A DNA stretch of 64,000 bases from Actinomycetes bacterium (lineage in GTDB: Bacteria; Actinomycetota; Thermoleophilia; UBA2241). Positions 1 to 64,000 of this stretch are shown here, one piece after another (positions within the stretch are counted from its first letter, which is position 1; each line of letters begins with the position of its first letter). The stretch is taken from positions 1,627-65,626 of the forward strand of contig JAKPOQ010000076.1 of NCBI GenBank assembly GCA_029547745.1, read 5' to 3'. A program made the position numbers and the translations under genes. Under the pieces are notes generated by a model that saw nothing but the letters and a program-made list of their open reading frames with translations, searched no databases and was not told the DNA's origin.

Positions 1-700
1 CCTCGGCCTCGTCGAAGATGGCGACCGTGAGTCACTGTTGGAGGCCCTCGCCGACCGTGACTACCCGCTCCTCGAGTCGATCGCCGCCAACGCCGCGGTC
101 GCCGACGAGGCGCTCAAGGCCCTCCAGGCGGCACTGACGCTCGGCGGCACGCGCGACAGCCTTGCCCAGGCGCGCAAGCTGGCGACGACGCCGGCCATGG
201 TGGCGGCGATCGACCGGCTGGTGAAGGTGAGGGACCTCGTCGCGGACGCGGGCTACGAGCGTGCGGTGACGTTCGACTTCGGCCTCTACCAGGACCTGAG
301 CTACTACACGGGGGTCATCTTCGAGGCGTGGGCGCCGGGCGTCGGCCTGCCGATCGCCTCGGGAGGGCGTTACGACGGGCTGGCGGCGCACTTCGACTGG
401 GAGGTCCCGGGGGTGGGGTTCGCCATCGCCGTCGAGCGACTGCGCGACGCTCTCGACGAAGCCGGCCGCCTGCCCGCTGTCGCGTCGCCGGCGCTGGCCT
501 TCGCCGGCGGCCTCGACGAGCCGGAGCGCGTCGCCGAGTTGCGCCGCGCCGGCATCGCCGTCGCGGCGCTGCCCGGCGACGCGCTCCCTCCGGCGCCCTT
601 GCTGCGCCGCGTCGGCGGACGCTATGTCCTCGAGCTCAGCGACGGCGCGCGCACTGAGGGTCCGTGGCGCGACATCAGACGCGCCCTGGGGATCGCATGA
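1..700 (+). CDS. hisZ: ATP phosphoribosyltransferase regulatory subunit HisZ (N-terminus lies upstream of the window)
   Basis: Frame is open from base 2, with no stop before the ORF-track start at 38. HisRS-like motifs YYTGVIFEAWAPGVGLPIASGGRYDGL and GVGFAIAVERL. Stop overlaps the hisG ATG (ATGA at 697-700). Confidence 0.75.
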   Translation, partial: LGLVEDGDRESLLEALADRDYPLLESIAANAAVADEALKALQAALTLGGTRDSLAQARKLATTPAMVAAIDRLVKVRDLVADAGYERAVTFDFGLYQDLSYYTGVIFEAWAPGVGLPIASGGRYDGLAAHFDWEVPGVGFAIAVERLRDALDEAGRLPAVASPALAFAGGLDEPERVAELRRAGIAVAALPGDALPPAPLLRRVGGRYVLELSDGARTEGPWRDIRRALGIA

Positions 701-1320
701 CGCTGCGCATCGGTCTCGAGCCGCAACCTCAGCTCGACGCAGTCCTCGGCCTCCTCTCCGCCGCAGGGCTTCCGGTCGCCGCCGTGCACGGTCTCCAGCG
801 CCAGCCGGGGATCGTGGAGGACGGGGACGTCGCCTGGGTCCGGGCTCCCGGCGGCGATCTGCTGTCGTGGTGCCAGGGCGGGGGCCTCGACCTGGCGGTC
901 GTGGGCAAGGAGTCCCTGCTCGAGGACGAGCCCGAGGTGTACGAGCTTCTCGACCTTCGCGTCGCCCCGGCGACGCTGGTGTTCGCCACGGCGGCGGCGA
1001 CGGGCGAAGGCCGGTCGGGGCGTCTGCGCGTGGCCACGCGCTTTCCCCGGCTGACCGCCCGCCACTTCGCCGCCGGCGGTCTTCAGGTGCAACCGGTCGG
1101 GCTCACGTCGGACGCGACCATCGCCGTGTCGCTCGGTCTCGCCGACGGAGTCGTGGAGCTCGATACGCTCCTCGCGGAAGCTGCGTCGGGGCTCGTCCGC
1201 CGCGACACGGTGGCGCCTTGCGGCGCTCGCCTGGTGGCCGGTCGGGCGGCGCGCGCGTTGCGCGGCGCTGAGGTCGCGGCGCTCGTCGTGCGTCTCCGCG
1301 ACCTGCTCGCGCAGCGCTGA
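697..1320 (+). CDS. hisG: ATP phosphoribosyltransferase, short form (HisZ-dependent)
   Basis: About 207 aa from the ATG at 697 (MTLRIGLEPQ...). The length fits short-form HisG. Translationally coupled to hisZ. The ORF-track start at 664 is an upstream alternative. Confidence 0.8.
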   Translation: MTLRIGLEPQPQLDAVLGLLSAAGLPVAAVHGLQRQPGIVEDGDVAWVRAPGGDLLSWCQGGGLDLAVVGKESLLEDEPEVYELLDLRVAPATLVFATAAATGEGRSGRLRVATRFPRLTARHFAAGGLQVQPVGLTSDATIAVSLGLADGVVELDTLLAEAASGLVRRDTVAPCGARLVAGRAARALRGAEVAALVVRLRDLLAQR

Positions 1321-1443
1321 GCGCGCGCCGCCCTGCGGCCTATGTTCTGGGCGCCGCGTGGTGTCGTCCCTTGCTTTCGCCTTCGGAGCGGTCGCCTTCC
1401 GTCGCCTGCGGCGTTGTGGTAGAACTCGACGCTGGAGGATTCG

Positions 1444-2040
1444 ATGGCCACGAGCAGACGCAGCGCAGAAGTCCGGCGCACGACGAGCGAGACCGACGTC
1501 ACCGTGAGGTTGACCCTGGACGGGTCGGGCGTCGCCGAGGTGACGACCGGGATCGGGTTCCTCGACCACATGCTTGAGCTTTTCGCCCGTCACGGGCGCA
1601 TCGACCTCGCGCTCAGCGCGAGCGGCGACCTCCATGTCGACGCCCATCACACCGTCGAGGACGTCGGGCTCGCCCTCGGCCAGGCGCTGGGCGAGGCGCT
1701 GGGCGAGAAGCGCGGCATCCGCCGCTACGGATCCGCCTTGATCCCGATGGACGAGGCCCTCGCCCTCGTCGCGCTGGACCTTTCGGGCAGGCCGTACTTC
1801 GCCCACGACCTGCAGTTGACCGGTCTGCGCACGGGAGGGTTCGAGGCCGAACTCGTGCCGCACTTCCTCCGCTCGTTCGCCACGCAGGCGGCGATGACCT
1901 TGCACATCCGCCTCTTGGCCGGCAGCGACACTCACCACATCGTCGAGGCGGTGTTCAAGGGCGTCGCGCGGGCGCTGGCCGAGGCCTGCGCGCTCCATGG
2001 TCTTGACGACGCCGTGCCGTCGACCAAGGGCGCGCTCTGA
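1444..2040 (+). CDS. hisB: imidazoleglycerol-phosphate dehydratase
   Basis: RRTTSETDVTVRLTLDGSG...GIGFLDHMLELFARHG...HHIVEAVFKGVARAL. GGAGGA Shine-Dalgarno just upstream of the ATG at 1444. Confidence 0.92.
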   Translation: MATSRRSAEVRRTTSETDVTVRLTLDGSGVAEVTTGIGFLDHMLELFARHGRIDLALSASGDLHVDAHHTVEDVGLALGQALGEALGEKRGIRRYGSALIPMDEALALVALDLSGRPYFAHDLQLTGLRTGGFEAELVPHFLRSFATQAAMTLHIRLLAGSDTHHIVEAVFKGVARALAEACALHGLDDAVPSTKGAL

Positions 2041-2094
2041 GCGGCTGGGGGCGCGCTCTGAGCGGCCGGGGGCGGGCTCTGAGCGGCCGGGGCA
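2032..2094. repeat. 3 x 21-bp tandem repeat spanning the hisB stop codon
   Basis: gcgctctgagcggctgggggc / gcgctctgagcggccgggggc / gggctctgagcggccggggca at 2032-2052, 2053-2073 and 2074-2094. Each unit carries the ctcTGA of the hisB 3' end. Confidence 0.9.
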
Positions 2095-2098
2095 CGTT

Positions 2099-2773
2099 GT
2101 GAGCGGCGGGTCGTCGACGGCCGGCGCAAGGCGTCCCGTCGGCGCCCCTCCCTCGGTCGCCGTCGTCGACTACGGGATGGGGAACCTTGCCAGCGTGGCC
2201 AAGGCGCTCGAGAGAGTCGGGGCCGGGGTGCGGGTCGTCGACGCGGCGGCGGGGCTGAAGGGCGCCGACGCCCTCGTCCTGCCGGGCGTCGGCGCCTTTC
2301 GTGACGCCGCCGCGCGTCTCGAGGCGACGGGTCTCGGACCGGCGGTCGTCGAACGCATCGCGGCGGGGGTGCCGTTCCTGGGCGTGTGCCTCGGCCTCCA
2401 GCTCCTCTTCGACAGCAGCGGCGAAGGTGGTCGCTGGACCGGCCTCGGCGTCCTTGGCGGCACGGTCGAGCGACTCGAGACCGGCCTCAAGGTGCCGCAC
2501 ATGGGGTGGAACGAGGTGACGTGGGCGGCGGCGGGGGCGGGCATGGCCTGCGGCCTGCCCGCCCCCGCCGCCTTCTACTTCGTACACTCCTACGCGGCGC
2601 GCCCGGCGGACGACGACGTGATCGCTGCGACTGCCGAGTACGGGGGGTCCGTGGTGGCGGCGGTGGCGCGCGACAACGTCTGGGCGGTACAGTTCCATCC
2701 GGAGAAGAGTTCGGCGACCGGCCTCGCTCTTCTGAGTAACTTCGTGGGCCTCGCGCAGGAGAAATGGCGATGA
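2099..2773 (+). CDS. hisH: imidazole glycerol phosphate synthase, glutamine amidotransferase subunit
   Basis: [23 protein letters not shown]...LPGVGAF...[10 protein letters not shown]...FHPEKS (class-I GATase Cys-His). GTG at 2099 chosen because it lies after the tandem repeat. Start uncertain; the ORF is open from 1997. Confidence 0.85.
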
Positions 2774-3495
2774 TCGTCTTCCCGGCCATCGACATCCAGG
2801 GCGGCAAGGCCGTCCGTCTGCGGCGCGGCGATTTCGACGAGGCCACGGTCTTCTCGGACGACCCTGTGGCGCTCGCCCGTTATTGGCGGGACGAGGGCGC
2901 CGAGGCGCTGCACGTCGTCGACCTCGACGCGGCCCGGACTGGCGAGCTCGCCAACGTGGACCTCCTCGAGGACATCGTCGCGGCCGTCGACATCCCGGTC
3001 CAGTACGGCGGCGGCATCCGCTCCGAACAGGCGCTCGCCCTGGTCGCCGGCCTTGGTGTGCAGTGGGTGGTCATGGGGACGGCGGCGATCACCGCTCTCG
3101 AGCTGCTCGACGACGCCGTGGACTGGCTTGGGGAGCGCCTCGTCGTGGGGATGGACTGCACCGACGGGATGGTCGCGACGCACGGCTGGCAGGAGCGCAC
3201 GCAGATGAGCGCGGTCAAGTTCGTGCGCATCCTGGAGGAGCATGGGGTGAAGCGCGTCGTGTACACCGACACGTCCCGCGACGGCATGCTCGGCGGGCCG
3301 AACCTCGCTGGTCTCCGCGACCTCGCCGAGATGACCTCGCTGGAGCTCATCTGCTCGGGCGGCGTCGCATTGCTCGACGACTTGCGCCGCCTGCGGCGCC
3401 TGAACGCTGCCAACGTCGTCGGCGTGATCATCGGCCGGGCGCTCTACGAGAAGGCCTTCACGCTCGCCGAAGCCATGGCCGCCGTGCGCGGCTAG
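2764..3495 (+). CDS. hisA: ProFAR isomerase (HisA)
   Basis: [24 protein letters not shown]...GGGIRS...[11 protein letters not shown]...GGV. Start overlaps the hisH stop. Confidence 0.9.
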
Positions 3496-3512
3496 AGCCG
3501 GTCCCGGCGGCT

Positions 3513-4289
3513 ATGCTGTCCAAGCGCGTCATCCCTTGTCTGGACGTCCGCGGCGGGCGTGTGGTCAAGGGGGTCAACTTCATCGACTTCCGGGATGCCG
3601 GCGACCCGGTCGAGCTCGCCGCCTTCTACGACTCCGAAGGCGCCGACGAGATCGTCTTTCTGGACATCACCGCCTCGCACGAGGGCCGTGAGATCATCGC
3701 CGACCTCGCGGCGCGGTGCGCCGAGCAGGTCTTCATCCCGTTCACCATCGGTGGAGGACTGCGTCGCGAGGAGGACGTCCGCGCCATCCTCGCCGCCGGC
3801 GCCGACAAGGTGACGATGAACACGGCCGCCGTCGAGGACCCCGAGCTGGTGCGGCGCTGCGCCGACCGCTTCGGCTCGCAGTGCATCGTGGTCGCGATCG
3901 ACGCCAAGCGCGTGACGGAAGCGATGCCCGGCGTCGGGCTCCGTTGGGAGGTATACCTGCACGGCGGTCGGACGCCGACCGGCATCGACGCCGAGGCATG
4001 GGCGGTGCAGGCGGCTGAGCTGGGCGCCGGCGAGTTCATGCTCACGAGCATGGACCGCGACGGGACCTGCGACGGCTACGACCTCGAGCTCACGCGGACG
4101 GTGGCTCGCGCGGTCGACGTGCCGGTCATCGCCTCGGGCGGGGTCGGCACGCTCGAACATCTCGCCGAGGGCCTCACCGCGGGCGAAGCGGACGCGGTGC
4201 TCGCCGCCTCGATCTTCCACTACGGGACGTTCTCGATCGCGCAGGCGAAGGAGTTCCTTGCGGCGCGCGGCATCCCCGTGCGTCGGTGA
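3513..4289 (+). CDS. hisF: imidazole glycerol phosphate synthase, cyclase subunit
   Basis: [23 protein letters not shown]...GGGLR...TSMDRDGT...ASGGVG...ASIFHYG. The ORF-track entry 2883..4289 is the same frame extended upstream. Confidence 0.93.
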
Positions 4290-4335
4290 GCGCGGTGCGT
4301 CGGTGCGGCGGTGAGCGCGGTGCGGCGATGAGCGG
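4278..4335. repeat. imperfect tandem duplication around the hisF stop codon
   Basis: ggtgagcgcggtgcg occurs at 4285-4299 and again at 4310-4324 (period 25 bp). A third degenerate copy (gcgatgagcgg) contains the likely tsaC ATG. Confidence 0.7.
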
Positions 4336-5104
4336 CTCTCTTGGGGACGTTGCGCGGACCGGCGAGGCACGCAGCGGCGCCGGTCCGGTGTCGGGTGGCC
4401 GACCCGAACGTATCGCGCTCGGCGCGCTCGACCGCGCCGCCGCGGCGGAGCTGCCGCTGCGGCTCGCCGGGGCGCGCCTCGCCTGCTTTCCGACCGACAC
4501 CGTCTACGGGGTCGGCGGCGTCCTTTCGCCGGCTTCGGTGGCGGCCGTCATCGCCGCCAAGGGGCGCGAGGAGGACAAGCCGCTGCAGGTGATCTTTCCG
4601 AATCGCGAGCTGCTGCTCTCGGCGCTGTCGCTGGGGGCGCAGCTGACGGACGTCTGCCTGCGCCTGCTGCCCGGTCCCGTGACGCTGGTGCTTCCGTATC
4701 CCGAAGACTTCGTGTGCCCACCTCCGGGCGAGGTCGTGCACGAGGAGCGGCGCCCGTTCGGCGGCAGAAGGCGGGTCGTCGTCCGCACGCTGGGCGTGCG
4801 CGTGCCCCGCTGGCCGGCGCCGGCGCGCCTGCTCGAGACGCTCCCGTTCCCTCTCGTCGCCTCGAGCGCCAATCGCAGCGGCGCGCCGGCGCCGGCGAGC
4901 CTCGCCGAGGTCGCCCCGGCGATCCTCGCCGCCTGCGACCTCGCCCTCGACGGTGGCCCGGCGGGGGGTGTGGCTTCGTCGGTCGTCGACTTCAGTCGTT
5001 ACGCCGAGACGGGTCGCTGGAGGGTGCTGCGCGAAGGCGCGTGGAGCGCCGCCGAGCTCGCGGAGCGTCTGACGCGGCGGCGCGACGACCTGCCGCGGGT
5101 CTGA
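4328..5104 (+). CDS. tsaC: L-threonylcarbamoyladenylate synthase (Sua5/YwlC/TsaC family)
   Basis: FPTDTVYGVGG...KGREEDKPLQVIF...LPGPVTLVL...VRVP...SSANRSG. Start uncertain: ATG at 4328 or the ORF-track start at 4286. Confidence 0.75.
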   Translation: MSGSLGDVARTGEARSGAGPVSGGRPERIALGALDRAAAAELPLRLAGARLACFPTDTVYGVGGVLSPASVAAVIAAKGREEDKPLQVIFPNRELLLSALSLGAQLTDVCLRLLPGPVTLVLPYPEDFVCPPPGEVVHEERRPFGGRRRVVVRTLGVRVPRWPAPARLLETLPFPLVASSANRSGAPAPASLAEVAPAILAACDLALDGGPAGGVASSVVDFSRYAETGRWRVLREGAWSAAELAERLTRRRDDLPRV

Positions 5105-5309
5105 CGCCTGGGGTGCCGCGGAGGACGGTCGCGCGGCGGCGCGCTCCTGCGCGGATCGTCCTCGTGACACGTGTCGCGGGCGGCGCCGCTCGCCCCGCCG
5201 CCTGCCCGCGCGGAGGGGCTGGGGTACAATCAGCGTCTTGGCGCGGGGACGCCCGGCGGTCGCCGGGCCCGCCCGCGCCTGCCGCCCACCGACCGGGAGG
5301 GACGTCGTC

Positions 5310-5798
5310 GTGAGGATCGCCGCCGGAGCCGACCACGCCGGGTTCGCCGTCAAGCAGGCCGTCGTGCGGCATCTGCGCGCGCAGGGCCACGAGGTCGTCG
5401 ATCTCGGGACGTCCGACGCCGGGACTTCGGTGGACTACCCCGACTTCGCCCACGCCGTCGCCGAGGCGGTCGCCGCGAGAGACGTCGAGCGCGGCGTCCT
5501 CGTCTGCGGCACCGGACTCGGCATGTGCATGGCCGCGAACCGGCACGCGCGGGTCCGCGCAGCGGACTGCACGACGCCGCATCTGGCGGAGATGTCGCGG
5601 CGCCATAACGACGCCAACGTCCTCTGTCTCGGTGGCCGTCTGTTGTCGGAGGATGAGGCGTGGGCGATCACCGAGGTCTGGATGGCGACGCCTTTCGACG
5701 GCGGTCGTCATGCGCGTCGTGTGGCCGCCATCGAGCGGGTCGGCGCCGGCGACTGCGGCGACCCCGCCGATCTCGAGGGAGCGGATGGATCCGGCTGA
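5310..5798 (+). CDS. rpiB: ribose-5-phosphate isomerase B
   Basis: [33 protein letters not shown]...[19 protein letters not shown] at 5310 is preceded by GGGAGG. Confidence 0.85.
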
Positions 5799-6303
5799 GC
5801 TCAGCGGCGCATCCGAGGTGGACGCCGAGAGCATCGGCGGCGACCGACGTCGCCCGAGCTGGAACGAGTACTTCCTCCAGCTCGCCCGCCAGGCGGCGAC
5901 GCGCTCGACTTGCTTGCGTCGCCAGGTCGGCGCGCTCCTCGTGCGCGACAAGCGCGTCCTCGCCATGGGATACAACGGCGCCCCCCGTGGCGTCGCGCAC
6001 TGCCTCGACACGGGCTGCCTGCGGGAGCAGCTCGGTATCCCCTCGGGCGAGCGTCAGGAGCTTTGCCGCGCGATCCACGCCGAGCAGAACGCCATCATCC
6101 AGGCTGCGGTGCACGGCGTGGCCATCGAGGGCGCGACGTTGTACTGCACGCACCAGCCATGCGTCCTCTGCGCCAAGATGCTCATCAACTGCGGAGTACG
6201 TGAGATCCACTACCTCGACGGCTATCCCGACGAGCTCTCGTCGGCGATGTTCGCCGAGGCCGGGGTCCGGGTCGTCAAGGAGGAACTGCCATCGACGGGC
6301 TGA
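5785..6303 (+). CDS. deoxycytidylate (dCMP) deaminase / ComEB-type cytidine-deoxycytidylate deaminase
   Basis: [18 protein letters not shown]...[10 protein letters not shown]...HAEQNAI...[13 protein letters not shown] (zinc-binding HAE and PCxxC motifs). Confidence 0.85.
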
Positions 6304-6362
6304 TCGGCCTCGCCACCGCGACCCGGACGGCGCTGCTCGGCTTCGTTGCCGCTGCGGTCATC

Positions 6363-7415
6363 GTGCTCGTGGTCACCCCCCTGATGGGGCGCCTGGCGTA
6401 CGCTGCCGGGGCGCTCGACCGACCGACGGAGGACCGGCGCATGCACACGGAGGCGACGCCGCTGCTCGGCGGCCTCGCCATCTACATCGCCTGGCTGGTC
6501 CCCGTCCTGCTCCTCGTGCACGTCACGCGTCCCGTATGGGGCATCGTCGCCGGCGGCACCATCGTCGTCGCCGTCGGCGTGTTCGACGACCTCTTCGAGC
6601 TCGAGCCGATCGTCAAGTTCACCGGCCAGTTGCTCGCCATCGGCGTGGCCGTCTATTTCGGCCTGCGCATCACCCGCGTGGCGATCCCGTTCGTCGACGA
6701 GTTCCTTCAGTTCCCCGACGTCCTCTCGGTGCTCGTCACGATGGTGTGGATGGCGGCGATCATCAACATGGTCAACTTCATCGACGGTCTCGACGGGCTG
6801 GCCGCCGGCGTGTGCGGCATCGCCGCCGTGACGTTCAGCGTGATCTCGATCTCGACGGGGTTCCCAGCCCTCGGCATCATCGCTGCCGTGCTCGCCGGGG
6901 CGACGTTCGCCTTCCTGCGCTTCAACTTCCACCCGGCCTCAATCTTCATGGGTGACGCGGGCTCGATGCTGCTCGGCTTCGTTCTCGGGGCGATCAGCAT
7001 ACAGAGCGTGATGAAGGGGACTGCCGCGGTCGCCCTCCTGCTTCCGCTGCTCGTGCTCGGCGTACCGTTCATCGACCTGTTCCTGATCGTCTGGCGTCGG
7101 TGGCGGCGGGGCGTGCCCTTCTACGCGCCCGGCGCTGATCACGTCCACCACGACCTGGTGCTCGTGCACGGGTTCTCGCAGCGCAAGAGCGTGCTGCTGC
7201 TGTACTCGTGGTGTCTGCTGTTGAACGGGCTCGCCGTCGCGATGCAACAGGACGCGACCTGGGCGATCGTCGTCCTCGGCATCGGCGCCGCGGTCGCCAC
7301 CGCTCACATGGCGCGGCTGCTCAGCCGGTATCGGACGGGCTGCGCGCCGGACGGCGCCGGCGACCAGGCCCGTCCCGCCGGCGACGCTCCGCCGGTACCG
7401 CGGGACGGCAAATGA
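6363..7415 (+). CDS. wecA: MraY/WecA-family polyprenyl-phosphate N-acetylhexosamine-1-phosphate transferase
   Basis: NMVNFIDGLDGLAAG, FMGDAGSMLLGF and multiple TM helices. The first canonical start is GTG 6363, but the frame is open from 6204 and encodes the missing first TM helix upstream (see finding). Confidence 0.85.
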   Translation: MLVVTPLMGRLAYAAGALDRPTEDRRMHTEATPLLGGLAIYIAWLVPVLLLVHVTRPVWGIVAGGTIVVAVGVFDDLFELEPIVKFTGQLLAIGVAVYFGLRITRVAIPFVDEFLQFPDVLSVLVTMVWMAAIINMVNFIDGLDGLAAGVCGIAAVTFSVISISTGFPALGIIAAVLAGATFAFLRFNFHPASIFMGDAGSMLLGFVLGAISIQSVMKGTAAVALLLPLLVLGVPFIDLFLIVWRRWRRGVPFYAPGADHVHHDLVLVHGFSQRKSVLLLYSWCLLLNGLAVAMQQDATWAIVVLGIGAAVATAHMARLLSRYRTGCAPDGAGDQARPAGDAPPVPRDGK

Positions 7416-7488
7416 TCGTTCCCGCCTGTCGGCGCGCAGGAGTCTCCATCACGGGCGCGTTGTCGCCCGTCGACGCGGCGGCTATAGT

Positions 7489-7710
7489 GTGACTCCACCA
7501 CGGGGAAGAGCCGGGGACGACGATCGGCGGCCCTCTCCGTCGGGCGAATCGGTCGCGTTCCTCATCTTGGGCGGCGTCGTCACCGGTGGCGGCGTGGGAG
7601 CCGGGCTCGACTGGGTCCTCGACAAGTTCCCGCTGTGTACCGTGATCGGCGTGTTCGTAGGGTTCGCGCTGGCGCTGTACGCTTTGTACCTCGAGACGAA
7701 GCCGCGCTAG
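7489..7710 (+). CDS. small two-TM membrane protein resembling the AtpZ-type putative F0F1-ATPase subunit family
   Basis: 73 aa with FLILGGVVTGGGVGAGLDWVLDKFPLCTVIGVFVGFALALYALY. Occupies the position (after wecA) of the small membrane protein that precedes atpB in mycobacteria. Start uncertain. Confidence 0.55.
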   Translation: MTPPRGRAGDDDRRPSPSGESVAFLILGGVVTGGGVGAGLDWVLDKFPLCTVIGVFVGFALALYALYLETKPR

Positions 7711-8180
7711 CCCCGGAGGTAGGCGGGCGATCGGGTAAGCCAGACGCAGGGGGAGAAAGCCGTCGTGCAGAGCGTCGGCAATCCGCGAGACCATGGTCTG
7801 TGGGACGGAGAGTGCGGGTCTACCGACGGGGAACGGTCGCTCCCACAGCATCACGGTCAGTCGTGACTGGATTCGTCAGCAGCAGCACTGCGTGACGGTG
7901 AGTTCAGGTATCTGCATGACGCCGCCAGGACGTGTCAGGCATATTGGTCGTCGTCCATCCATCCTGACGCCGGCAGACGATCCTCACGGCGTATACCGCC
8001 CACTCCAGCCACCTGTGAACGTGAGGGCCCGTCATCAGGACGGTGCGCTGTCCGTGTCTTCTTGGCCCATATGAACGCCGCCCGAGTCCGTGGCATACTG
8101 AGAGCAGCCAGTGTCATTCAGTGGAGGAGGGTCTTGCCTCTGAAGCGTTCACTCGCGGCCAGACGGCGATTGACACGATC

Positions 8181-10352
8181 ATGGGCGCCGTCAGCAATCC
8201 AGGCGAGAGTGGCGGTCACGTCGTCGTGAGGGCCGAAGTCAGGCGTAACCTCCTGCGTCCGTTAGGCGCGCGTGGGCGGCAGCAATCGTCGGGCCCCGTC
8301 TCTGACATGGTAGGAGCTGCGGCCGTCGCCTTGGCTCCTGACGAGCAGGTGGTCCTACTCGACGGCGACGGCGTCGTTCTGGCAGCGCCCAAGCACGGGC
8401 CGGCCGCGCAACTGGGTATCACCGTGGGTGCGGCACTGTGCGACGAGGTGGTCGGAGTGTCGCCTGTGCTTCAGAAGCTCCTCCTCGATGCGCATCACGA
8501 GGCAGCCTTCGTCGCTCGCGCCGCGATCAGAACGAAAGAGGGCGAAGGGCTGCTTCTGCGGTTACGGGCGCTTCCCGCAGAGGGTCACGGGCATCCGGTC
8601 GCAATCTCGGCCGAGGGCCGGTTCGACCCATGGGAGACGCCTGGCGAAGCGCTCCTCGGACTTCAGGACCATTTCGACATCGTCTCTCGCGTCATCGCCA
8701 TCACTTCGGGCGACTACACGCCCAAAGAGGCGACGGGCGAGATCCTCCGTACGATCAGCACGAGGTTGCGTATGGACGCAGCGGCGTTCTACTCGTTGCT
8801 CGATTATCCTTCGGCCAGGCTCGTCAGTGCGTTCGGCAGAACGAGACGGCGGGGGGTCCCTTACTCCGCGGTCGATTGTACCGACCCTCCAGTGGCGGCT
8901 CTGCTCGGCGGAGCCCCGGTCGTGATGATCCGCACGACCCGTACTGGACTGCCGGCCGCGTTGGCCGACGTGTGCACGCCCGACGCCATCGAGGTGTTCC
9001 TTCTCTCGGCACCCACGGCCGGTGGGATCAGCGGGTTCCTCGTCCTGAGTCGCGATGTCATTCAGCCGTTCGAAGCCTCTTCGCTGCACACCATGTGTCT
9101 TGCGGCGCGTCTGCTGGGACTCGTCACGGAACACGCTCAGCTCTCGTTGGAGTCCGAGCGCAGCTCTGTGATGCTCGAGACCGCCTACGCCGTCTCGCGA
9201 ACGATCTCGCGCAGTCTGGACCTCGAGCATACGTTCAAGGTGGTCGCGATGAACGCGACACGTCTGTTGCCGGGCATGCGCTGTGTGCTGTTCGAGACGA
9301 ACTCCGCGCCGGACGAGCTGGTCGCAGTGGCGGCGTCCCAGACCGCGGATGTCGACCTCAGGGGCCTGCGCCTGCGTCTCGACGGGCGCGCCGTGGAGCA
9401 GATGATGTCGTGCCGTCACTTCCAGGCCGAGTTGCTCGACATGATCTGGGGGGAGTCGATGCGACCTGAAGTGCGTCGTGCGGTCGAAGCGCGTACGGCG
9501 CTGGTCCTGCCCATGCTGGCCAACGAGGAGCTGATCGGAGCTCTCGTCCTTCTGTCGCCCAGACGGTTCCGGACGTTCTCCGATCGTGACCTGGAGCTGG
9601 CCGAGGAGCTCGCCGATCAGGCTGCCGCGGCCATCCACAACGCGCGGCTCTACAGCGACCTGGCAGCGAGCAGGCAGCATGTCCAGGCGCTTATCGGTCG
9701 GATGGCTCGCATTCGCGAGCACGAGCGACGCGAACTCGCAAGCATAGTCCACGACGACGTCATCCAGTCCGTGGCCGGGTCGGTGTACAAGCTTGAGGCC
9801 GTGCGTGACCAGCTGCCGACCGAGGCCCAGGAAGCTCTTTCCGATGCGATCACGGTGTTACAAGGGGCGGTGATGGAAGCCCGCAACGTGATCGCGGACC
9901 TGCGTCCGCCGGTTCTCGAGAACCTGGGGTTGTCGGTGGCGCTGCGCATGCTGGTCGACCGGATGGACACGCAGGGTCCTGCTCGCGTCGGTCTCGAGAT
10001 CAAGGATCTGCCCGATCTCGGGCCGGCAAAGGCTGCCTCTGTCTATCGCATCGTGCGCGAGGCGTTGGTGAACGCGCAGCGGCATGCGGATGCACGCCAC
10101 GTCTGGGTCGATCTGCGGTGCGCGAGTGACAGTGAGGGGGGTGTGTTACACGTGACGGTGCGCGATGACGGAAAGGGCCTGGAAGGTCAGACCGTCCGCG
10201 AGGGACACTATGGTGTGACGATGATGGAGGAGCAGGCGGCGCTCGTGGGAGGGAATCTGGATATCGTGTCACTCGACGGGCAGGGCCTCACCGTGCGCGC
10301 TGTCGTCCCGCTCGAGGAGGCGAGCGCGCTGACCGCAGAGGAAGGTAGGTGA
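8181..10352 (+). CDS. soluble sensor histidine kinase: N-terminal sensory region plus two GAF-like domains, HisKA_3 and HATPase_c
   Basis: H-box REHERRELASIVHDDVIQSV (HisKA_3 type). ATPase region REALVNAQRHA...VRDDGKGL...GVTMMEEQAALVGG. No predicted TM segment. Start uncertain: in-frame candidates at 8043, 8181 (ATG) and 8307 (ATG). Confidence 0.85.
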   Translation: MGAVSNPGESGGHVVVRAEVRRNLLRPLGARGRQQSSGPVSDMVGAAAVALAPDEQVVLLDGDGVVLAAPKHGPAAQLGITVGAALCDEVVGVSPVLQKLLLDAHHEAAFVARAAIRTKEGEGLLLRLRALPAEGHGHPVAISAEGRFDPWETPGEALLGLQDHFDIVSRVIAITSGDYTPKEATGEILRTISTRLRMDAAAFYSLLDYPSARLVSAFGRTRRRGVPYSAVDCTDPPVAALLGGAPVVMIRTTRTGLPAALADVCTPDAIEVFLLSAPTAGGISGFLVLSRDVIQPFEASSLHTMCLAARLLGLVTEHAQLSLESERSSVMLETAYAVSRTISRSLDLEHTFKVVAMNATRLLPGMRCVLFETNSAPDELVAVAASQTADVDLRGLRLRLDGRAVEQMMSCRHFQAELLDMIWGESMRPEVRRAVEARTALVLPMLANEELIGALVLLSPRRFRTFSDRDLELAEELADQAAAAIHNARLYSDLAASRQHVQALIGRMARIREHERRELASIVHDDVIQSVAGSVYKLEAVRDQLPTEAQEALSDAITVLQGAVMEARNVIADLRPPVLENLGLSVALRMLVDRMDTQGPARVGLEIKDLPDLGPAKAASVYRIVREALVNAQRHADARHVWVDLRCASDSEGGVLHVTVRDDGKGLEGQTVREGHYGVTMMEEQAALVGGNLDIVSLDGQGLTVRAVVPLEEASALTAEEGR

Positions 10353-10356
10353 GAGG

Positions 10357-10989
10357 GTGCCGCCTGTCCGTATTCTGATCGTCGACGATCATGCCGTCGT
10401 GCGCGAGGGTCTCTCGTCGATGCTGTCGCAGTACGTCGACTTCGAGGTCGTGGGCGAGGCCGCCTCTGGTGCCGATGCCGTCCGTCTTTCGGACGAGCTC
10501 AAGCCGGACTTGATGCTGCTCGATCTGCAGATGCCTGAGATGGACGGGCTCGAGGTGTTGAAACGCCTCGGGTCCAGCGGCCAAGAGAGCCCCCGCGTGG
10601 TCGTCCTCTCGATGCACGACGACGAGGAACTCGTGGCCAACGCCGTCCGCGCGGGCGCACACGGGTATGTGCTGAAGAGTGCGTCGCGAAACGATCTCGT
10701 CGCTGCCCTGCGCCACGTGGCTGCCGGCGGACAACGGTTCGACGAGGTCGTCGTGCGGGCTCTCCTCTCGGAGCAGCGAAAGGAGGATCACGCTGCCCTG
10801 CTCTCCGAACGGGAGGTCGAGATCCTCCGGCTGATCGCATCCGGTTGCAGTAACAAACAGGTCGCCGAGCGACTGTATATCAGCCTCAGCACAGTCAAGA
10901 CGCACCTCGACGACGTCTACCGCAAGCTGGGTGTCGCCGATCGCGCCCACGCGGTGGCCGTGGCGCTGCGTCTCGGGATCCTTGAATGA
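10357..10989 (+). CDS. NarL/LuxR-family response regulator
   Basis: VRILIVDDHAVVREGL...DLMLLDLQMPEMDG (receiver domain). LSEREVEILRLIASGCSNKQVAERLYISLSTVKTHL (LuxR helix-turn-helix). Confidence 0.92.
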   Translation: MPPVRILIVDDHAVVREGLSSMLSQYVDFEVVGEAASGADAVRLSDELKPDLMLLDLQMPEMDGLEVLKRLGSSGQESPRVVVLSMHDDEELVANAVRAGAHGYVLKSASRNDLVAALRHVAAGGQRFDEVVVRALLSEQRKEDHAALLSEREVEILRLIASGCSNKQVAERLYISLSTVKTHLDDVYRKLGVADRAHAVAVALRLGILE

Positions 10990-12593
10990 GCATCATGGCG
11001 GACGGGCGCGATCCCCTCGTCATCACGCTCAGACAGGAGTCCAGTGTGTCCCGTGAGTGGGGCGTTCTCGACACGCTCCTTTACAACCTGATGACCATGA
11101 ACTTCGCGGTGATGTTCACCGTGCCGTTCCTCGCCGCTGTAGCGCTGTACCCGCGCGGCGACCTGCCCGTGGCGATCCTCATTGCCGGTGTGCTCTGCTG
11201 TGCCGAGGCCGTCGTCTACGCTTTTCTCGCGTCCTCCGTGCCGAGGAGCGGCGGCGATTATTTCCTGCAGAAGCGCCTGGTGTCGCAGGCGATCGGGAAG
11301 GTGTTCGCCTTCACCGGCGTCGTGCTTGGCGGGGCGCTGTGGATGGCTATCGCGGGATGGTTCGCCGCCAATGTGGCCGTGGGCCCCCTCCTGACGGTCG
11401 TCGGGCGCCTCACGGGCCACGACGCCTTCCTCTCCTGCGCGGCCCTCGTTCGGTCGAGTCACGGTGTGTTCCTCCTGTCGCTGACGGTGGTCATATGGTC
11501 GGCGACTGTCAACATATGGGGGCTGCGCACCTATGCCATTCTGCAGCGGATCTCTTGGGCTGTAGGCGCAGGCGCACTCATCTTCCTCGCACTCCTTGTG
11601 GCACTGCTCGGCGCAGACAGGGTCGGGAGCGCCGATCTCTACACGGAGGCGCTGATGCGGGCGCGGGCGTTGGGTTTCGACCCCGGCGCGGGCTCCGGCG
11701 CCGCCATGGGCACCATGGCCCTGGTACCTGTCGCCGCCTTCTCGCTCATCTATCCGGCCTGGAGCGTGCAGCAGGTGGGAGAGGTCCGTCGGGCGAGCAG
11801 GCTACGCTCGCAGCTCGTGACCATGGTCCTGGCTGAAGCGCTCACGGCCGTGTTCTCGGCGGTCGTCGTGGCCCTCGTCCTTGCCAACGTCGATCGCGAC
11901 GGCCTGGCCGCTGGGGCATATCTCTTCCTCTTCGAGCGTTCCGCGATGCCTGATCCGAACGTGCCGTTCTACTGGTTCTTCGACGGCAGTCTCTGGCCGA
12001 GCGGCAGTGCAGTCCTGGCTCTCGCTGTCCTCTTCAACGCGTGGTTCTGGATGTGGGTCCCCGACATCACGCTGGCTGCCTCGCGCGTCATGCTCGCCAT
12101 GTCCTCCGACAGGTCACTGCCGGCTTGGCTCGGTGACCCTTGGGGTCGTCACAGGGCGCCGGCGAAGGCGATCGCCCTCTTCAGCGCCGTCTGCGTCGTG
12201 CCGGCGGCCCTCTATGCTTATACGCCGCTGTGGCGGCTCACGCTGTCGGTAACGCTGCTCAACGTACTGGCGTTTGCCGTGACATGTGCCGGTGGTGCCT
12301 GCGCGCCCTACACCAACAGGGAGTTCTACCGCGAGAGCACGGCCGCCCGTTTCGAGATCCTGAAGGTGCCGCTCATCACGTGGTGCGGCGGTGGGTTCTG
12401 TCTCTTCGCGGCGTTTCTCGTGTGGCGCTTCGCCGTCGACGCTGGTCTGGCGCTGGGTGCACCCCGATGGGCGCTGTTCGCTTTCGTCGCCGTCACTTAC
12501 GTGACCGCCTACCTCGTGCAAGTGCTCGTCACACGATTCGGTGGCTACCGCAAGGGACGGGGCGCCGAGGTCATCTACCGTCTGACTGACTGA
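10986..12593 (+). CDS. APC-superfamily permease (amino acid/polyamine/organocation type)
   Basis: About 12 hydrophobic segments and the SVPRSGGDYFL motif region typical of APC carriers. ATG overlaps the regulator stop (ATGA). Confidence 0.75.
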   Translation: MSIMADGRDPLVITLRQESSVSREWGVLDTLLYNLMTMNFAVMFTVPFLAAVALYPRGDLPVAILIAGVLCCAEAVVYAFLASSVPRSGGDYFLQKRLVSQAIGKVFAFTGVVLGGALWMAIAGWFAANVAVGPLLTVVGRLTGHDAFLSCAALVRSSHGVFLLSLTVVIWSATVNIWGLRTYAILQRISWAVGAGALIFLALLVALLGADRVGSADLYTEALMRARALGFDPGAGSGAAMGTMALVPVAAFSLIYPAWSVQQVGEVRRASRLRSQLVTMVLAEALTAVFSAVVVALVLANVDRDGLAAGAYLFLFERSAMPDPNVPFYWFFDGSLWPSGSAVLALAVLFNAWFWMWVPDITLAASRVMLAMSSDRSLPAWLGDPWGRHRAPAKAIALFSAVCVVPAALYAYTPLWRLTLSVTLLNVLAFAVTCAGGACAPYTNREFYRESTAARFEILKVPLITWCGGGFCLFAAFLVWRFAVDAGLALGAPRWALFAFVAVTYVTAYLVQVLVTRFGGYRKGRGAEVIYRLTD

Positions 12594-12643
12594 TCGCTCG
12601 CTACGGCGCAGCGACAGCAGCGCCAGTCACCAGTTCTCTGCCC

Positions 12644-12680
12644 GGCGAGCCGACCGGTCTACCGGCGGCTCGGCCGTTTG
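12644..12680 (+). terminator. hairpin followed by GTTTG, candidate intrinsic terminator after the permease gene
   Basis: ggcgagccgaccgg-tcta-ccggcggctcggcc followed by gtttg. Confidence 0.45.
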
Positions 12681-12844
12681 CGGTGGCGGTCAGCCATGAG
12701 GCTGGTCGCGTTCCATACCATGGCACCCTTACTGATGGCCTTATGACCGTGTCGCCTCGGGGTGGAGAGGCCTATCGTCATGCGGCATTCAGCGCTCGTG
12801 TGCAAGGGGCTTTCGGCTCCACGTGGCAAGGGGGGTGGAATCTC

Positions 12845-13066
12845 GTGAACGTCGAGTCACGATTCAGCGTGGACATTGCACGGCACCTGGAATCCGACAG
12901 CGACTTCGAGCGTGACCTGTACACCGAGGTCGTTCGCCGTGTCAGCTACGGCCGCCGCGCAGGGTCCGTCGTCAAGACGACCAAGTGGTACGACTGGCTC
13001 GCCCCCGCGATATCCGCCGCGACCATCGTCACTGTGTACTACTTGTACATCTTCCCACGATTCTAG
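12845..13066 (+). CDS. hypothetical small tail-anchored membrane protein (about 73 aa)
   Basis: GTG at 12845 preceded by GGGGGTGG. GC-rich third positions. Single C-terminal TM segment WYDWLAPAISAATIVTVYYLYIFPRF. The ORF-track version starts at 12683, immediately after the putative terminator. No family recognised. Confidence 0.4.
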   Translation: MNVESRFSVDIARHLESDSDFERDLYTEVVRRVSYGRRAGSVVKTTKWYDWLAPAISAATIVTVYYLYIFPRF

Positions 13067-13118
13067 AAGGGGGGTCTCATGGTCAGGGGGGGCTTCATGA
13101 GCGGAACGAGGGTGCCCG

Positions 13119-14705
13119 ATGGGCGACCCTGGTAACAGTTCCGGAGTACAGCAGGAGGCGGCGTTCGGCTTCATGCCGACGTTGAAGAAGGACCGTATCT
13201 TCGGATGGCTCGATTTCACGCTCGTCCAGGCAGGGTTTGGTATCGCTGCCTGGTGTTTCCTGGTCGGCGGTCTCACCGGCGTCACGGTGCAGGGAAAGTA
13301 CGCGATTTGGGTGATCCTGCTCGGGAACGCCGTCCCCGTGCTCATGTGTCTGCCCTTCGCTTTGCAGACGGCTCGTCTCGGTGTCGACACCTTCATCGCC
13401 AGCAACATGGCGCTGGGCTATCGCTTCTCACAGGTCTTCTTCGTCATCTTCGTGACCTTGAACCTGGGATGGATAGCGATCGCCAACTTCATGCTCGGGC
13501 AGGCTGCTGCCAAGCTCGCTGGTGTCGCCGGCATGCCGGAATTCCTGACGACAAGAACTCTGGGCGCGCCGATCTGGTCGATCCTCTTCATGTTCGTCGC
13601 CTTGTACATCACTTATCTGGGGCCGGGGGTGATCAAGAACATCGCCCGTGTCGGCGTGCCATGCATCATCGCGATCCTGGCGCTTCTCATCGGCATCGTA
13701 GTCTTCAAGTACGGGTTCGACACCGTGTGGGAATCCAGGCCGTCGGCTCCTTACACGACAGGCGATGGATCCATCGACTTCGGGCGCTCCGTGGTGACGG
13801 CGTTGGAATGGAACGTCGGGCTCGGGTTCTCATGGTTGGTGTACCTGGGGCAATGGTGTCGACTGGCGCGCAGTGAAGGGGCGGCGATCAATGGCTCTTA
13901 CCTTGGTCTGGGGCTGCTTCTCAACATCGCGGCGATCTTCGGCGCCTTCATCGCCCTCATTCTGGGAGACCTGAACCCGCCGAACTGGATGCTCCCGGCC
14001 GGCGGTCGCGTGGTGGGTGTCCTGGGGCTCGGACTCCTGGTGCTCGCCAACCTGTATGCGAGCTCGTATCTCATGTACGCACAGGCGCTCAGCATGAAGA
14101 CGCTGTCTCCGCGCATGAACTGGCGCACTTGCGTGCTGACATGTGTGCCCGCCGTCTTCCTCGTCGTGACCCCCGGGTTCTACGACAGCTATCAGCGTTT
14201 CCTCGTCATGATCGCCTATGTCATCGCGGTGTTCGGCGGGATCCTGGTCTCCGACTGGCTCTTCGTCCATCGCAGGAGGGGAGAGCTGGGGGCTCTCTAC
14301 GATCGCGAGAATCCGCAGTACCGGTACCTACGCGGATGGAACCCTGCCGCCATCGTGACGTTCGTCGCCGCGACGGCGTTCTACTGGTTCATGTACAACC
14401 CCGTCTCCGACACGCCGGGTCCACTCATGGTCCGGCTCGGCCTCGGGGCGGGCATCCCTTCGTTCCTGTTCGCGGCCGTTCTGTACACGACGCTGGCGAA
14501 GACCGCGTTCCGCCGCCTGTACGCGGCGGACCAGGAATGGCAGGCGCTGCGCGACCGCGGCCAGATCGCCGTCATGGTCCCCGACCAGATCGCCGTCGAC
14601 CTGTCCGGGGTATGCGCCGAGGACTGGCAGGACAGCGAGGATGACGGGTGTCCGGAAGGGCTGTGCACGCTCGAGGCTCTCGATGATCAGATGCCGGCCG
14701 GGTGA
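13119..14705 (+). CDS. NCS1-family (nucleobase/hydantoin/allantoin/vitamin:cation symporter-1 type) permease
   Basis: N-terminus KKDRIFGWLDFTLVQAGFGIAAWCFLVGGLTG and 12 hydrophobic segments, as in CodB/Mhp1-like carriers. Unusual about 65-aa acidic, Cys-containing C-terminal tail. Confidence 0.75.
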   Translation: MGDPGNSSGVQQEAAFGFMPTLKKDRIFGWLDFTLVQAGFGIAAWCFLVGGLTGVTVQGKYAIWVILLGNAVPVLMCLPFALQTARLGVDTFIASNMALGYRFSQVFFVIFVTLNLGWIAIANFMLGQAAAKLAGVAGMPEFLTTRTLGAPIWSILFMFVALYITYLGPGVIKNIARVGVPCIIAILALLIGIVVFKYGFDTVWESRPSAPYTTGDGSIDFGRSVVTALEWNVGLGFSWLVYLGQWCRLARSEGAAINGSYLGLGLLLNIAAIFGAFIALILGDLNPPNWMLPAGGRVVGVLGLGLLVLANLYASSYLMYAQALSMKTLSPRMNWRTCVLTCVPAVFLVVTPGFYDSYQRFLVMIAYVIAVFGGILVSDWLFVHRRRGELGALYDRENPQYRYLRGWNPAAIVTFVAATAFYWFMYNPVSDTPGPLMVRLGLGAGIPSFLFAAVLYTTLAKTAFRRLYAADQEWQALRDRGQIAVMVPDQIAVDLSGVCAEDWQDSEDDGCPEGLCTLEALDDQMPAG

Positions 14706-14762
14706 CAGCAGGTCGACAGACGATGCCGTGTGTCATCAGAAGCGAAAGGAGTCGATGAGTCC

Positions 14763-16289
14763 ATGACAGCTGCAACATCAACCTACGGCGCGGTCACCGA
14801 CGAGGTCGTCGCCGAGCTCAAGAGGCTGCTGGGCGACGAGAACGTCCTGACCGACATGCATGAGCGGGCGATGCGTGCCTTCAGCTGTGCCCCGGCGCCG
14901 CTCCATCGTTGGAAGGACCAAACGCCCGATGTCGTCGTGCTGCCGGGCAGCACCGAGGACGTCGTGGGCGTCCTCAAGCTCGCCAACGAGAGGCGTATCC
15001 CGGTGACGCCCCGCGCAGGCGCCTCCGGCCTTGCCGATGGCGCCATGCCGCTGCGCAAGGGCATCTGTGTCGACATCAAGCGCATGAACGAGATCTTCGA
15101 GATCGACGAAGACAACATGTGCGCCACCGTCGGCACCGGGATCAACATGCTCAAGCTGAACGAAGTGCTCGAGCCGCTCGGCAAGATATACCCGGACGAC
15201 CTTGCCGGGTACGCGAACGCCATGCTCGGCGGGCGGATCGGCTGCGGAGGCTGGACGCTCATCGGCGGAAAGTTCGGGCACATCCCCGACACGGTGATAA
15301 GCATGGAGTGCGTGCTCCCCGACGGCCAGGTGATCTGGGTCGGCGGCGGCGGCACCAAGAAGATCCGCAAGAGTTCCTCGGGCTACCGACTCAAGGACCT
15401 CTTCATGCAGCACCAAGGCACACTGTGCATCGCCACCAAGGCGGTCATCGAACTCTACCCCAAGTCTGAGGTGGAGTTCGCCGGCTACTTCGCGTTCGAC
15501 AACTGGGACGATGCCTACGCCGCTCTCTACGACGTCACTACGAGAGGGTTCGGCAACCTGTCGTCGGCGATGATCTTCGACGACAAGAAGATCGACTTCC
15601 TGCGCCGTGATGACGAGGCCTTCATCCCGTTGCCCAAGGAGGTGAAGTTCGTCGACCTCTTCACGATGTACGGTCTCAAGTGCGAGGTCGAGCCGGCCGT
15701 GAGGGAAGGCTTCCGAATCATGAAGAAGCACGGCGGCCGTTACCTCGGTCCCGAGCAGGGAGAAGGCGACTGGGCGTCACGGCACGACCGATACCATCTC
15801 TCGTACCACGGACGCACACCCGACGGCCAGGCGACGCTCATGTCGTGGCACTGCGAGGACACGGCCGCCTATCACACGGCGCTGCCCATCCTCCGCGAGC
15901 AGTACCACGAGATCGTCGGCCGCTACATGACAGAGTACCCGGGCGTGTTCGACGACTGGGGGATCTTCATCTATACGAGCAACCCGTTCAAGGGTTGGGG
16001 CGACTACCTGATCGAGATTGACGTCGGTATCGCCGAGTTGCAGTACAACGATGAGACTTGGGACGCCTGGATCCGCATGAAGCGCGAGATCGCTGAGGCA
16101 GCGGTGGCCCAGGAGTGCTCGGTCTCGATCTGCCACGGGTCGTGCCGCGAGGGCGACGACGACGTCGCCATGCACAAGGAGATGAAGAACGGCACGTTCG
16201 ACATCATGAAGAAGATCAAGAGGATGATCGACCCGAACAACATCATGAACCCCGGTAAGTACTGCCTTGACGAAGCCTACGACGACTGA
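14763..16289 (+). CDS. FAD-linked oxidase/dehydrogenase, GlcD / D-2-hydroxyacid dehydrogenase-like
   Basis: FAD_binding_4-type VVLPGSTEDVVGVLKLANERRIPVTPRAGASGLADGAMP. C-terminal MKKIKRMIDPNNIMNPGK typical of FAD-oxidase_C. GAAAGGAG Shine-Dalgarno upstream of the ATG at 14763. Confidence 0.85.
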   Translation: MTAATSTYGAVTDEVVAELKRLLGDENVLTDMHERAMRAFSCAPAPLHRWKDQTPDVVVLPGSTEDVVGVLKLANERRIPVTPRAGASGLADGAMPLRKGICVDIKRMNEIFEIDEDNMCATVGTGINMLKLNEVLEPLGKIYPDDLAGYANAMLGGRIGCGGWTLIGGKFGHIPDTVISMECVLPDGQVIWVGGGGTKKIRKSSSGYRLKDLFMQHQGTLCIATKAVIELYPKSEVEFAGYFAFDNWDDAYAALYDVTTRGFGNLSSAMIFDDKKIDFLRRDDEAFIPLPKEVKFVDLFTMYGLKCEVEPAVREGFRIMKKHGGRYLGPEQGEGDWASRHDRYHLSYHGRTPDGQATLMSWHCEDTAAYHTALPILREQYHEIVGRYMTEYPGVFDDWGIFIYTSNPFKGWGDYLIEIDVGIAELQYNDETWDAWIRMKREIAEAAVAQECSVSICHGSCREGDDDVAMHKEMKNGTFDIMKKIKRMIDPNNIMNPGKYCLDEAYDD

Positions 16290-16329
16290 ACAGCGTTCGG
16301 CTCGGAAGTAGAAAGGAAGGTCCTGACCT

Positions 16330-17571
16330 ATGCCATATCAACTCAGCAAGAAGGACTTCTACGCTGAGCCCCTGTCGAAGGCCAAGCCCATCGACGAGGA
16401 GTTCGTCAAAGAGGCGTACCTGGTCTTTGCTTGCCGGCACAAGTTCTGTCGCGACATCTGCCCGAACTTCGACATCACCCGTAACGAGGCTCATTCCTCA
16501 TACGGCTTCCACACATCGATCCTCGCAGTCAGCCGCGGCGTCGGCCAACTTGACGAGCTCATCGACAACTTCACCTACTGCCTTGAGTGTGGCGCCTGTG
16601 AACTGCGTTGCCCGAACACCTGCATGGGCGGCGACTTTTATCGGCGTTCAACGACGACCGTCGACCTTGTACGCAAGATCCGTCGCGACCACATGGCTGA
16701 CGGCGGTGAGATCAAGAACTGGAGTGCCGTCAAGGAGTATCTTGACGAGCACCGCGGCTTCGTCGCTACACAGGGTGATCTGGTCACTAAGTGGGCTGAG
16801 GGCATCAAAGTGGCCGGAGACCTGAAGACGGCGCTCTTCGTCGACTTCTTCACGGCCACCCAGGGCACCGAGGTGCCTCGCCTGGCCGCTCAGGTACTTA
16901 ACAAGCTCGGCGTCAAGTACGGCATCTACACGACGCCCGGGGTCACCGCCCCGGAGCTTCTCAGCGAGAACGACGACGAGTGGAAGAAGTACGCCGGCGA
17001 GAACGTCGCGAACTTCAAGAAGCTCGGCGTCCAGACGCTGGTCGTCATGAACCCCCACGATTACGCGCTGCTCATCCGTGAGTACCCGAAGTGGTTCGAC
17101 ATGGACGGCATCGAGACGGTCTTCATCACCGACTTCATCCTCAAGAAGATGAAGGAGAAGGGCGTGACGCCGCCCAAGGCCATCGAGGGCAAGTTCGCCT
17201 ACCACGACCCGTGCACGTTGAACACGCTGGTCGTCGAGGCAGAATCGCCGCGCGACTTGGTGGGCATGGTGCCTGGCGCCGAGATCGTCGACGTGCCGCC
17301 GGGCAACCAGTGGCGCTACTGCTGTGGCAACGGCAACGGCCCGTATCGAAAGCTCCACGAGGACATCGCCTACCGCATCGGCCAGAAGCGCCTGCGTGCG
17401 GCCGCCGACTTGGGCGTCGACACGATCCTTGTCGCCTGCCCGCACTGCAAGGACCAGTTCACCGATGTCAAGCAGAAGGCTGGTCTGCCGGTGGAGCCGG
17501 TGCACGTGATCGAGCTGGTCGCAAAGGCCATGGGTATCGAGTGGGAGACCACCTCGCCGACCATTGGTTGA
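16330..17571 (+). CDS. Fe-S oxidoreductase, GlcF/GlpC/HdrD-like (2x[4Fe-4S] motif plus CCG domains)
   Basis: CRHKFCRDICP and CLECGACELRCP ferredoxin motifs. Second CCG domain intact (HDPCTL...YCCGNGNG...ACPHCKDQF). First CCG-domain position has lost all Cys (FVDFFTA...TTPGVTAPE...MNPHDY). Confidence 0.8.
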   Translation: MPYQLSKKDFYAEPLSKAKPIDEEFVKEAYLVFACRHKFCRDICPNFDITRNEAHSSYGFHTSILAVSRGVGQLDELIDNFTYCLECGACELRCPNTCMGGDFYRRSTTTVDLVRKIRRDHMADGGEIKNWSAVKEYLDEHRGFVATQGDLVTKWAEGIKVAGDLKTALFVDFFTATQGTEVPRLAAQVLNKLGVKYGIYTTPGVTAPELLSENDDEWKKYAGENVANFKKLGVQTLVVMNPHDYALLIREYPKWFDMDGIETVFITDFILKKMKEKGVTPPKAIEGKFAYHDPCTLNTLVVEAESPRDLVGMVPGAEIVDVPPGNQWRYCCGNGNGPYRKLHEDIAYRIGQKRLRAAADLGVDTILVACPHCKDQFTDVKQKAGLPVEPVHVIELVAKAMGIEWETTSPTIG

Positions 17572-17599
17572 CCTCAGGGGGTCAGAGAGGAGCGTCAGC

Positions 17600-17803
17600 A
17601 TGGCTGAAGAGATCATCTACAAGTACGGGCACATCGAGATCCTGCCCACACGGATGCAGGAGTACATCAAGCAGCAGGAGATGAACGAGGCCGAGCGCGA
17701 GCGCATCGTGAAGGCCCGGAACATCCATCTCGACTGGTACCACCGGCACTTCGCGTACGAGGTCCTCAAGCCACCTGCCGAAGAATGGGAGCCCAAGGCG
17801 TGA
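17600..17803 (+). CDS. hypothetical 67-aa soluble protein (no family recognised)
   Basis: ATG at 17600 preceded by GAGAGGAG. Sequence MAEEIIYKYGHIEILPTRMQEYIKQQEMNEAERERIVKARNIHLDWYHRHFAYEVLKPPAEEWEPKA. Followed directly by a perfect hairpin. Confidence 0.5.
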   Translation: MAEEIIYKYGHIEILPTRMQEYIKQQEMNEAERERIVKARNIHLDWYHRHFAYEVLKPPAEEWEPKA

Positions 17804-17824
17804 GGTAGGCCGGATCCGGCACCC

Positions 17825-17858
17825 GGTTGGCGGGGCCGCGAAAGCGGCCCCGCCAACC
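17825..17858 (+). terminator. perfect 15-bp stem / GAAA tetraloop hairpin between the 67-aa ORF and etfB
   Basis: ggttggcggggccgc-gaaa-gcggccccgccaacc. Preceded by the palindrome gccggatccggc (17809-17820). No U-tract. Confidence 0.5.
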
Positions 17859-17914
17859 CACTGCTCGTGGTCAGCCGTTCGATCGATCCACTTACTGCAC
17901 TTACTGGGAGCACC

Positions 17915-18697
17915 ATGAGAATCATCGTCTGCGCCAAGCACGTGGTGGACTCCACGGAGATCCGTTGGGACGACGAGCACGATGAAGTCGTCTTGCGCAA
18001 CTTGCCCACCAAGATCAGTGACTACGACCGTAATGCGCTCGAGGCGGCGGTGGTTCTGAAAGAGTCCGAGCCGTCCGTCGATCTTGACGTCGTCATGATC
18101 GGCGGTGAGGCCGCCCTGAAGACGCTCAAAGAGGCCGTTGCCATGGGCGCTGACAGGGGTCATCTCGTCGAGGGCGGGTGGGACGATCCGTTCGATCCTC
18201 TGCGCAGCGCACGGGTGCTCGCCAAGGCCATCGACCAGCTCGAGGAGCCTGACCTCGTCATGTGCGGCCTCGTGTCGGAGGACGGTTACAACGGGGTGAC
18301 CGGAGCGGCGCTGGCGCAACTCCTTGACGTCCCGTACCTGGCCCCCGTCGTCGGCCTGAAGGTCGACGAGGGATCCCTGGAAGCAGTGCTCGACGTCGGT
18401 TCGGCGTTGCGTACGGTCAAGGTCGCGATGCCCTGTGTAGTCGCGGTGGACTCGGCGATGAACGTGCCGCGTCTCCCGACGGTGTTACAGGTCATGAAAG
18501 TGAAAGGCGACCGCGTCGCGAAGATGAGCCTCGACAGCTTGTCGCTGTCAGCTGACGCGGCCGAACTGGCCCATGCTGGCGAGCTGGTCGGGAGTGAATC
18601 GGGCGCTGTCGAGCGCAGACGAGTCCTTATCGAGGAGGCGCCCGACGAAGCGGCCGCCAGACTCGTCGAGTACCTGCGGCAGGAAGGGGTGCTGTGA
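17915..18697 (+). CDS. etfB: electron transfer flavoprotein, beta subunit
   Basis: MRIIVCAKHVVDSTEIRWD...DYDRNALEAAVVLKE...VMCG. Confidence 0.88.
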   Translation: MRIIVCAKHVVDSTEIRWDDEHDEVVLRNLPTKISDYDRNALEAAVVLKESEPSVDLDVVMIGGEAALKTLKEAVAMGADRGHLVEGGWDDPFDPLRSARVLAKAIDQLEEPDLVMCGLVSEDGYNGVTGAALAQLLDVPYLAPVVGLKVDEGSLEAVLDVGSALRTVKVAMPCVVAVDSAMNVPRLPTVLQVMKVKGDRVAKMSLDSLSLSADAAELAHAGELVGSESGAVERRRVLIEEAPDEAAARLVEYLRQEGVL

Positions 18698-19671
18698 TGG
18701 CCGGCCGTTTCGTCGTGAGTTCCGCGTCCGTCACTGACCTCCAGAGGATGGCGGAACTGGCACGGCGCCTGGCGGGCGCGGACGGGCGGGTCGACGCCGT
18801 CGCGCTCGCCGGTGACGCCGGCGTGCTCGCTCCGGAGGACGGCACCCTGGCCGATACCGCTGGGGGTCTGGCCGGACTGGCCGACACCCTGCTCGTCTAC
18901 GAAGGCGCCGGTGAGTATCTGCGCGGCGACATGTGGGCGGCGGCGCTGGTCGACGCCGTCGGCCGGGACGGTGAGTGCGTCCTCGTCGCCGATGCCCCGG
19001 CGGCGCGCGAGGCCGTGGCGCGGACCGCGGTGTCGTGTCGTGCGTCCGTGGCGAGCATGTGCGAGGACCTGCAGCGGGCCGAGGGCGGCGGATTCGTGGC
19101 CAGGCGCTCGATCTACGGCGGGGTGGCGGACGGTCTCATCGCCCTCGTTTCGACGCCAGCCGTGTGTCTGTTCGCCGCCGGCAAGTTCGAGGGCGCGCCG
19201 TCGGGCGAGTCTGTGCCCGTGGAACAGCGTACCCTGGGGGCGCCCGCCTACGAGGTGACGCACGTCGGCGACGAGCCGGTGGTAAGAACGGTGGACCTTG
19301 CCGGAGCGTCCGTCGTGGTGTCGGTCGGCCGCGGTTTCGTCAAACGGGAGGACCTCGACCTCGTCGATCCTCTGGTCAGTGCCCTGGGCGCGGAACTCGG
19401 CTGCTCGCGACCGATCGCTGAGGATTTCAAGTGGCTGCCCAAGGAGCGGCTTGTCGGGCTCACCGGAGAGTCCGTCACGGCCGAGCTCTACTTGGCCCTG
19501 GGGATCTCCGGCCAGGTGCAGCACCTGACAGGAGTCAAGGGAGCGCGTGTGGTCGCTGCCGTGAACAACGACGCCAAGGCTCCCATCACGCGCAACGCCG
19601 ACTATGTGGTCGTCGGTGACTTGTACAAGGTTGTGCCCGAGCTCGTGAACGCGCTCCGCAGCCGATCGTGA
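18694..19671 (+). CDS. etfA: electron transfer flavoprotein, alpha subunit
   Basis: VVSVGRG...LGCSRPIAEDFKWLPKERLVGLTGESVTAELYLALGISGQVQHLTGVKGARVVAAVNNDAKAPI. Start overlaps the etfB stop. Confidence 0.88.
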   Translation: MMAGRFVVSSASVTDLQRMAELARRLAGADGRVDAVALAGDAGVLAPEDGTLADTAGGLAGLADTLLVYEGAGEYLRGDMWAAALVDAVGRDGECVLVADAPAAREAVARTAVSCRASVASMCEDLQRAEGGGFVARRSIYGGVADGLIALVSTPAVCLFAAGKFEGAPSGESVPVEQRTLGAPAYEVTHVGDEPVVRTVDLAGASVVVSVGRGFVKREDLDLVDPLVSALGAELGCSRPIAEDFKWLPKERLVGLTGESVTAELYLALGISGQVQHLTGVKGARVVAAVNNDAKAPITRNADYVVVGDLYKVVPELVNALRSRS

Positions 19672-21776
19672 CGGGGTGGACGGTGGACATCGAGTACACG
19701 AGGGAATACCTGCCGTTCCTGCCACACACGGCCACGCTCGTCGTGATGTACGCCTGTGTGGTCGTCGTTGCCGTCCTGTTCGTGTGGGGGTTCTGGCGGA
19801 GGTACCGCGCCTACACGAAGGGCGGCCGAAGCCTCTGGCAAGCGGTGAACGGCAAGGTACTGCCGTGGCGGCCACGACTCTGGCGGGTCGTCCGCGACGT
19901 CATCCTGCAGACCAAGGTGCGCGAACGCCATCTGCCTGCTGTGATGCACATGGCGATCTTCTACGGGATGGTCCTGCTCTTCATCGGGACTTGCGTGGTC
20001 CTGTTCTATGAGGACGTGCTCGTCTGGTTCGGCGACTTCGAGTTCGGCGGCCTGCCCTACGTCGTCTTCGAGTCCGTGCTCGACGTCGCAGCTCTTGCGC
20101 TCATCATCGGAGTGGTGATCGCGCTATGGCGGCGGCTCGTGATGCGTCCTGCCTATCTGTCGCCGAAGCGGTCGACCATGCTGGTCCTCTGGGGGCTGCT
20201 GTTCATGGGCGTATCCGGGCTGGGACTCGAGGCTTACCGTATCGCGGCGCAGCCGAGCGAATGGGCCCAGGCCGCGTTCGTGGGCTGGACGCTGTCACAC
20301 CTGCTCGAGGGCTGGGCGGGCCAGGAAGGGACACCGGTGGCCGTATACCAGACCCTGTGGTGGCTGCACGCCGGCGGCGCCTTCGCGCTCATCGTCGGCG
20401 CCGCTTGGACAGGATTCGCGCACATCTTCGTCTTGCCTGCCAATGTCGCCGCGCACGATCCCGAACGCGCGAAGACCAAGCTGAGGACACCCTTCAACCT
20501 GATCGCCGCGATGGAGTCGGAGGAGGACGTGGAGCTCGTTGCCGGCACCGCCACTACCGGCGACATCGCCCCGCCCGACAGACTTGCGGCCGATGCCTGC
20601 GTAGCCTGCGGCCGGTGTCATGACGAGTGCCCGGCCGTCGCCAGCGGCCGGCAGCTATCGCCTCGGGACCTCGTGCAGGAGATACAGGCGACACTCGGCA
20701 CCAATCTGGGGAGCGCGCCGAGCGACCGACCGGCTGCCGAGTTCGAGGATGCGGCGTGGTCGTGCACGAACTGCTATGCATGTGAGCAGGTCTGCCCGGC
20801 GCGCATCCGCCACGTCGACCTTGTCCTCGACTTCCGGCGCGCACTCGTCGACCAGAACCGTCTCGATGAGCAGAAGCTCGGCGTGCTCCAGGCTCTCGAC
20901 CGGAACATGAACCCGTACAAACTGCCGTCGCACGAGCGGGCGGCGTGGATCACCGAACTGCCCTACGCGGATGAGGTCATCTACGGGGCGGCAGAGCTGA
21001 TTGAGCCGCCGGAGTACCTGTATTGGATCGGCTGTGCGGCGGCGTACGACGAGCGTACCGCTCAAGTCGCACGGGCGACCATGGACCTGCTGCGCGCAGC
21101 CGGCGTCCATTTCATCACGCTGGGACCGGCCGAGCCGTGCTGCGGAGAGCCGGCGAAGCGGCTCGGTGAAGAGGGCCGGTTCCAGATGATCGCCATGCAG
21201 GCCATCGAGATGATCAAGGAGACAGGGGCCGCAAAGATCGTCACCCACTGCCCGCACGGTCTCAACGTCTTCCTCCACGAGTACCCGGCGCTGGGCTTCT
21301 CGATCCCGGCGGTGCATCACGCCGAGCTCCTCGCTGACCTCGTCTCGGCAGGTCGGCTCAAGCTCGGTGTTGGCATCGGGGGCAAGGTCGTCTATCACGA
21401 GCCCTGCAACCTGGCTCGCGCCGGCCATCCGGCGACCGCCGCCCTGGCGCTCTTGGACGGGTCGACCGTGCTTCCCGAGAAGGCCGGTGTACACACCTTC
21501 TGTTGCGGCGGCGGTGGCGGCAACAGTTTCTATCAGGTCGAGCAGGAAGAGCGACGCATCAGCGCTCTCCGCTACGAGCAGGTCGTCGCTACCGGGGCGG
21601 ACAGGCTTGCTGTAAGTTGCCCCTTCTGCTTGACGATGCTGCGCGACGCGGCGGCGGGACACGGGGACGGAGCCCTTCAGGTGATGGACGTGGCGGAGGT
21701 GTTGCATGCCCGGCTCGACGAAGCTCCCACGACTACCGCATCAGCGGCGGTGATCGGAGCGCGGGTGAACGAGTAG
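19668..21776 (+). CDS. membrane Fe-S oxidoreductase: N-terminal NarI/DsrM-like multi-TM (putative b-haem) domain fused to an HdrD/DsrK-like 2x[4Fe-4S] plus two CCG domains. Putative ETF:quinone oxidoreductase.
   Basis: Five to six N-terminal TM helices with His pairs (HLPAVMHMAIFYG; WWLHAGGAFALIVGAAWTGFAHIF). CVACGRCHDECP and CTNCYACEQVCP. CCG domains WIGCAAAYD...EPCCGEP...THCPHG and HEPCNLA...FCCGGGGG...SCPFCLTML. GTGA overlap with etfA. Confidence 0.8.
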   Translation: MTGWTVDIEYTREYLPFLPHTATLVVMYACVVVVAVLFVWGFWRRYRAYTKGGRSLWQAVNGKVLPWRPRLWRVVRDVILQTKVRERHLPAVMHMAIFYGMVLLFIGTCVVLFYEDVLVWFGDFEFGGLPYVVFESVLDVAALALIIGVVIALWRRLVMRPAYLSPKRSTMLVLWGLLFMGVSGLGLEAYRIAAQPSEWAQAAFVGWTLSHLLEGWAGQEGTPVAVYQTLWWLHAGGAFALIVGAAWTGFAHIFVLPANVAAHDPERAKTKLRTPFNLIAAMESEEDVELVAGTATTGDIAPPDRLAADACVACGRCHDECPAVASGRQLSPRDLVQEIQATLGTNLGSAPSDRPAAEFEDAAWSCTNCYACEQVCPARIRHVDLVLDFRRALVDQNRLDEQKLGVLQALDRNMNPYKLPSHERAAWITELPYADEVIYGAAELIEPPEYLYWIGCAAAYDERTAQVARATMDLLRAAGVHFITLGPAEPCCGEPAKRLGEEGRFQMIAMQAIEMIKETGAAKIVTHCPHGLNVFLHEYPALGFSIPAVHHAELLADLVSAGRLKLGVGIGGKVVYHEPCNLARAGHPATAALALLDGSTVLPEKAGVHTFCCGGGGGNSFYQVEQEERRISALRYEQVVATGADRLAVSCPFCLTMLRDAAAGHGDGALQVMDVAEVLHARLDEAPTTTASAAVIGARVNE

Positions 21777-21874
21777 GAGCAAAGGTCTGGCGTGTCGACC
21801 CCCACCGGGATCCGGCATGGGGGAAGGGTAGTGGTGCGGCCGGGCACCGCGTCGCCGCACAAGGGAGGATACAC

Positions 21875-22315
21875 ATGGGTCTCAAGATGGTCGTGGGCCT
21901 TGACAGTTCGAAGTACGCGGAGCAAGCGTTCCAGCGGGCGCTCGAGTTGGCCCGAAAGACGGGCGGCTCGCTGGTCGTCGTGTGTGGTCGCCGGCCCAAG
22001 TCGATATCGTACGTGGCCGCTTTCCAGCCTGCGTTGACGATTGCCAGCGCCATGAAGGACGCCGAGGAAAGGGCTGCAGAGGCGCTCAAGAAGGCCGCTG
22101 ACGAGGCTGCCGCGGCTGGGGTGGACGTCAAGACCGAGGCGGTGTACGAGGATCCTGCCGAGTCCTTGATCAATGTGGCCGAGCGCGAGATGGCCGATGC
22201 CATAGTCGTGGGCGCCAAGGGAGAAGGCGGACTGTCGGACCGTCTCTTCGGGTCGACGGTCACCGACCTGTTGCAGCGCAGTACGATCCCGGTCCTCGTG
22301 GTTCCCGCGAGGTAG
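21875..22315 (+). CDS. universal stress protein (UspA family)
   Basis: MGLKMVVGLDSSKYAEQAFQRALELA...IVVGAKGEGGLSDRLFGSTVTDLLQRSTIPVLVVP. AAGGGAGGA Shine-Dalgarno upstream of the ATG at 21875. Confidence 0.85.
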   Translation: MGLKMVVGLDSSKYAEQAFQRALELARKTGGSLVVVCGRRPKSISYVAAFQPALTIASAMKDAEERAAEALKKAADEAAAAGVDVKTEAVYEDPAESLINVAEREMADAIVVGAKGEGGLSDRLFGSTVTDLLQRSTIPVLVVPAR

Positions 22316-22475
22316 TCGGGCCACGGTCGGGCATGAGTGGGTGGACGCGAAAGGCGCGAAGGGTGATACGGGCACCGAGGCGACGCGGCGTGAGCGTCGG
22401 TAGGCGACGTGCAGCCTCGGCCAGTGCCTGTGTCACCGCCGGCGACGGAAGAGCTGGTCTGTGGTCTTGGCGACG

Positions 22476-22505
22476 TTGCGGGCAGGGGACTGAAACAGGT
22501 AGAGT
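22476..22505 (+). promoter_or_regulatory. candidate sigma-70/SigA-type promoter for the atp operon
   Basis: TTGCGG-N18-TAGAGT, about 235 nt upstream of atpI. By eye only. Confidence 0.25.
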
Positions 22506-22741
22506 GTGACGGTTCCGGGCACAGGTGGCGGCTGAGGCGAGCGGGATCAGAGATCCCGTTCGCTCGCAAGGCCAGGTCAAGACTCGTGACGGCGTCAAGG
22601 GTCGCAGCGCTGGCGGCAGAAGCGTGTGCGTCGCTCAGTGAGTCTTGGCCTCATGTCGCGCCGTGTTCTCGGGGGACCCCATGTGACCAGGAGTGGGTCA
22701 CGTCTGCGATGAGGGAGTGAGATCAGGGTCGGAATGCGTCG

Positions 22742-23167
22742 GTGGATGAGTCGGTGAGGGTATTGGAGCGGGAGGAGAAACGAAGAAGGCCAGTCTGGAT
22801 GGCCCCGGTGGTCCTCGGGACGGCGACTGGAGCGGCCGCCGCCGCAGCGGCGACGCTTGGCCGTCCGGTCTGGGCAGCGGCCCTTGGCGCCGCGCTCGCC
22901 CTCGCCTACTGGGGGCTCGAGGCGCTGTCCTGGCGACGCGGCGCCGAAGCCGAGATCAAGGCGGCGATCGCCGTCGCCATCGGCGGCATGGTGTTGCGCT
23001 TCGCCCTCGTGCTCGGCGTACTGCTCCTCGTGGGCCTGTTCGCCCGAGGCGCTCTGGCCACGGCCGCGATCAGCTTCCTGGCCGCGTTCACCCTTTACGT
23101 CGGGCTTCGCCTGTTCATGTATCCGATGACTCCTCCCCGACGGCCGGGGCAGGCGAGGTCACGGTGA
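22742..23167 (+). CDS. atpI: ATP synthase protein I (AtpI)
   Basis: 141-aa protein with four hydrophobic segments, immediately upstream of and overlapping atpB. Composition typical of AtpI. Start uncertain. Confidence 0.65.
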   Translation: MDESVRVLEREEKRRRPVWMAPVVLGTATGAAAAAAATLGRPVWAAALGAALALAYWGLEALSWRRGAEAEIKAAIAVAIGGMVLRFALVLGVLLLVGLFARGALATAAISFLAAFTLYVGLRLFMYPMTPPRRPGQARSR

Positions 23168-24021
23168 AGCGTCGACTGCTCGTCGGGCTCTACCTCGTCG
23201 CGGGTCTCGTCGCGCTGGCGATCCTCGCATTCCTCCCCGGGGGTGCCAGGGCGCAGTTCGACGTCCTCGCCGAGTTCGAGCTGCATCCCATCATCAAGTT
23301 GCCCTCGATCGGCCCTGTCGACCTGTCCATCAACAAGGCCGTCATCTACCTGTGGATCACGACCGCCGTGCTCGCCGTGTGCGCCTTCATCATCTCGCGG
23401 AACATCAAGCCGGTGCCCTCGCGCTTCCAGTTCGTCATGGAGACGCTCTACGAGCTTGCGCGGCGCAGCATCGTCGGCGCGGTCATGAAGAGCGACCAGG
23501 CCTCATGGTTTCCGTATATCGCGGGGGCCTTCTTCTTCGTCCTCGTCTCCAACCTCATCGGTCTCGTCCCGCTGCCGTTCGCCGAGAACCACCAGTTCGG
23601 GTTCTATGCTGCCACGGCCAACCTTTACGCGACCCTCGCCCTGGCGCTCTGCACGTTCGTGTTCACGCACTACGCCGGGATCCGCAAACACGGCCTGGTT
23701 GGATATGTGAACGGCTGGGTGCCGTCGAGCGCGCCGCCCGTGCTCCGCCAGTTGATGCTCCTCATCCACGCCATCAGCGAGGTCTTCCGTCTCGTCTCAC
23801 TCTCGGTCCGGCTCTTCGCCAACATGCTCGCCGGACACTCGATCCTCGCCGTCTTCTTCGCCATGGCGCTCATCTTCCAGAACTACCTGGCGGCGGTGGT
23901 GCTGCAGGCGGGATCGATCATCATCTATCTCTTCGAGATCTTCATCGCCTGCATCCAGGCGTTCATCTTCGCCATCCTCTCCGCCGTGTACATCGGCGGG
24001 GCGCTGGATCAGGAGGAATGA
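23164..24021 (+). CDS. atpB: F0F1 ATP synthase subunit a
   Basis: LSVRLFANMLAGH with the essential Arg. Multi-TM. Confidence 0.93.
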   Translation: MKRRLLVGLYLVAGLVALAILAFLPGGARAQFDVLAEFELHPIIKLPSIGPVDLSINKAVIYLWITTAVLAVCAFIISRNIKPVPSRFQFVMETLYELARRSIVGAVMKSDQASWFPYIAGAFFFVLVSNLIGLVPLPFAENHQFGFYAATANLYATLALALCTFVFTHYAGIRKHGLVGYVNGWVPSSAPPVLRQLMLLIHAISEVFRLVSLSVRLFANMLAGHSILAVFFAMALIFQNYLAAVVLQAGSIIIYLFEIFIACIQAFIFAILSAVYIGGALDQEE

Positions 24022-24081
24022 GTGCTCGCTGCACGACACCACGACCCCGCACCGCGCGTGCATCGTCAAGGAGGACACTGA

Positions 24082-24312
24082 ATGGACGCTGAATCCGCGA
24101 AGCTTCTTGCCGCCGGCATCTCGATGGGCGTCGGCTCGCTCGGGCCCGCGATCGGGCTTGGCATGCTCATCAGCAAGGCGCTCGAGAGCATCGCCCGCCA
24201 ACCCGAGGTGTCCGGCGAGATCCGCACCGACATGTTCATCGGGATCGGCGTGACCGAGGCCGTGGCCCTTTACGCCTTCGTCATCGCCTTGATCCTCATC
24301 TTCGTCGCTTGA
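24082..24312 (+). CDS. atpE: F0F1 ATP synthase subunit c
   Basis: 76-aa helical hairpin, GLGMLISKALESIARQPE...GIGVTEAVALYAFVIALILIF (carboxylate Glu). Confidence 0.95.
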   Translation: MDAESAKLLAAGISMGVGSLGPAIGLGMLISKALESIARQPEVSGEIRTDMFIGIGVTEAVALYAFVIALILIFVA

Positions 24313-24355
24313 CGGTCGTGGCGGGTGGGACGCTCCTGAGGGAACGGAGACAACG

Positions 24356-24856
24356 ATGCTGAACCCCGAGTGGGGCCTGTTCGTGTGGACCCTGATCACG
24401 TTCGGCCTGTCCGTGTTCATCCTCTGGAAGTTCGCCTTCGGTCCGCTGCAACGCGTGATCGATGAGCGGCGGGCGCGGATCCAGGAGAGCATGGACGCGG
24501 CCGAGCAGACGCGCGCCGAGGCGCAAAGCCTGCTCGAGGAGTACAAGGAGACGCTTGCCCAGGCGCGCGGCGAGGCCGAGGCCATACTCGAGCGCTCGCG
24601 CAGCGCCGGCGAGGCGGCGAAGGCCGAGATCATCGCCCAGTCGCGCGCCCAAGCTGAGCGCATGCTCGGCCGCGCTCATGAGCAGATCGAGCGCGAGACA
24701 CGCGCCGCGCTCCAGGAGCTCAAGGCGCAAGTCGCCGAGCTGACGCTGCTCGCCACCGAGAAGGTGGCGGCGAGAAGCCTGAGCGAGGCCGACCAACGGC
24801 GTCTGATCGACGAAGCGCTCGCCGATCTCGACCTCGACCAGTTGAGAGCGGAGTAG
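24356..24856 (+). CDS. atpF: F0F1 ATP synthase subunit b
   Basis: N-terminal TM segment followed by a long charged, Ala-rich helix. Operon position. Confidence 0.9.
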   Translation: MLNPEWGLFVWTLITFGLSVFILWKFAFGPLQRVIDERRARIQESMDAAEQTRAEAQSLLEEYKETLAQARGEAEAILERSRSAGEAAKAEIIAQSRAQAERMLGRAHEQIERETRAALQELKAQVAELTLLATEKVAARSLSEADQRRLIDEALADLDLDQLRAE

Positions 24857-24861
24857 GACGC

Positions 24862-25425
24862 GTGGGCGAAGTCGAGACTCGAATCGCGCGTGTCTACGCG
24901 CGGGCCCTGTTCGAGGCCGCCCGCGACGCCGGGCGGATCGAACCGGTGGGCCGCGAGCTGGGCGACTTCGTCGCCGCCCTCGCGGCCGCTCCGGAGCTGC
25001 GCCACGTCCTCGCCGACCCCATGGTGAGCGAGGAAGCCAAGCGCCGCGTGCTCGCTGAGCTGACGCAGGGCGCCGAGCCGCTCGTCGCCGGTGCGCTGCA
25101 GGTCCTGCAGCGCAAGGGGCGCCTCGCCGTCGTCGCCGAGGTCAGCGACGAGTTCGCGGCGCTCGCGGCGGCCGAGGAGCGGATCGTCAAGGTCGACGTG
25201 ACGTCGGCGATCGAGCTGCCCGACGAGGCCGAGCGACGGTTGGCCGAGAAGATCGCGGGCGCGACCGGCCGGCGCGTCGAGATGACTAAACATGTGGACG
25301 CCGGGGTGCTCGGCGGCCTCGTCGTCCGTGTCGGCGACGTGATCGTCGACGGCAGTCTGCGGGCGCGCATCCGCCAGTTGCGCCGGCGGCTTGTCACGGC
25401 AGAAGTGAGAGGTGACGCGAAGTGA
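24862..25425 (+). CDS. atpH: F0F1 ATP synthase subunit delta (OSCP)
   Basis: [13 protein letters not shown]... at the N-terminus and [23 protein letters not shown] at the C-terminus. Confidence 0.9.
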
Positions 25426-26987
25426 AACTGCGGCCCGAAGAGATCGCCGCCGTCCTCAAGGCGCAGATCGAGGGGTACGAGGCTGAGGTCGAGGTCGAAG
25501 AGGTCGGGACGGTGCTCGAGGTGGGCGACGGCATCGCGCGCATCTACGGGCTGCGCGACTGTATGGCCATGGAGATGTTGGAGCTGCCGCACGGGGTGAC
25601 CGGCCTCGCCCTCAACCTGGAGGAGGACAACGTCGGCGCCGTGCTTCTCGGTGAGGACACGCTGATCAAGGAAGGCGACCTCGTCAGGCGCACGGGCCGC
25701 ATCCTCCAGGTGCCGGTCGGCGAAGCCCTGATCGGTCGCGTCGTGAATCCGCTGGGCGAACCGCTCGACGACAAGGGGCCGATCGAGACCGATACCTTCC
25801 GTCCCGTCGAGTTCAAGGCCCCGGGCGTCGTCGACCGCCAGCCGGTCAAGGAGCCGCTGCAGACGGGCATCAAGGCGATCGACGCGATGATCCCGATCGG
25901 CCGTGGCCAGCGCGAGCTCATCATCGGCGACCGCCAGACGGGAAAGACGGCGATCATCGTCGATACCGTCATCAACCAGAAGGACGAGGACATCGTCTGC
26001 GTCTACGTGGCGATCGGCCAGAAGGCCTCGACGGTCATGCAGGTCGTACGCAAGCTTGAAGAGTACGGCGCCATGGACTACACGATCGTCGTCGCTGCGA
26101 CGGCATCCGCTTCGGCGCCCCTCAAGTACCTCGCCCCGTATGCGGGGGCGGCCATGGGCGAGTACTTCTGCTACGAAGGACGCCACGCCGTCGCGTTCTA
26201 CGACGACCTTTCGAAGCACGCCGACGCGTACCGGCAGATGTCGCTGCTGCTGCGTCGCCCGCCGGGCCGCGAAGCCTTCCCGGGCGACGTCTTCTACCTG
26301 CATTCGCGCCTGCTCGAACGCGCCGTCAAGCTAAGCGACGAACTCGGTGGCGGCTCGCTCACCGGCATCCCGGTGATCGAGACCCAGGCCGGCGACGTCT
26401 CCGCCTACATCCCGACTAACGTCATCTCCATCACCGACGGCCAGATCTTTCTGCAGAGCGACTTGTTCTACGCCGGCGTACGGCCGGCGATCAACATCGG
26501 CATCTCGGTGAGCCGTGTGGGCGGCGACGCGCAGATCAAGGCGATGAAGCAGGTCGCCGGCCGTCTGCGCATCGACCTCGCTCAGTACCGCGAGCTCGAG
26601 GCCTTCGCCCAGTTCGGCTCGGATCTCGACGAGACGACGAAACGGACGCTCGCCCGTGGGGCGCGCATGATCGAGATCCTGAACCAGGGACGTTTCGACC
26701 CCATGCCGGTAGAGCAACAGGTCGTCGTGCTGTTCGCCGGCACGCGCGGGTACGTGGACGACGTCCCGCTCGAACGCGTCGCCGTCTTCTGTCAGGATCT
26801 TCGCGATTACATGGCGGCGCAGCACGCGGACCTGCTCGCGCAGATCCGCGACGAGAAGCAGCTCTCGGACGAGACCGAGAAGCAGCTCGCCGCCGCCGTG
26901 CGTGAGTTCCTCAAGGGTTTCGACGCCGGCCCCGTGGCGCATCCGGTACACACGCCTGACGCCGCGACTGAGGAGGCGGCGGACTGA
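25422..26987 (+). CDS. atpA: F0F1 ATP synthase subunit alpha
   Basis: [17 protein letters not shown] (P-loop)...[21 protein letters not shown]. Confidence 0.97.
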
Positions 26988-26988
26988 C

Positions 26989-29308
<2,320 letters not shown>

Positions 29309-29319
29309 GGACCCTTGCC

Positions 29320-29748
29320 ATGACCGAGAAAGCCCTGCATCTCGAGGTCGTCACGCCCGAGGGCGAGGTCTACCACGACGACGTCACCATGGTCGTCCTG
29401 CCCGGCGTCGAGGGCGAGCTCGGCATCCTCGCCCGCCACCAGCCGCTCGTCACTCTGCTGGACATCGGCGAGACGCGGGTCAAGCGGCTCGACGGGACGT
29501 ACGACTATATCGCCACTGGCGTGGGATACGCCGAAGTCCTGTTCGACAAGGTCATGGTGGTCGTCGATCACGGCGAGATCGCGGGGCGCATCGACGTCGA
29601 GCGCGCCGAAGAGGCGGCGCGGCGCGCCCGTGAGCAGCTCGAGCGTCGCGACGACCCCGGCGCGCGCGCCGAGATCGACTTCTACCGAGCCGAGCAGGCG
29701 CTGAGGCGCGCCGAGAACCGGCTGCGTGTGGCGCGGCGCGCGCTCTGA
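29320..29748 (+). CDS. atpC: F0F1 ATP synthase subunit epsilon
   Basis: MTEKALHLEVVTPEGEVYHDDVTMVVLPGVEGELGILARHQPLVTLL. Confidence 0.92.
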   Translation: MTEKALHLEVVTPEGEVYHDDVTMVVLPGVEGELGILARHQPLVTLLDIGETRVKRLDGTYDYIATGVGYAEVLFDKVMVVVDHGEIAGRIDVERAEEAARRAREQLERRDDPGARAEIDFYRAEQALRRAENRLRVARRAL

Positions 29749-29749
29749 C

Positions 29750-29768
29750 GCCGGCGCTTCGCGCCGGC
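29750..29768 (+). terminator. GC hairpin directly after atpC
   Basis: gccggcgc-ttc-gcgccggc. No U-tract. Confidence 0.35.
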
Positions 29769-29831
29769 GCCTCTGTCGCGCCGCATCGACCGCCCCCGTC
29801 ACACGCGCACGCTATACTTGCTGCCTGTCTG

Positions 29832-31118
29832 ATGGAAGGGAACCCCGAACACGCGGGGCGCCTGCTGGTCCGGGGCGGCGGTCGCCTGCTCGGCGACGTC
29901 GCGCTTTCCGGGGCCAAGAACTCGGCGCTCAAGCTCATGGCGGCCACTTTGCTGACGTCTGGGCCGTGTCGCATCCGGCGCACGCCGCGCATCAGCGACG
30001 TCGACACCATGACGGAGATGCTGCGCGCCCTCGGCGTCGACGTGGCGCGCGACGGCGACGAGCTGTTCGTCAGCGCCGCCGGCCATCTCAACGACTGTGC
30101 GCCTTACGAGCTCGTACGGACGATGCGAGCCAGCATCGTCGTCATGGGACCGCTGGTAGCGCGCCTCGGCGAGGCGATGATCGCCATGCCGGGCGGATGC
30201 AACATCGGTCCCCGGCGCATCGACTTCCACCTCCGCGGTCTCGAGAAGTTGGGCGCCGCGGTCGAGATCGAGCATGGCTTCATCAAGGTGCGCTGCGGCC
30301 AGCTGCGTGGCGCCGTCGTGTCCCTCGACTACCCGAGCGTCGGCGCGACCGAGAACCTCGTCATGGCAGCGACCGCCGCCGAGGGCGAGACGGTGATCGA
30401 GAACGCCGCCCGCGAGCCCGAGATCGCCGACCTCTGCGCCTACCTCCGCGGCATGGGTGCCGAGATCGAGGGGGAGGGGACGAGCACGGTGAGGGTGGCG
30501 GGCGGGAGGCCCCTCCACGGCGTGGACCACACCGTCGTCGCCGACCGCATCGAAGCAGGGACGTACCTGATCATGGGGGCCGCCACCGCGGGCGACGTCG
30601 CCGTTCACGGCCTTGACGCAGAGCACCTCGAACTGTTCCTCACCAAGCTTGGCGACATGGGGGTCGAGGTCGCGGCGCACGACGACGTCATCCGCGTGCG
30701 CCGCGACGGACCCCTGGCGCCGGTCGACGTGTCCACGCTGCCGCACCCGGGCTTCGCCACCGATCTGCAGGCCCAGATGATGGTCCTGCTGCTGCTCGCC
30801 GAGGGGACGTCGATCCTCACCGAGAACGTGTTCGAGAACCGCTTCGTCGTCGTCGACGAGCTCAACCGGCTCGGGGCCGGCATCACGACCAGCGGCCACC
30901 ACGCCGTGGTCAGCGGCCCGCGGGGCCTCACCGGCACGGTGGTCGAAGCGCCCGATCTGCGCGGGGGGGCCGCACTGGTCACCGCCGGCCTCGTCGCCGA
31001 CGGCGTGACCGAGGTCCGCGGCATGCATCATGTGGACCGCGGCTACGAAGACCTCGTCGGCAAGCTCGGGCGTCTCGGCGCGGACGTCGAGCGCGTCGCG
31101 GACCAGGGCGAGCGGTGA
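29832..31118 (+). CDS. murA: UDP-N-acetylglucosamine 1-carboxyvinyltransferase
   Basis: LSGAKNSALKLMAA...PGGCNIGPRRIDFHL...DLRGGAALVTAGLVA. The atp-murA order matches other Actinobacteria. Confidence 0.95.
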   Translation: MEGNPEHAGRLLVRGGGRLLGDVALSGAKNSALKLMAATLLTSGPCRIRRTPRISDVDTMTEMLRALGVDVARDGDELFVSAAGHLNDCAPYELVRTMRASIVVMGPLVARLGEAMIAMPGGCNIGPRRIDFHLRGLEKLGAAVEIEHGFIKVRCGQLRGAVVSLDYPSVGATENLVMAATAAEGETVIENAAREPEIADLCAYLRGMGAEIEGEGTSTVRVAGGRPLHGVDHTVVADRIEAGTYLIMGAATAGDVAVHGLDAEHLELFLTKLGDMGVEVAAHDDVIRVRRDGPLAPVDVSTLPHPGFATDLQAQMMVLLLLAEGTSILTENVFENRFVVVDELNRLGAGITTSGHHAVVSGPRGLTGTVVEAPDLRGGAALVTAGLVADGVTEVRGMHHVDRGYEDLVGKLGRLGADVERVADQGER

Positions 31119-33247
31119 GCGACGACACGACCTACACGGTCTATCGGTCGGGATGTGACGAGCCGGTGCGGCGCGCTGCGCGACCGCCGTTCGCCGGCCG
31201 CCCGGCGGTTTCCGCTGTAAGGCTGAGCCCGTCCGGGCCGGCTCTAGACCCGCTGGCGGCGCTGTCGCGGCGGCATGGCCGTCGCCGAAGGGGGTCTGTA
31301 CGAACCGTCCTCCTGTGGCTTCTGGCCGTGTCGGCGGCGGCTGCCGCAGCGGTCGTCTTCTGGTACCTGGGCCGGGGGCCGCTCCAGGACTTCTGGTCGG
31401 TCCTCGATCTCGCGCACACGACGGGCAGGGTGCCGGACTGGCTGCTGATCGGCGCGCCCGTCACGGTCGCCGCCGCCGGCGCCGCCGTGACGGCCTATCT
31501 TGCGTACGGACGGCGCCTTGCCGTGAAGATCGTCGGGCTCGCCGTGGTCGCCGTGGTCCTTGCGCTCCCCGGCTTCGCCCTTGGGTGGACGAACGGGACG
31601 CTCGGCGACATGGGCGATCGCAGCAGCGCGGTCGCAGCGGCGGTGAGCCATGCCCGGAACAAGCTCCGTCCGCCACTGCCCGACGAAGCGGTGAACATCC
31701 TCCTGATCGGCAGCGACGCGCGTCCGGGAGACCCGGGCAGAGCCGATACCCTCCTGCTCGTGCGCCTCGATCCCGACACGAAGAGCATCGCCATGCTGTC
31801 GTTTCCCCGGGATCTGTACGTCGAGCTTCCCGGGTACGGCCACGACAAGATCAACGTCGCCTACCCGTACGGCGGGGCGGCGCTCTGCGTCGAGACCGTG
31901 GGCCAGCTCACGGGGCTGCCGATCAACCACTTCATCGAGGTGGACTTCAGCGGCTTCTGGAACGTCGTCAATATCCTCGGCGGCGTCTACTACCCGGTCG
32001 ACCGTCGCTACTACAACCCCGAGAGCAGCTCCTGGAAATCCATCGACATCGCCCCCGGGTACCAGTTGCTCAGGGGCCACGACGCCCTCGACTTCGTCCG
32101 TTTCCGCCACGACGCCCGCGGCGACTTCTCGCGTATGCAGCGCCAGCAGACCTTCCTCAAGGAACTGCAGCGCCAGTCGGGACGCTGGAACAGGGACTGG
32201 AGGAGGGTCACCAAGCTGCTCACCGCCGTGACCCGCCAGGTGACCTCCGACCTTGATTCGCTCGACAGGCTCCTTCCGTTGGCCAGTCTCGCCCTCACGC
32301 TCGACACGAAAAACGTCCACCTTGTCCGTCTGGAGGGCGCGACCCAGACCATGGGCGACATCTCTTATGTCATCGCCTCCGAGGAAGAGGTCAAGGCTGC
32401 GGTGGCCGAGTTCTCGAACCCGACGCAGGCTCCCGTCTCCGGCGGCGGCAGGGTCATGGGGAAGAAGACCTATCGCGTGCGCGTCGTGAACGGCAGCGGC
32501 GTCCCGGGCATCGCCGCCACTGTCGCGACCCAGCTTCGCGACCTCGGCTACCAGGCCAAGGCGGTCGGCAACGCCGAGTCCTTCACATACACGGACACGG
32601 TCGTGTACGCACCCGAGGGCATGCGCCGGACCGCGGAGCAGTTCGTGCGTCTTCTGGCGCCGGCGGAGCTTCGCGCCTTGGAGCGGCGACCCGGCCTGTA
32701 CGACGGTGTCACGGTCGTCATCGGCTCGTCGTTCGACGGCACGGTCGCCGTGCCCGAGCCGCAGGAGGAGACTCCGGCCATCGTCGCCGCTCCGGGCCGC
32801 TACGATGAGGCGAGCTGGAAGGCGCTCGACGCGGAGACTCCGATGAAGCTGCAGATGCCCGGCGTCTGGGCGTCGGGGCTCGCGTACGACGAGTTCCGTG
32901 CCTACCGGATCGAGACGCCCGGCGGACGGCGGGCCGCGGCTGCCGTCGCAGTCGCGACGACGCCGAACGAGGGGTACTTCAGCATCCAGATGATGCGCTG
33001 GCTCGATCCGCCGGCGATCGCCGACCCGACGGCGAAGAAGACGATCGGCGGAACGACGTACCTGCTCTTCTACGAGGGTCCGGACCTGCACATGGTGGCC
33101 TGGCGTCGCGGCAACAGCCTGTACTGGGTGCTCAACACGATGGACGACCAGTTGCCAGCGGCTTTCATGATGGCCCTGGCGACGTCGTTCCAGCCGCTCG
33201 ATGGGGCGCAGGCCGTCGGCACGCCGTCGCCGTCCGCCTCGCCATGA
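31115..33247 (+). CDS. LytR-CpsA-Psr (LCP) family phosphotransferase with LytR_C domain and an extra C-terminal domain
   Basis: LLIGSDARPGDPGRADTLLLVRLDPDTKSIAMLSFPRDLYVELPGYGHDKINVAYPYGG (LCP core). YRVRVVNGSGVPGIAATVATQLRDLGY (LytR_C). N-terminal TM segments. Confidence 0.85.
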   Translation: MSDDTTYTVYRSGCDEPVRRAARPPFAGRPAVSAVRLSPSGPALDPLAALSRRHGRRRRGSVRTVLLWLLAVSAAAAAAVVFWYLGRGPLQDFWSVLDLAHTTGRVPDWLLIGAPVTVAAAGAAVTAYLAYGRRLAVKIVGLAVVAVVLALPGFALGWTNGTLGDMGDRSSAVAAAVSHARNKLRPPLPDEAVNILLIGSDARPGDPGRADTLLLVRLDPDTKSIAMLSFPRDLYVELPGYGHDKINVAYPYGGAALCVETVGQLTGLPINHFIEVDFSGFWNVVNILGGVYYPVDRRYYNPESSSWKSIDIAPGYQLLRGHDALDFVRFRHDARGDFSRMQRQQTFLKELQRQSGRWNRDWRRVTKLLTAVTRQVTSDLDSLDRLLPLASLALTLDTKNVHLVRLEGATQTMGDISYVIASEEEVKAAVAEFSNPTQAPVSGGGRVMGKKTYRVRVVNGSGVPGIAATVATQLRDLGYQAKAVGNAESFTYTDTVVYAPEGMRRTAEQFVRLLAPAELRALERRPGLYDGVTVVIGSSFDGTVAVPEPQEETPAIVAAPGRYDEASWKALDAETPMKLQMPGVWASGLAYDEFRAYRIETPGGRRAAAAVAVATTPNEGYFSIQMMRWLDPPAIADPTAKKTIGGTTYLLFYEGPDLHMVAWRRGNSLYWVLNTMDDQLPAAFMMALATSFQPLDGAQAVGTPSPSASP

Positions 33248-34872
33248 GCCTGCGGAGCGCCGCCCGCCGCCTGCTCGACCCCTGGGCGGGCCTGCTCCTC
33301 GCGGCGCTCATCGCTCTCGGCGTCGTGATCCTGATGTCCGCGCCCGGTCCTTGGCGCCTGATGGGCGGGGCGGAGGCTCCCCTGCGCGTGGAGCCTGCCG
33401 AGCCGTCCGACATCGCCGTGTTCGTGCTCGCCGGGCCGGCCGGTCACCGCTGCACGGCGGTCGTCTGGCTTCATGTCGACGTCCGACGCCCGGCGCTCAC
33501 GGCGACGCTGGTCGCGCCCGACACGCGTTGTCCCGTGACGGGCAGCGGGTATGCGCCGGTCAGGACGCTCGCCACGGACGTGAGCCCTGCGGCGGCGGCC
33601 GACGCTCTCGGCGAGGCCCTGGGAGTCACATTCGCCGGCTGGCTGACGGTCGAGCGCAGTGGGATGGAGCGGCTCTTCGCCGCCACCAGCGAACTGGGCG
33701 CGGCCCCCGGAGGGCGGGCGGCCTTCAAGACGTCGATGAGTGCGTTCGCGAGCCGTGCCGTCGGGACCGGGGTCCTGGCGCGCCAGCGCGACGCTCTGCG
33801 TCGCGCATTGCGCGCCCTCCCGTACGCGCACGTCAAGGCGAACGCGCTCGTGAACTACGTGCTGGGGTCGGAGGACATCGCCACCGATCTCGACCTGCGC
33901 AAGACGACGAAGTTGGTGGAGGCGGTCAAGGCGGTGTCCGAGGGCGATGTGGCGGTCGGCGTCGCGGCGGCGATCGTCGAGACCTGCGGGCCGGCGATGT
34001 CGTGGCGTCTCGACTGCAGCCGGCTGGAGTCGTTGCGCCTTTCGCTTGCCTTCGGGCTCGAGGCGGCGTCGCCGGGACCTCGCGTGCGCCGCATCCGCCG
34101 CGCGGCTGAAGTCTTGGTGGTCGCGCCCACCTCCGCCGTCGCGCTCGCCGCCGACTTGCAGGACGAGCTCGGACGTGCGGGGGCCTTGCCGGTCACGGTC
34201 GACGCCGTGGTCGCCGGCGCCGAAGGGGTTGCGCTCAGCGAGGCGGTCAGACGGCGCCGACCCCTCGCCGTGGTGCTCGTATCGGGTACGACGGCCGAGG
34301 ACGTCGCCCGGCTCAGGGATATGGGTGCGGCGCTGAAGACGGCCTTTCAACCCTGCGTCGTCGTCGGCGACGGTCGTGCGGGCGCCGGCCGCGCCGGCGA
34401 CGACGCGCTGCGCAAGGCCGCCGGCCCGGCGCCGGTAGTGGCGGTAGAAGTCGCGGGCGGCGCTGACCCGTCGCCGTCGCCCGGGTGGCTGTGCGCCGGC
34501 GATGAGGCGCGCCGCTGCGCGGCGCGCCTCATCGCCGGCGCCGTCGCGCGGTCGTGCTGGCCGGAGTACCTGGCCCCGGGCCTCGTCGGCACCCGCGTGG
34601 GGTTCAGCTATGCGGCGCGACGGACGGTCGAGGTGGCCGTCGTCGGCGCGGGTGGACTGCGGCTGCAGCCCTGGCTGGCAGCGTGCGGGTATCAGGTGCG
34701 GGAGACGGGAGGCGCGGCCGCGGGAGGTCCGGACGGACCGGCGGTCGTGTATCGGCCGGGCTACCGCCGCGCGGCGCTGACCGTGGCGGGCGACCTGCCG
34801 CGGCCGTCCCTCGCCGTGGCGCGCGACCCCGCGGCGCCCGCGGCGGTGACCGTGTCGGTCCCCGGCGAGTGA
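33244..34872 (+). CDS. hypothetical membrane-anchored protein, LCP-like but degenerate, with a LytR_C-like C-terminus
   Basis: ATGA overlap with the LCP gene. N-terminal TM segment LLLAALIALGVVILM. VFVLAGPAGHRCTAVVWLHVDVRRPALTATLVAPDT aligns by eye to the LCP core, with the RxDT Asp position replaced. VEVAVVGAGGLRLQPWLAACGYQV resembles LytR_C. Confidence 0.5.
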   Translation: MSLRSAARRLLDPWAGLLLAALIALGVVILMSAPGPWRLMGGAEAPLRVEPAEPSDIAVFVLAGPAGHRCTAVVWLHVDVRRPALTATLVAPDTRCPVTGSGYAPVRTLATDVSPAAAADALGEALGVTFAGWLTVERSGMERLFAATSELGAAPGGRAAFKTSMSAFASRAVGTGVLARQRDALRRALRALPYAHVKANALVNYVLGSEDIATDLDLRKTTKLVEAVKAVSEGDVAVGVAAAIVETCGPAMSWRLDCSRLESLRLSLAFGLEAASPGPRVRRIRRAAEVLVVAPTSAVALAADLQDELGRAGALPVTVDAVVAGAEGVALSEAVRRRRPLAVVLVSGTTAEDVARLRDMGAALKTAFQPCVVVGDGRAGAGRAGDDALRKAAGPAPVVAVEVAGGADPSPSPGWLCAGDEARRCAARLIAGAVARSCWPEYLAPGLVGTRVGFSYAARRTVEVAVVGAGGLRLQPWLAACGYQVRETGGAAAGGPDGPAVVYRPGYRRAALTVAGDLPRPSLAVARDPAAPAAVTVSVPGE

Positions 34873-35025
34873 GTGACCGTGTTGAGGGGCCGAGCGTGAG
34901 TGGAACGAGGATCGGATGGGCAACGTCGCCTCGGCGGCACGACCCGCTGGCGCCCCGGGACGGCGGTGGTCACCGCCAGGGGGCGATGAGGTTGCGAGCG
35001 GAACGCGGTGGCCGATGGAAGAGAC

Positions 35026-35057
35026 GGAACGGGGCGCCCCGAGGGGCGCCCCGTTCC
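35026..35057. terminator. perfect GC-rich palindromic hairpin between convergent genes (bidirectional terminator candidate)
   Basis: ggaacggggcgcccc / ggggcgccccgttcc arms lying between the gene ends at 34872 (+) and 35082 (-). Confidence 0.55.
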
Positions 35058-35081
35058 GCACGCGGATGAGACGTCGGTCGT

Positions 35082-35447
35082 CTACGAGCGCCGACGACGC
35101 AGAAGCGCACCGCTGCCGGCGAGGCCGGCCCCCGCTCCGAGGAGCATGAGGATCTCACCGCCGGTGAAGGCGAGCTCGCCTTCTTGCTCACCGGGGGCCT
35201 GGAGGCTCGCCAGGTAGTCTTCGAGGACGCCCTCGAGGTCCGTGTACTGCTGGTAGATCGCGTTCTCGCGCAGGTACTCGAGCGCGGCACGGATCTCGGC
35301 CGCCGTCCAGTCGCCGTCGATGGTGCCGTCCTTGGCATCTTCGATGATGGCGTCGATCGTCGCCTGGGACACGGCGAGAGCAGCCGACGCGAAGACGAGC
35401 GTGGCGACGGCGACGAGCATCAGCGCGACGAACAGCTTGACCTTCAT
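35082..35447 (-). CDS. small secreted protein with a C-terminal LAXTG-type cell-wall sorting signal
   Basis: Signal peptide MKVKLFVALMLVAVATLVFASAALA. C-terminus LAFTG followed by hydrophobic GEILMLLGAGAGLAGSGALL and an RRRRS tail. Confidence 0.7.
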   Translation of the reverse strand: MKVKLFVALMLVAVATLVFASAALAVSQATIDAIIEDAKDGTIDGDWTAAEIRAALEYLRENAIYQQYTDLEGVLEDYLASLQAPGEQEGELAFTGGEILMLLGAGAGLAGSGALLRRRRS

Positions 35448-35591
35448 ATCTTCACCCCCCTCCCCTCAGTAGCGCATGCCTGCGGGTCCGTCACATCATT
35501 CGATGTCTTATACCACGTGGGGACGAGGATGGGAACACTCCGGCGGAGGGCGTTCGTTCGCCGGTCGCCGCTCCGCGACGCGAGGGTCGGC

Positions 35592-35597
35592 TATACT
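35592..35597 (+). promoter_or_regulatory. -10 box TATACT placed 7 nt upstream of the ATG at 35605 (leaderless-transcript geometry)
   Basis: ggcTATACTgccgcacATG. Confidence 0.35.
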
Positions 35598-35604
35598 GCC
35601 GCAC

Positions 35605-37710
35605 ATGCGCGTCCGCGCAGAGAGCGACTCCGCCGCAGGCCTGCCGGCGCCGTCCTGGCGCGACTCGTTGCCGTGCGCGCTGACGCTCTGCGCGTTCGCG
35701 GCGTTCTCGTTCCTCTCCGGCGGCTACGTGCTGACGAGGGCGGCGCCGATCGCCATCGCCTGGCTCCTCGCTGCGGCGGTCCTGGTCTGGGCCGTTCCGG
35801 GATGGGTGCGTCCGTCCGCGCTGTTCCTCGCCGCCCTGGCCTTTCTTGCCGGGTACGCGGTCTGGGCCGGCGTGTCGATCCTGTGGTCGTTCGGGCCCGA
35901 CCTCTCGTGGAGGGCGTTCGACTACGCCGCGTTCTACGTCGCCGTGGCCGCGGTCCTCGGCGCCGCCCGCACCGGTCGCGGACAACTGCGCCTTGCCGGG
36001 TACGGCTTCCTCGTCGTGACGGTCGCGGTCGCCTGCTACGCGTTCGCGGGCAAGGTGTTGCCCGATGTGGTGACGCATGCCCACACGTATGCCCGCCTGG
36101 ACAGTCCTGTCGGCTACTGGAACGTGCTCGCCCTTCTCATGGTGATGGCGCTGCCGGTGGCGCTCTCTCTGGCGGCGCGACGCGGCGCGCCCCTTGCCGT
36201 CCGCGCCGCGGCCGCCGCCGCTGCCGTACCGGTGGCGTTCACGTTCGTGTTCTCGTTCTCGCGCGGCGGCATCATCGCCCTGGCGGTCGCCCTCGTCGCG
36301 TACTTCGCGCTCTGCGACCGGCGCCTGTCCTCGCTGGCCGCGCTGCTCGCGATCGTCGCGCCCGTCGCCCTCGCCATCTGGCGCGTCAGGGGGCTCGACA
36401 CGCTCTTTTCGGCGACCGTCGACGACGCCTTGCGGACTGCCCAGGGGCACGAGCTCCTGCGCTGGTCCCTGGTGGCACTAGGGGCGACGTTCGTCCTGGA
36501 ACTGGCGCTTGCGGCACTTGAGCGGGGCATCGCCTGGCCGCGCTGGGTCCGCGTCGCCACCGGGGTCGCGGTGCTCGTCGGGGTGCTCGTGGTGGGCGGT
36601 GGCGGGACGTTCGCCTACATCGACCGGCAGGGCGGCGCCGACTGGGTGCGCGAGCAGTACCGGACGTTCATGGCGGACTCTGACACGCGCAGGACGGGGG
36701 ACACGCCCGGCAGGCTCCTGTCGTTGAACAGCGGTCGTCCTCCCCTCTGGCGGCAGGCGCTGGAACAGTACGACGCCGGCCCGAAAGTGGGCACCGGGGC
36801 CGGCACGTATCGCTTCACGCACTATCGCTTCCGCCACGACGGCGGCGTGACGAAGCACGCGCACAGCCAGTGGTTGAACGCGCTCAGCGAACTCGGTCTT
36901 CCCGGTCTTGTCACGTTCGCCGGCGCCATGGTCCTCTTCGTCGTGGCCGCGTTGCGGGGCTCGATCCGCGGGCGCCGCGACCCCGAACGGGCGTTGCTCG
37001 CCGCCCTCCAGGCGGGACTCGTCGCCTTCATCGTGCACATGACGTGGGATTGGGACTGGGACATGGCGGCGGCGGGCGTCGCGCTGATGCTCTTCGCCGC
37101 CACGCCGGCGGCCTACGTCTCGAGCAGGGACGCCGCGCCCGCGGCGTGCGGCGACGACGTGGGCGACGACGACCTCCCGAGCACGGGCGCCGAGCAGGCC
37201 GACGTCCCCGTCGGCGCGGCCGGGGCCGTGGTCGGCCCCGGCCGCGCTGACGCGTCGGGCGCCCGTGGCATGTCGAAACTGCGAGCGCTCGCGCGGCGTG
37301 TCGCGGCTTCCGGGCTGCTGGTGCTGCTCGCTGCGAGCTGGACCCCGCCCTATCTGGCCGACCGCGCGCAGAACCGCGCCGTCGAGGAGGCGGCGACGGG
37401 TGACCTCGTCGCCGCCTCCGACGCGGCGCGCAGCGCGCATCGCTGGGACCCGCTCGCCGCCGAGCCGCTGATCACGCTCGCGCTCGTGCAGCAGCAGCGT
37501 GGCGATAACCGCGCGGCGCTCCGCACGCTGCGCGAGGCCGCGCGGCTGCAGCCGCAGAACTACGAGGTCCACTACCAGCTCGCGATGCTGTTGGAGCACG
37601 CGTTCGACCGTGACGGCGAGGCGGCATTGGAGTTCCGCCGGGCACTCCGACTGAACCCGCTGCACGACAGCTCGAGGTACGAGCTGGAGACGCTGGCGGG
37701 TGGAGGGTGA
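35605..37710 (+). CDS. O-antigen ligase-like (Wzy_C) polytopic membrane protein with a C-terminal TPR domain
   Basis: More than 10 TM segments. FSFSRGGIIALAVALV and HAHSQWLNALSELGLPG (Wzy_C-type loop). C-terminal TPR-like repeats (NRAALRTLREAARLQPQNYEVHYQLAMLLEH...EFRRALRLNP). ORF is open from 35476. Confidence 0.75.
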   Translation: MRVRAESDSAAGLPAPSWRDSLPCALTLCAFAAFSFLSGGYVLTRAAPIAIAWLLAAAVLVWAVPGWVRPSALFLAALAFLAGYAVWAGVSILWSFGPDLSWRAFDYAAFYVAVAAVLGAARTGRGQLRLAGYGFLVVTVAVACYAFAGKVLPDVVTHAHTYARLDSPVGYWNVLALLMVMALPVALSLAARRGAPLAVRAAAAAAAVPVAFTFVFSFSRGGIIALAVALVAYFALCDRRLSSLAALLAIVAPVALAIWRVRGLDTLFSATVDDALRTAQGHELLRWSLVALGATFVLELALAALERGIAWPRWVRVATGVAVLVGVLVVGGGGTFAYIDRQGGADWVREQYRTFMADSDTRRTGDTPGRLLSLNSGRPPLWRQALEQYDAGPKVGTGAGTYRFTHYRFRHDGGVTKHAHSQWLNALSELGLPGLVTFAGAMVLFVVAALRGSIRGRRDPERALLAALQAGLVAFIVHMTWDWDWDMAAAGVALMLFAATPAAYVSSRDAAPAACGDDVGDDDLPSTGAEQADVPVGAAGAVVGPGRADASGARGMSKLRALARRVAASGLLVLLAASWTPPYLADRAQNRAVEEAATGDLVAASDAARSAHRWDPLAAEPLITLALVQQQRGDNRAALRTLREAARLQPQNYEVHYQLAMLLEHAFDRDGEAALEFRRALRLNPLHDSSRYELETLAGGG

Positions 37711-37879
37711 AGTCGTTCAGCGGACCGTGACCGACCTCCTCGGGCTGGTCACGACGCCCAGCCAGCGGACACGCAGGCGCCGGGTGTGGCTCAGGGGCAG
37801 AGGTCCGATCGGTCTGTAGCGCCCCGTGTCCGCTCGCCCCGACGAGGCCGGCCCTGGCGTTCGGAGCGCGCCTGGCCGA

Positions 37880-37888
37880 TGGTAGACT
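37880..37888 (+). promoter_or_regulatory. candidate extended -10 (TGGTAGACT) upstream of ugd
   Basis: Matches TGnTAnnnT, about 60 nt upstream of the ATG at 37951. Confidence 0.25.
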
Positions 37889-37950
37889 AGCCGCCCGAGT
37901 CGTGTCCGAGCCGTCGGGCGCGCGCAGGAGGACGGAGGAGTGCAACGGGC

Positions 37951-39267
37951 ATGGATGGCGTCGCGCCGATCGGTGTCGTCGGCACAGGATATGTGGGTCT
38001 CGTCACGGCGGTCTGTTTCGCTCATCTCGGGCATCGCGTGGTGTGTATGGACGTCGACGAGGCGAAGATCGCGGGGCTGCGCTCCGGCCGCCTGCCGATC
38101 TATGAGCCGGGCCTCGACAAGCTGATCGACGACACGACGGAGCGGCTCTCATTCACGACGTCGTACGACGAGCTGCTCGAAGGCTGTCACATCCTGTTCA
38201 TCGCCGTCGACACGCCGCCTTCCGCTTCTGGCGACGCCGACCTCTCGCGTGTCCAACGGGCGACGCGCGAGATCGCCCGCCGCGGGGGCGAGCGCCTTAT
38301 GGTGATGAAGAGCACCGTGCCGGTCGGCACGGGTGAGAGGGTGACGGCAGACTTCACCGGGCTCGGCGTGTCGCAGATCGCCTACGTCTCGAACCCCGAG
38401 TTCCTGCGGGAAGGGGCGGCGATCCAGGACTTCCTCGAGCCCGACCGCATCGTCATAGGCTCGTTTCGCCCCGAGGACGGCGACGTGGTCGAGGCGCTGT
38501 ACCGGGGCATCGACGCCGAAGTGGTGCGCACCTCGGTGGCCACCGCCGAGATGATCAAGTACGCCTCGAACGCCTTCCTGGCGACGAAGATCTCGTTCAT
38601 CAACGAGATCGCCAACGTGTGCGAACAGGTCGGGGCCGACGTGCGCGAGGTCGCGCGCGGCATGGGTCTCGACCATCGCATCGGGCCGCACTTTCTGCAA
38701 GCCGGGATCGGCTACGGCGGCTCGTGCTTCCCCAAGGACGTGCAGGCGCTCAAGCAGCTCGCTGGCAACAGCGGCTACCACTTCCAGTTGCTCACCGCGG
38801 TGCTGGAGGTCAACGCCCTGCAGAAGCGGCGCGTCGTCACCAAGCTCAAGCAGCGCCTGGGCCGCCTGCACGGCAAGAAGGTCGCGCTGCTCGGTCTGAC
38901 GTTCAAACCGAACACCGACGACCTCCGCGAGGCGGCGTCCATCGTCCTCGCCGCGCGGCTTCAGGGGGAGGGTGCGAGAGTGAGCGCCCACGATCCCATG
39001 ATCCCCGCCGGCGAGCACCCGTCGTTCCCCGGCGTGGCCATCGTCGACGACCCCCTCGAGGCCTTGTCCGACGCCGACGCCGCCGTGCTCGTCACAGAAT
39101 GGCCGGAGTACGGCCGGCTCGACTGGGGCGCGGCCGCCGCCGTCATGCGGCGCCCGCTGCTCATTGACGGGCGCAACTTCCTCGACCCGGACGTCGTCGC
39201 CGCATCCGGCCTCGAGTACGACGGGATCGGGCTCGGCGACGCCGAGCCTCCAGCCTGGCCGGCCTGA
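37951..39267 (+). CDS. ugd: UDP-glucose 6-dehydrogenase
   Basis: IGVVGTGYVGLVTAVCFAHLGHRVVCMDVDEAKI...GIGYGGSCFPKDVQAL. Confidence 0.92.
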   Translation: MDGVAPIGVVGTGYVGLVTAVCFAHLGHRVVCMDVDEAKIAGLRSGRLPIYEPGLDKLIDDTTERLSFTTSYDELLEGCHILFIAVDTPPSASGDADLSRVQRATREIARRGGERLMVMKSTVPVGTGERVTADFTGLGVSQIAYVSNPEFLREGAAIQDFLEPDRIVIGSFRPEDGDVVEALYRGIDAEVVRTSVATAEMIKYASNAFLATKISFINEIANVCEQVGADVREVARGMGLDHRIGPHFLQAGIGYGGSCFPKDVQALKQLAGNSGYHFQLLTAVLEVNALQKRRVVTKLKQRLGRLHGKKVALLGLTFKPNTDDLREAASIVLAARLQGEGARVSAHDPMIPAGEHPSFPGVAIVDDPLEALSDADAAVLVTEWPEYGRLDWGAAAAVMRRPLLIDGRNFLDPDVVAASGLEYDGIGLGDAEPPAWPA

Positions 39268-39278
39268 TCGAGGCAGCG

Positions 39279-40433
39279 ATGTCGCGTCCTGCCACGCCGT
39301 CGCAGGCCGTCATCCTCGTCGGAGGCGAGGGTACGCGCCTGCGTCCCGTCACGTCGCGCGTGCCGAAGCCGGTCGCGCCGGTCGTGGAGCGGCCTTTCGT
39401 CGCCTACATCCTCGACGACCTCGCGCGCCACGGCGTCGCCCGGGCGGTGTTCTCGAGCGGGTATCTCGCCGCCGCCATCGAGGCCGAGATCGGCGACGGC
39501 GCGGCGTACGGCGTGGCCGTGGACTACGTCGTGGAAGACGAGCCCCTGGGCACGGCGGGGGCGATCGCGAACTGCGCCCCGAAGCTCGACGACGGGCCGT
39601 TCTTCGTCTTCAACGGCGACGTCCTCAGCGACGTCGACCTTGGCGCCTTCGCCGCCGTCCACGGCGAGAAGGGCGGCATGGCGACGATCTTCCTCACCGC
39701 GGTGGCCGACCCCCGTCGCTACGGGCTCGTCCAGCTCCGCGACGACGGCTCCGTGGCGGACTTCCTCGAGAAGCCCGGCGAATGGGAGGGCACGGCGCTC
39801 GTCAACGCCGGCGTCTACGTGCTCGAGCCGGAGATCCTCGATCTGATCCCCCGGGGCAGGCTGTTCTCGATCGAGCGCGGCGTGTTCCCCAAGCTGGCGC
39901 GCGCCGGGTCCCTCTACGGCTACGTCGACCATGGCTACTGGCGCGACATCGGCACGCCCGAAAGCTACCTGCAGGCCCACTTCGACATCCTCGAGCGCGT
40001 TGTGCGTACCGCGGTCGGTGACGACATGGGTGACTCGTACGTGTATGTCTCGCCGTCGGCGACGCTCGGCACGGCGGCACGGATCGTGCCGCCCTGCTAC
40101 GTCGCCGACGGCGCGGCCATCGCCTCCGGCGCGCGCGTCGGTCCGCTCGCGGTCGTGGGCGCCGGCGCCGTCGTCGGCGAGGGCGCGAGCGTGGTGGAAT
40201 CGGTCCTGCAGGCGGCCGTGCGGGTCGAGCCTCACGCCGACGTCTCGCGGAGCATCCTGGTCCGCGAGAGCCGCGTCGGCGCCGGCGCCCAGATCCACGC
40301 CGCCGTCCTTGGCGAGGCCTGCGACGTGGGCGCCGGCAACCAGCTCGCGGCCGGCATCTGGCTGGCTCCGGGCACCGTGCTCGCCGACGGCTGCGTCGGC
40401 TTTCGCGAGCAGTTCGACGCTCGGGAGTCGTGA
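39279..40433 (+). CDS. NDP-sugar pyrophosphorylase (mannose-1-phosphate guanylyltransferase-like) with a C-terminal left-handed beta-helix
   Basis: AVILVGGEGTRLRPVTSRVPKPVAPV...GTAGAI...GYWRDIGTPESYLQAH. Hexapeptide-repeat C-terminus. Confidence 0.85.
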   Translation: MSRPATPSQAVILVGGEGTRLRPVTSRVPKPVAPVVERPFVAYILDDLARHGVARAVFSSGYLAAAIEAEIGDGAAYGVAVDYVVEDEPLGTAGAIANCAPKLDDGPFFVFNGDVLSDVDLGAFAAVHGEKGGMATIFLTAVADPRRYGLVQLRDDGSVADFLEKPGEWEGTALVNAGVYVLEPEILDLIPRGRLFSIERGVFPKLARAGSLYGYVDHGYWRDIGTPESYLQAHFDILERVVRTAVGDDMGDSYVYVSPSATLGTAARIVPPCYVADGAAIASGARVGPLAVVGAGAVVGEGASVVESVLQAAVRVEPHADVSRSILVRESRVGAGAQIHAAVLGEACDVGAGNQLAAGIWLAPGTVLADGCVGFREQFDARES

Positions 40434-40488
40434 AGGCGCGGCGCTCGCCCGGCGAGCCGCGCCTGTCGACGACCGGCGAGGAGGGGAG

Positions 40489-41838
40489 ATGACGATACCC
40501 GAGTCCATCTTCAAGGCGTACGACGTGCGCGGGGTCTACCCGTCGGAGATCGACGAAGCGGCGGCCGAACGCATCGGGCTCGCGCTGGCACAGCAGTTGG
40601 GGGCGCGTTCGCTCGGCGCGGGCATGGACCCGCGTCCGTCGTCGCCCGGCCTGCTGGACGCGTTCTGCGCCGGCGCCGCCGCCGGGGGAGCGTCCGTGCG
40701 CGACTTCGGGCTGGTGCCGACCGAGATGCTGTACTTCGGTGTGGCCGACCGCGGTCTCGACGGCGGAGCCATGGTCACGGCCTCGCACAATCCTTCGCGC
40801 TACAACGGCCTGAAGCTCGTGGGCGAGGGCGCGCTGCCGCTCTCGGGCGACGAGGGCATGCCCGAGCTCATGCGGCGCGTCCTCGCCCTGGACGGGCTGC
40901 CGCCGGCGCCGGCCGGCGCCGGGCGTACGCGCGAGGACCTCTACCCGTCGTACGTCGGGCACCTGCGCCGGTTCGCCGACGTGGCGGCGTTCCGACCGCT
41001 CAAGGTGGTGATGGACGCCGCCAACGGCGTCGCCGGCAAGCTCGCCCCGCTCGTCTTCGCCGACACGGCGCTCAGGACCGTCCCCATGTACTTCGAGGTC
41101 GACGGCACCTTCCCGAACCATCACCCGGACCCGCTGCTCGAGGAGAACCGGCGGGAGATCAGCGCCCGCGTGCTCGCCGAAAAGGCCGACCTTGGCATCG
41201 CCTGGGACGGCGACGCCGACCGCTGTTTCTTCATCGACGAGACGGGCGCGTTCGTGCCCGGTGACTTCGTCACCGCTCTGTTGGCCCAGGCACTGCTCGC
41301 GACGCATCCCGGCGCCGCGATCCTCTACGACGTGCGTGCCAGCCGCGCCGTACCGGACACGATCCGCGCTCACGGCGGCGTCCCGCTCGTGAACCGCGTC
41401 GGCCACGCGTTCTTCAAGCAGCGCATGCGCCGCGAGCCGGTGCTGTTCGGCGGCGAGGTCTCGGGGCACTACTACTTCCGCGACAACTACAACGCCGACT
41501 CGGGTTTCATCCCGGCCCTGCTCATCCTTGACCTGCTCAGCCGCACGGGGAAGACGCTGGCCGAGCTTCTGGAGCCGCTGCGCCGGCGGTACTTCATCTC
41601 CGGCGAGATCAACTCCCAGGTCGACGACGTCGACGCCGTGCTCGCGCGTCTCGAGGAGAGGTTCGCCGACGGCACAGTCACGAAGCTGGACGGCATCTCC
41701 GTCGACTACGAGCACTGGCACTTCAACGTGCGCCCGTCGAACACGGAGCCGCTCGTGCGTCTCAACCTCGGCGCCGACAGCCGCGAGATCATGGAAGAGA
41801 AGAGGGACCTGGTGCTCAGCATCATTCGCGGCGCCTGA
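40489..41838 (+). CDS. manB: phosphomannomutase/phosphoglucomutase
   Basis: MTIPESIFKAYDVRGVYPSEIDE...VTASHNPSRYNGLK...AWDGDADRCFFIDE...GGEVSGHYYF. The ORF-track entry 39931 is the same frame extended upstream. Confidence 0.92.
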   Translation: MTIPESIFKAYDVRGVYPSEIDEAAAERIGLALAQQLGARSLGAGMDPRPSSPGLLDAFCAGAAAGGASVRDFGLVPTEMLYFGVADRGLDGGAMVTASHNPSRYNGLKLVGEGALPLSGDEGMPELMRRVLALDGLPPAPAGAGRTREDLYPSYVGHLRRFADVAAFRPLKVVMDAANGVAGKLAPLVFADTALRTVPMYFEVDGTFPNHHPDPLLEENRREISARVLAEKADLGIAWDGDADRCFFIDETGAFVPGDFVTALLAQALLATHPGAAILYDVRASRAVPDTIRAHGGVPLVNRVGHAFFKQRMRREPVLFGGEVSGHYYFRDNYNADSGFIPALLILDLLSRTGKTLAELLEPLRRRYFISGEINSQVDDVDAVLARLEERFADGTVTKLDGISVDYEHWHFNVRPSNTEPLVRLNLGADSREIMEEKRDLVLSIIRGA

Positions 41839-41876
41839 GGGGCTCCGGGGGACGGGCGGAGGCGCGCGAGCGGTCC

Positions 41877-43016
41877 ATGCAGGACAGGGGAGCGGAGAAC
41901 GTGGGGGCAGCGGTGGACGATCTCGGGCCGGCGCGGGTCGCCGAGCTCGACGCGAGCGACATGCTCGGCGCGATCGCCGGCCTCGCCGGGCAGGTCCGTG
42001 ACGGCTACGCCGAGGCTCGGCGGCAGCTCGACCTGGTGGCGTTCGAAGACGGCGCGGCGACGGCCGCGCCGGCTCCGCCGGCGCGGCCGTCCGGCGTCGC
42101 CGTCCTCGGCATGGGCGGCTCAGCCATCGGCGCTGACCTCGTCTTCGCCACCTTCGCGGACCTGGCGGTCCCCGCCGTCGTCGTCCGCGACGAGAGGCTC
42201 CCGGGTTGGGTTGACGAGCGGACCCTGGTCGTCGCCGTGAGCTATTCGGGAGACACGGCCGAGACGCTCGCCGCCACGGCGGCGGCGACGGCGCGCGGCT
42301 GCCGCCCGGTCTGTGTCACCGCGGGCGGTCAGCTCGCGGCGTTCGCCGGCGCATGCGGCCTGCCCCTCCTGACGATACCGACCGGGCGGCAGCCGCGCGC
42401 CGCCCTCGGCCTTCTGGCCATGGCGGTGCTCGCGGCGCTCGAGCGCGCCGGGCTGGTGCCGACTTGCGGCGAAGCAGTCGCCGAGGCCGCCGCCCTGCTG
42501 GACGTCGCGGCGGCGCAGTACGCGCCGGATGTCGGTGAGCAGTCCAACCCGGCGAAGGCCCTTGCACGGCGGTTGCAGGGGCGCGTGCCGCTGGTCTGCG
42601 GGCAGGGCCTCACGGCGCCGGTGGCGCGCCGCTGGAAGACGCAGCTCAACGAGAACGCCAAGGTTGCGGCCTTCTTCGCCACACTCCCTGAGCTCGACCA
42701 CAATGAGGTCGAGGCATGGGGAGCCGGCGGCCCGCTGGACGCGTCGGGCTGCGTCGTCATGCTCGAGGATCAGGGCGCCGGTGACCGTCCGCGTCGCCGG
42801 TCCACGGTGACGGCCGAGACCTTCGCCGCCGCCGGGGTCCCGGTCGAACGTCTTGAGACACAGGGTGTGAGCCCGCTGGCGCGCGTGTTCTCGCTGGTCG
42901 CGCTGGGCGATCACGTGTCGTTGTACCTCGCCCTCCTGCGCGGCGTGGACCCGACGCCGGTCGAGGCCATCCAGCGTCTCAAGCGGCGCCTCGGCGACGG
43001 TACGGGAGGGCCGTGA
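41877..43016 (+). CDS. bifunctional phosphoglucose/phosphomannose isomerase (SIS-domain PGI/PMI family)
   Basis: VAVLGMGGSAIGADL...VSYSGDTAETL...RWKTQLNENAK...LPELDHNEVEAW. Confidence 0.8.
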   Translation: MQDRGAENVGAAVDDLGPARVAELDASDMLGAIAGLAGQVRDGYAEARRQLDLVAFEDGAATAAPAPPARPSGVAVLGMGGSAIGADLVFATFADLAVPAVVVRDERLPGWVDERTLVVAVSYSGDTAETLAATAAATARGCRPVCVTAGGQLAAFAGACGLPLLTIPTGRQPRAALGLLAMAVLAALERAGLVPTCGEAVAEAAALLDVAAAQYAPDVGEQSNPAKALARRLQGRVPLVCGQGLTAPVARRWKTQLNENAKVAAFFATLPELDHNEVEAWGAGGPLDASGCVVMLEDQGAGDRPRRRSTVTAETFAAAGVPVERLETQGVSPLARVFSLVALGDHVSLYLALLRGVDPTPVEAIQRLKRRLGDGTGGP

Positions 43017-43020
43017 CGTC

Positions 43021-45095
<2,075 letters not shown>

Positions 45096-45123
45096 GGGCG
45101 GCGCCGGGTACAGGGGTGACCGC

Positions 45124-46227
45124 GTGACCGACGTCGGCGTCAGTGCGGACCTGTCGAAGCTGCGCGTGCGGACTGTCGAGATCCGTGACGACGAGGTCGT
45201 CCTCATCGACCAGCGCGTCCTCCCGCATGAGGAGCGGTACGTCCATTGCCGCACGTGGCGCGAGGTCGCCGAGGCCATCCGCGACATGACGGTGCGCGGT
45301 GCGCCGGCGATCGGCGTGGCGGCGGCCGGCGGGCTCGCGCTCGCGGCGGGCGAAGCCGCCGCGAGCGCCGACGACCCGGCCGCCTTCCGCGCCGCCCTCG
45401 ACGAAGCGGCCGCCGGGCTCACGGCGACGCGGCCGACGGCGGTCAACCTGGCCTGGGCGGTCGCCGAGATGCGCGCCGTCTGGGAGCGCGAGCTCGCCGC
45501 CGGCGCGGAGCGGGCGAGGCCCGCGGCCGTGGCGGCCGCGCTGCTCGCCCGCGCTCGCGCCATCCTCGCCGACGACGTGGCGCGCTGCCTCGCCATCGGC
45601 GCGCACGGGGCCTCGCTGCTCGGGCCGGGCGACGCCGTGCTCACGCACTGCAACGCGGGGGCGCTCGCCACCGCTGGGTATGGCACCGCGCTCGGCGTCA
45701 TCCGCTCCGCCTACGCCAGGTACGGCGACCTTCTGGTGTGGGTCGACGAGACGCGTCCCTGGCTGCAAGGCGCACGGCTGACTGCGTGGGAGCTCGAGGT
45801 CGAGGGCATCCCGTACCGGTTGATCAGCGACGGGATGGCGGGCTACTTCATGAGCCGCGGCGAGGTCGACGCCGTCGTCGTCGGCGCCGACCGCATCGCG
45901 GCGAACGGCGACACGGCCAACAAGATCGGCACCTACACGGTGTCGGTCCTCGCCAGGGAGCACGGCGTCCCCTTCTACGTCGCCGCGCCGCTCTCGACGG
46001 TCGACCTCAGCGTGGCGAGCGGCGCCGCCATCCCCATCGAGGAGCGCCCCGAAGACGAGGTGACCACGTTCCGGGGCGTACCCGTGGCGCCGGCCGGCGC
46101 CCGCGCCCGGCACCCGGCCTTCGACGTCACCCCGGCGGCGAACATCACGGCGATCGTCACCGAAGCGGGCGTGCTGCGTCCGCCGTTCGGGCCGGCGCTC
46201 GCCGCCGCCTGCGGCGGAGCGACGTGA
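45124..46227 (+). CDS. mtnA: S-methyl-5-thioribose-1-phosphate isomerase (eIF-2B alpha/beta/delta family)
   Basis: VVLIDQRVLPHEERYVHCRTWREVAEAIRDMTVRGAPAIGVAAA...THCNAGALAT...VGADRIAANGDTANKIGTY. Confidence 0.88.
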   Translation: MTDVGVSADLSKLRVRTVEIRDDEVVLIDQRVLPHEERYVHCRTWREVAEAIRDMTVRGAPAIGVAAAGGLALAAGEAAASADDPAAFRAALDEAAAGLTATRPTAVNLAWAVAEMRAVWERELAAGAERARPAAVAAALLARARAILADDVARCLAIGAHGASLLGPGDAVLTHCNAGALATAGYGTALGVIRSAYARYGDLLVWVDETRPWLQGARLTAWELEVEGIPYRLISDGMAGYFMSRGEVDAVVVGADRIAANGDTANKIGTYTVSVLAREHGVPFYVAAPLSTVDLSVASGAAIPIEERPEDEVTTFRGVPVAPAGARARHPAFDVTPAANITAIVTEAGVLRPPFGPALAAACGGAT

Positions 46228-46229
46228 CG

Positions 46230-47438
46230 ATGAGCGCCGGCGGCGTGCGCTTTGGGTCCGGCGCCTCGGCGCCGGTCAAGGCCATGGTCATGGCCGCCGG
46301 CCTTGGCACGCGCCTCTATCCGCTCACCGGGCGCACGGCCAAGCCCATGGTGCCGATCCTCAATCGACCGGTGATGGAGCACATGCTGCGCCTGCTCCGC
46401 CGCCACGGCGTGCGCGAGGTCGCGGCCAACCTCCACTACCATCCCGACAAGATCCGCTCGTACTTCGGCGACGGCTCCGCCTTCGGCGTGGAGCTGCGCT
46501 ACAACCTCGAGAAGGAGCTGCTGGGCACCGCCGGGGGCGTCGCCGCCTTCCGCGAGTTCCTCGGCGACAGCACGTTCGTGGTCGTCAGCGGCGACGGGTT
46601 GACCGACATCGACCTGACGGCGTTCGTCGCCGCCCACCGCCGCAACGGCGGCGTGTGCACCATGGCCGTCAAGCGGGTCGCGGACCCATCGCTCTACGGC
46701 GTCGTGGTGCACGACGAGGGACGTGTCGTCGGCTTCCAGGAGAAGGTCCCGGCAGAAGAAGCGCGCTCTGACCTCTGCAACTGCGGCATCTACGCCTTCG
46801 AACCGGAGATCTTCGACTTCGTCCCGCAGGGTGGGCCGGTCGACTGGGCGCGAGACGTGTTCCCGGCCTTGCTCGCCGCCGGGGCGCCGTTCCATGTGTG
46901 GCCGCTCGAGACCTACTGGAACGACGTCGGCAACATCGAGCAGTATCGCGTCAGCAACTTCGACGCCCTGCTCGGGCGCGTCGCCCTGCAGATCCCGGGG
47001 CGAGAGGTCGCCTCCGGCGTGTGGGTGGGGGAGGGGACGCAGATCGAGCCCGGGGCCCGCCTCAAGGGGCCGCTCCTGCTCGGCGCCGGGTGTCTCGTCG
47101 AGGCCGAAGCCGAGCTCATCGGCCCGCTCATCATCGGGGACGGCTGCGTCATCGAGCGCGGCGCCGTGCTCGAGGGCGTCATCCAGTGGGACGGCGTCAA
47201 GAACGGGCGCGGTTCGCGTCTTGCCGGGAGCATCCTCGGGCGTCACGTGACGGTGCATCACGAGGCCGTCGTGCACGAGGACGCCGTCATCGGCGACCGC
47301 GCCGACATCGCCGCGCACGCTCTGGTCCCGCCCGGGGCGCGCTGCGAGCCCCGTTCGCGCGTTGGCGTCGATGGTCCCCGCGGTGTCGATGGTCGCCGCG
47401 GCGTCGACGATCCCCGCGGCGTCGTCGGCGACGACTGA
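46230..47438 (+). CDS. NDP-sugar pyrophosphorylase (nucleotidyltransferase plus hexapeptide beta-helix), second copy
   Basis: AMVMAAGLGTRLYPLTGRTAKPMVPILNRPVMEHML...GTAGGV...YWNDVGNIEQY. The ORF-track entry 45246 is the same frame extended upstream. Confidence 0.85.
   Translation: MSAGGVRFGSGASAPVKAMVMAAGLGTRLYPLTGRTAKPMVPILNRPVMEHMLRLLRRHGVREVAANLHYHPDKIRSYFGDGSAFGVELRYNLEKELLGTAGGVAAFREFLGDSTFVVVSGDGLTDIDLTAFVAAHRRNGGVCTMAVKRVADPSLYGVVVHDEGRVVGFQEKVPAEEARSDLCNCGIYAFEPEIFDFVPQGGPVDWARDVFPALLAAGAPFHVWPLETYWNDVGNIEQYRVSNFDALLGRVALQIPGREVASGVWVGEGTQIEPGARLKGPLLLGAGCLVEAEAELIGPLIIGDGCVIERGAVLEGVIQWDGVKNGRGSRLAGSILGRHVTVHHEAVVHEDAVIGDRADIAAHALVPPGARCEPRSRVGVDGPRGVDGRRGVDDPRGVVGDD
47364..47435. 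repeat. 4 x 18-bp in-frame tandem repeat at the 3' end of the nucleotidyltransferase gene
   Basis: ggcgtcgatggtccccgc / ggtgtcgatggtcgccgc / ggcgtcgacgatccccgc / ggcgtcgtcggcgacgac, encoding GVDGPR GVDGRR GVDDPR GVVGDD and then the stop. Confidence 0.85.
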
Positions 47439-47450
47439 ACGCCTGCCGAC

Positions 47451-48344
47451 GTGGACGCGCACGGCCTGCTCGACGGGGTGCTGGACCTCTTCTTTCCGCG
47501 GCGCTGCGTCGTGTGCCGGGCGCCGGGCGCGTGGCTGTGCGCCGGCTGCGCCGCGCAGCTCGTCGAGCTGCCGGCGCGGCGTTGCCGGCGCTGCGGCGCG
47601 CCCGGCGCTGCCACGCCCTGCCGGGAATGCACCGGCCGCGAGCTTGCCTTCTCGAGTGCCGCGGCGGCGTTCGTCTACGACGGCCCCGCCCGGGCGCTCG
47701 TGACGGCCTGCAAGTTCCGCGCCTTGCGCTCGGTCGTCGTCGAGATGACGACTCTGGCGGCGCCGGCCTTCGCCGCGGCCTGCGGGGTCATGGCGCCGGC
47801 CGGCGGGCTCGCCGCGCCCGGCGTCGCGCCCCCGCCGGACGGAGCGGCTCGGGCCGGCGCCGCGCCTCCGCCGGAAGGCCCGGCGCCGGCCCGAGCCGCG
47901 CCCGCCGTCGACCTCGTCACGTGGGTCCCCGGTCACCGAGACCACAGTCTCGAGCGGGGCTTCAACCAGGCGGAGCTGTTGGGGCGCGGCCTGGCCCGCT
48001 CCGCGGGCCTTCCGGCCGCGCCCCTGCTCGTGCGCACACGTCACGGCTCACGCCAGAGCGGTCTCGACCGCGAGGCCCGCGCGGCAAACGTCGCCGGGGC
48101 GTTTGCGTTGGCGAAGGATGCGAGTAGGGTATTAATGAAGCTCAAGCGAGTGGTGATCGTTGACGACGTATACACCACAGGTGAGACGTTGAACCACTGC
48201 GCACGAGTGCTTGGACAGACTGGAACCGACCCTTTCGTCTTCACGTTCGCACGCACCGTCCGGGCCCATCGCCCACATCCGTCCAAGAACACCCCGGCGC
48301 CGCACGCGCCGTCGTCTGATGCGTCCTTCACACCGCGATCATGA
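47451..48344 (+). CDS. comFC: ComF-family phosphoribosyltransferase-domain protein
   Basis: N-terminal zinc-ribbon-like CVVCRAPGAWLCAGC...CRRCGAP...CRECTG. PRTase motif VVIVDDVYTTGETL. The comF-hpf-secA order is as in other Actinobacteria. Confidence 0.8.
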   Translation: MDAHGLLDGVLDLFFPRRCVVCRAPGAWLCAGCAAQLVELPARRCRRCGAPGAATPCRECTGRELAFSSAAAAFVYDGPARALVTACKFRALRSVVVEMTTLAAPAFAAACGVMAPAGGLAAPGVAPPPDGAARAGAAPPPEGPAPARAAPAVDLVTWVPGHRDHSLERGFNQAELLGRGLARSAGLPAAPLLVRTRHGSRQSGLDREARAANVAGAFALAKDASRVLMKLKRVVIVDDVYTTGETLNHCARVLGQTGTDPFVFTFARTVRAHRPHPSKNTPAPHAPSSDASFTPRS

Positions 48345-48351
48345 AGGAGCG

Positions 48352-48972
48352 ATGTCGATGAAGACCCAGATCAAGGGCCGCAACGTCACCGTGACCGACG
48401 CCCTGCGGGACTACGCGGAGGAGAAGGTCCTTCGCGTGCGCAAGCTCCTGCAGGACCGCAAGATCGACGAGGTGACGCGCGTAGAGCTTGAGCTGAAGGT
48501 CGAGAAGAACCCGAGTATCCCCGAGCCCTGTGTGTGCGAGGCCACGATCTTCACGCGCGGACCGGTGATCAGAGCCAAGGAGCGCGCGACCGACATGTAC
48601 GCGGCCATCGACCTGGCCACCGACAAGCTGTTGCGCCGTGTCAAGAAGTACCACGACAGGGTGCACGGCAAGAACCGCAAGTACCACGAGAAGCTGGCGG
48701 GTCCCGTCGCGCAGGCCGAAGAAGCCACGGCGGCGGCCGTGCCCGTCGGTGACGAGCTCGAAGCCGAGCTCGGGGCTGCGGGCGACAACGGGCGCGTCGT
48801 CAAGACGAAGCAGTTCGCCCTCAAGCCGATGTCGGTCGTCGAAGCGACCCTTCAACTGGAGCTGGTGGGCCACGACTTCTTCGTGTTCACGAACGCCGAG
48901 ACGAACCGCACGAACGTGGTGTACCGACGCAACGACGGCCACTACGGCCTCATCGAGCCGGCCGAGGGGTGA
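48352..48972 (+). CDS. hpf: ribosome hibernation-promoting factor (long HPF)
   Basis: MSMKTQIKGRNVTVTDALRDYAEEKV...ATDMYAAIDLATDKLLRRVKKYH...PMSVVEATLQLELVGHDFFVFTN. GAAGGAG Shine-Dalgarno upstream. Confidence 0.9.
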   Translation: MSMKTQIKGRNVTVTDALRDYAEEKVLRVRKLLQDRKIDEVTRVELELKVEKNPSIPEPCVCEATIFTRGPVIRAKERATDMYAAIDLATDKLLRRVKKYHDRVHGKNRKYHEKLAGPVAQAEEATAAAVPVGDELEAELGAAGDNGRVVKTKQFALKPMSVVEATLQLELVGHDFFVFTNAETNRTNVVYRRNDGHYGLIEPAEG

Positions 48973-49143
48973 GCGGGAGAACGTGAAGGGCGGCGGGCCG
49001 GGCGTCGCTGTGGCGACGCCCGGCCCGCCGTGTGCGACAATGACCCAGGGATGTGCGGCGCCGCCCGCGGCGGCGCGCCCCCGACGTCCAGCGTATGAGG
49101 CGCGCGCCGCCCAGGGCGGCGCCGCGAGGAGAACCGTCACATC

Positions 49144-51822
<2,679 letters not shown>

Positions 51823-51849
51823 CCGGTCGCGGCGCGCCGGACGCGCGGG

Positions 51850-51855
51850 TATACT
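51850..51855 (+). promoter_or_regulatory. -10 box TATACT 9 nt upstream of the prfB ATG (near-leaderless geometry)
   Basis: gggTATACTcgcgcagcgATG. Confidence 0.3.
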
Positions 51856-51864
51856 CGCGCAGCG

Positions 51865-53029
51865 ATGACGACCTCAGCTCCAGACGCCCTCGTCCAGCTC
51901 GATGCCCTTCACGGACGCCTCAAGGAGGCCTCCGGCCGCCTGGGCTGGCTGCGGAGCTATCTTTGACCCTCCCAAGCTGACCGCCGACATCGCCGCGCTC
52001 GAGGAGCGCATGCAGGCCCCCGACTTCTGGGACGACCAGGAGGCGGCGGCCAAGACCTCCGCCGAGTACTCCCGCCTCAAGAAGCGCCTCGAGGAGTTCG
52101 AGGACCTCGAGGCCCGTCTTGCCGACCTCGAGACCACCGAGGAGCTCGTGCGCGAGGGGCTTGCCGCCGGCATGGTCGATGACGACCTGCTGCACGAGCT
52201 CGTCAGCGGCATCGACGCCCTTGAGGGTGAGCTCACGCGTGGCGAGGAGCGGCGCTTCTTCAGCGGCCGCTTCGACGAGGGCGGCGCCGTCCTGACCATC
52301 CATCCAGGGGCCGGCGGCACCGAGTCGCAAGACTGGGCCGAGATGCTCCTCCGCATGTACCTGCGCTGGTTCGAACGTCGCGGCTTCAAGGTCGAGATCA
52401 ACGAGGCCCAGGAGGGCGACGAAGCCGGCATCAAGAGCGCCACGGTCACCGTCGAGGGCGAGAACGCCTACGGGCTCCTGCAGTCCGAGAAGGGCGTCCA
52501 TCGCCTCGTCCGTCTGAGCCCCTTCGACTCGGCGAACCGGCGCCACACCAGCTTCGTCGGCGTCGAGGTGTCGCCGCTCGTGTCCGACGACGTCGAGGTC
52601 GAGATCGACGAGAAGGACCTGCGCATCGACACCTACCGCTCGAGCGGCGCCGGCGGCCAGCACGTCAACAAGACGAGTTCCGCCGTGCGCATCACGCACT
52701 TCCCGACCGGCATCGTCGTGAGCTGCCAGAACGAGCGCTCGCAGATCCAGAACCGTGCCGTGGCGATGCGTATCCTCAAGGGTCGCCTCCTCGAGCTCGA
52801 AGAGCGCAAGCGCGCCGAGGAGCTCGCCCGGGAGCGTGGGGAGCAGATGGCGGTCGACTTCGGGTCGCAGATCCGCAGCTACGTGCTCCACCCGTACCAG
52901 ATGGTCAAGGACCTGCGCACGAACTACGAGGTCGGTAACGCCCAGGCCGTCTTGGACGGCGACCTCGACGGCTTCGTGCACGCGTACCTGGCGTGGCGGG
53001 CCGGCGGAGCCCAGCCCGTCAAAAAGTAG
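51865..53029 (+). CDS. prfB: peptide chain release factor 2, requiring a programmed +1 frameshift (ORF0 51865-51963 joined to 51965-53029)
   Basis: ORF0 MTTSAPDALVQLDALHGRLKEASGRLGWLRSYL ends at tat CTT TGA c (51958-51967). The +1 frame continues DPPKLTADIAALEERMQAPDFWDD...SGAGGQHVNKTSSAVRITH (SPF/GGQ-type RF2). Confidence 0.9.
51952..51967 (+). promoter_or_regulatory. prfB +1 ribosomal frameshift site
   Basis: cGGAGctatCTTTGAc: an internal Shine-Dalgarno-like GGAG, then the CTT TGA C slippery/stop motif identical to the classical RF2 autoregulatory site. Confidence 0.85.
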
Positions 53030-53037
53030 GGCTGGGC

Positions 53038-53538
53038 ATGGCCGGCCCCATCCTTCACGGGGTGCAGGTCGTCCTGCGCCCGGTCGCCGACAGCGACGTC
53101 CCGGCGCTCGAGGCCATGTTGCGCGAGCCCGAGGTCGCGCGCTGGTGGATGCGCGACACTTGGGAGCGGGTAGACGAAGAGGGCAGCACCGTCTTCGCCA
53201 TCCTCGCCGACGGACAGGTCGCCGGTTGTATCGAGTACGCGGAAGAGGCCGACCTCGACTACCGCCATGCCGGCGTCGACCTGTTCGTCGGGGCCCGCTT
53301 CCAGGGACGCGGCATCGGCACCGACGCCCTGCGCACGCTCCTCATGTTCCTGACCGACGAGCGCGGCCATCACCGCGTCATTATCGACCCGGCGGTCGAG
53401 AACGAGCGCGCCATCCACGTGTACGAGAAAGTCGGCTTCCGCCGTGTCGGCGTCATGCGCCGGTACGAGCGTCACAGCGACGGCGAATGGCACGATGGCC
53501 TGCTCATGGAGCTGCTCGCCGAGGAGCTCGTGCGCTGA
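53038..53538 (+). CDS. GNAT-family N-acetyltransferase
   Basis: VVLRPVADSDVPALEAMLREPEVARWW...FQGRGIGTDALRTLLMFL...NERAIHVYEKVGFRRVG. Confidence 0.8.
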   Translation: MAGPILHGVQVVLRPVADSDVPALEAMLREPEVARWWMRDTWERVDEEGSTVFAILADGQVAGCIEYAEEADLDYRHAGVDLFVGARFQGRGIGTDALRTLLMFLTDERGHHRVIIDPAVENERAIHVYEKVGFRRVGVMRRYERHSDGEWHDGLLMELLAEELVR

Positions 53539-54533
53539 CGCCGTATCCCAAGATCGAGCTGCACGTGCACTTCGAGGCGACCGTGCGGGCGGAGCTGCTC
53601 CTCGAGCTCGGCAAGCGCAACGGCGTCGAGCTGCCTGCGGCGACGGTCGAGGGGCTGCATAGGTACTACGAGGTCGGGAGCTTCGAGCAGTTCATCTCCC
53701 GCTGGATCGCGACGAGCCGGGCGCTCTGCCGGGCCGACGACTTCCGCCGCGTCGTCGTCGACTACGCGAGGCGGGCGAAGGCCCAAGGTTGCGTCTACAT
53801 CGAGGGCATCTGCTCGCCGACCGAGCCCGTGCTCCGGGGATCGTCGTGGGAAGAGGTCTTCGAGGGCTACTGCGACGGCGCGGCCGAGGCGCGCGAGCGG
53901 CACGGCGTGGAGGTCCGCCTCACGCCGGACGTGACGCGCGACTTCCCGGCCGCGCTCGGCATCAGGCTCGCCCGACGGGCGGTCCGTTACCGCGAGCGCG
54001 GCGTGGTCGCGCTCAGCCTCGGCGGTTCCGAGAAGAAGCACGCCCCGCAGAAGTTCCGCAAGGCCTTCGCCATCGCCCGCGAGGGCGGACTCGGCTCGGC
54101 GCCGCACGCCGGGGAGTTCGCCGGCGGCAAGGCCGGGGCGGCCTCGGTCCGTGGAGCCCTCGACGTCTTGCACGCCGACCGGATCCGCCACGGCATCCGC
54201 GCCGTCGACGACCCGGCGCTGCTCGCCGAGCTTGCCGAGCGCGGCGTCGTCTGCGACGTGACGCCGGTGAGCAACCTGCGCACCGGCGCCGTCGCGTCGC
54301 TCGACGAGCATCCCCTGCCCGCCATGCTCGCCGCCGGGGTGAAGTGCTCGATCGGCTCGGACGACCCCGTGATCATGCGCACCGACCTCGCCGAGAACTG
54401 CGCCGCGGCCGTGAAGCTCGGGCACACGCCGAAGGCGATGTACTTCGACGCCCTCCACGGCGCGCTCTGCGACGATTCGACCAAGGCGAGGCTGCGCCGC
54501 ATCGGCGAGGAGTTCGACTGGGGGAGCGGCTGA
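53487..54533 (+). CDS. add: adenosine deaminase
   Basis: PKIELHVHFEATV...HAGEF...IRHGIRA...CPVSN...SIGSDDP. Start uncertain: ATG 53487 overlaps the GNAT 3' end, and the ORF-track frame is open much further upstream. Confidence 0.85.
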   Translation: MARWPAHGAARRGARALTPYPKIELHVHFEATVRAELLLELGKRNGVELPAATVEGLHRYYEVGSFEQFISRWIATSRALCRADDFRRVVVDYARRAKAQGCVYIEGICSPTEPVLRGSSWEEVFEGYCDGAAEARERHGVEVRLTPDVTRDFPAALGIRLARRAVRYRERGVVALSLGGSEKKHAPQKFRKAFAIAREGGLGSAPHAGEFAGGKAGAASVRGALDVLHADRIRHGIRAVDDPALLAELAERGVVCDVTPVSNLRTGAVASLDEHPLPAMLAAGVKCSIGSDDPVIMRTDLAENCAAAVKLGHTPKAMYFDALHGALCDDSTKARLRRIGEEFDWGSG

Positions 54534-54535
54534 AA

Positions 54536-54552
54536 GCGCGGCGGCGCCGCGC
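54536..54552 (+). terminator. GC hairpin 3 nt after the add stop
   Basis: gcgcggc-ggc-gccgcgc. Confidence 0.3.
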
Positions 54553-54988
54553 CCGACTGACAGTGTGCGGTCGGCAGCGGCATGTCGGTGGCGGTGGCAC
54601 CGGTGTAGCGTCGGCGGTCTCGGTTGTCGTTCTGCCGCGAAGCTGCTACTATCACTATCATCTCCAAGGGAGCCGGTTCAGTCAGGGCCGCGCGGCGGCC
54701 CGATTTCTCCCGAGACACTTCCCAGGACCCTGTGAGACACCGGACAGCGTTCTGAACGAAAGGAACGACGTCCGTACCCAGTCTGGCCGTCCTGAGGACG
54801 GCCTGCCTTCAGGCCAAGCCCTAGCCGATGAGCGTCTTCCGCGACGCGGGTCGGCGCCACGCAGGTCCGACGCAGCTCCGTCATCTCATCCCGACAGAGG
54901 CGATGGTGTGGCGCCGCCGCCCGCGTCGCCGCGGCAGTCGGCAGCAGCTCGTGACCGGTCCGGGGCGCCTGAGAAAGAGAGAGACCGA

Positions 54989-56569
<1,581 letters not shown>

Positions 56570-56705
56570 CACCCGCGCTGCGGCGCGGCGCCGCGGCCCG
56601 CCCCTTCGTCGCGGCCGCCGGCTCAGCGCCATCCCTTGACTCGCGGCGCCGCGGCCCGGCCGCCCGCTCCCTGCGTCGCCGCCGTCGCCGGCTCAGCGGG
56701 TTTGG

Positions 56706-56711
56706 TATACT
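56706..56711 (+). promoter_or_regulatory. -10 box TATACT 13 nt upstream of the mature tRNA-Val 5' end
   Basis: tttggTATACTgccggtcctgcgtGGGCGAC. Confidence 0.35.
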
Positions 56712-56724
56712 GCCGGTCCTGCGT

Positions 56725-56800
56725 GGGCGACTAGCTCAGTTGGGAGAGCGCCAGCTCGACAAGCTGGAGGTCGTTGGTTCAATTCCAACGTCGCCCACCA
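56725..56800 (+). tRNA. tRNA-Val (anticodon GAC), CCA encoded
   Basis: Cloverleaf folded by hand: acceptor GGGCGAC/GTCGCCC, D-arm GCTC-AGTTGGGA-GAGC, anticodon arm CCAGC-TCGACAA-GCTGG, T-arm GTTGG-TTCAATT-CCAAC, discriminator A plus CCA. Confidence 0.95.
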
Positions 56801-56817
56801 CGTCTCGTCTTCCGTTG

Positions 56818-57711
56818 TCAGCCGCCTAGAGCCGCACGCGTCGCTCGCACAAGGCCCGCGGTGGTCGCGCACGCCGCGTCCACCGTGGGGCTCTTCGCGA
56901 CCATGTCGATGAGGGCGCTGCCGATGATCACCCCGTCGCAGAGACGTCCCGCTTCCCTCGCCTGGCTCGGTGTGCCGATGCCGAAGCCGGCGACCAGCGG
57001 GAGCGTGGTGCGGGCGCGCAGTCGGGCGACGAGCTCGGGGAGCTCGTCGCCGCTCCGCGCCCGCATCCCCGTCACTCCTGTGACCGCCACACAGTAGATG
57101 AACCCGCGCGCCTTGCCGGCGATCAGCTCGAGACGCGCGTCGGTGCTCGGGGGGGCGGCGAGGAGGATGACGGCCACGCCGGCCTGTGCGGCCACGGCGA
57201 TCAGCGGGTCGGCTTCGTCGGCCGGCAGATCAGGGACGACGACGCCCGCCACTCCAGAGGCCGCGCAACAGGCGAAGAAACGCTCCGGCCCGTAGGCGAG
57301 CACTGTGTTGACGTAAGCGAGCAGGACGAAGGGCGCCCGGTCGCGGTGCGCGGCGGCGAGGCGGAGCACGTCGTCCGTCGTCACGCCCTGTGCAAGCGCC
57401 CGCTGGGCGGAGGCCTGGACCACCGGTCCGTCGGCGACGGGGTCGGAGTACGGGACGCCCAGCTCGACGATGTCGGCGCCGGCGTCGAGGAAGCTCGCGA
57501 TGAGTCGCGTGCAGTCCTCGGGCGACGGAAAGCCGCCGGTGATGTACGGCATGAGGACGCGGCGTCCTTCGGCGCGCGCCCGGTCGAAGACCGTAGATAG
57601 GCGCGCGCCGACGCTCGTCTGCCCGCCCGTCACGTTCTGGCCGTCGCTTTGCTGCCGGGGTCTCACCCCGTCGGATGTCGTGCCGCCCGGTCTCATCCCG
57701 TCGGGTGTCAT
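56818..57711 (-). CDS. trpA: tryptophan synthase alpha chain (with an about 37-aa repetitive N-terminal extension)
   Basis: [25 protein letters not shown]...[20 protein letters not shown]...[13 protein letters not shown] overlaps the trpB stop (ATGA). Confidence 0.9.
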
Positions 57712-58898
57712 CTCACTCCCTCCTTCGCGAGCAGGTCGGCGGCGATGTGCACGTCCTTGTCGCCCCGACCGGAGAGATTGACGAGGATGAGGTCGTCGCT
57801 GGCGAAGCCGGCGCCGCCTTCGCCGCCGCGCAGGACGTAGGCGATGGCGTGGGCGCTCTCGAGGGCCGGGATGATGCCCTCGAGCTCGGCGAGGCGGCGA
57901 AAGGCGGCGAGCGCCTCGCTGTCGGTGGCGCCCACGTACGTCGCTCTGCCGCTGTCCTTGAGCAGGGCATGTTCGGGCCCGACCCCCGGGTAGTCGAGGC
58001 CGGCGGAGACCGAGTGCGCTTCGGTCACCTGTCCCCAGGCGTCCTGGAGGAGGTACGAGAACGAGCCGTGGAGCACGCCCGTGCTGCCGCGGTTGAGCGG
58101 CGCCCCATGACGGCCGCTGTCAAGCCCCTCCCCGGCGGCCTCGACGCCGGTCAGGCGCACCGGGTCGTCGCGGAAGGCGTGGAAGATGCCCATGGCGTTC
58201 GAGCCGCCGCCGACGCAGGCGACGATCTCGGATGGGAGACGCCCGAAACGTTCCAGGACCTGGGTGCGGGCCTCGCGGCCGATGACCGCCTGCAGGTCGC
58301 GGACGAGGACGGGGAAGGGCGCGGGACCCGCTGTCGAGCCGATGAGGTAGTGCGTCCCGCGCACGTTGGCGACCCAGTCGCGCAGGGCCTCGTTCATCGC
58401 GTCCTTGAGGGTGCACGACCCGGACTTGACCGTGCGCACTTCGGCGCCGAGCAGGCGCATGCGGACGACGTTGAGCTCCTGGCGCACGACGTCCTCGGCG
58501 CCCATGTAGACGACGCAGTCCAGTCCCAGCAGGGCGCAGGCCGTCGCCGTGGCGACGCCATGCTGGCCGGCGCCCGTCTCGGCGATCACCCGGTGCTTGC
58601 CCATGCGCCGGGCGAGGAGCGCCTGGCCGAGGGCGTTGTTGATCTTGTGGGCGCCGGTATGGCAGAGGTCCTCGCGTTTGAGGAGGACGGTCGCGCCCAC
58701 CGCGGCGCTGAGGCGGTCGGCGTGGTACAGGGGCGTCGGGCGCCCGGCGTAGTCGGCGAGGAGGCGCGCGAGCTCGGCCTGGAAGGCCGCGTCCTCGCGC
58801 GCCTCCTCCCATGCGATCGTGAGCTCGTCGAGCGCCGGGACGAGCGTCTCGGGGACGTATCGGCCGCCGTATCTGCCGAAGCGGGTCTCGACGGTCAC
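57708..58898 (-). CDS. trpB: tryptophan synthase beta chain
   Basis: [19 protein letters not shown]...HTGAHKINN...GGGSNAMG...[11 protein letters not shown] at 58898 has AAGGAG 10 nt upstream. The ORF-track start at 58973 is the same frame read through the duplicated leader. Confidence 0.92.
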
Positions 58899-59003
58899 GG
58901 CTGATCCACTCCTTCGCGCACAGAACGCACGCCGCCGGTCATGGCTCCACTCCTTCGCTTGTGAAGCGCTCATCGATGGTCATGGGTGGTTCACTCCTTC
59001 GAT
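58895..59003 (-). repeat. triplicated trpB translation-initiation region creating two coupled mini-ORFs
   Basis: Three copies of cgAAGGAGtg(a/g), then 7-10 nt, then (A/G)TGACC at about 39-44 bp spacing. Mini-ORF1 58983-58939 ([14 protein letters not shown]). Mini-ORF2 58942-58895 ([15 protein letters not shown]). Each stop overlaps the next start (ATGA, GTGA). Confidence 0.8.
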
Positions 59004-59023
59004 CACGGGATGCAGGCCGGCGG

Positions 59024-59746
59024 TCACAGATGCGATCCTCCGCTCGAGGGCCTGAGCGCCTCGTCCTGCGGACGGCAGTGTCGGTCGGCCTGGGCGGCGG
59101 CGGCGAAGAAGGCCCGCATCAGGCCGGGGTCCTTGACGCCCGCCCGCTGCTCCAGGCCGCTCGCGGCGTCGACGACGCGCGGCCGTACGAGGCGGATCGC
59201 CTCGCCGACGTTCGCCGGCGTCAGGCCGCCGGCGAGCACGAGCCGGTGACGGTCGAAGCCGGGGTCGTGCGCGAGCCGCGCCCAGTCGAGTGGGACGCCG
59301 GTGCCGCCCCATGTGCTGCAGCCGCGGCTGTCACGGAGGACGTAGTCGGCAGCCTCGGCGTCCGCGGTGTCGGCGGCGGCGATGATCATCACGTCGCGCC
59401 TTCTCACTGCGAACAGGCTGTCACGGACAGCGCCGACGGCGGCGCCCCTGCGCCCCGCGGAGAGCTGCACGGCGTCCGCGTGGGTGACGAGTACGGCGCG
59501 GGTGATGACGTCCGCAGACTCGGTCGTGAACACGAGGACGGTGAGTGTCGGATGGCTCGCGGCGGCGGCTCGGTGCGCGAAGCGCACGAGCGCCGCCGCC
59601 GCGTCGGCATCGACCTGTCGCGGACTGTCGGCGAGGACGAAGCCGACAGCCCAGGCGCCGAGCTCGACCGCGAGAGCGACGTCCTTGGGCCGCGTCAGGC
59701 CGCAGACCTTGACGAGGGTCGTGGTCTCGTCGTCGGCCACGATCAT
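59024..59746 (-). CDS. trpF: N-(5'-phosphoribosyl)anthranilate isomerase
   Basis: LVKVCGLTRPKDVALAVELGAWAVGFVLADSPRQV...GGTGVPLDW...LAGGLTPANVGEAI...VDAASGLE. Confidence 0.88.
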   Translation of the reverse strand: MIVADDETTTLVKVCGLTRPKDVALAVELGAWAVGFVLADSPRQVDADAAAALVRFAHRAAAASHPTLTVLVFTTESADVITRAVLVTHADAVQLSAGRRGAAVGAVRDSLFAVRRRDVMIIAAADTADAEAADYVLRDSRGCSTWGGTGVPLDWARLAHDPGFDRHRLVLAGGLTPANVGEAIRLVRPRVVDAASGLEQRAGVKDPGLMRAFFAAAAQADRHCRPQDEALRPSSGGSHL

Positions 59747-60660
59747 CGTGTTCCCCCTGCGGCCGGCGCGGCCGGCGCAATGCTCCTCATCGCGGCGATG
59801 AGACCGGGCAGACCGGTGGCCGGACAGCGCACGAACGCCTCGCCGACGAGGACGGCATGCGCGCCTGCCGTCGCGACCCTGCGCGCGTCGGCTGCGCCGG
59901 CGATGCCGCTCTCGCTGACGACGATCGTCCCTTGCGGCGCGAGTGGCGCGAGGCGCTCCGTCGTCGCGAGGTCCACGGTGAGGCTCCGCAGGTCGCGGTT
60001 GTTCACCCCGATGAGGGACGCACCGGCCGTGACGGCGCGCCGCAGGTCGCTCTCCTCATGGACTTCGACGAGGGCGTCGAGGCTCACGCTGTGGCACTCG
60101 TCCAGCAGACGGTGGAGCTCGCCGTCGTCCAAGGCAGCGGCGATGAGCAGGATGGCGGCGGCTCCGGTCGCCGCCGACTCCCAGACTTGGTAGCGATTGA
60201 CGATGAAGTCTTTGCGCAGCACGGGGATGTCGACGGCGGCCGTGACCGCCTCGAGATCGGCGAGCGAGCCCGCGAAGCGCGACGGCTCGGTGAGCACCGA
60301 GACGGCATGCGCGCCGGCGGCCCCATAGGCGCGCGCCTGCGCGGCCGCGTCGAGCGTGGGCGCGATCGCCCCCTTGGACGGCGACGCCCGCTTGACCTCG
60401 GCGATGACGCCGAGCCCCTCGCGGCGGGCGGCGGCGAGGGCGGCGCGCAGACGGCCGCCCGGCGCGCCGGGCGACGGCCGCGTGAGCGGCCGCTCGCGGC
60501 GCGCCTCCGCGGCTCGCCGGCGCGCCGCCGCGACCATCGCGGCAAGGAAGTCTCCCTCGGGCTTGGGCGGGCTCTCCGGCGGCGGGCTCTCCGACGCCGC
60601 GGGCATCGCCGGCGGGCGGGGCTCCGACTCTGCGTTCGACCGTCGGCCCAAAGGCGTCAC
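59743..60660 (-). CDS. trpC: indole-3-glycerol phosphate synthase
   Basis: VIAEVKRASPSKGAIAP...VSVLTEPSRFAGS...LRKDFIV..YQV...IGVNNRDL. Confidence 0.92.
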   Translation of the reverse strand: MTPLGRRSNAESEPRPPAMPAASESPPPESPPKPEGDFLAAMVAAARRRAAEARRERPLTRPSPGAPGGRLRAALAAARREGLGVIAEVKRASPSKGAIAPTLDAAAQARAYGAAGAHAVSVLTEPSRFAGSLADLEAVTAAVDIPVLRKDFIVNRYQVWESAATGAAAILLIAAALDDGELHRLLDECHSVSLDALVEVHEESDLRRAVTAGASLIGVNNRDLRSLTVDLATTERLAPLAPQGTIVVSESGIAGAADARRVATAGAHAVLVGEAFVRCPATGLPGLIAAMRSIAPAAPAAGGTR

Positions 60661-61695
60661 GCCGCCTCCTCGTCCCGCAGCCGGCGTGAGACGGCGACGA
60701 GGGCGTCGAGCTTGGCGCGGGCGGCGCCGCTAACGACTGCCGCCCGCGCCGCCTCGACGCCCTCGTCGATCCCCGAGGCACGCTCGGCGATGTACAGCGC
60801 GGCGCCCGCGTTGAGGAGCACGATGTCGAGATGTGGCCCCGGTTCGCCGTCGAGCACATGACGGAGCAGCGCGGCGTTCTCGGCTGCGTCTCCGCGGCGC
60901 AGCTCGTCGATCCGCGCCCGTCGCAGGCCGAACTGCTCCGGGGTGATCTTGTAGCGACGGTCGTAGCCCTGGCCGGCGAAGACCTCGACCACGGCCGTCG
61001 GTCCGGTCGTCGAGATCTCGTCGAGGCCGTCGTCGCTATGGACGATGAGGTTGCGTTGCGACCCCATCGTGCGCACCGCCGCGGCGATGCGGTCGACGTA
61101 GCCGCTGTCTGCCACGCCGATGAGCTGGTGCCTGGCTCCGGCCGGGTTCGTGAGCGGTCCGACGAGGTTGAACGTCGTCGCCATCCCGAGCTCCTGACGT
61201 ACGCCGGCGACATGCTTCATCGCAAGGTGGTGACGGGGCGCGAACATGAACCCGATCCCTGCCTCGGCGATGCACCGCGTCACCCCCGCCGGGGCGAGGT
61301 CGATGACGACGCCGAGCGCCTCGAGGACGTCGGCGCTCCCGCACCTGCTGGTCGCCGACCGGTTGCCGTGCTTGGCGACCGTCGCGCCTGCGCCGGCGGC
61401 GACGATGGCGGCCGCCGTGCTGATGTTGAACGTGCCCGCCTGATCGCCGCCGGTACCGCACGTGTCGAGGATGACGTCGGCGTCGACCTCGACCTTCTCG
61501 GCCATCTCGGTCATCGCCCGGGCGATGCCGACGATCTCGGCCGCGGTCTCGCCCTTGGCGCGCAGCAGGCTGAGGAAGGCGGCCGTCTGGGCTTCGCCGG
61601 CACGGCCGCCCATGATCTCGAGCACCACTGCCCGTGTCGTCTCCTCACCGAGGTCCGCACGCGCGGCCAGTTTGGCGAGGGCGGCGCTCAGCGTC

Positions 61696-61706
<11 letters not shown>
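60657..61706 (-). CDS. trpD: anthranilate phosphoribosyltransferase
   Basis: MPNETLSAALAKLAARADLGEE...AFLSLLRAKGET...DTCGTGGD...VAKHGNRSATSRCGSADVLEALG. ATG at 61706, in frame with the ORF-track entry 60657..62192. Confidence 0.92.

Positions 61707-64000
<2,294 letters not shown>

Follow-up and report, generated by a model that had tools for sequence, protein, structure and literature searches.

A putative respiratory cassette, probably acquired recently, separates atpZ from atpI in the ATP synthase locus of a Thermoleophilia population

In the window analysed here (64,000 nucleotides of contig JAKPOQ010000076.1), an atpZ-like gene and atpI are separated by 12 genes, all on the + strand (Table 1). 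How did this block come to lie inside the ATP synthase locus, and what might it mean for the genes on either side? The host is an uncultured soil-type actinobacterium of the class Thermoleophilia, and the mycobacterial locus with which a preliminary description had compared the region is only a loose parallel. The gene content given in that description is correct. It also named two long non-coding spacers at 7711-8180 and 22316-22741; both are present, but the left one ends at 8120 and the right one at 22741 or 22798. We consider it likely that this Thermoleophilia population acquired the ~15-kb cassette recently, as an accessory insertion that split atpZ from atpI.

Table 1. Features of the split ATP synthase locus, in window coordinates.
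Feature	Position	Strand	Description
P1, resident conserved atp-operon promoter copy (predicted)	7460..7488	+	TTGTCG-17 nt-TATAGT; directly 5' of atpZ
atpZ-like gene	7489..7710	+	73 aa, two TM helices, intact
Inserted segment	7709..22847 (~15,139 bp)	+	Takes the place of 82 bp that joined atpZ and atpI ancestrally
Left spacer	7711..8120	.	Non-coding, left end of insert
Sensor histidine kinase (HK)	8121..10352	+	743 aa; GAF, HisKA_3, HATPase_c (Pfam, NCBIfam)
NarL/LuxR-type response regulator	10357..10989	+	Response_reg + GerE
APC-superfamily permease	10986..12593	+	535 aa; AA_permease_2 E=5.8e-12; multiple TM segments
73-aa protein	12845..13066	+	One C-terminal TM helix; conspecific gene calls, hydropathy
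NCS1-family permease	13119..14705	+	528 aa; Transp_cyt_pur E=3.8e-13
GlcD-like FAD-linked dehydrogenase	14763..16289	+	508 aa; FAD_binding_4 + FAD-oxidase_C
GlcF-like soluble iron-sulfur/CCG protein	16330..17571	+	413 aa; CCG + Fer4
67-aa soluble protein	17600..17803	+	Conserved; function unassigned by homology
Hairpin	17825..17858	+	Perfect 15-bp, GC-rich, GAAA loop; between 67-aa gene and etfB; repeat search, folding z-score -4.8
etfB	17915..18697	+	Electron transfer flavoprotein; ETF and ETF_alpha domains in the etfB-etfA pair
etfA	18697..19671	+	324 aa; electron transfer flavoprotein, paired with etfB
EtfD-type membrane iron-sulfur oxidoreductase	19668..21776	+	702 aa; TM segments; M. smegmatis EtfD 9ojn_A E=1.4e-62
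Universal stress protein (USP)	21875..22315	+	146 aa; Usp E=6e-29; final cassette gene
Long stable hairpin	22362..22437	+	3' of USP stop codon; candidate insulator or terminator
P2, imported conserved atp promoter copy (predicted)	22476..22505	+	TTGCGG-18 nt-TAGAGT; inside insert
Leader P2-atpI	22506..22798	+	Folding overall not significant
atpI	22742..23167	+	Start GTG 22742 or ATG 22799
Resident atpB-E-F-H-A-G-D	23164..29308	+	Pfam, public gene calls; atpC next

The conspecific contig L114 is cassette-free, with atpZ abutting atpI. Its first 75 bp match window positions 7634-7708, and it is 99.71% identical to window positions 22840-33167 (10,328 bp), the atpB-E-F-H-A-G-D genes themselves being 99.7% identical. 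Comparison with this empty site places the left boundary of the insert at 7708/7709, within the atpZ stop codon, which the insertion changed from TGA to TAG, and the right boundary at about 22847/22848, within atpI. The two genes are likewise adjacent in sister-species contigs (L121, L122; 91% nucleotide identity) and in 12 more distant Thermoleophilia genomes (L002-L013), and all of these sites share one structure with L114: a TGA stop, a short spacer and an AtpI N-terminus reading M(S/N)RQTI. Thus, the suggestion in the preliminary description that the block is an insertion splitting atpZ from atpI is borne out, and presence of the cassette is polymorphic within the species, some strains being without it. 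The atpZ-like protein has a weak match to PF09527 (24.2 bits vs a cut-off of 26.6) and is 50-79% identical to the orthologues that adjoin atpI in relatives.

We considered whether unrelated contigs might have been joined at the atp locus by assembly or binning, given that the window comes from uncultured material and that strain heterogeneity breaks assemblies here, L114 for example beginning inside atpZ. Both junctions, however, recur across independent assemblies, on more than 30 contigs in all (13 for one and 18 for the other). The left junction (wecA-atpZ-HK) is present in NCBI, ENA and Logan assemblies and the right (USP-atpI-atpB) in JGI, NCBI and Logan assemblies from different samples, in each case at 99.5-100% identity to the window; the response regulator is an identical protein on 18 public contigs. 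We therefore give a chimeric origin practically no credence.

A second alternative is that the ancestor already had the cassette at this position and that L114, L121 and L122 have since lost it by deletion. Within the clade the cassette is old and has a patchy distribution, and its decay by deletion is known from L101, where an N-terminal fragment of the HK is fused to the C-terminus of EtfD. The empty site, however, matches those of the sister species and the 12 relatives in homologous sequence as well as in structure, and a deletion cannot recreate the stop codon, spacer and N-terminus that they share, which argues against loss. Conspecific contigs differ less within the cassette (nucleotide diversity 0.084%) than in the flanks (0.386%), and this 4.6-fold reduction points to a recent origin of the cassette. 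Moreover, the GC3 of the cassette is foreign in this genome only (0.82 vs 0.90 for core genes), whereas in L001, L095 and L096 it equals or exceeds that of the core, and all other lineages carry the cassette upstream, not downstream, of atpZ. Ancestral presence followed by loss is thus very unlikely.

Within the window, GC3 averages 0.824 over 11 block genes and 0.889 over the 39 others (Mann-Whitney p=1.6e-5), and the block differs as well when it is compared with just the atp genes (p=0.0012). The block, left flank and right flank have bulk GC contents of 0.646, 0.719 and 0.706, respectively. The compositional shift is modest but significant. The block is foreign in composition, as had been proposed, but the spot counts first offered for this (27/60 vs 47/60 G+C) are extremes of a smaller, though real, shift.

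Foreign composition and presence/absence polymorphism would also suit a classical mobile element that targets the atp locus, whether an integrative element or a composite transposon, and a DDE transposase does adjoin the module in one unrelated locus (L093). In the segment itself, however, there is no Pfam match to an integrase or transposase and no tRNA (the sole tRNA of the window is at 56725), no flanking direct or inverted terminal repeats or target-site duplication were found at the block ends, and the 12 genes and three spacers leave no free coding space for a mobility gene. The right junction, furthermore, lies inside a homologous gene. We agree with the preliminary description that this is not a classical integrative element, and consider a mobile element of either kind highly improbable.

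The junctions suggest a different route for the acquisition, one that was probably anchored in atpI. The N-terminus of AtpI is unlike that of conspecific P0122/L114 and of the sister species and resembles AtpI N-termini of other lineages, so that the first 17-35 codons are donor-derived and the remainder comes from the resident gene. As the comparison with the empty site shows, the 82 bp from the atpZ stop codon to about codon 17 of atpI were replaced by a donor fragment: the cassette with its USP gene, followed by an atp promoter, a leader and the beginning of atpI. The right crossover would have been homology-anchored, in the conserved GRPVW-coding stretch of atpI, and the left junction would be illegitimate or lie at the extreme end of atpZ.

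The distribution of the cassette bears on its source. In L001, L095, L096, L099, L123-L127 and L129 it immediately precedes the atp operon, so that a module at this locus is less unusual than had been supposed. The usual site in other Thermoleophilia is between wecA and the atp promoter: in L001, L095, L096, L099 and L123-L127 the cassette precedes P_atp-atpZ, and in L129 the promoter follows the USP gene. Its position downstream of atpZ and the atpZ promoter is peculiar to this species. Because the same cassette stands upstream of the atp operon in several lineages, the atp locus is its usual neighbourhood, and the donor context was probably another atp locus. Co-linear copies (HK orthologues included) are present in L089, L095 and L096 and partly co-linear ones in L081, L082 and L092, and the USP orthologues (64-76% identity) come after EtfD in L123-L129. 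The donor itself was not found among the sequences compared; at the protein level, the closest copies of the cassette are only 67-89% identical. Contrary to all other cassette loci seen, the donor arrangement would have had no atpZ between P2 and atpI; alignment and HMM tests against atpZ detected no remnant in the leader, and the route of integration is therefore partly conjectural.

In general terms, the locus resembles flexible genomic islands that arise by homology-facilitated illegitimate recombination, with which it shares a strain-variable segment in a conserved core locus, the absence of mobility genes, a junction in a gene common to donor and recipient, foreign composition and low diversity. 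It differs from typical islands in that the anchor, as judged from the junctions, would be the 5' end of an ATP synthase operon gene, and in that the operon promoter is duplicated, leaving the operon split yet promoter-equipped.

The two promoter copies that bracket the block go beyond the earlier reading, which had placed a candidate atp promoter just downstream of the USP gene, where P2 indeed lies. Judged from their conservation, both P1 and P2 are predicted to be promoters. With a position weight matrix (PWM) built from relatives only, P2 has the top score of the window (30.3) and P1 the second highest (29.1), against 12.8 for the best non-promoter site and peaks of 9.5-19 in 20 random 64-kb sequences. 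The P1 motif is kept at the same position in 16/16 relatives and is also found by a generic sigma-70 scan; L099 and L129 have a promoter with the hexamers and spacing of P2. The hairpin 3' of the USP gene is a putative terminator without a U-tract (folding of 22310-22455, z=-2.5; an equally good fold in 5/200 shuffles). The left spacer, for which the start of the HK gene was taken from public gene calls, has similarity only to conspecific contigs among the fetched loci, and folding and a terminator scan found no significant structure and no canonical terminator in it. The leader has no Rfam match.

This arrangement has implications for whether the cassette is coupled to ATP synthase, as the preliminary description had suggested, either by read-through from P1 and the cassette promoters past the USP gene into atpI-atpC or by transcription of the cassette from P1; in both cases substrate oxidation and ATP synthase would be co-expressed. 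All genes lie on one strand, neither spacer has a canonical U-tract terminator above chance, P1-atpZ is now directed into the cassette, and the cassette adjoins the atp operon in at least five lineages and sdh genes in L093. However, P2 is full-scoring and lies within the insert behind a stable hairpin, so that read-through is not needed for the atp genes; other lineages keep the cassette upstream of the atp promoter and thus outside the operon; the linkage is equally explained by vertical descent and homology-anchored transfer; and in L094 and L128 the cassette stands in contexts of another kind, unrelated to this one. Coupling is accordingly unlikely. We argue instead that the structural genes keep autonomous transcription: atpZ would stay under the resident P1, and the ATP synthase structural genes would now be under the imported P2.

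What would the cassette contribute? Its GlcD-like protein has more than 1000 homologues, with 3pm9, LctD (7qh2_C) and mouse LDHD as its best PDB relatives. The GlcF-like protein partially matches GlpC, GlcF, LdhH and TfrB, and also the CCG region of EtfD (9ojn). GlcD, GlcF and both permeases nevertheless score far under all curated equivalog cut-offs (GlcD 164 bits vs 568, GlcF 39 vs 333). EtfB and EtfA have partial NCBIfam matches to FixA/FixB and YdiQ/YdiR-like families. The NCS1 permease, weakly matched by TIGR00800 and CytX, is linked with dehydrogenase genes in distant organisms (L081, with 37% GC, L089 and L092), and the single-TM protein is kept upstream of it, with counterparts of 86 aa in L089 and 67 aa in L081/L082. 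The 67-aa soluble protein has no match in Pfam or NCBIfam and sits between GlcF and EtfB in all cassette copies examined.

Together, a substrate-specific ETF and a membrane iron-sulfur oxidoreductase deliver electrons to menaquinone (PMC5109826; PMC13083937). In the mycobacterial EtfBA-EtfD pathway, where EtfD is an ETF:menaquinone oxidoreductase (9ojn, PMC13083937), the gene order is the same, etfB, etfA, then the membrane protein. The cassette EtfD-like protein, whose N-terminus is QmoC-like, has the architecture of M. smegmatis EtfD: a helical heme-b domain at the N-terminus, a pair of cubane 4Fe-4S motifs and a pair of CCG domains. It also keeps the heme-ligand histidines and 16/17 cluster ligands, including 8/8 cubane cysteines and the D2 cluster ligands. 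The odd one is in the first CCG domain, where Cys584 of M. smegmatis EtfD corresponds to Gly in the cassette protein and CTG to CCG; the cassette protein also lacks the ~265-residue disordered C-terminal tail. Electrons would come from the cassette's own GlcD/GlcF-type dehydrogenase rather than from acyl-CoA dehydrogenases, as in mycobacteria.

Sulfate reducers and syntrophs, Desulfococcus multivorans among them, have modules in which dedicated EtfAB and CCG-type membrane iron-sulfur oxidoreductase genes adjoin one catabolic dehydrogenase, as here; a role in passing the electrons of this dehydrogenase to menaquinone has been proposed for them (PMC5109826). Unlike these, the present cassette has a GlcD/GlcF pair with the conserved 67-aa partner, includes a pair of permeases, a two-component system and a USP, and has an actinobacterial host. 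E. coli glycolate oxidase GlcDEF and the D-2-hydroxyglutarate dehydrogenase YdiJ likewise combine a FAD_binding_4/FAD-oxidase_C subunit with a CCG-domain iron-sulfur protein, and the cassette pair partially matches TIGR00387 (E=5.5e-48) and YdiJ (E=8e-20), but the cassette has no GlcE and adds ETF and EtfD. In the lactate dehydrogenase complex Ldh-EtfAB (LctBCD, 7qh2) of Acetobacterium woodii, too, the genes for a GlcD-family dehydrogenase and for a dedicated EtfB and EtfA lie together; among PDB relatives of the GlcD-like protein LctD ranks second (E=1.6e-32), and LctB and LctC are among the ETF matches. In contrast to LctC (418 aa), the cassette EtfA has no N-terminal ferredoxin domain, and it is accompanied by a GlcF-like protein and a membrane EtfD, whose presence points to quinone reduction and not NAD+/ferredoxin confurcation.

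These likenesses suggest how the cassette would work. A cytoplasmic GAF-domain kinase (no TM segments) and its LuxR-type regulator would control it, and the APC permease and the NCS1 permease with its 73-aa single-TM partner would import substrate. The GlcD/GlcF-type flavin/iron-sulfur dehydrogenase would oxidise this substrate, most likely a D-2-hydroxy acid or similar compound, and pass electrons through the dedicated EtfBA to the EtfD-type membrane oxidoreductase and on to menaquinone. In other words, the cassette would provide its host with a self-contained route feeding an imported nutrient into respiration.

The 12 plus-strand genes that lie between atpZ and atpI are a recent insertion, still polymorphic within the species and bounded by defined breakpoints. 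A preliminary description made from the sequence alone had noted a lower-GC block splitting the ATP synthase locus; that structural claim is right and can be put much more strongly. It had also proposed comparing the neighbours of atpZ and atpI in related genomes. A scan with the wecA-like protein, taking one genome per species, placed the organism among uncultured Thermoleophilia, with the closest loci 59-84% identical. The order wecA-atpZ-atpI-atpB is contiguous in 12 of the 13 closest loci (L002-L013), and atpZ and atpI are also adjacent in three loci that we reached via AtpI homologues, two from sister species (L121 and L122) and one conspecific (L114, JGI 3300026554).

In L121 and L122, which share 91% nucleotide identity with the window on both sides of the block, positions 7217-7708 are joined straight to 22847/22859 onward. 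The conspecific locus matches window positions 22840-33167 at 99.71% identity over 10,328 bp. It opens with 75 bp from the 3' end of atpZ (window 7634-7708); TGA, a 22-nt spacer and atpI come next, and the AtpI N-terminus, MNRQTIPP, is of the type common to the sister species (there MSRQTIAP). The block is therefore missing from one strain of the same species. Comparison with this empty site puts the left breakpoint at 7708/7709, within the atpZ stop codon (TGA to TAG), and the right breakpoint at about 22847/22848, near atpI codon 17, so that 82 bp have been replaced by ~15,139 bp. Mismatches between the two strains are spread evenly to the right of the junction, and no extended donor tract is visible in their distribution.

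Genes and promoters of the atp region. P1 is the resident atp promoter; P2 is the copy carried by the insert.
Feature	Coordinates	Strand	Remarks
hisA/hisF, tsaC (Sua5/YrdC), rpiB, deaminase		+	left flank
GT4 wecA-like transferase	6363-7415	+	left flank
P1	7460-7488		TTGTCG-17-TATAGT; resident, before atpZ; identical in type to the L121 and L122 promoter
atpZ-like gene	7489-7710	+	
Soluble GAF/HisKA_3 histidine kinase	8121-10352	+	
LuxR-type response regulator	10357-10989	+	
APC permease	10986-12593	+	
73-aa single-TM protein	12845-13066	+	upstream of NCS1 permease gene
NCS1 permease	13119-14705	+	
GlcD-like FAD dehydrogenase	14763-16289	+	
GlcF-like Fe-S/CCG protein	16330-17571	+	
67-aa soluble protein	17600-17803	+	between GlcF and EtfB genes
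EtfB and EtfA	17915-19671	+	
702-aa membrane Fe-S/CCG protein (EtfD-like)	19668-21776	+	
Universal stress protein (USP)	21875-22315	+	
P2	22476-22505		TTGCGG-18-TAGAGT; inside insert, before atpI; hexamers and spacing as in cassette-bearing L099 and L129
atpI, atpB, E, F, H, A, G, D, C, murA, cell-envelope genes		+	right of block

GC3-guided ORF calling with Pfam and NCBIfam scans of the whole window (GC ~70%) returned the block's gene content as first described, and the remainder of the window consists of housekeeping genes. The block is not an artefact: its right junction (EtfD-USP-spacer-atpI-atpB) is present on 13 public contigs, and its left junction (wecA-atpZ-spacer-kinase) on contigs among the 18 that carry an identical response regulator. 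The contigs belong to assemblies from JGI, NCBI, ENA and Logan that represent different samples, and their identity to the window is 99.5-100%. In these conspecific contigs 0.084% of nucleotides differ from the window inside the insert vs 0.386% in the flanks, with the insert less diverse in all nine contigs that cover both; these are non-independent samples, and the Fisher p-value is indicative only. Two conspecific contigs, L108 and L109, carry short replaced segments relative to window 28463-28543 and 30764-30875 (in atpD in L109, in murA in both), at which gene calls are broken; these differences may be strain variation or assembly error.

The deviating composition reported earlier holds up under quantitative analysis. 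Bulk GC is 0.646 in the block, against 0.719 in the left and 0.706 in the right flank, and GC3 averages 0.824 over 11 block genes vs 0.889 over the 39 other genes (Mann-Whitney p=1.6e-5; p=0.0012 against the atp genes alone). GC1 and GC2 of GlcD and GlcF are low in every genome examined, and part of the block's total-GC deficit is due to amino-acid composition. As a control, GC3 of the same cassette in L001, L095 and L096, three loci from other lineages, is 0.92-0.96, equal to or above that of the core genes there; the GC3 deficit is specific to the window's genome. Taken together, the low diversity, the foreign GC3 and the conspecific empty site indicate a recent, single acquisition that is polymorphic within the species.

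Pfam scans and repeat and tRNA searches of the window found no integrase or transposase, no tRNA target and no terminal repeats. We therefore regard the block as a non-classical island, as the preliminary description had done, and dropped insertion-generated direct or inverted repeats and a tRNA target as explanations. The AtpI N-terminus that the insert encodes (..RRRPVWMAPVVLG..) is similar to those found in other lineages (..RRQAVAPLVLG..), and the right junction falls just ahead of a highly conserved stretch coding for GRPVWAAALG. We suggest that the donor fragment ended in an atp promoter, its leader and the 5' part of atpI, and that atpI homology would have mediated the right crossover; on the left, the junction at the atpZ stop may be illegitimate or may lie in the last conserved atpZ codons.

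The imported promoter was located with a two-block position weight matrix built from relatives only. The region upstream of atpZ, aligned in 16 relatives, contains a conserved promoter in all of them, of the form TTG(C/T)NG, 17-18 nt, TA(T/G/A)A(G/C/A)T. When both strands of the window were scanned, two matches stood out, P2 (score 30.3) and P1 (29.1); the next independent site scored 12.8, and the maxima in 20 Markov-2 random 64-kb sequences were 9.5-19. By their hexamers, spacing and conservation at orthologous loci, both are predicted to be sigma-70-type promoters. Since the two are alike at functional positions only, P2 is not a duplication made by the insertion. An nhmmer search with a profile of promoter plus atpZ recovered the P2 site at E=0.76 only, and the claim for P2 thus rests on the promoter-only matrix. 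An atpZ pseudogene in the 230-290 nt between P2 and atpI would fit by length and was rejected: alignments of this stretch to nine atpZ genes were no better than shuffles, and the AtpZ HMM found nothing in the three forward reading frames.

The -10 box of P1 stops one base short of the annotated GTG of atpZ (window 7483-7491), and does so in most relatives too; either atpZ really starts at a point further downstream or its transcript is unusual. Conservation is poor over the N-terminal ~17 residues of AtpZ. The gene scores 24.2 bits against PF09527, under the 26.6 cut-off, and atpI has no Pfam match; position, size, TM content and orthology over 16 loci are consistent with atp accessory genes for both. 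A long stable hairpin (22362-22437, z=-2.5), with no U-tract, separates the USP gene from P2, beginning 47 nt past the USP stop and ending 38 nt before the -35 box. Canonical terminators are not enriched over shuffles, folding of the P2-atpI leader gave no significant overall structure, an Rfam search of the spacers for riboswitches or other known RNAs, a possible hint to the substrate, gave no match, and among the loci compared the two spacers match conspecific contigs only. It had been proposed that the block could tie expression of an oxidising module to that of ATP synthase. There is no support for such coupling, as the ATP synthase genes receive a conserved promoter of their own from the insert.

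The arrangement had also been thought unusual, which calls for revision in view of related lineages, where the cassette habitually adjoins the atp operon. When metagenomes were scanned with the EtfD-like protein and USP homologues were looked up, the cassette was found directly upstream of that operon in several Thermoleophilia-like contigs. The orders are HK-RR-APC-GlcD...EtfD-atpZ-atpI-atpB-E-F-H-A in L095 and L096 (HK, histidine kinase; RR, response regulator), wecA-[PAS-LuxR regulator]-GlcD...EtfD-atpZ-atpI in L001, EtfD-atpZ-atpI-atpB in L099, EtfD-USP-atpZ in L123-L127 and EtfD-USP-promoter in L129; atpZ lies downstream of the cassette in all of these copies. This habitual neighbourhood probably explains why the cassette landed at the atp locus here. 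We rejected the idea that L001 is a sister genome sharing a single insertion: core-gene trees do not group the cassette-bearing genomes, and in L001 the cassette sits on the other side of atpZ. Neighbour-joining trees of atp and other core genes intersperse cassette-bearing genomes with cassette-free ones, and the depth of the cassette tree is about that of the atp tree. We conclude that the clade has long had the cassette and has repeatedly gained and lost it, and that it is newly arrived in the window's species. Our donor search identified no donor, the best matches being 86-89% (GlcD), 80% (EtfD) and 76% (USP) identical.

The cassette is also found away from atp (L093, L094, L128). In L093 (Ga0265296_1011059, 2981-6036) its EtfA-EtfD end is followed by sdhC, an opposite-strand DDE transposase and sdhA, so that the module again stands beside a respiratory complex, with a mobility gene nearby. 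The cassette also decays: in L101 (Ga0194126_10041525, 3385-4399), an L096-like locus, wecA is followed by an N-terminal kinase fragment (93% identity to L096 kinase residues 91-299) joined directly to the final ~125 residues of EtfD, an apparent scar of a ~9-kb internal deletion. Another Thermoleophilia genome, L009 (CAVOWE010000014.1, 337-1816 and 4126-5655), has an extra atpI-atpB-atpE copy upstream of deaminase-wecA-atpZ-atpI-atpB, which could be a genuine duplication or an assembly error.

The redox core, in the conserved order GlcD-GlcF-small-EtfB-EtfA-EtfD, recurs in the distant loci L081, L082, L089 and L092, where the NCS1 permease and the small protein that goes with it are also encoded, and cassette-bearing organisms range from 37% to 72% GC. 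The L081 and L082 copies (37% GC) adjoin a sigma-54 regulator and aldehyde oxidoreductases, with three aldehyde:ferredoxin oxidoreductase genes downstream, and the L089 copy (61% GC) has the complete HK-RR-APC-small-NCS1 left arm. A gene for an ICMT/PEMT-like membrane methyltransferase lies between the NCS1 permease and GlcD in L081/L082 and L089-L092 and is absent from the window. The 73-aa and 67-aa proteins are kept across phyla, both without family assignment. Between the 67-aa gene and etfB we also observed a perfect GC-rich hairpin of 15 bp closed by a GAAA loop (17825-17858, z=-4.8), which may be an intra-operon attenuator, processing site or stabiliser.

The 702-aa protein matches Mycobacterium smegmatis EtfD at E=1.4e-62, and we compared its ligands with that structure (9ojn; PMC13083937). 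Five to six hydrophobic segments span residues 15-258, and the histidines aligned to His78 and His241, the bis-His heme b ligands, are both kept, in an N-terminal alignment that is weak (i-Evalue 0.003); the five-helix membrane domain with bis-His heme b of EtfD is thus recognisable. So are its two cubane clusters and two CCG domains: the 4Fe-4S motifs CVACGRCHDECP and CTNCYACEQVCP retain all eight cysteines, the non-cubane D2 cluster has all its ligands, and D1 keeps three of four cysteines, with Gly at the Cys584 equivalent and an extra Cys in the CCG motif. That this protein would take electrons from ETF and reduce menaquinone is suggested by the position of its gene next to etfBA, where stop and start codons overlap. 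EtfBA is a standard two-subunit ETF. In contrast to Ldh-EtfAB (LctBCD), its EtfA (324 aa, aligning to LctC residues 161-392 only) has no N-terminal ferredoxin domain, and a membrane EtfD is present. In PDB rankings the best relative of EtfB is the bifurcating CarD (E=1.4e-25), with human and Paracoccus ETFs close behind, and that of EtfA is the Paracoccus ETF.

The GlcD-like enzyme is a member of the VAO superfamily, in its D-2-hydroxyacid dehydrogenase branch (nearest PDB entries 3pm9, LctD and LDHD) and falls far under every curated equivalog threshold. Unlike glycolate oxidase GlcDEF, the cassette contains no GlcE gene, and both GlcD (163.8 bits against TIGR00387, cut-off 567.9) and GlcF (38.7, cut-off 333) score below the equivalog cut-offs. 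The GAF, HisKA_3 and HATPase domains of the kinase, the LuxR-type regulator and the USP recall DosS/DosT-DosR. A DosS-like heme sensor was rejected: there is no GAF-A similarity, and DevS is matched in its ATPase domain alone (3zxo, E=0.0016). From these homologies, the most likely scheme is that the APC and NCS1 permeases would take up a substrate, GlcD/GlcF would oxidise it and electrons would pass through EtfBA and EtfD to menaquinone, with the GAF kinase and LuxR regulator controlling the whole. Sulfate reducers use substrate-specific ETFs and their membrane FeS oxidoreductases to pass electrons on to menaquinone from one particular cytoplasmic dehydrogenase (PMC5109826).

We considered whether the cassette's recurrent adjacency to the atp operon in Thermoleophilia, together with its place within that operon here, might be adaptive rather than historical, with P1 driving atpZ and the cassette and P2 driving the ATP synthase genes. 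In that case an inducible dehydrogenase-ETF-EtfD module that feeds the menaquinone pool would be co-regulated with ATP synthase as one bioenergetic unit. GlcD, GlcF, the 67-aa protein and EtfBA may in addition make up a new multi-subunit, possibly electron-confurcating dehydrogenase supplied through the NCS1 permease. We consider this reading improbable.

As an event, the insertion is a good, well-documented case of a known kind, and the ETF/EtfD-linked dehydrogenase cassette is uncharacterised; we judge the novelty moderate, not high. It offers a clean natural example of an essential, highly conserved operon split by a recent cassette insertion without loss of its promoter, with exact breakpoints, an empty-site allele from the same population and related donor-type arrangements at hand. 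The presence/absence polymorphism is a natural experiment on whether the cassette changes atp expression. The cassette itself is widely distributed; in it EtfBA and an EtfD-type quinone reductase are encoded together with a dehydrogenase of the GlcD/GlcF type, which widens the EtfD system lately solved from mycobacteria beyond beta-oxidation. The case also illustrates how conserved core genes, here probably atpI, can act as recombination anchors that let accessory respiratory modules pass from one lineage to another, with the atp promoter moving along with the cassette.

Follow-up and report, generated by a model that had tools for sequence, protein, structure and literature searches.

Layout of the six-gene cassette

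The window analysed here, a stretch of 64,000 nucleotides from a bacterium of the class Thermoleophilia, carries six co-directional genes at 14763-21776 on the plus strand. They encode, in this order, a GlcD-like flavoprotein, a GlcF-like Fe-S protein, a protein of 67 amino acids, EtfB, EtfA and a membrane protein of 702 amino acids that belongs, judged by its sequence, to the EMO/EtfD family of ETF:menaquinone oxidoreductases (EMO in the following). All six open reading frames listed in an earlier note on this DNA were found in place, and their GC content by codon position (GC3 0.78-0.87, low GC2) is that of genuine genes. Pfam and NCBIfam searches bore out every domain assignment, including the CCG domains and the NarI-type transmembrane domain. 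The arrangement is operon-like, with short intergenic gaps (28-111 bp) and two start/stop overlaps. Both overlaps had been claimed for the last three genes and were seen as GTGATG at 18694-18699 (etfB stop and etfA start) and GTGA at 19668-19671 (etfA stop and EMO start).

A GC-rich stem-loop (17825-17858, plus strand) with a 15-bp stem, a GAAA loop and no U-tract lies in the 111 bp that separate the small gene from etfB. An 86-nt segment folds to −53.2 kcal/mol (z = −4.67), and 0/200 shuffled sequences folded as well. This stable hairpin could mark a transcript boundary between the two halves of the cassette, as might be expected of two independent units, namely a self-sufficient GlcDF-type trio reducing quinone or another acceptor via its own Fe-S subunit beside a general EtfBA-EMO system that serves acyl-CoA or other dehydrogenases encoded elsewhere. 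However, similar hairpins occupy the same junction in eight of the loci compared, and this recurrence in many cassettes fits an intra-operon element.

A GlcD/GlcF-type dehydrogenase with a small third protein

The GlcD-like subunit (508 aa; 14763-16289, plus strand) matched Pfam FAD_binding_4 (7.7e-31) and FAD-oxidase_C (1.8e-10). Its AF2 model (pLDDT 83.7) found mouse LDHD as the top Foldseek match (TM 0.76/0.84, 21% identity), and LctD also ranked high by sequence and by structure. By alignment, R340 corresponds to the carboxylate-binding Arg347 of LDHD and H458 to the catalytic His443, whereas an invariant Cys (C457) replaces the metal ligand Glu442. The His398/His405 motif of LDHD was not recognisable in a region that could not be aligned. 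Because of this region and the exchanged metal ligand, 2-hydroxyacid chemistry is not assured even though the Arg and His of D-2-hydroxyacid dehydrogenases are kept, and the earlier view that the substrate cannot be read from the sequence is upheld.

The GlcF/HdrD-like subunit (413 aa; 16330-17571, plus strand), assigned by Pfam, NCBIfam and its Cys pattern, matched Fer4_17/Fer4_8 and, over residues 290-377 only, Pfam CCG (1.5e-16); in NCBIfam, the alignments with TfrB and GlpC extend over both CCG domains. It has two ferredoxin-type motifs, the first of them non-canonical (Cx4Cx3CP). Among solved structures, the CCG part of EtfD (9ojn, E 5.9e-15) comes closest. As had been noticed before, the first CCG domain lacks every Cys, with F173, V205 and T206 at the Cys positions of its relatives and NPHD for CPxC, and the second is complete (C295, C331, C332, C370 and C373). 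The Cys-less domain retains His243.

Comparison of the Cys pattern across 75 homologues divided them into 19 sequences without Cys in CCG-1, comprising 17 with adjacent ETF genes and two on contigs ending before ETF, and 56 with Cys, 55 of which have no adjacent ETF. In the latter group, here called type B, GlcF carries C173, C205 and C206 in CCG-1 and Ser at 332 and 373 in CCG-2. The Cys-less CCG-1 is thus confined to the ETF-linked clade and tracks ETF adjacency in 17/17 complete loci. This partly resolves the puzzle of two possible electron outlets, the GlcF-like partner and ETF, that the flavoprotein had seemed to pose. We know of no ETF-dependent dehydrogenase in which an Fe-S subunit has been assigned a role, and this weighs against the single-module reading.

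The 67-aa protein (17600-17803, plus strand) had been taken for an orphan. Neighbourhood, alignment and hmmsearch results speak against this: it adjoins GlcD and GlcF, the trio stays together in about 70/82 loci from many phyla, and the alignment has a conserved core (RIV..R..HLdWMH.HfA). No Pfam or NCBIfam family matched. An hmmsearch of 1.84 billion representatives yielded 46 families at E<=1e-3, mostly standalone proteins of 55-125 aa; fusions of GlcD or GlcF size were not evident among them, three longer matches (209, 215 and 1282 aa) being known by length only. The protein is probably a third subunit of the dehydrogenase.

In a gene-neighbourhood survey, 16-18 of 80 retrieved genome loci shared the six-gene order, from the trio through EtfB and EtfA to EMO, as did a Desulforhopalus locus retrieved separately. 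Same-order carriers include eleven Thermoleophilia loci, Calidifontibacillus, a Bacilli MAG, Veillonellaceae, Cellulomonadaceae and Archaeoglobi. A Crenarchaeota locus has the cassette genes in a different order, and a Nitrososphaerales locus has no EMO within the stretch examined. Overall, carriers of the cassette belong to Thermoleophilia, Bacillota, Desulfobacterota, Cellulomonadaceae, Archaeoglobi and Thermoproteota, and the GlcD proteins of cassette loci form one clade, type A (23 of 83 sequences; 21 ETF-linked and two from truncated contigs).

These data bear directly on the notion of two independent units. It gains from the type-B trios, which have no adjacent ETF and account for about 55 of the 80 loci; as they are the majority of the family, ETF is not intrinsically needed by such dehydrogenases. 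The literature, moreover, ties EMO/EtfD to beta-oxidation (PMC8593149). Yet trio and EtfBA-EMO are neighbours, usually with unchanged gene order, in archaeal lineages and no fewer than four bacterial phyla. This adjacency, the single clade of ETF-linked GlcD and the Cys pattern of GlcF all argue for a functional link. An acyl-CoA dehydrogenase or other ETF client was not found in the window, in agreement with the earlier note, so that EtfBA and EMO have no such partner nearby. We therefore regard independent units as unlikely and favour a single module.

EtfBA and the EMO/EtfD-type membrane protein

EtfB (260 aa; 17915-18697, plus strand; Pfam ETF 1.5e-28) and EtfA (325 aa; 18694-19671, plus strand; Pfam ETF_alpha 2.8e-28) could in principle form a confurcating or bifurcating complex. 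Such a complex might resemble Lct, coupling substrate oxidation to NAD+ reduction with ferredoxin, or EtfABCX, with EMO in place of EtfCX and NADH oxidation coupled to quinone and ferredoxin reduction. In favour of this, Lct itself is built from a GlcD-type lactate dehydrogenase and EtfAB, EtfB finds its best PDB matches, albeit by small margins, in three bifurcating proteins (CarD, LctB and C. difficile EtfB), and NCBIfam places both subunits nearest to FixAB/YdiQR. However, EtfB has DGYNGVTGA where the b-FAD motif DGDTAQVGP would sit; the motif is absent from this protein and all 19 cluster-linked EtfB sequences, reduced to D-G.....G. No ferredoxin domain was found in EtfA by Pfam or PDB matches. 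EtfA matches best to non-bifurcating ETFs, those of Paracoccus and human, with Paracoccus ETF alpha on top (4.5e-29, residues 32-319; N-terminal domain divergent). The EMO-docking ETF of S. aciditrophicus holds AMP instead of a second FAD. Since the b-FAD motif is missing, EtfBA is expected to be non-bifurcating, an assignment made from a single published motif. Lct-type confurcation, which lacks both this motif and an EtfA ferredoxin domain here, is highly improbable. The choice between quinone reduction and confurcation, previously judged unreadable, is narrowed accordingly.

EMO (702 aa; 19668-21776, plus strand) aligned with M. smegmatis EtfD (PDB 9ojn) at E 1.4e-62. Pfam detected Fer4_8/9/10 and two CCG stretches (3.8e-26). 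The NarI-like domain and the two ferredoxin motifs described earlier are confirmed by a match of the transmembrane part to QmoC, NarI-type (NCBIfam NF038018, 2.7e-11), by five helices in the hydropathy profile and by all eight cubane 4Fe-4S cysteines (C311/314/317/321 and C366/369/372/376). Ligands were mapped from the 9ojn alignment and published ligand lists, and their conservation was checked in 16 cluster-linked homologues. The proximal CCG domain (C580, C612, C613, C651 and C654) is intact, its site comprising five Cys and His530. The distal one (C456, C491, C492, C528 and H530), although also described as intact, has four of five Cys and CPHG for CPxC.

H94, H234 and H252 correspond to His78, His223 and His241 of the M. 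smegmatis protein and, by family conservation, to His87, His233 and His251 of S. aciditrophicus EMO. The reported His pair spaced 18 residues apart (H234/H252) is real, but does not form a ligand pair of the NarI kind: as predicted from the alignment, H252 would share the proximal haem with H94, and H234 would be the only axial ligand at the distal haem site. This site holds a twin haem in S. aciditrophicus EMO and is empty in M. smegmatis EtfD. For the family, ETF docking and electron transfer from ETF to menaquinone have been demonstrated (PMC13083937; bioRxiv 10.64898/2026.08.18.745454), with ETF binding through EtfB (PMC8593149).

Neighbouring genes, putative electron path and known systems

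Directly upstream of the cassette lies a gene for an NCS1-family permease (13119-14705, plus strand; Pfam Transp_cyt_pur 3.8e-13; NCBIfam ncs1/CytX matches under cutoff). Homologues with 30-48% identity adjoin the trio in ten loci, and the permease probably imports the substrate or a precursor. An APC-superfamily permease (10986-12593, plus strand; Pfam AA_permease_2 5.8e-12), members of which also flank the cassette in three of the loci, is a possible alternative importer. Candidate regulators of the island are a GAF histidine kinase (8043-10352; Pfam GAF, HisKA_3, HATPase_c) and a LuxR-type response regulator (10357-10989; Response_reg, GerE), both on the plus strand; the pair is also present in Thermoleophilia locus L001. 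Locus L009 has a divergent gene instead, with a LuxR-type helix-turn-helix at its end as read by eye from the translation. In the window, the cassette adjoins an ATP synthase operon.

In other loci the neighbours include aldehyde dehydrogenase, AOR, aminotransferase and the like, catabolic enzymes that, together with the uptake permeases, fit substrate oxidation. They count against a reverse chain, in which menaquinol, with or without the proton-motive force, would reduce ETF via EMO and the trio would reduce a 2-oxoacid or another acceptor, similar to enoyl-CoA respiration in syntrophs. In favour of such a chain, EMO in syntrophs can run with or against the gradient, and some carriers are strict anaerobes (Desulforhopalus, Archaeoglobi, Veillonellaceae). 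In contrast, Thermoleophilia are an aerobic class, and the ATP synthase operon next to the cassette also fits poorly with reversal, which we consider very doubtful.

The domains, the conservation of the cassette and the homology to EMO/EtfD support the core of the earlier reading, and we assign a probability of about 0.6 to the six genes forming one respiratory dehydrogenase module from substrate via dehydrogenase, ETF and EMO to menaquinone. In the chain that we infer, with its complexes, electron path, direction and substrate class, the soluble trio would oxidise a small carboxylate-bearing substrate that, itself or as a precursor, probably enters through the adjacent NCS1 or APC permease. 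Electrons would pass to the dedicated non-bifurcating EtfBA, which would dock on EMO. Within EMO they would cross the two non-cubane (CCG) clusters, then the two cubane clusters and haem b, and finally reach menaquinone. The GlcF-like protein of the ETF-linked clade appears to have lost its distal CCG cluster and retained the proximal one with its His ligand, and may act as an Fe-S wire between GlcD-FAD and the ETF flavin. Alternatively, the flavins could be in direct contact, as in LctD-EtfAB. No published characterisation of the cassette was found in the literature.

Known systems share parts of this design. The type-B trios comprise the same three proteins (GlcD 50-55% identical, small protein conserved) in reversed order, GlcF-GlcD-small protein. 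They have no adjacent ETF or EMO genes, and the next gene is usually that of a Mer-like F420-type LLM oxidoreductase. E. coli GlcDEF glycolate oxidase likewise combines a GlcD-type flavoprotein with a GlcF-type Fe-S/CCG protein. In contrast, the cassette has the 67-aa protein in third place instead of GlcE, a Cys-less CCG-1, attached ETF and EMO, and scores far under the equivalog cutoffs (glcD 163.9 against 567.9 bits; GlcF 38.7 against 333). The mitochondrial and bacterial D-2-hydroxyacid dehydrogenases that use ETF, LDHD and D2HGDH, resemble the GlcD-like subunit in fold, carboxylate-binding Arg, catalytic His and likely acceptor, but are only about 21% identical, have Glu442 where it has Cys, and lack its two extra subunits. 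Genes for EtfB and EtfA also accompany the GlcD-family FAD dehydrogenase of the LctBCD/Ldh-EtfAB complex of Acetobacterium woodii (PDB 7QH2). Here, however, the b-FAD motif, the EtfA ferredoxin domain and the metal-ligand Glu (Cys instead) are missing, and three components are added: the Fe-S subunit, the small subunit and the quinone reductase in the membrane. M. smegmatis EtfD (9OJN) and S. aciditrophicus EMO match the membrane protein in being a single polypeptide with a five-helix NarI-like domain, two cubane and two CCG domains, the three His, eight cubane Cys and proximal non-cubane site, and in being encoded with etfBA. The distal CCG domain differs, C..CC..C-P-H-G here against C..CT..C-P-H-C with a linear 3Fe-4S cluster in M. 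smegmatis EtfD, whose roughly 265-residue disordered tail is also absent from the window protein. Above all, the partner is a GlcD/GlcF-type dehydrogenase and not an acyl-CoA dehydrogenase: whereas EMO/EtfD has so far been linked only to fatty-acid oxidation, it is paired here with an uncharacterised dehydrogenase, and this pairing recurs in distant bacteria and archaea.

Gene layout and genomic setting

The cassette consists of six genes on the + strand, encoding a GlcD-like protein (14763-16289), a GlcF-like protein (16330-17571), a 67-aa protein (17600-17803), EtfB (17915-18697), EtfA (18694-19671) and a 702-aa protein of the ETF:menaquinone oxidoreductase (EMO/EtfD) type (19668-21776). All six reading frames combine high GC3 with low GC2, the signature of real genes, in a window with a GC content of 0.60-0.75. 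Pfam and NCBIfam searches recovered every domain named in the earlier note: FAD_binding_4 and FAD-oxidase_C in the GlcD-like protein, ferredoxin-type motifs and one recognisable CCG domain in the GlcF-like protein, ETF and ETF_alpha in EtfB and EtfA, and, in the 702-aa protein, an N-terminal domain matching QmoC (NarI-type) followed by Fer4 and two CCG stretches. The 67-aa protein had no family match. Since all six proteins fell short of the curated NCBIfam cutoffs, they cannot be placed in any named equivalog family. The first four genes are separated by 40, 28 and 111 bp, and the translational overlaps reported for the last three were found at 18694-18699 (GTGATG) and 19668-19671 (GTGA).

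The gap separating etfB from the 67-aa gene contains a hairpin (17825-17858, z = -4.67) with a perfect 15-bp GC stem, a GAAA loop and no U-tract, which may set the stoichiometry of dehydrogenase versus ETF transcripts. Strong hairpins at the same junction occur in eight relatives' loci (L004, L006, L008, L010, L013, L015, L017 and L056), other phyla included. Promoter and terminator scans gave no excess over the shuffled expectation. At a permissive threshold, an Rfam search of 7000-23200 returned nothing but a chance miRNA match, and so neither a riboswitch nor any other RNA hint at the substrate.

The cassette resides in a stretch of lower GC content (about 7500-22700; 0.60-0.67 versus about 0.72 elsewhere in the window) that is flanked by a GT4 (WecA-like) glycosyltransferase gene and the ATP synthase (atp) operon. 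From left to right it encodes a GAF histidine kinase, a LuxR-type response regulator, an APC permease, an NCS1 permease, the cassette proteins and a universal stress protein. The nearest relatives are Thermoleophilia MAGs, the best GlcD-like identity being 91% (UBA6103); in three relatives' loci (L001, L009 and L010) the cassette sits between the same GT4 and atp landmarks, with different regulators and permeases. The two permease genes of the window are separated by a 525-bp gap (12594-13118) with no Rfam match. The only ORF inside it (127 aa, 12683-13066) matched no family, failed the GC3-based coding filter and was not counted into the system; the gap is either a small gene of no known family or a regulatory region. 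The ORFs scanned in the remaining window are housekeeping genes (MurA, LytR, SecA, PrfB, TrpE and others), and none of them encodes an acyl-CoA dehydrogenase, in agreement with the first reading of the sequence.

The membrane oxidoreductase and its ETF

Judged by its homology, transmembrane histidines and cluster motifs, the 702-aa protein is a member of the EMO/EtfD family. It matched EtfD of M. smegmatis (PDB 9ojn_A) with an E-value of 1.4e-62, the soluble part (residues 360-690) contributing 197.5 bits and the transmembrane part (34-340), a NarI-like domain with five segments predicted from hydropathy, 19.3 bits. Projection of the published EtfD ligands (PMC13083937) through this alignment placed the haem b ligands His78 and His241 at H94 and H252, the eight cysteines of the cubane clusters at C311/314/317/321 and C366/369/372/376, and the ligands of the non-cubane cluster D2 (Cys637/672/673/709/712 and His583) at C580/612/613/651/654 and H530. 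The proximal CCG site thus comprises five cysteines plus a histidine, H530, that comes from the first CCG domain. The mapped cluster ligands are conserved among 16 cluster-linked homologues. At the distal site, by contrast, M. smegmatis EtfD has C..CT..CPHC with a linear 3Fe-4S cluster, whereas the window protein has four cysteines (C456..C491C492..C528-P-H-G); the distal cluster is variable within the EMO family (bioRxiv 10.64898/2026.08.18.745454).

H94, H234 and H252 align with His78, His223 and His241 of M. smegmatis and are kept in 14-15 of the 16 homologues. The corresponding residues of S. aciditrophicus (His87, His233 and His251) are conserved in every EMO membrane domain (bioRxiv 10.64898/2026.08.18.745454). 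The earlier note had pointed to a histidine pair spaced by 18 residues and had likened it to the ligands of a NarI haem. The pair itself, H234 and H252, stands, but the two residues do not serve one NarI-type haem: by alignment, the proximal haem is bound by H252 and H94, and H234 is the sole axial ligand at the distal haem site. In the S. aciditrophicus EMO this site is occupied by a twin haem, and in M. smegmatis EtfD it is empty.

ETF-dependent menaquinone reduction is predicted for the window EMO, whose genetic link to etfBA is the GTGA overlap. In S. aciditrophicus, the ETF docks via EtfB and carries AMP (bioRxiv 10.64898/2026.08.18.745454). DGDTAQVGP, published as the EtfB motif that recognises the bifurcating FAD (PMC9232219), is absent from all 19 cluster-linked EtfB sequences, and the window protein reads DGYNGVTGA at this position. 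EtfA lacks a ferredoxin domain and matches the Paracoccus and human ETFs best. Taken together, these features lead us to expect a simple, non-bifurcating ETF, although its cofactor content is not certain from sequence; that the proteins form a bifurcating or confurcating complex is very improbable. The ranking of PDB matches of EtfA and EtfB was discarded as a criterion of ETF type because it did not tell bifurcating relatives from non-bifurcating ones.

Two subfamilies of a probable three-subunit dehydrogenase

The GlcD-like profile matched at least 592 genome loci, 80 of which were taken and searched with the window proteins by tblastn. The 67-aa protein, previously regarded as an orphan, turned out to have homologues next to the GlcD-like and GlcF-like proteins at nearly every one of these loci. 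About 70 were recovered, and they share a strongly conserved core motif, RIV..R..HLdWMH.HfA. An exhaustive HMM search yielded 46 representative families, mostly free-standing proteins of 55-125 aa, with three longer hits of 209, 215 and 1282 aa. Apart from these three, fusions of GlcD or GlcF size were not evident, nor was a fusion to GlcD or GlcF evident among 17 close relatives.

The trio of GlcD-like, GlcF-like and small protein occurs in two arrangements. In type A, to which the window belongs, GlcD-GlcF-small protein is followed by EtfB-EtfA-EMO. Carriers are found in Thermoleophilia, Calidifontibacillus, a Bacilli MAG, Veillonellaceae, Cellulomonadaceae, Desulforhopalus, Archaeoglobi, Crenarchaeota, where the gene order differs, and Nitrososphaerales, where no EMO was seen in the DNA examined. 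Type B, the majority of loci, has the order GlcF-GlcD-small protein and no adjacent ETF. Type B usually comes with a Mer-like F420-type LLM oxidoreductase; this enzyme was found at 52 of 80 loci and also at archaeal type A loci (L014, L028 and L053). Its gene follows the trio in most of L018-L080 (for example L083, 11766-12818), with TIGR03555 scores of about 196-213 bits, below the cutoff. Cultured carriers of the trio are Calidifontibacillus erzurumensis, Desulforhopalus singaporensis and species of Asanoa, Solirubrobacter and Thermomicrobium. The GlcF-like protein is split in two Bacillota loci (L081, 11521-12776; L015, 9445-10701) into a ferredoxin gene of ~165 aa and a CCG gene of ~250 aa, and in D. 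singaporensis (L084, 8972-10504) ~1.5 kb containing no ORF >79 aa separate etfA from the EMO gene.

The two types differ in the cysteines of GlcF. All 19 type A sequences compared, 17 with an adjacent ETF and two on truncated contigs, have a first CCG domain without cysteines and a second with all five, so that the loss noticed earlier in the window protein is common to the type. The 56 type B sequences, conversely, keep C173, C205 and C206 in the first domain and have serine at positions 332 and 373 of the second; 55 of them are without ETF, and one has an ETF about 5 kb away. His243, the counterpart of the proximal-cluster ligand His583 of M. smegmatis EtfD, is invariant in both. A neighbour-joining tree of GlcD groups 21 type A sequences, together with two from truncated contigs, in a single clade. 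As the cysteine pattern tracks ETF adjacency, a first CCG domain devoid of cysteines is the distinguishing mark of the ETF-coupled lineage. The complementary losses, which cleanly divide ETF-linked from ETF-free forms, amount to a natural experiment on the poorly understood role of non-cubane clusters in GlcF, GlpC and LutA-type proteins.

We propose, with a probability of about 0.6, that electrons pass from the substrate through the trio to the non-bifurcating EtfBA, the EMO and menaquinone. The trio might instead be a unit independent of EtfBA-EMO, as the type B loci with no adjacent ETF would allow; given the correlation between cysteine pattern and ETF adjacency, we consider this unlikely. 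Within the proposed chain, we favour an exit of electrons from the trio through the Fe-S wire of the GlcF-like protein, which in type A would end at the one remaining CCG cluster, a homologue of the two clusters approached by the ETF on the EMO. Direct flavin-to-flavin contact, by analogy with LctD-EtfAB, would be the alternative. A less probable reading is that the ETF shuttles between two Hdr-like non-cubane-cluster modules, from the last CCG cluster of the GlcF-like protein to the CCG clusters of the EMO. If so, the trio would be a new type of ETF client, its direct donor being an Fe-S protein and not a flavoprotein, and a widespread, unstudied three-subunit dehydrogenase with a Cys/His-remodelled site for a metabolite other than a classical D-2-hydroxyacid. 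On this reading, EMO/EtfD would admit electrons to respiration in general, in bacteria and archaea alike, and not from fatty-acid oxidation only.

Active site, substrate clues and known systems

At E<=1e-10 the GlcD-like family numbers over 1,090 protein clusters, which are mostly 50-57% identical; more than 1,000 have at least 50% identity to the window protein. An AF2 model of the latter (pLDDT 83.7, pTM 0.86) best matched mouse LDHD in Foldseek (E 6.5e-33, TM 0.76/0.84, 21% identity), followed by RPA1076, AGPS and LctD. The modelled protein thus shares the overall fold of LDHD, D2HGDH and LctD of the VAO/PCMH superfamily, with FAD-binding, substrate and C-terminal domains. Mapping of the mouse LDHD site (PMC10589216) by profile alignment placed Arg347, which binds the substrate carboxylate, at R340 and the catalytic base His443 at H458, both invariant in 55 family members. 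The Mn ligand Glu442 is replaced by a nearly invariant cysteine, C457 (CHG instead of EHG), and the segment with the Mn ligands His398 and His405 is not alignable to the window protein; in this region, WHCED (residues 362-366) is invariant across the family. A carboxylate substrate is plausible from the mapped residues, but classical D-2-hydroxyacid chemistry is not assured.

A homologous NCS1 permease accompanies the trio in both subfamilies, and APC permeases are present in the window, L001, L053 and L056. BADH-like aldehyde dehydrogenases occur in three Bacillota loci (600-657 bits versus a cutoff of 668.6), AOR in the Archaeoglobi and Desulforhopalus loci, and class-III aminotransferases in type A loci, one of which (Archaeoglobi) exceeds the GABA-aminotransferase cutoff (518 versus 506.65). 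Other type A loci also encode PEMT/ICMT-like membrane proteins and sigma-54 activators; in Bacillota, a PEMT/ICMT/NnrU-like membrane protein of ~200-230 aa adjoins the NCS1 permease (L012, 6164-6856; L015, 7243-7872; L081, 20213-20818). In the type B locus of Thermomicrobium sp. CFH 73360 (L047, 118-19027), an amidohydrolase, two XDH/aldehyde-oxidase Mo subunits, hydantoinase A, an S-Me-THD-like protein and an NAD-dependent D-2-hydroxyacid dehydrogenase are encoded near the NCS1-trio unit, a context that suggests N-heterocycle catabolism. Upstream of the NCS1-trio unit of a Bacillota MAG (L012, 182-4320) are genes for three Fe-S proteins, one above the cutoff of a reductive dehalogenase subfamily (TIGR02486, 183 versus 160 bits).

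Jointly, these neighbours are suggestive of the catabolism of a small nitrogen-containing compound via an aldehyde or acid, although they are inconsistent across loci, and the accessory genes of the other loci (aldehyde dehydrogenase, AOR, aminotransferase, XDH/hydantoinase) have no counterpart in the window. Operation of the chain in reverse is improbable. The pathways weighed (ethanolamine to glycolate, aminopropanol to D-lactate, polyamine/4-aminobutanal, choline/betaine aldehyde and ureidoglycolate) were not discriminated by the neighbours.

Databases name the GlcD-like family "glycolate oxidase" or "D-lactate dehydrogenase". Because of the different subunit set and the remodelled active site, these names are probably wrong. 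Compared with E. coli GlcDEF, the window GlcD-like protein scores far below the equivalog cutoffs (TIGR00387, 163.9 versus 567.9; NF008408, 100.3 versus 897), as does the GlcF-like protein (NF008434, 38.7 versus 333). Where GlcDEF has GlcE, the third gene of the cassette encodes the 67-aa protein, and a second FAD_binding_4 gene was found neither in the cluster nor among the other ORFs scanned. The benzene 'Magic' cluster, considered as a relative, encodes a GlcDEF-like complex with two flavoproteins and does not belong to the trio family.

In the literature searched, EMO/EtfD papers included, we found no dedicated non-bifurcating ETF and EMO serving a GlcD/GlcF/small-protein dehydrogenase, no description of the small subunit and no clade-specific rewiring of CCG domains. 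The parts of the cassette are nevertheless of known kinds, with two EMO/EtfD structures available and a GlcD-type dehydrogenase working with an ETF known from Lct. EMO/EtfD, whose structure was solved recently and which is pursued as a tuberculosis drug target, has been described only as the electron exit of beta-oxidation. The cassette indicates that, in archaeal lineages and at least four phyla of bacteria, it serves another kind of dehydrogenase together with a private ETF.
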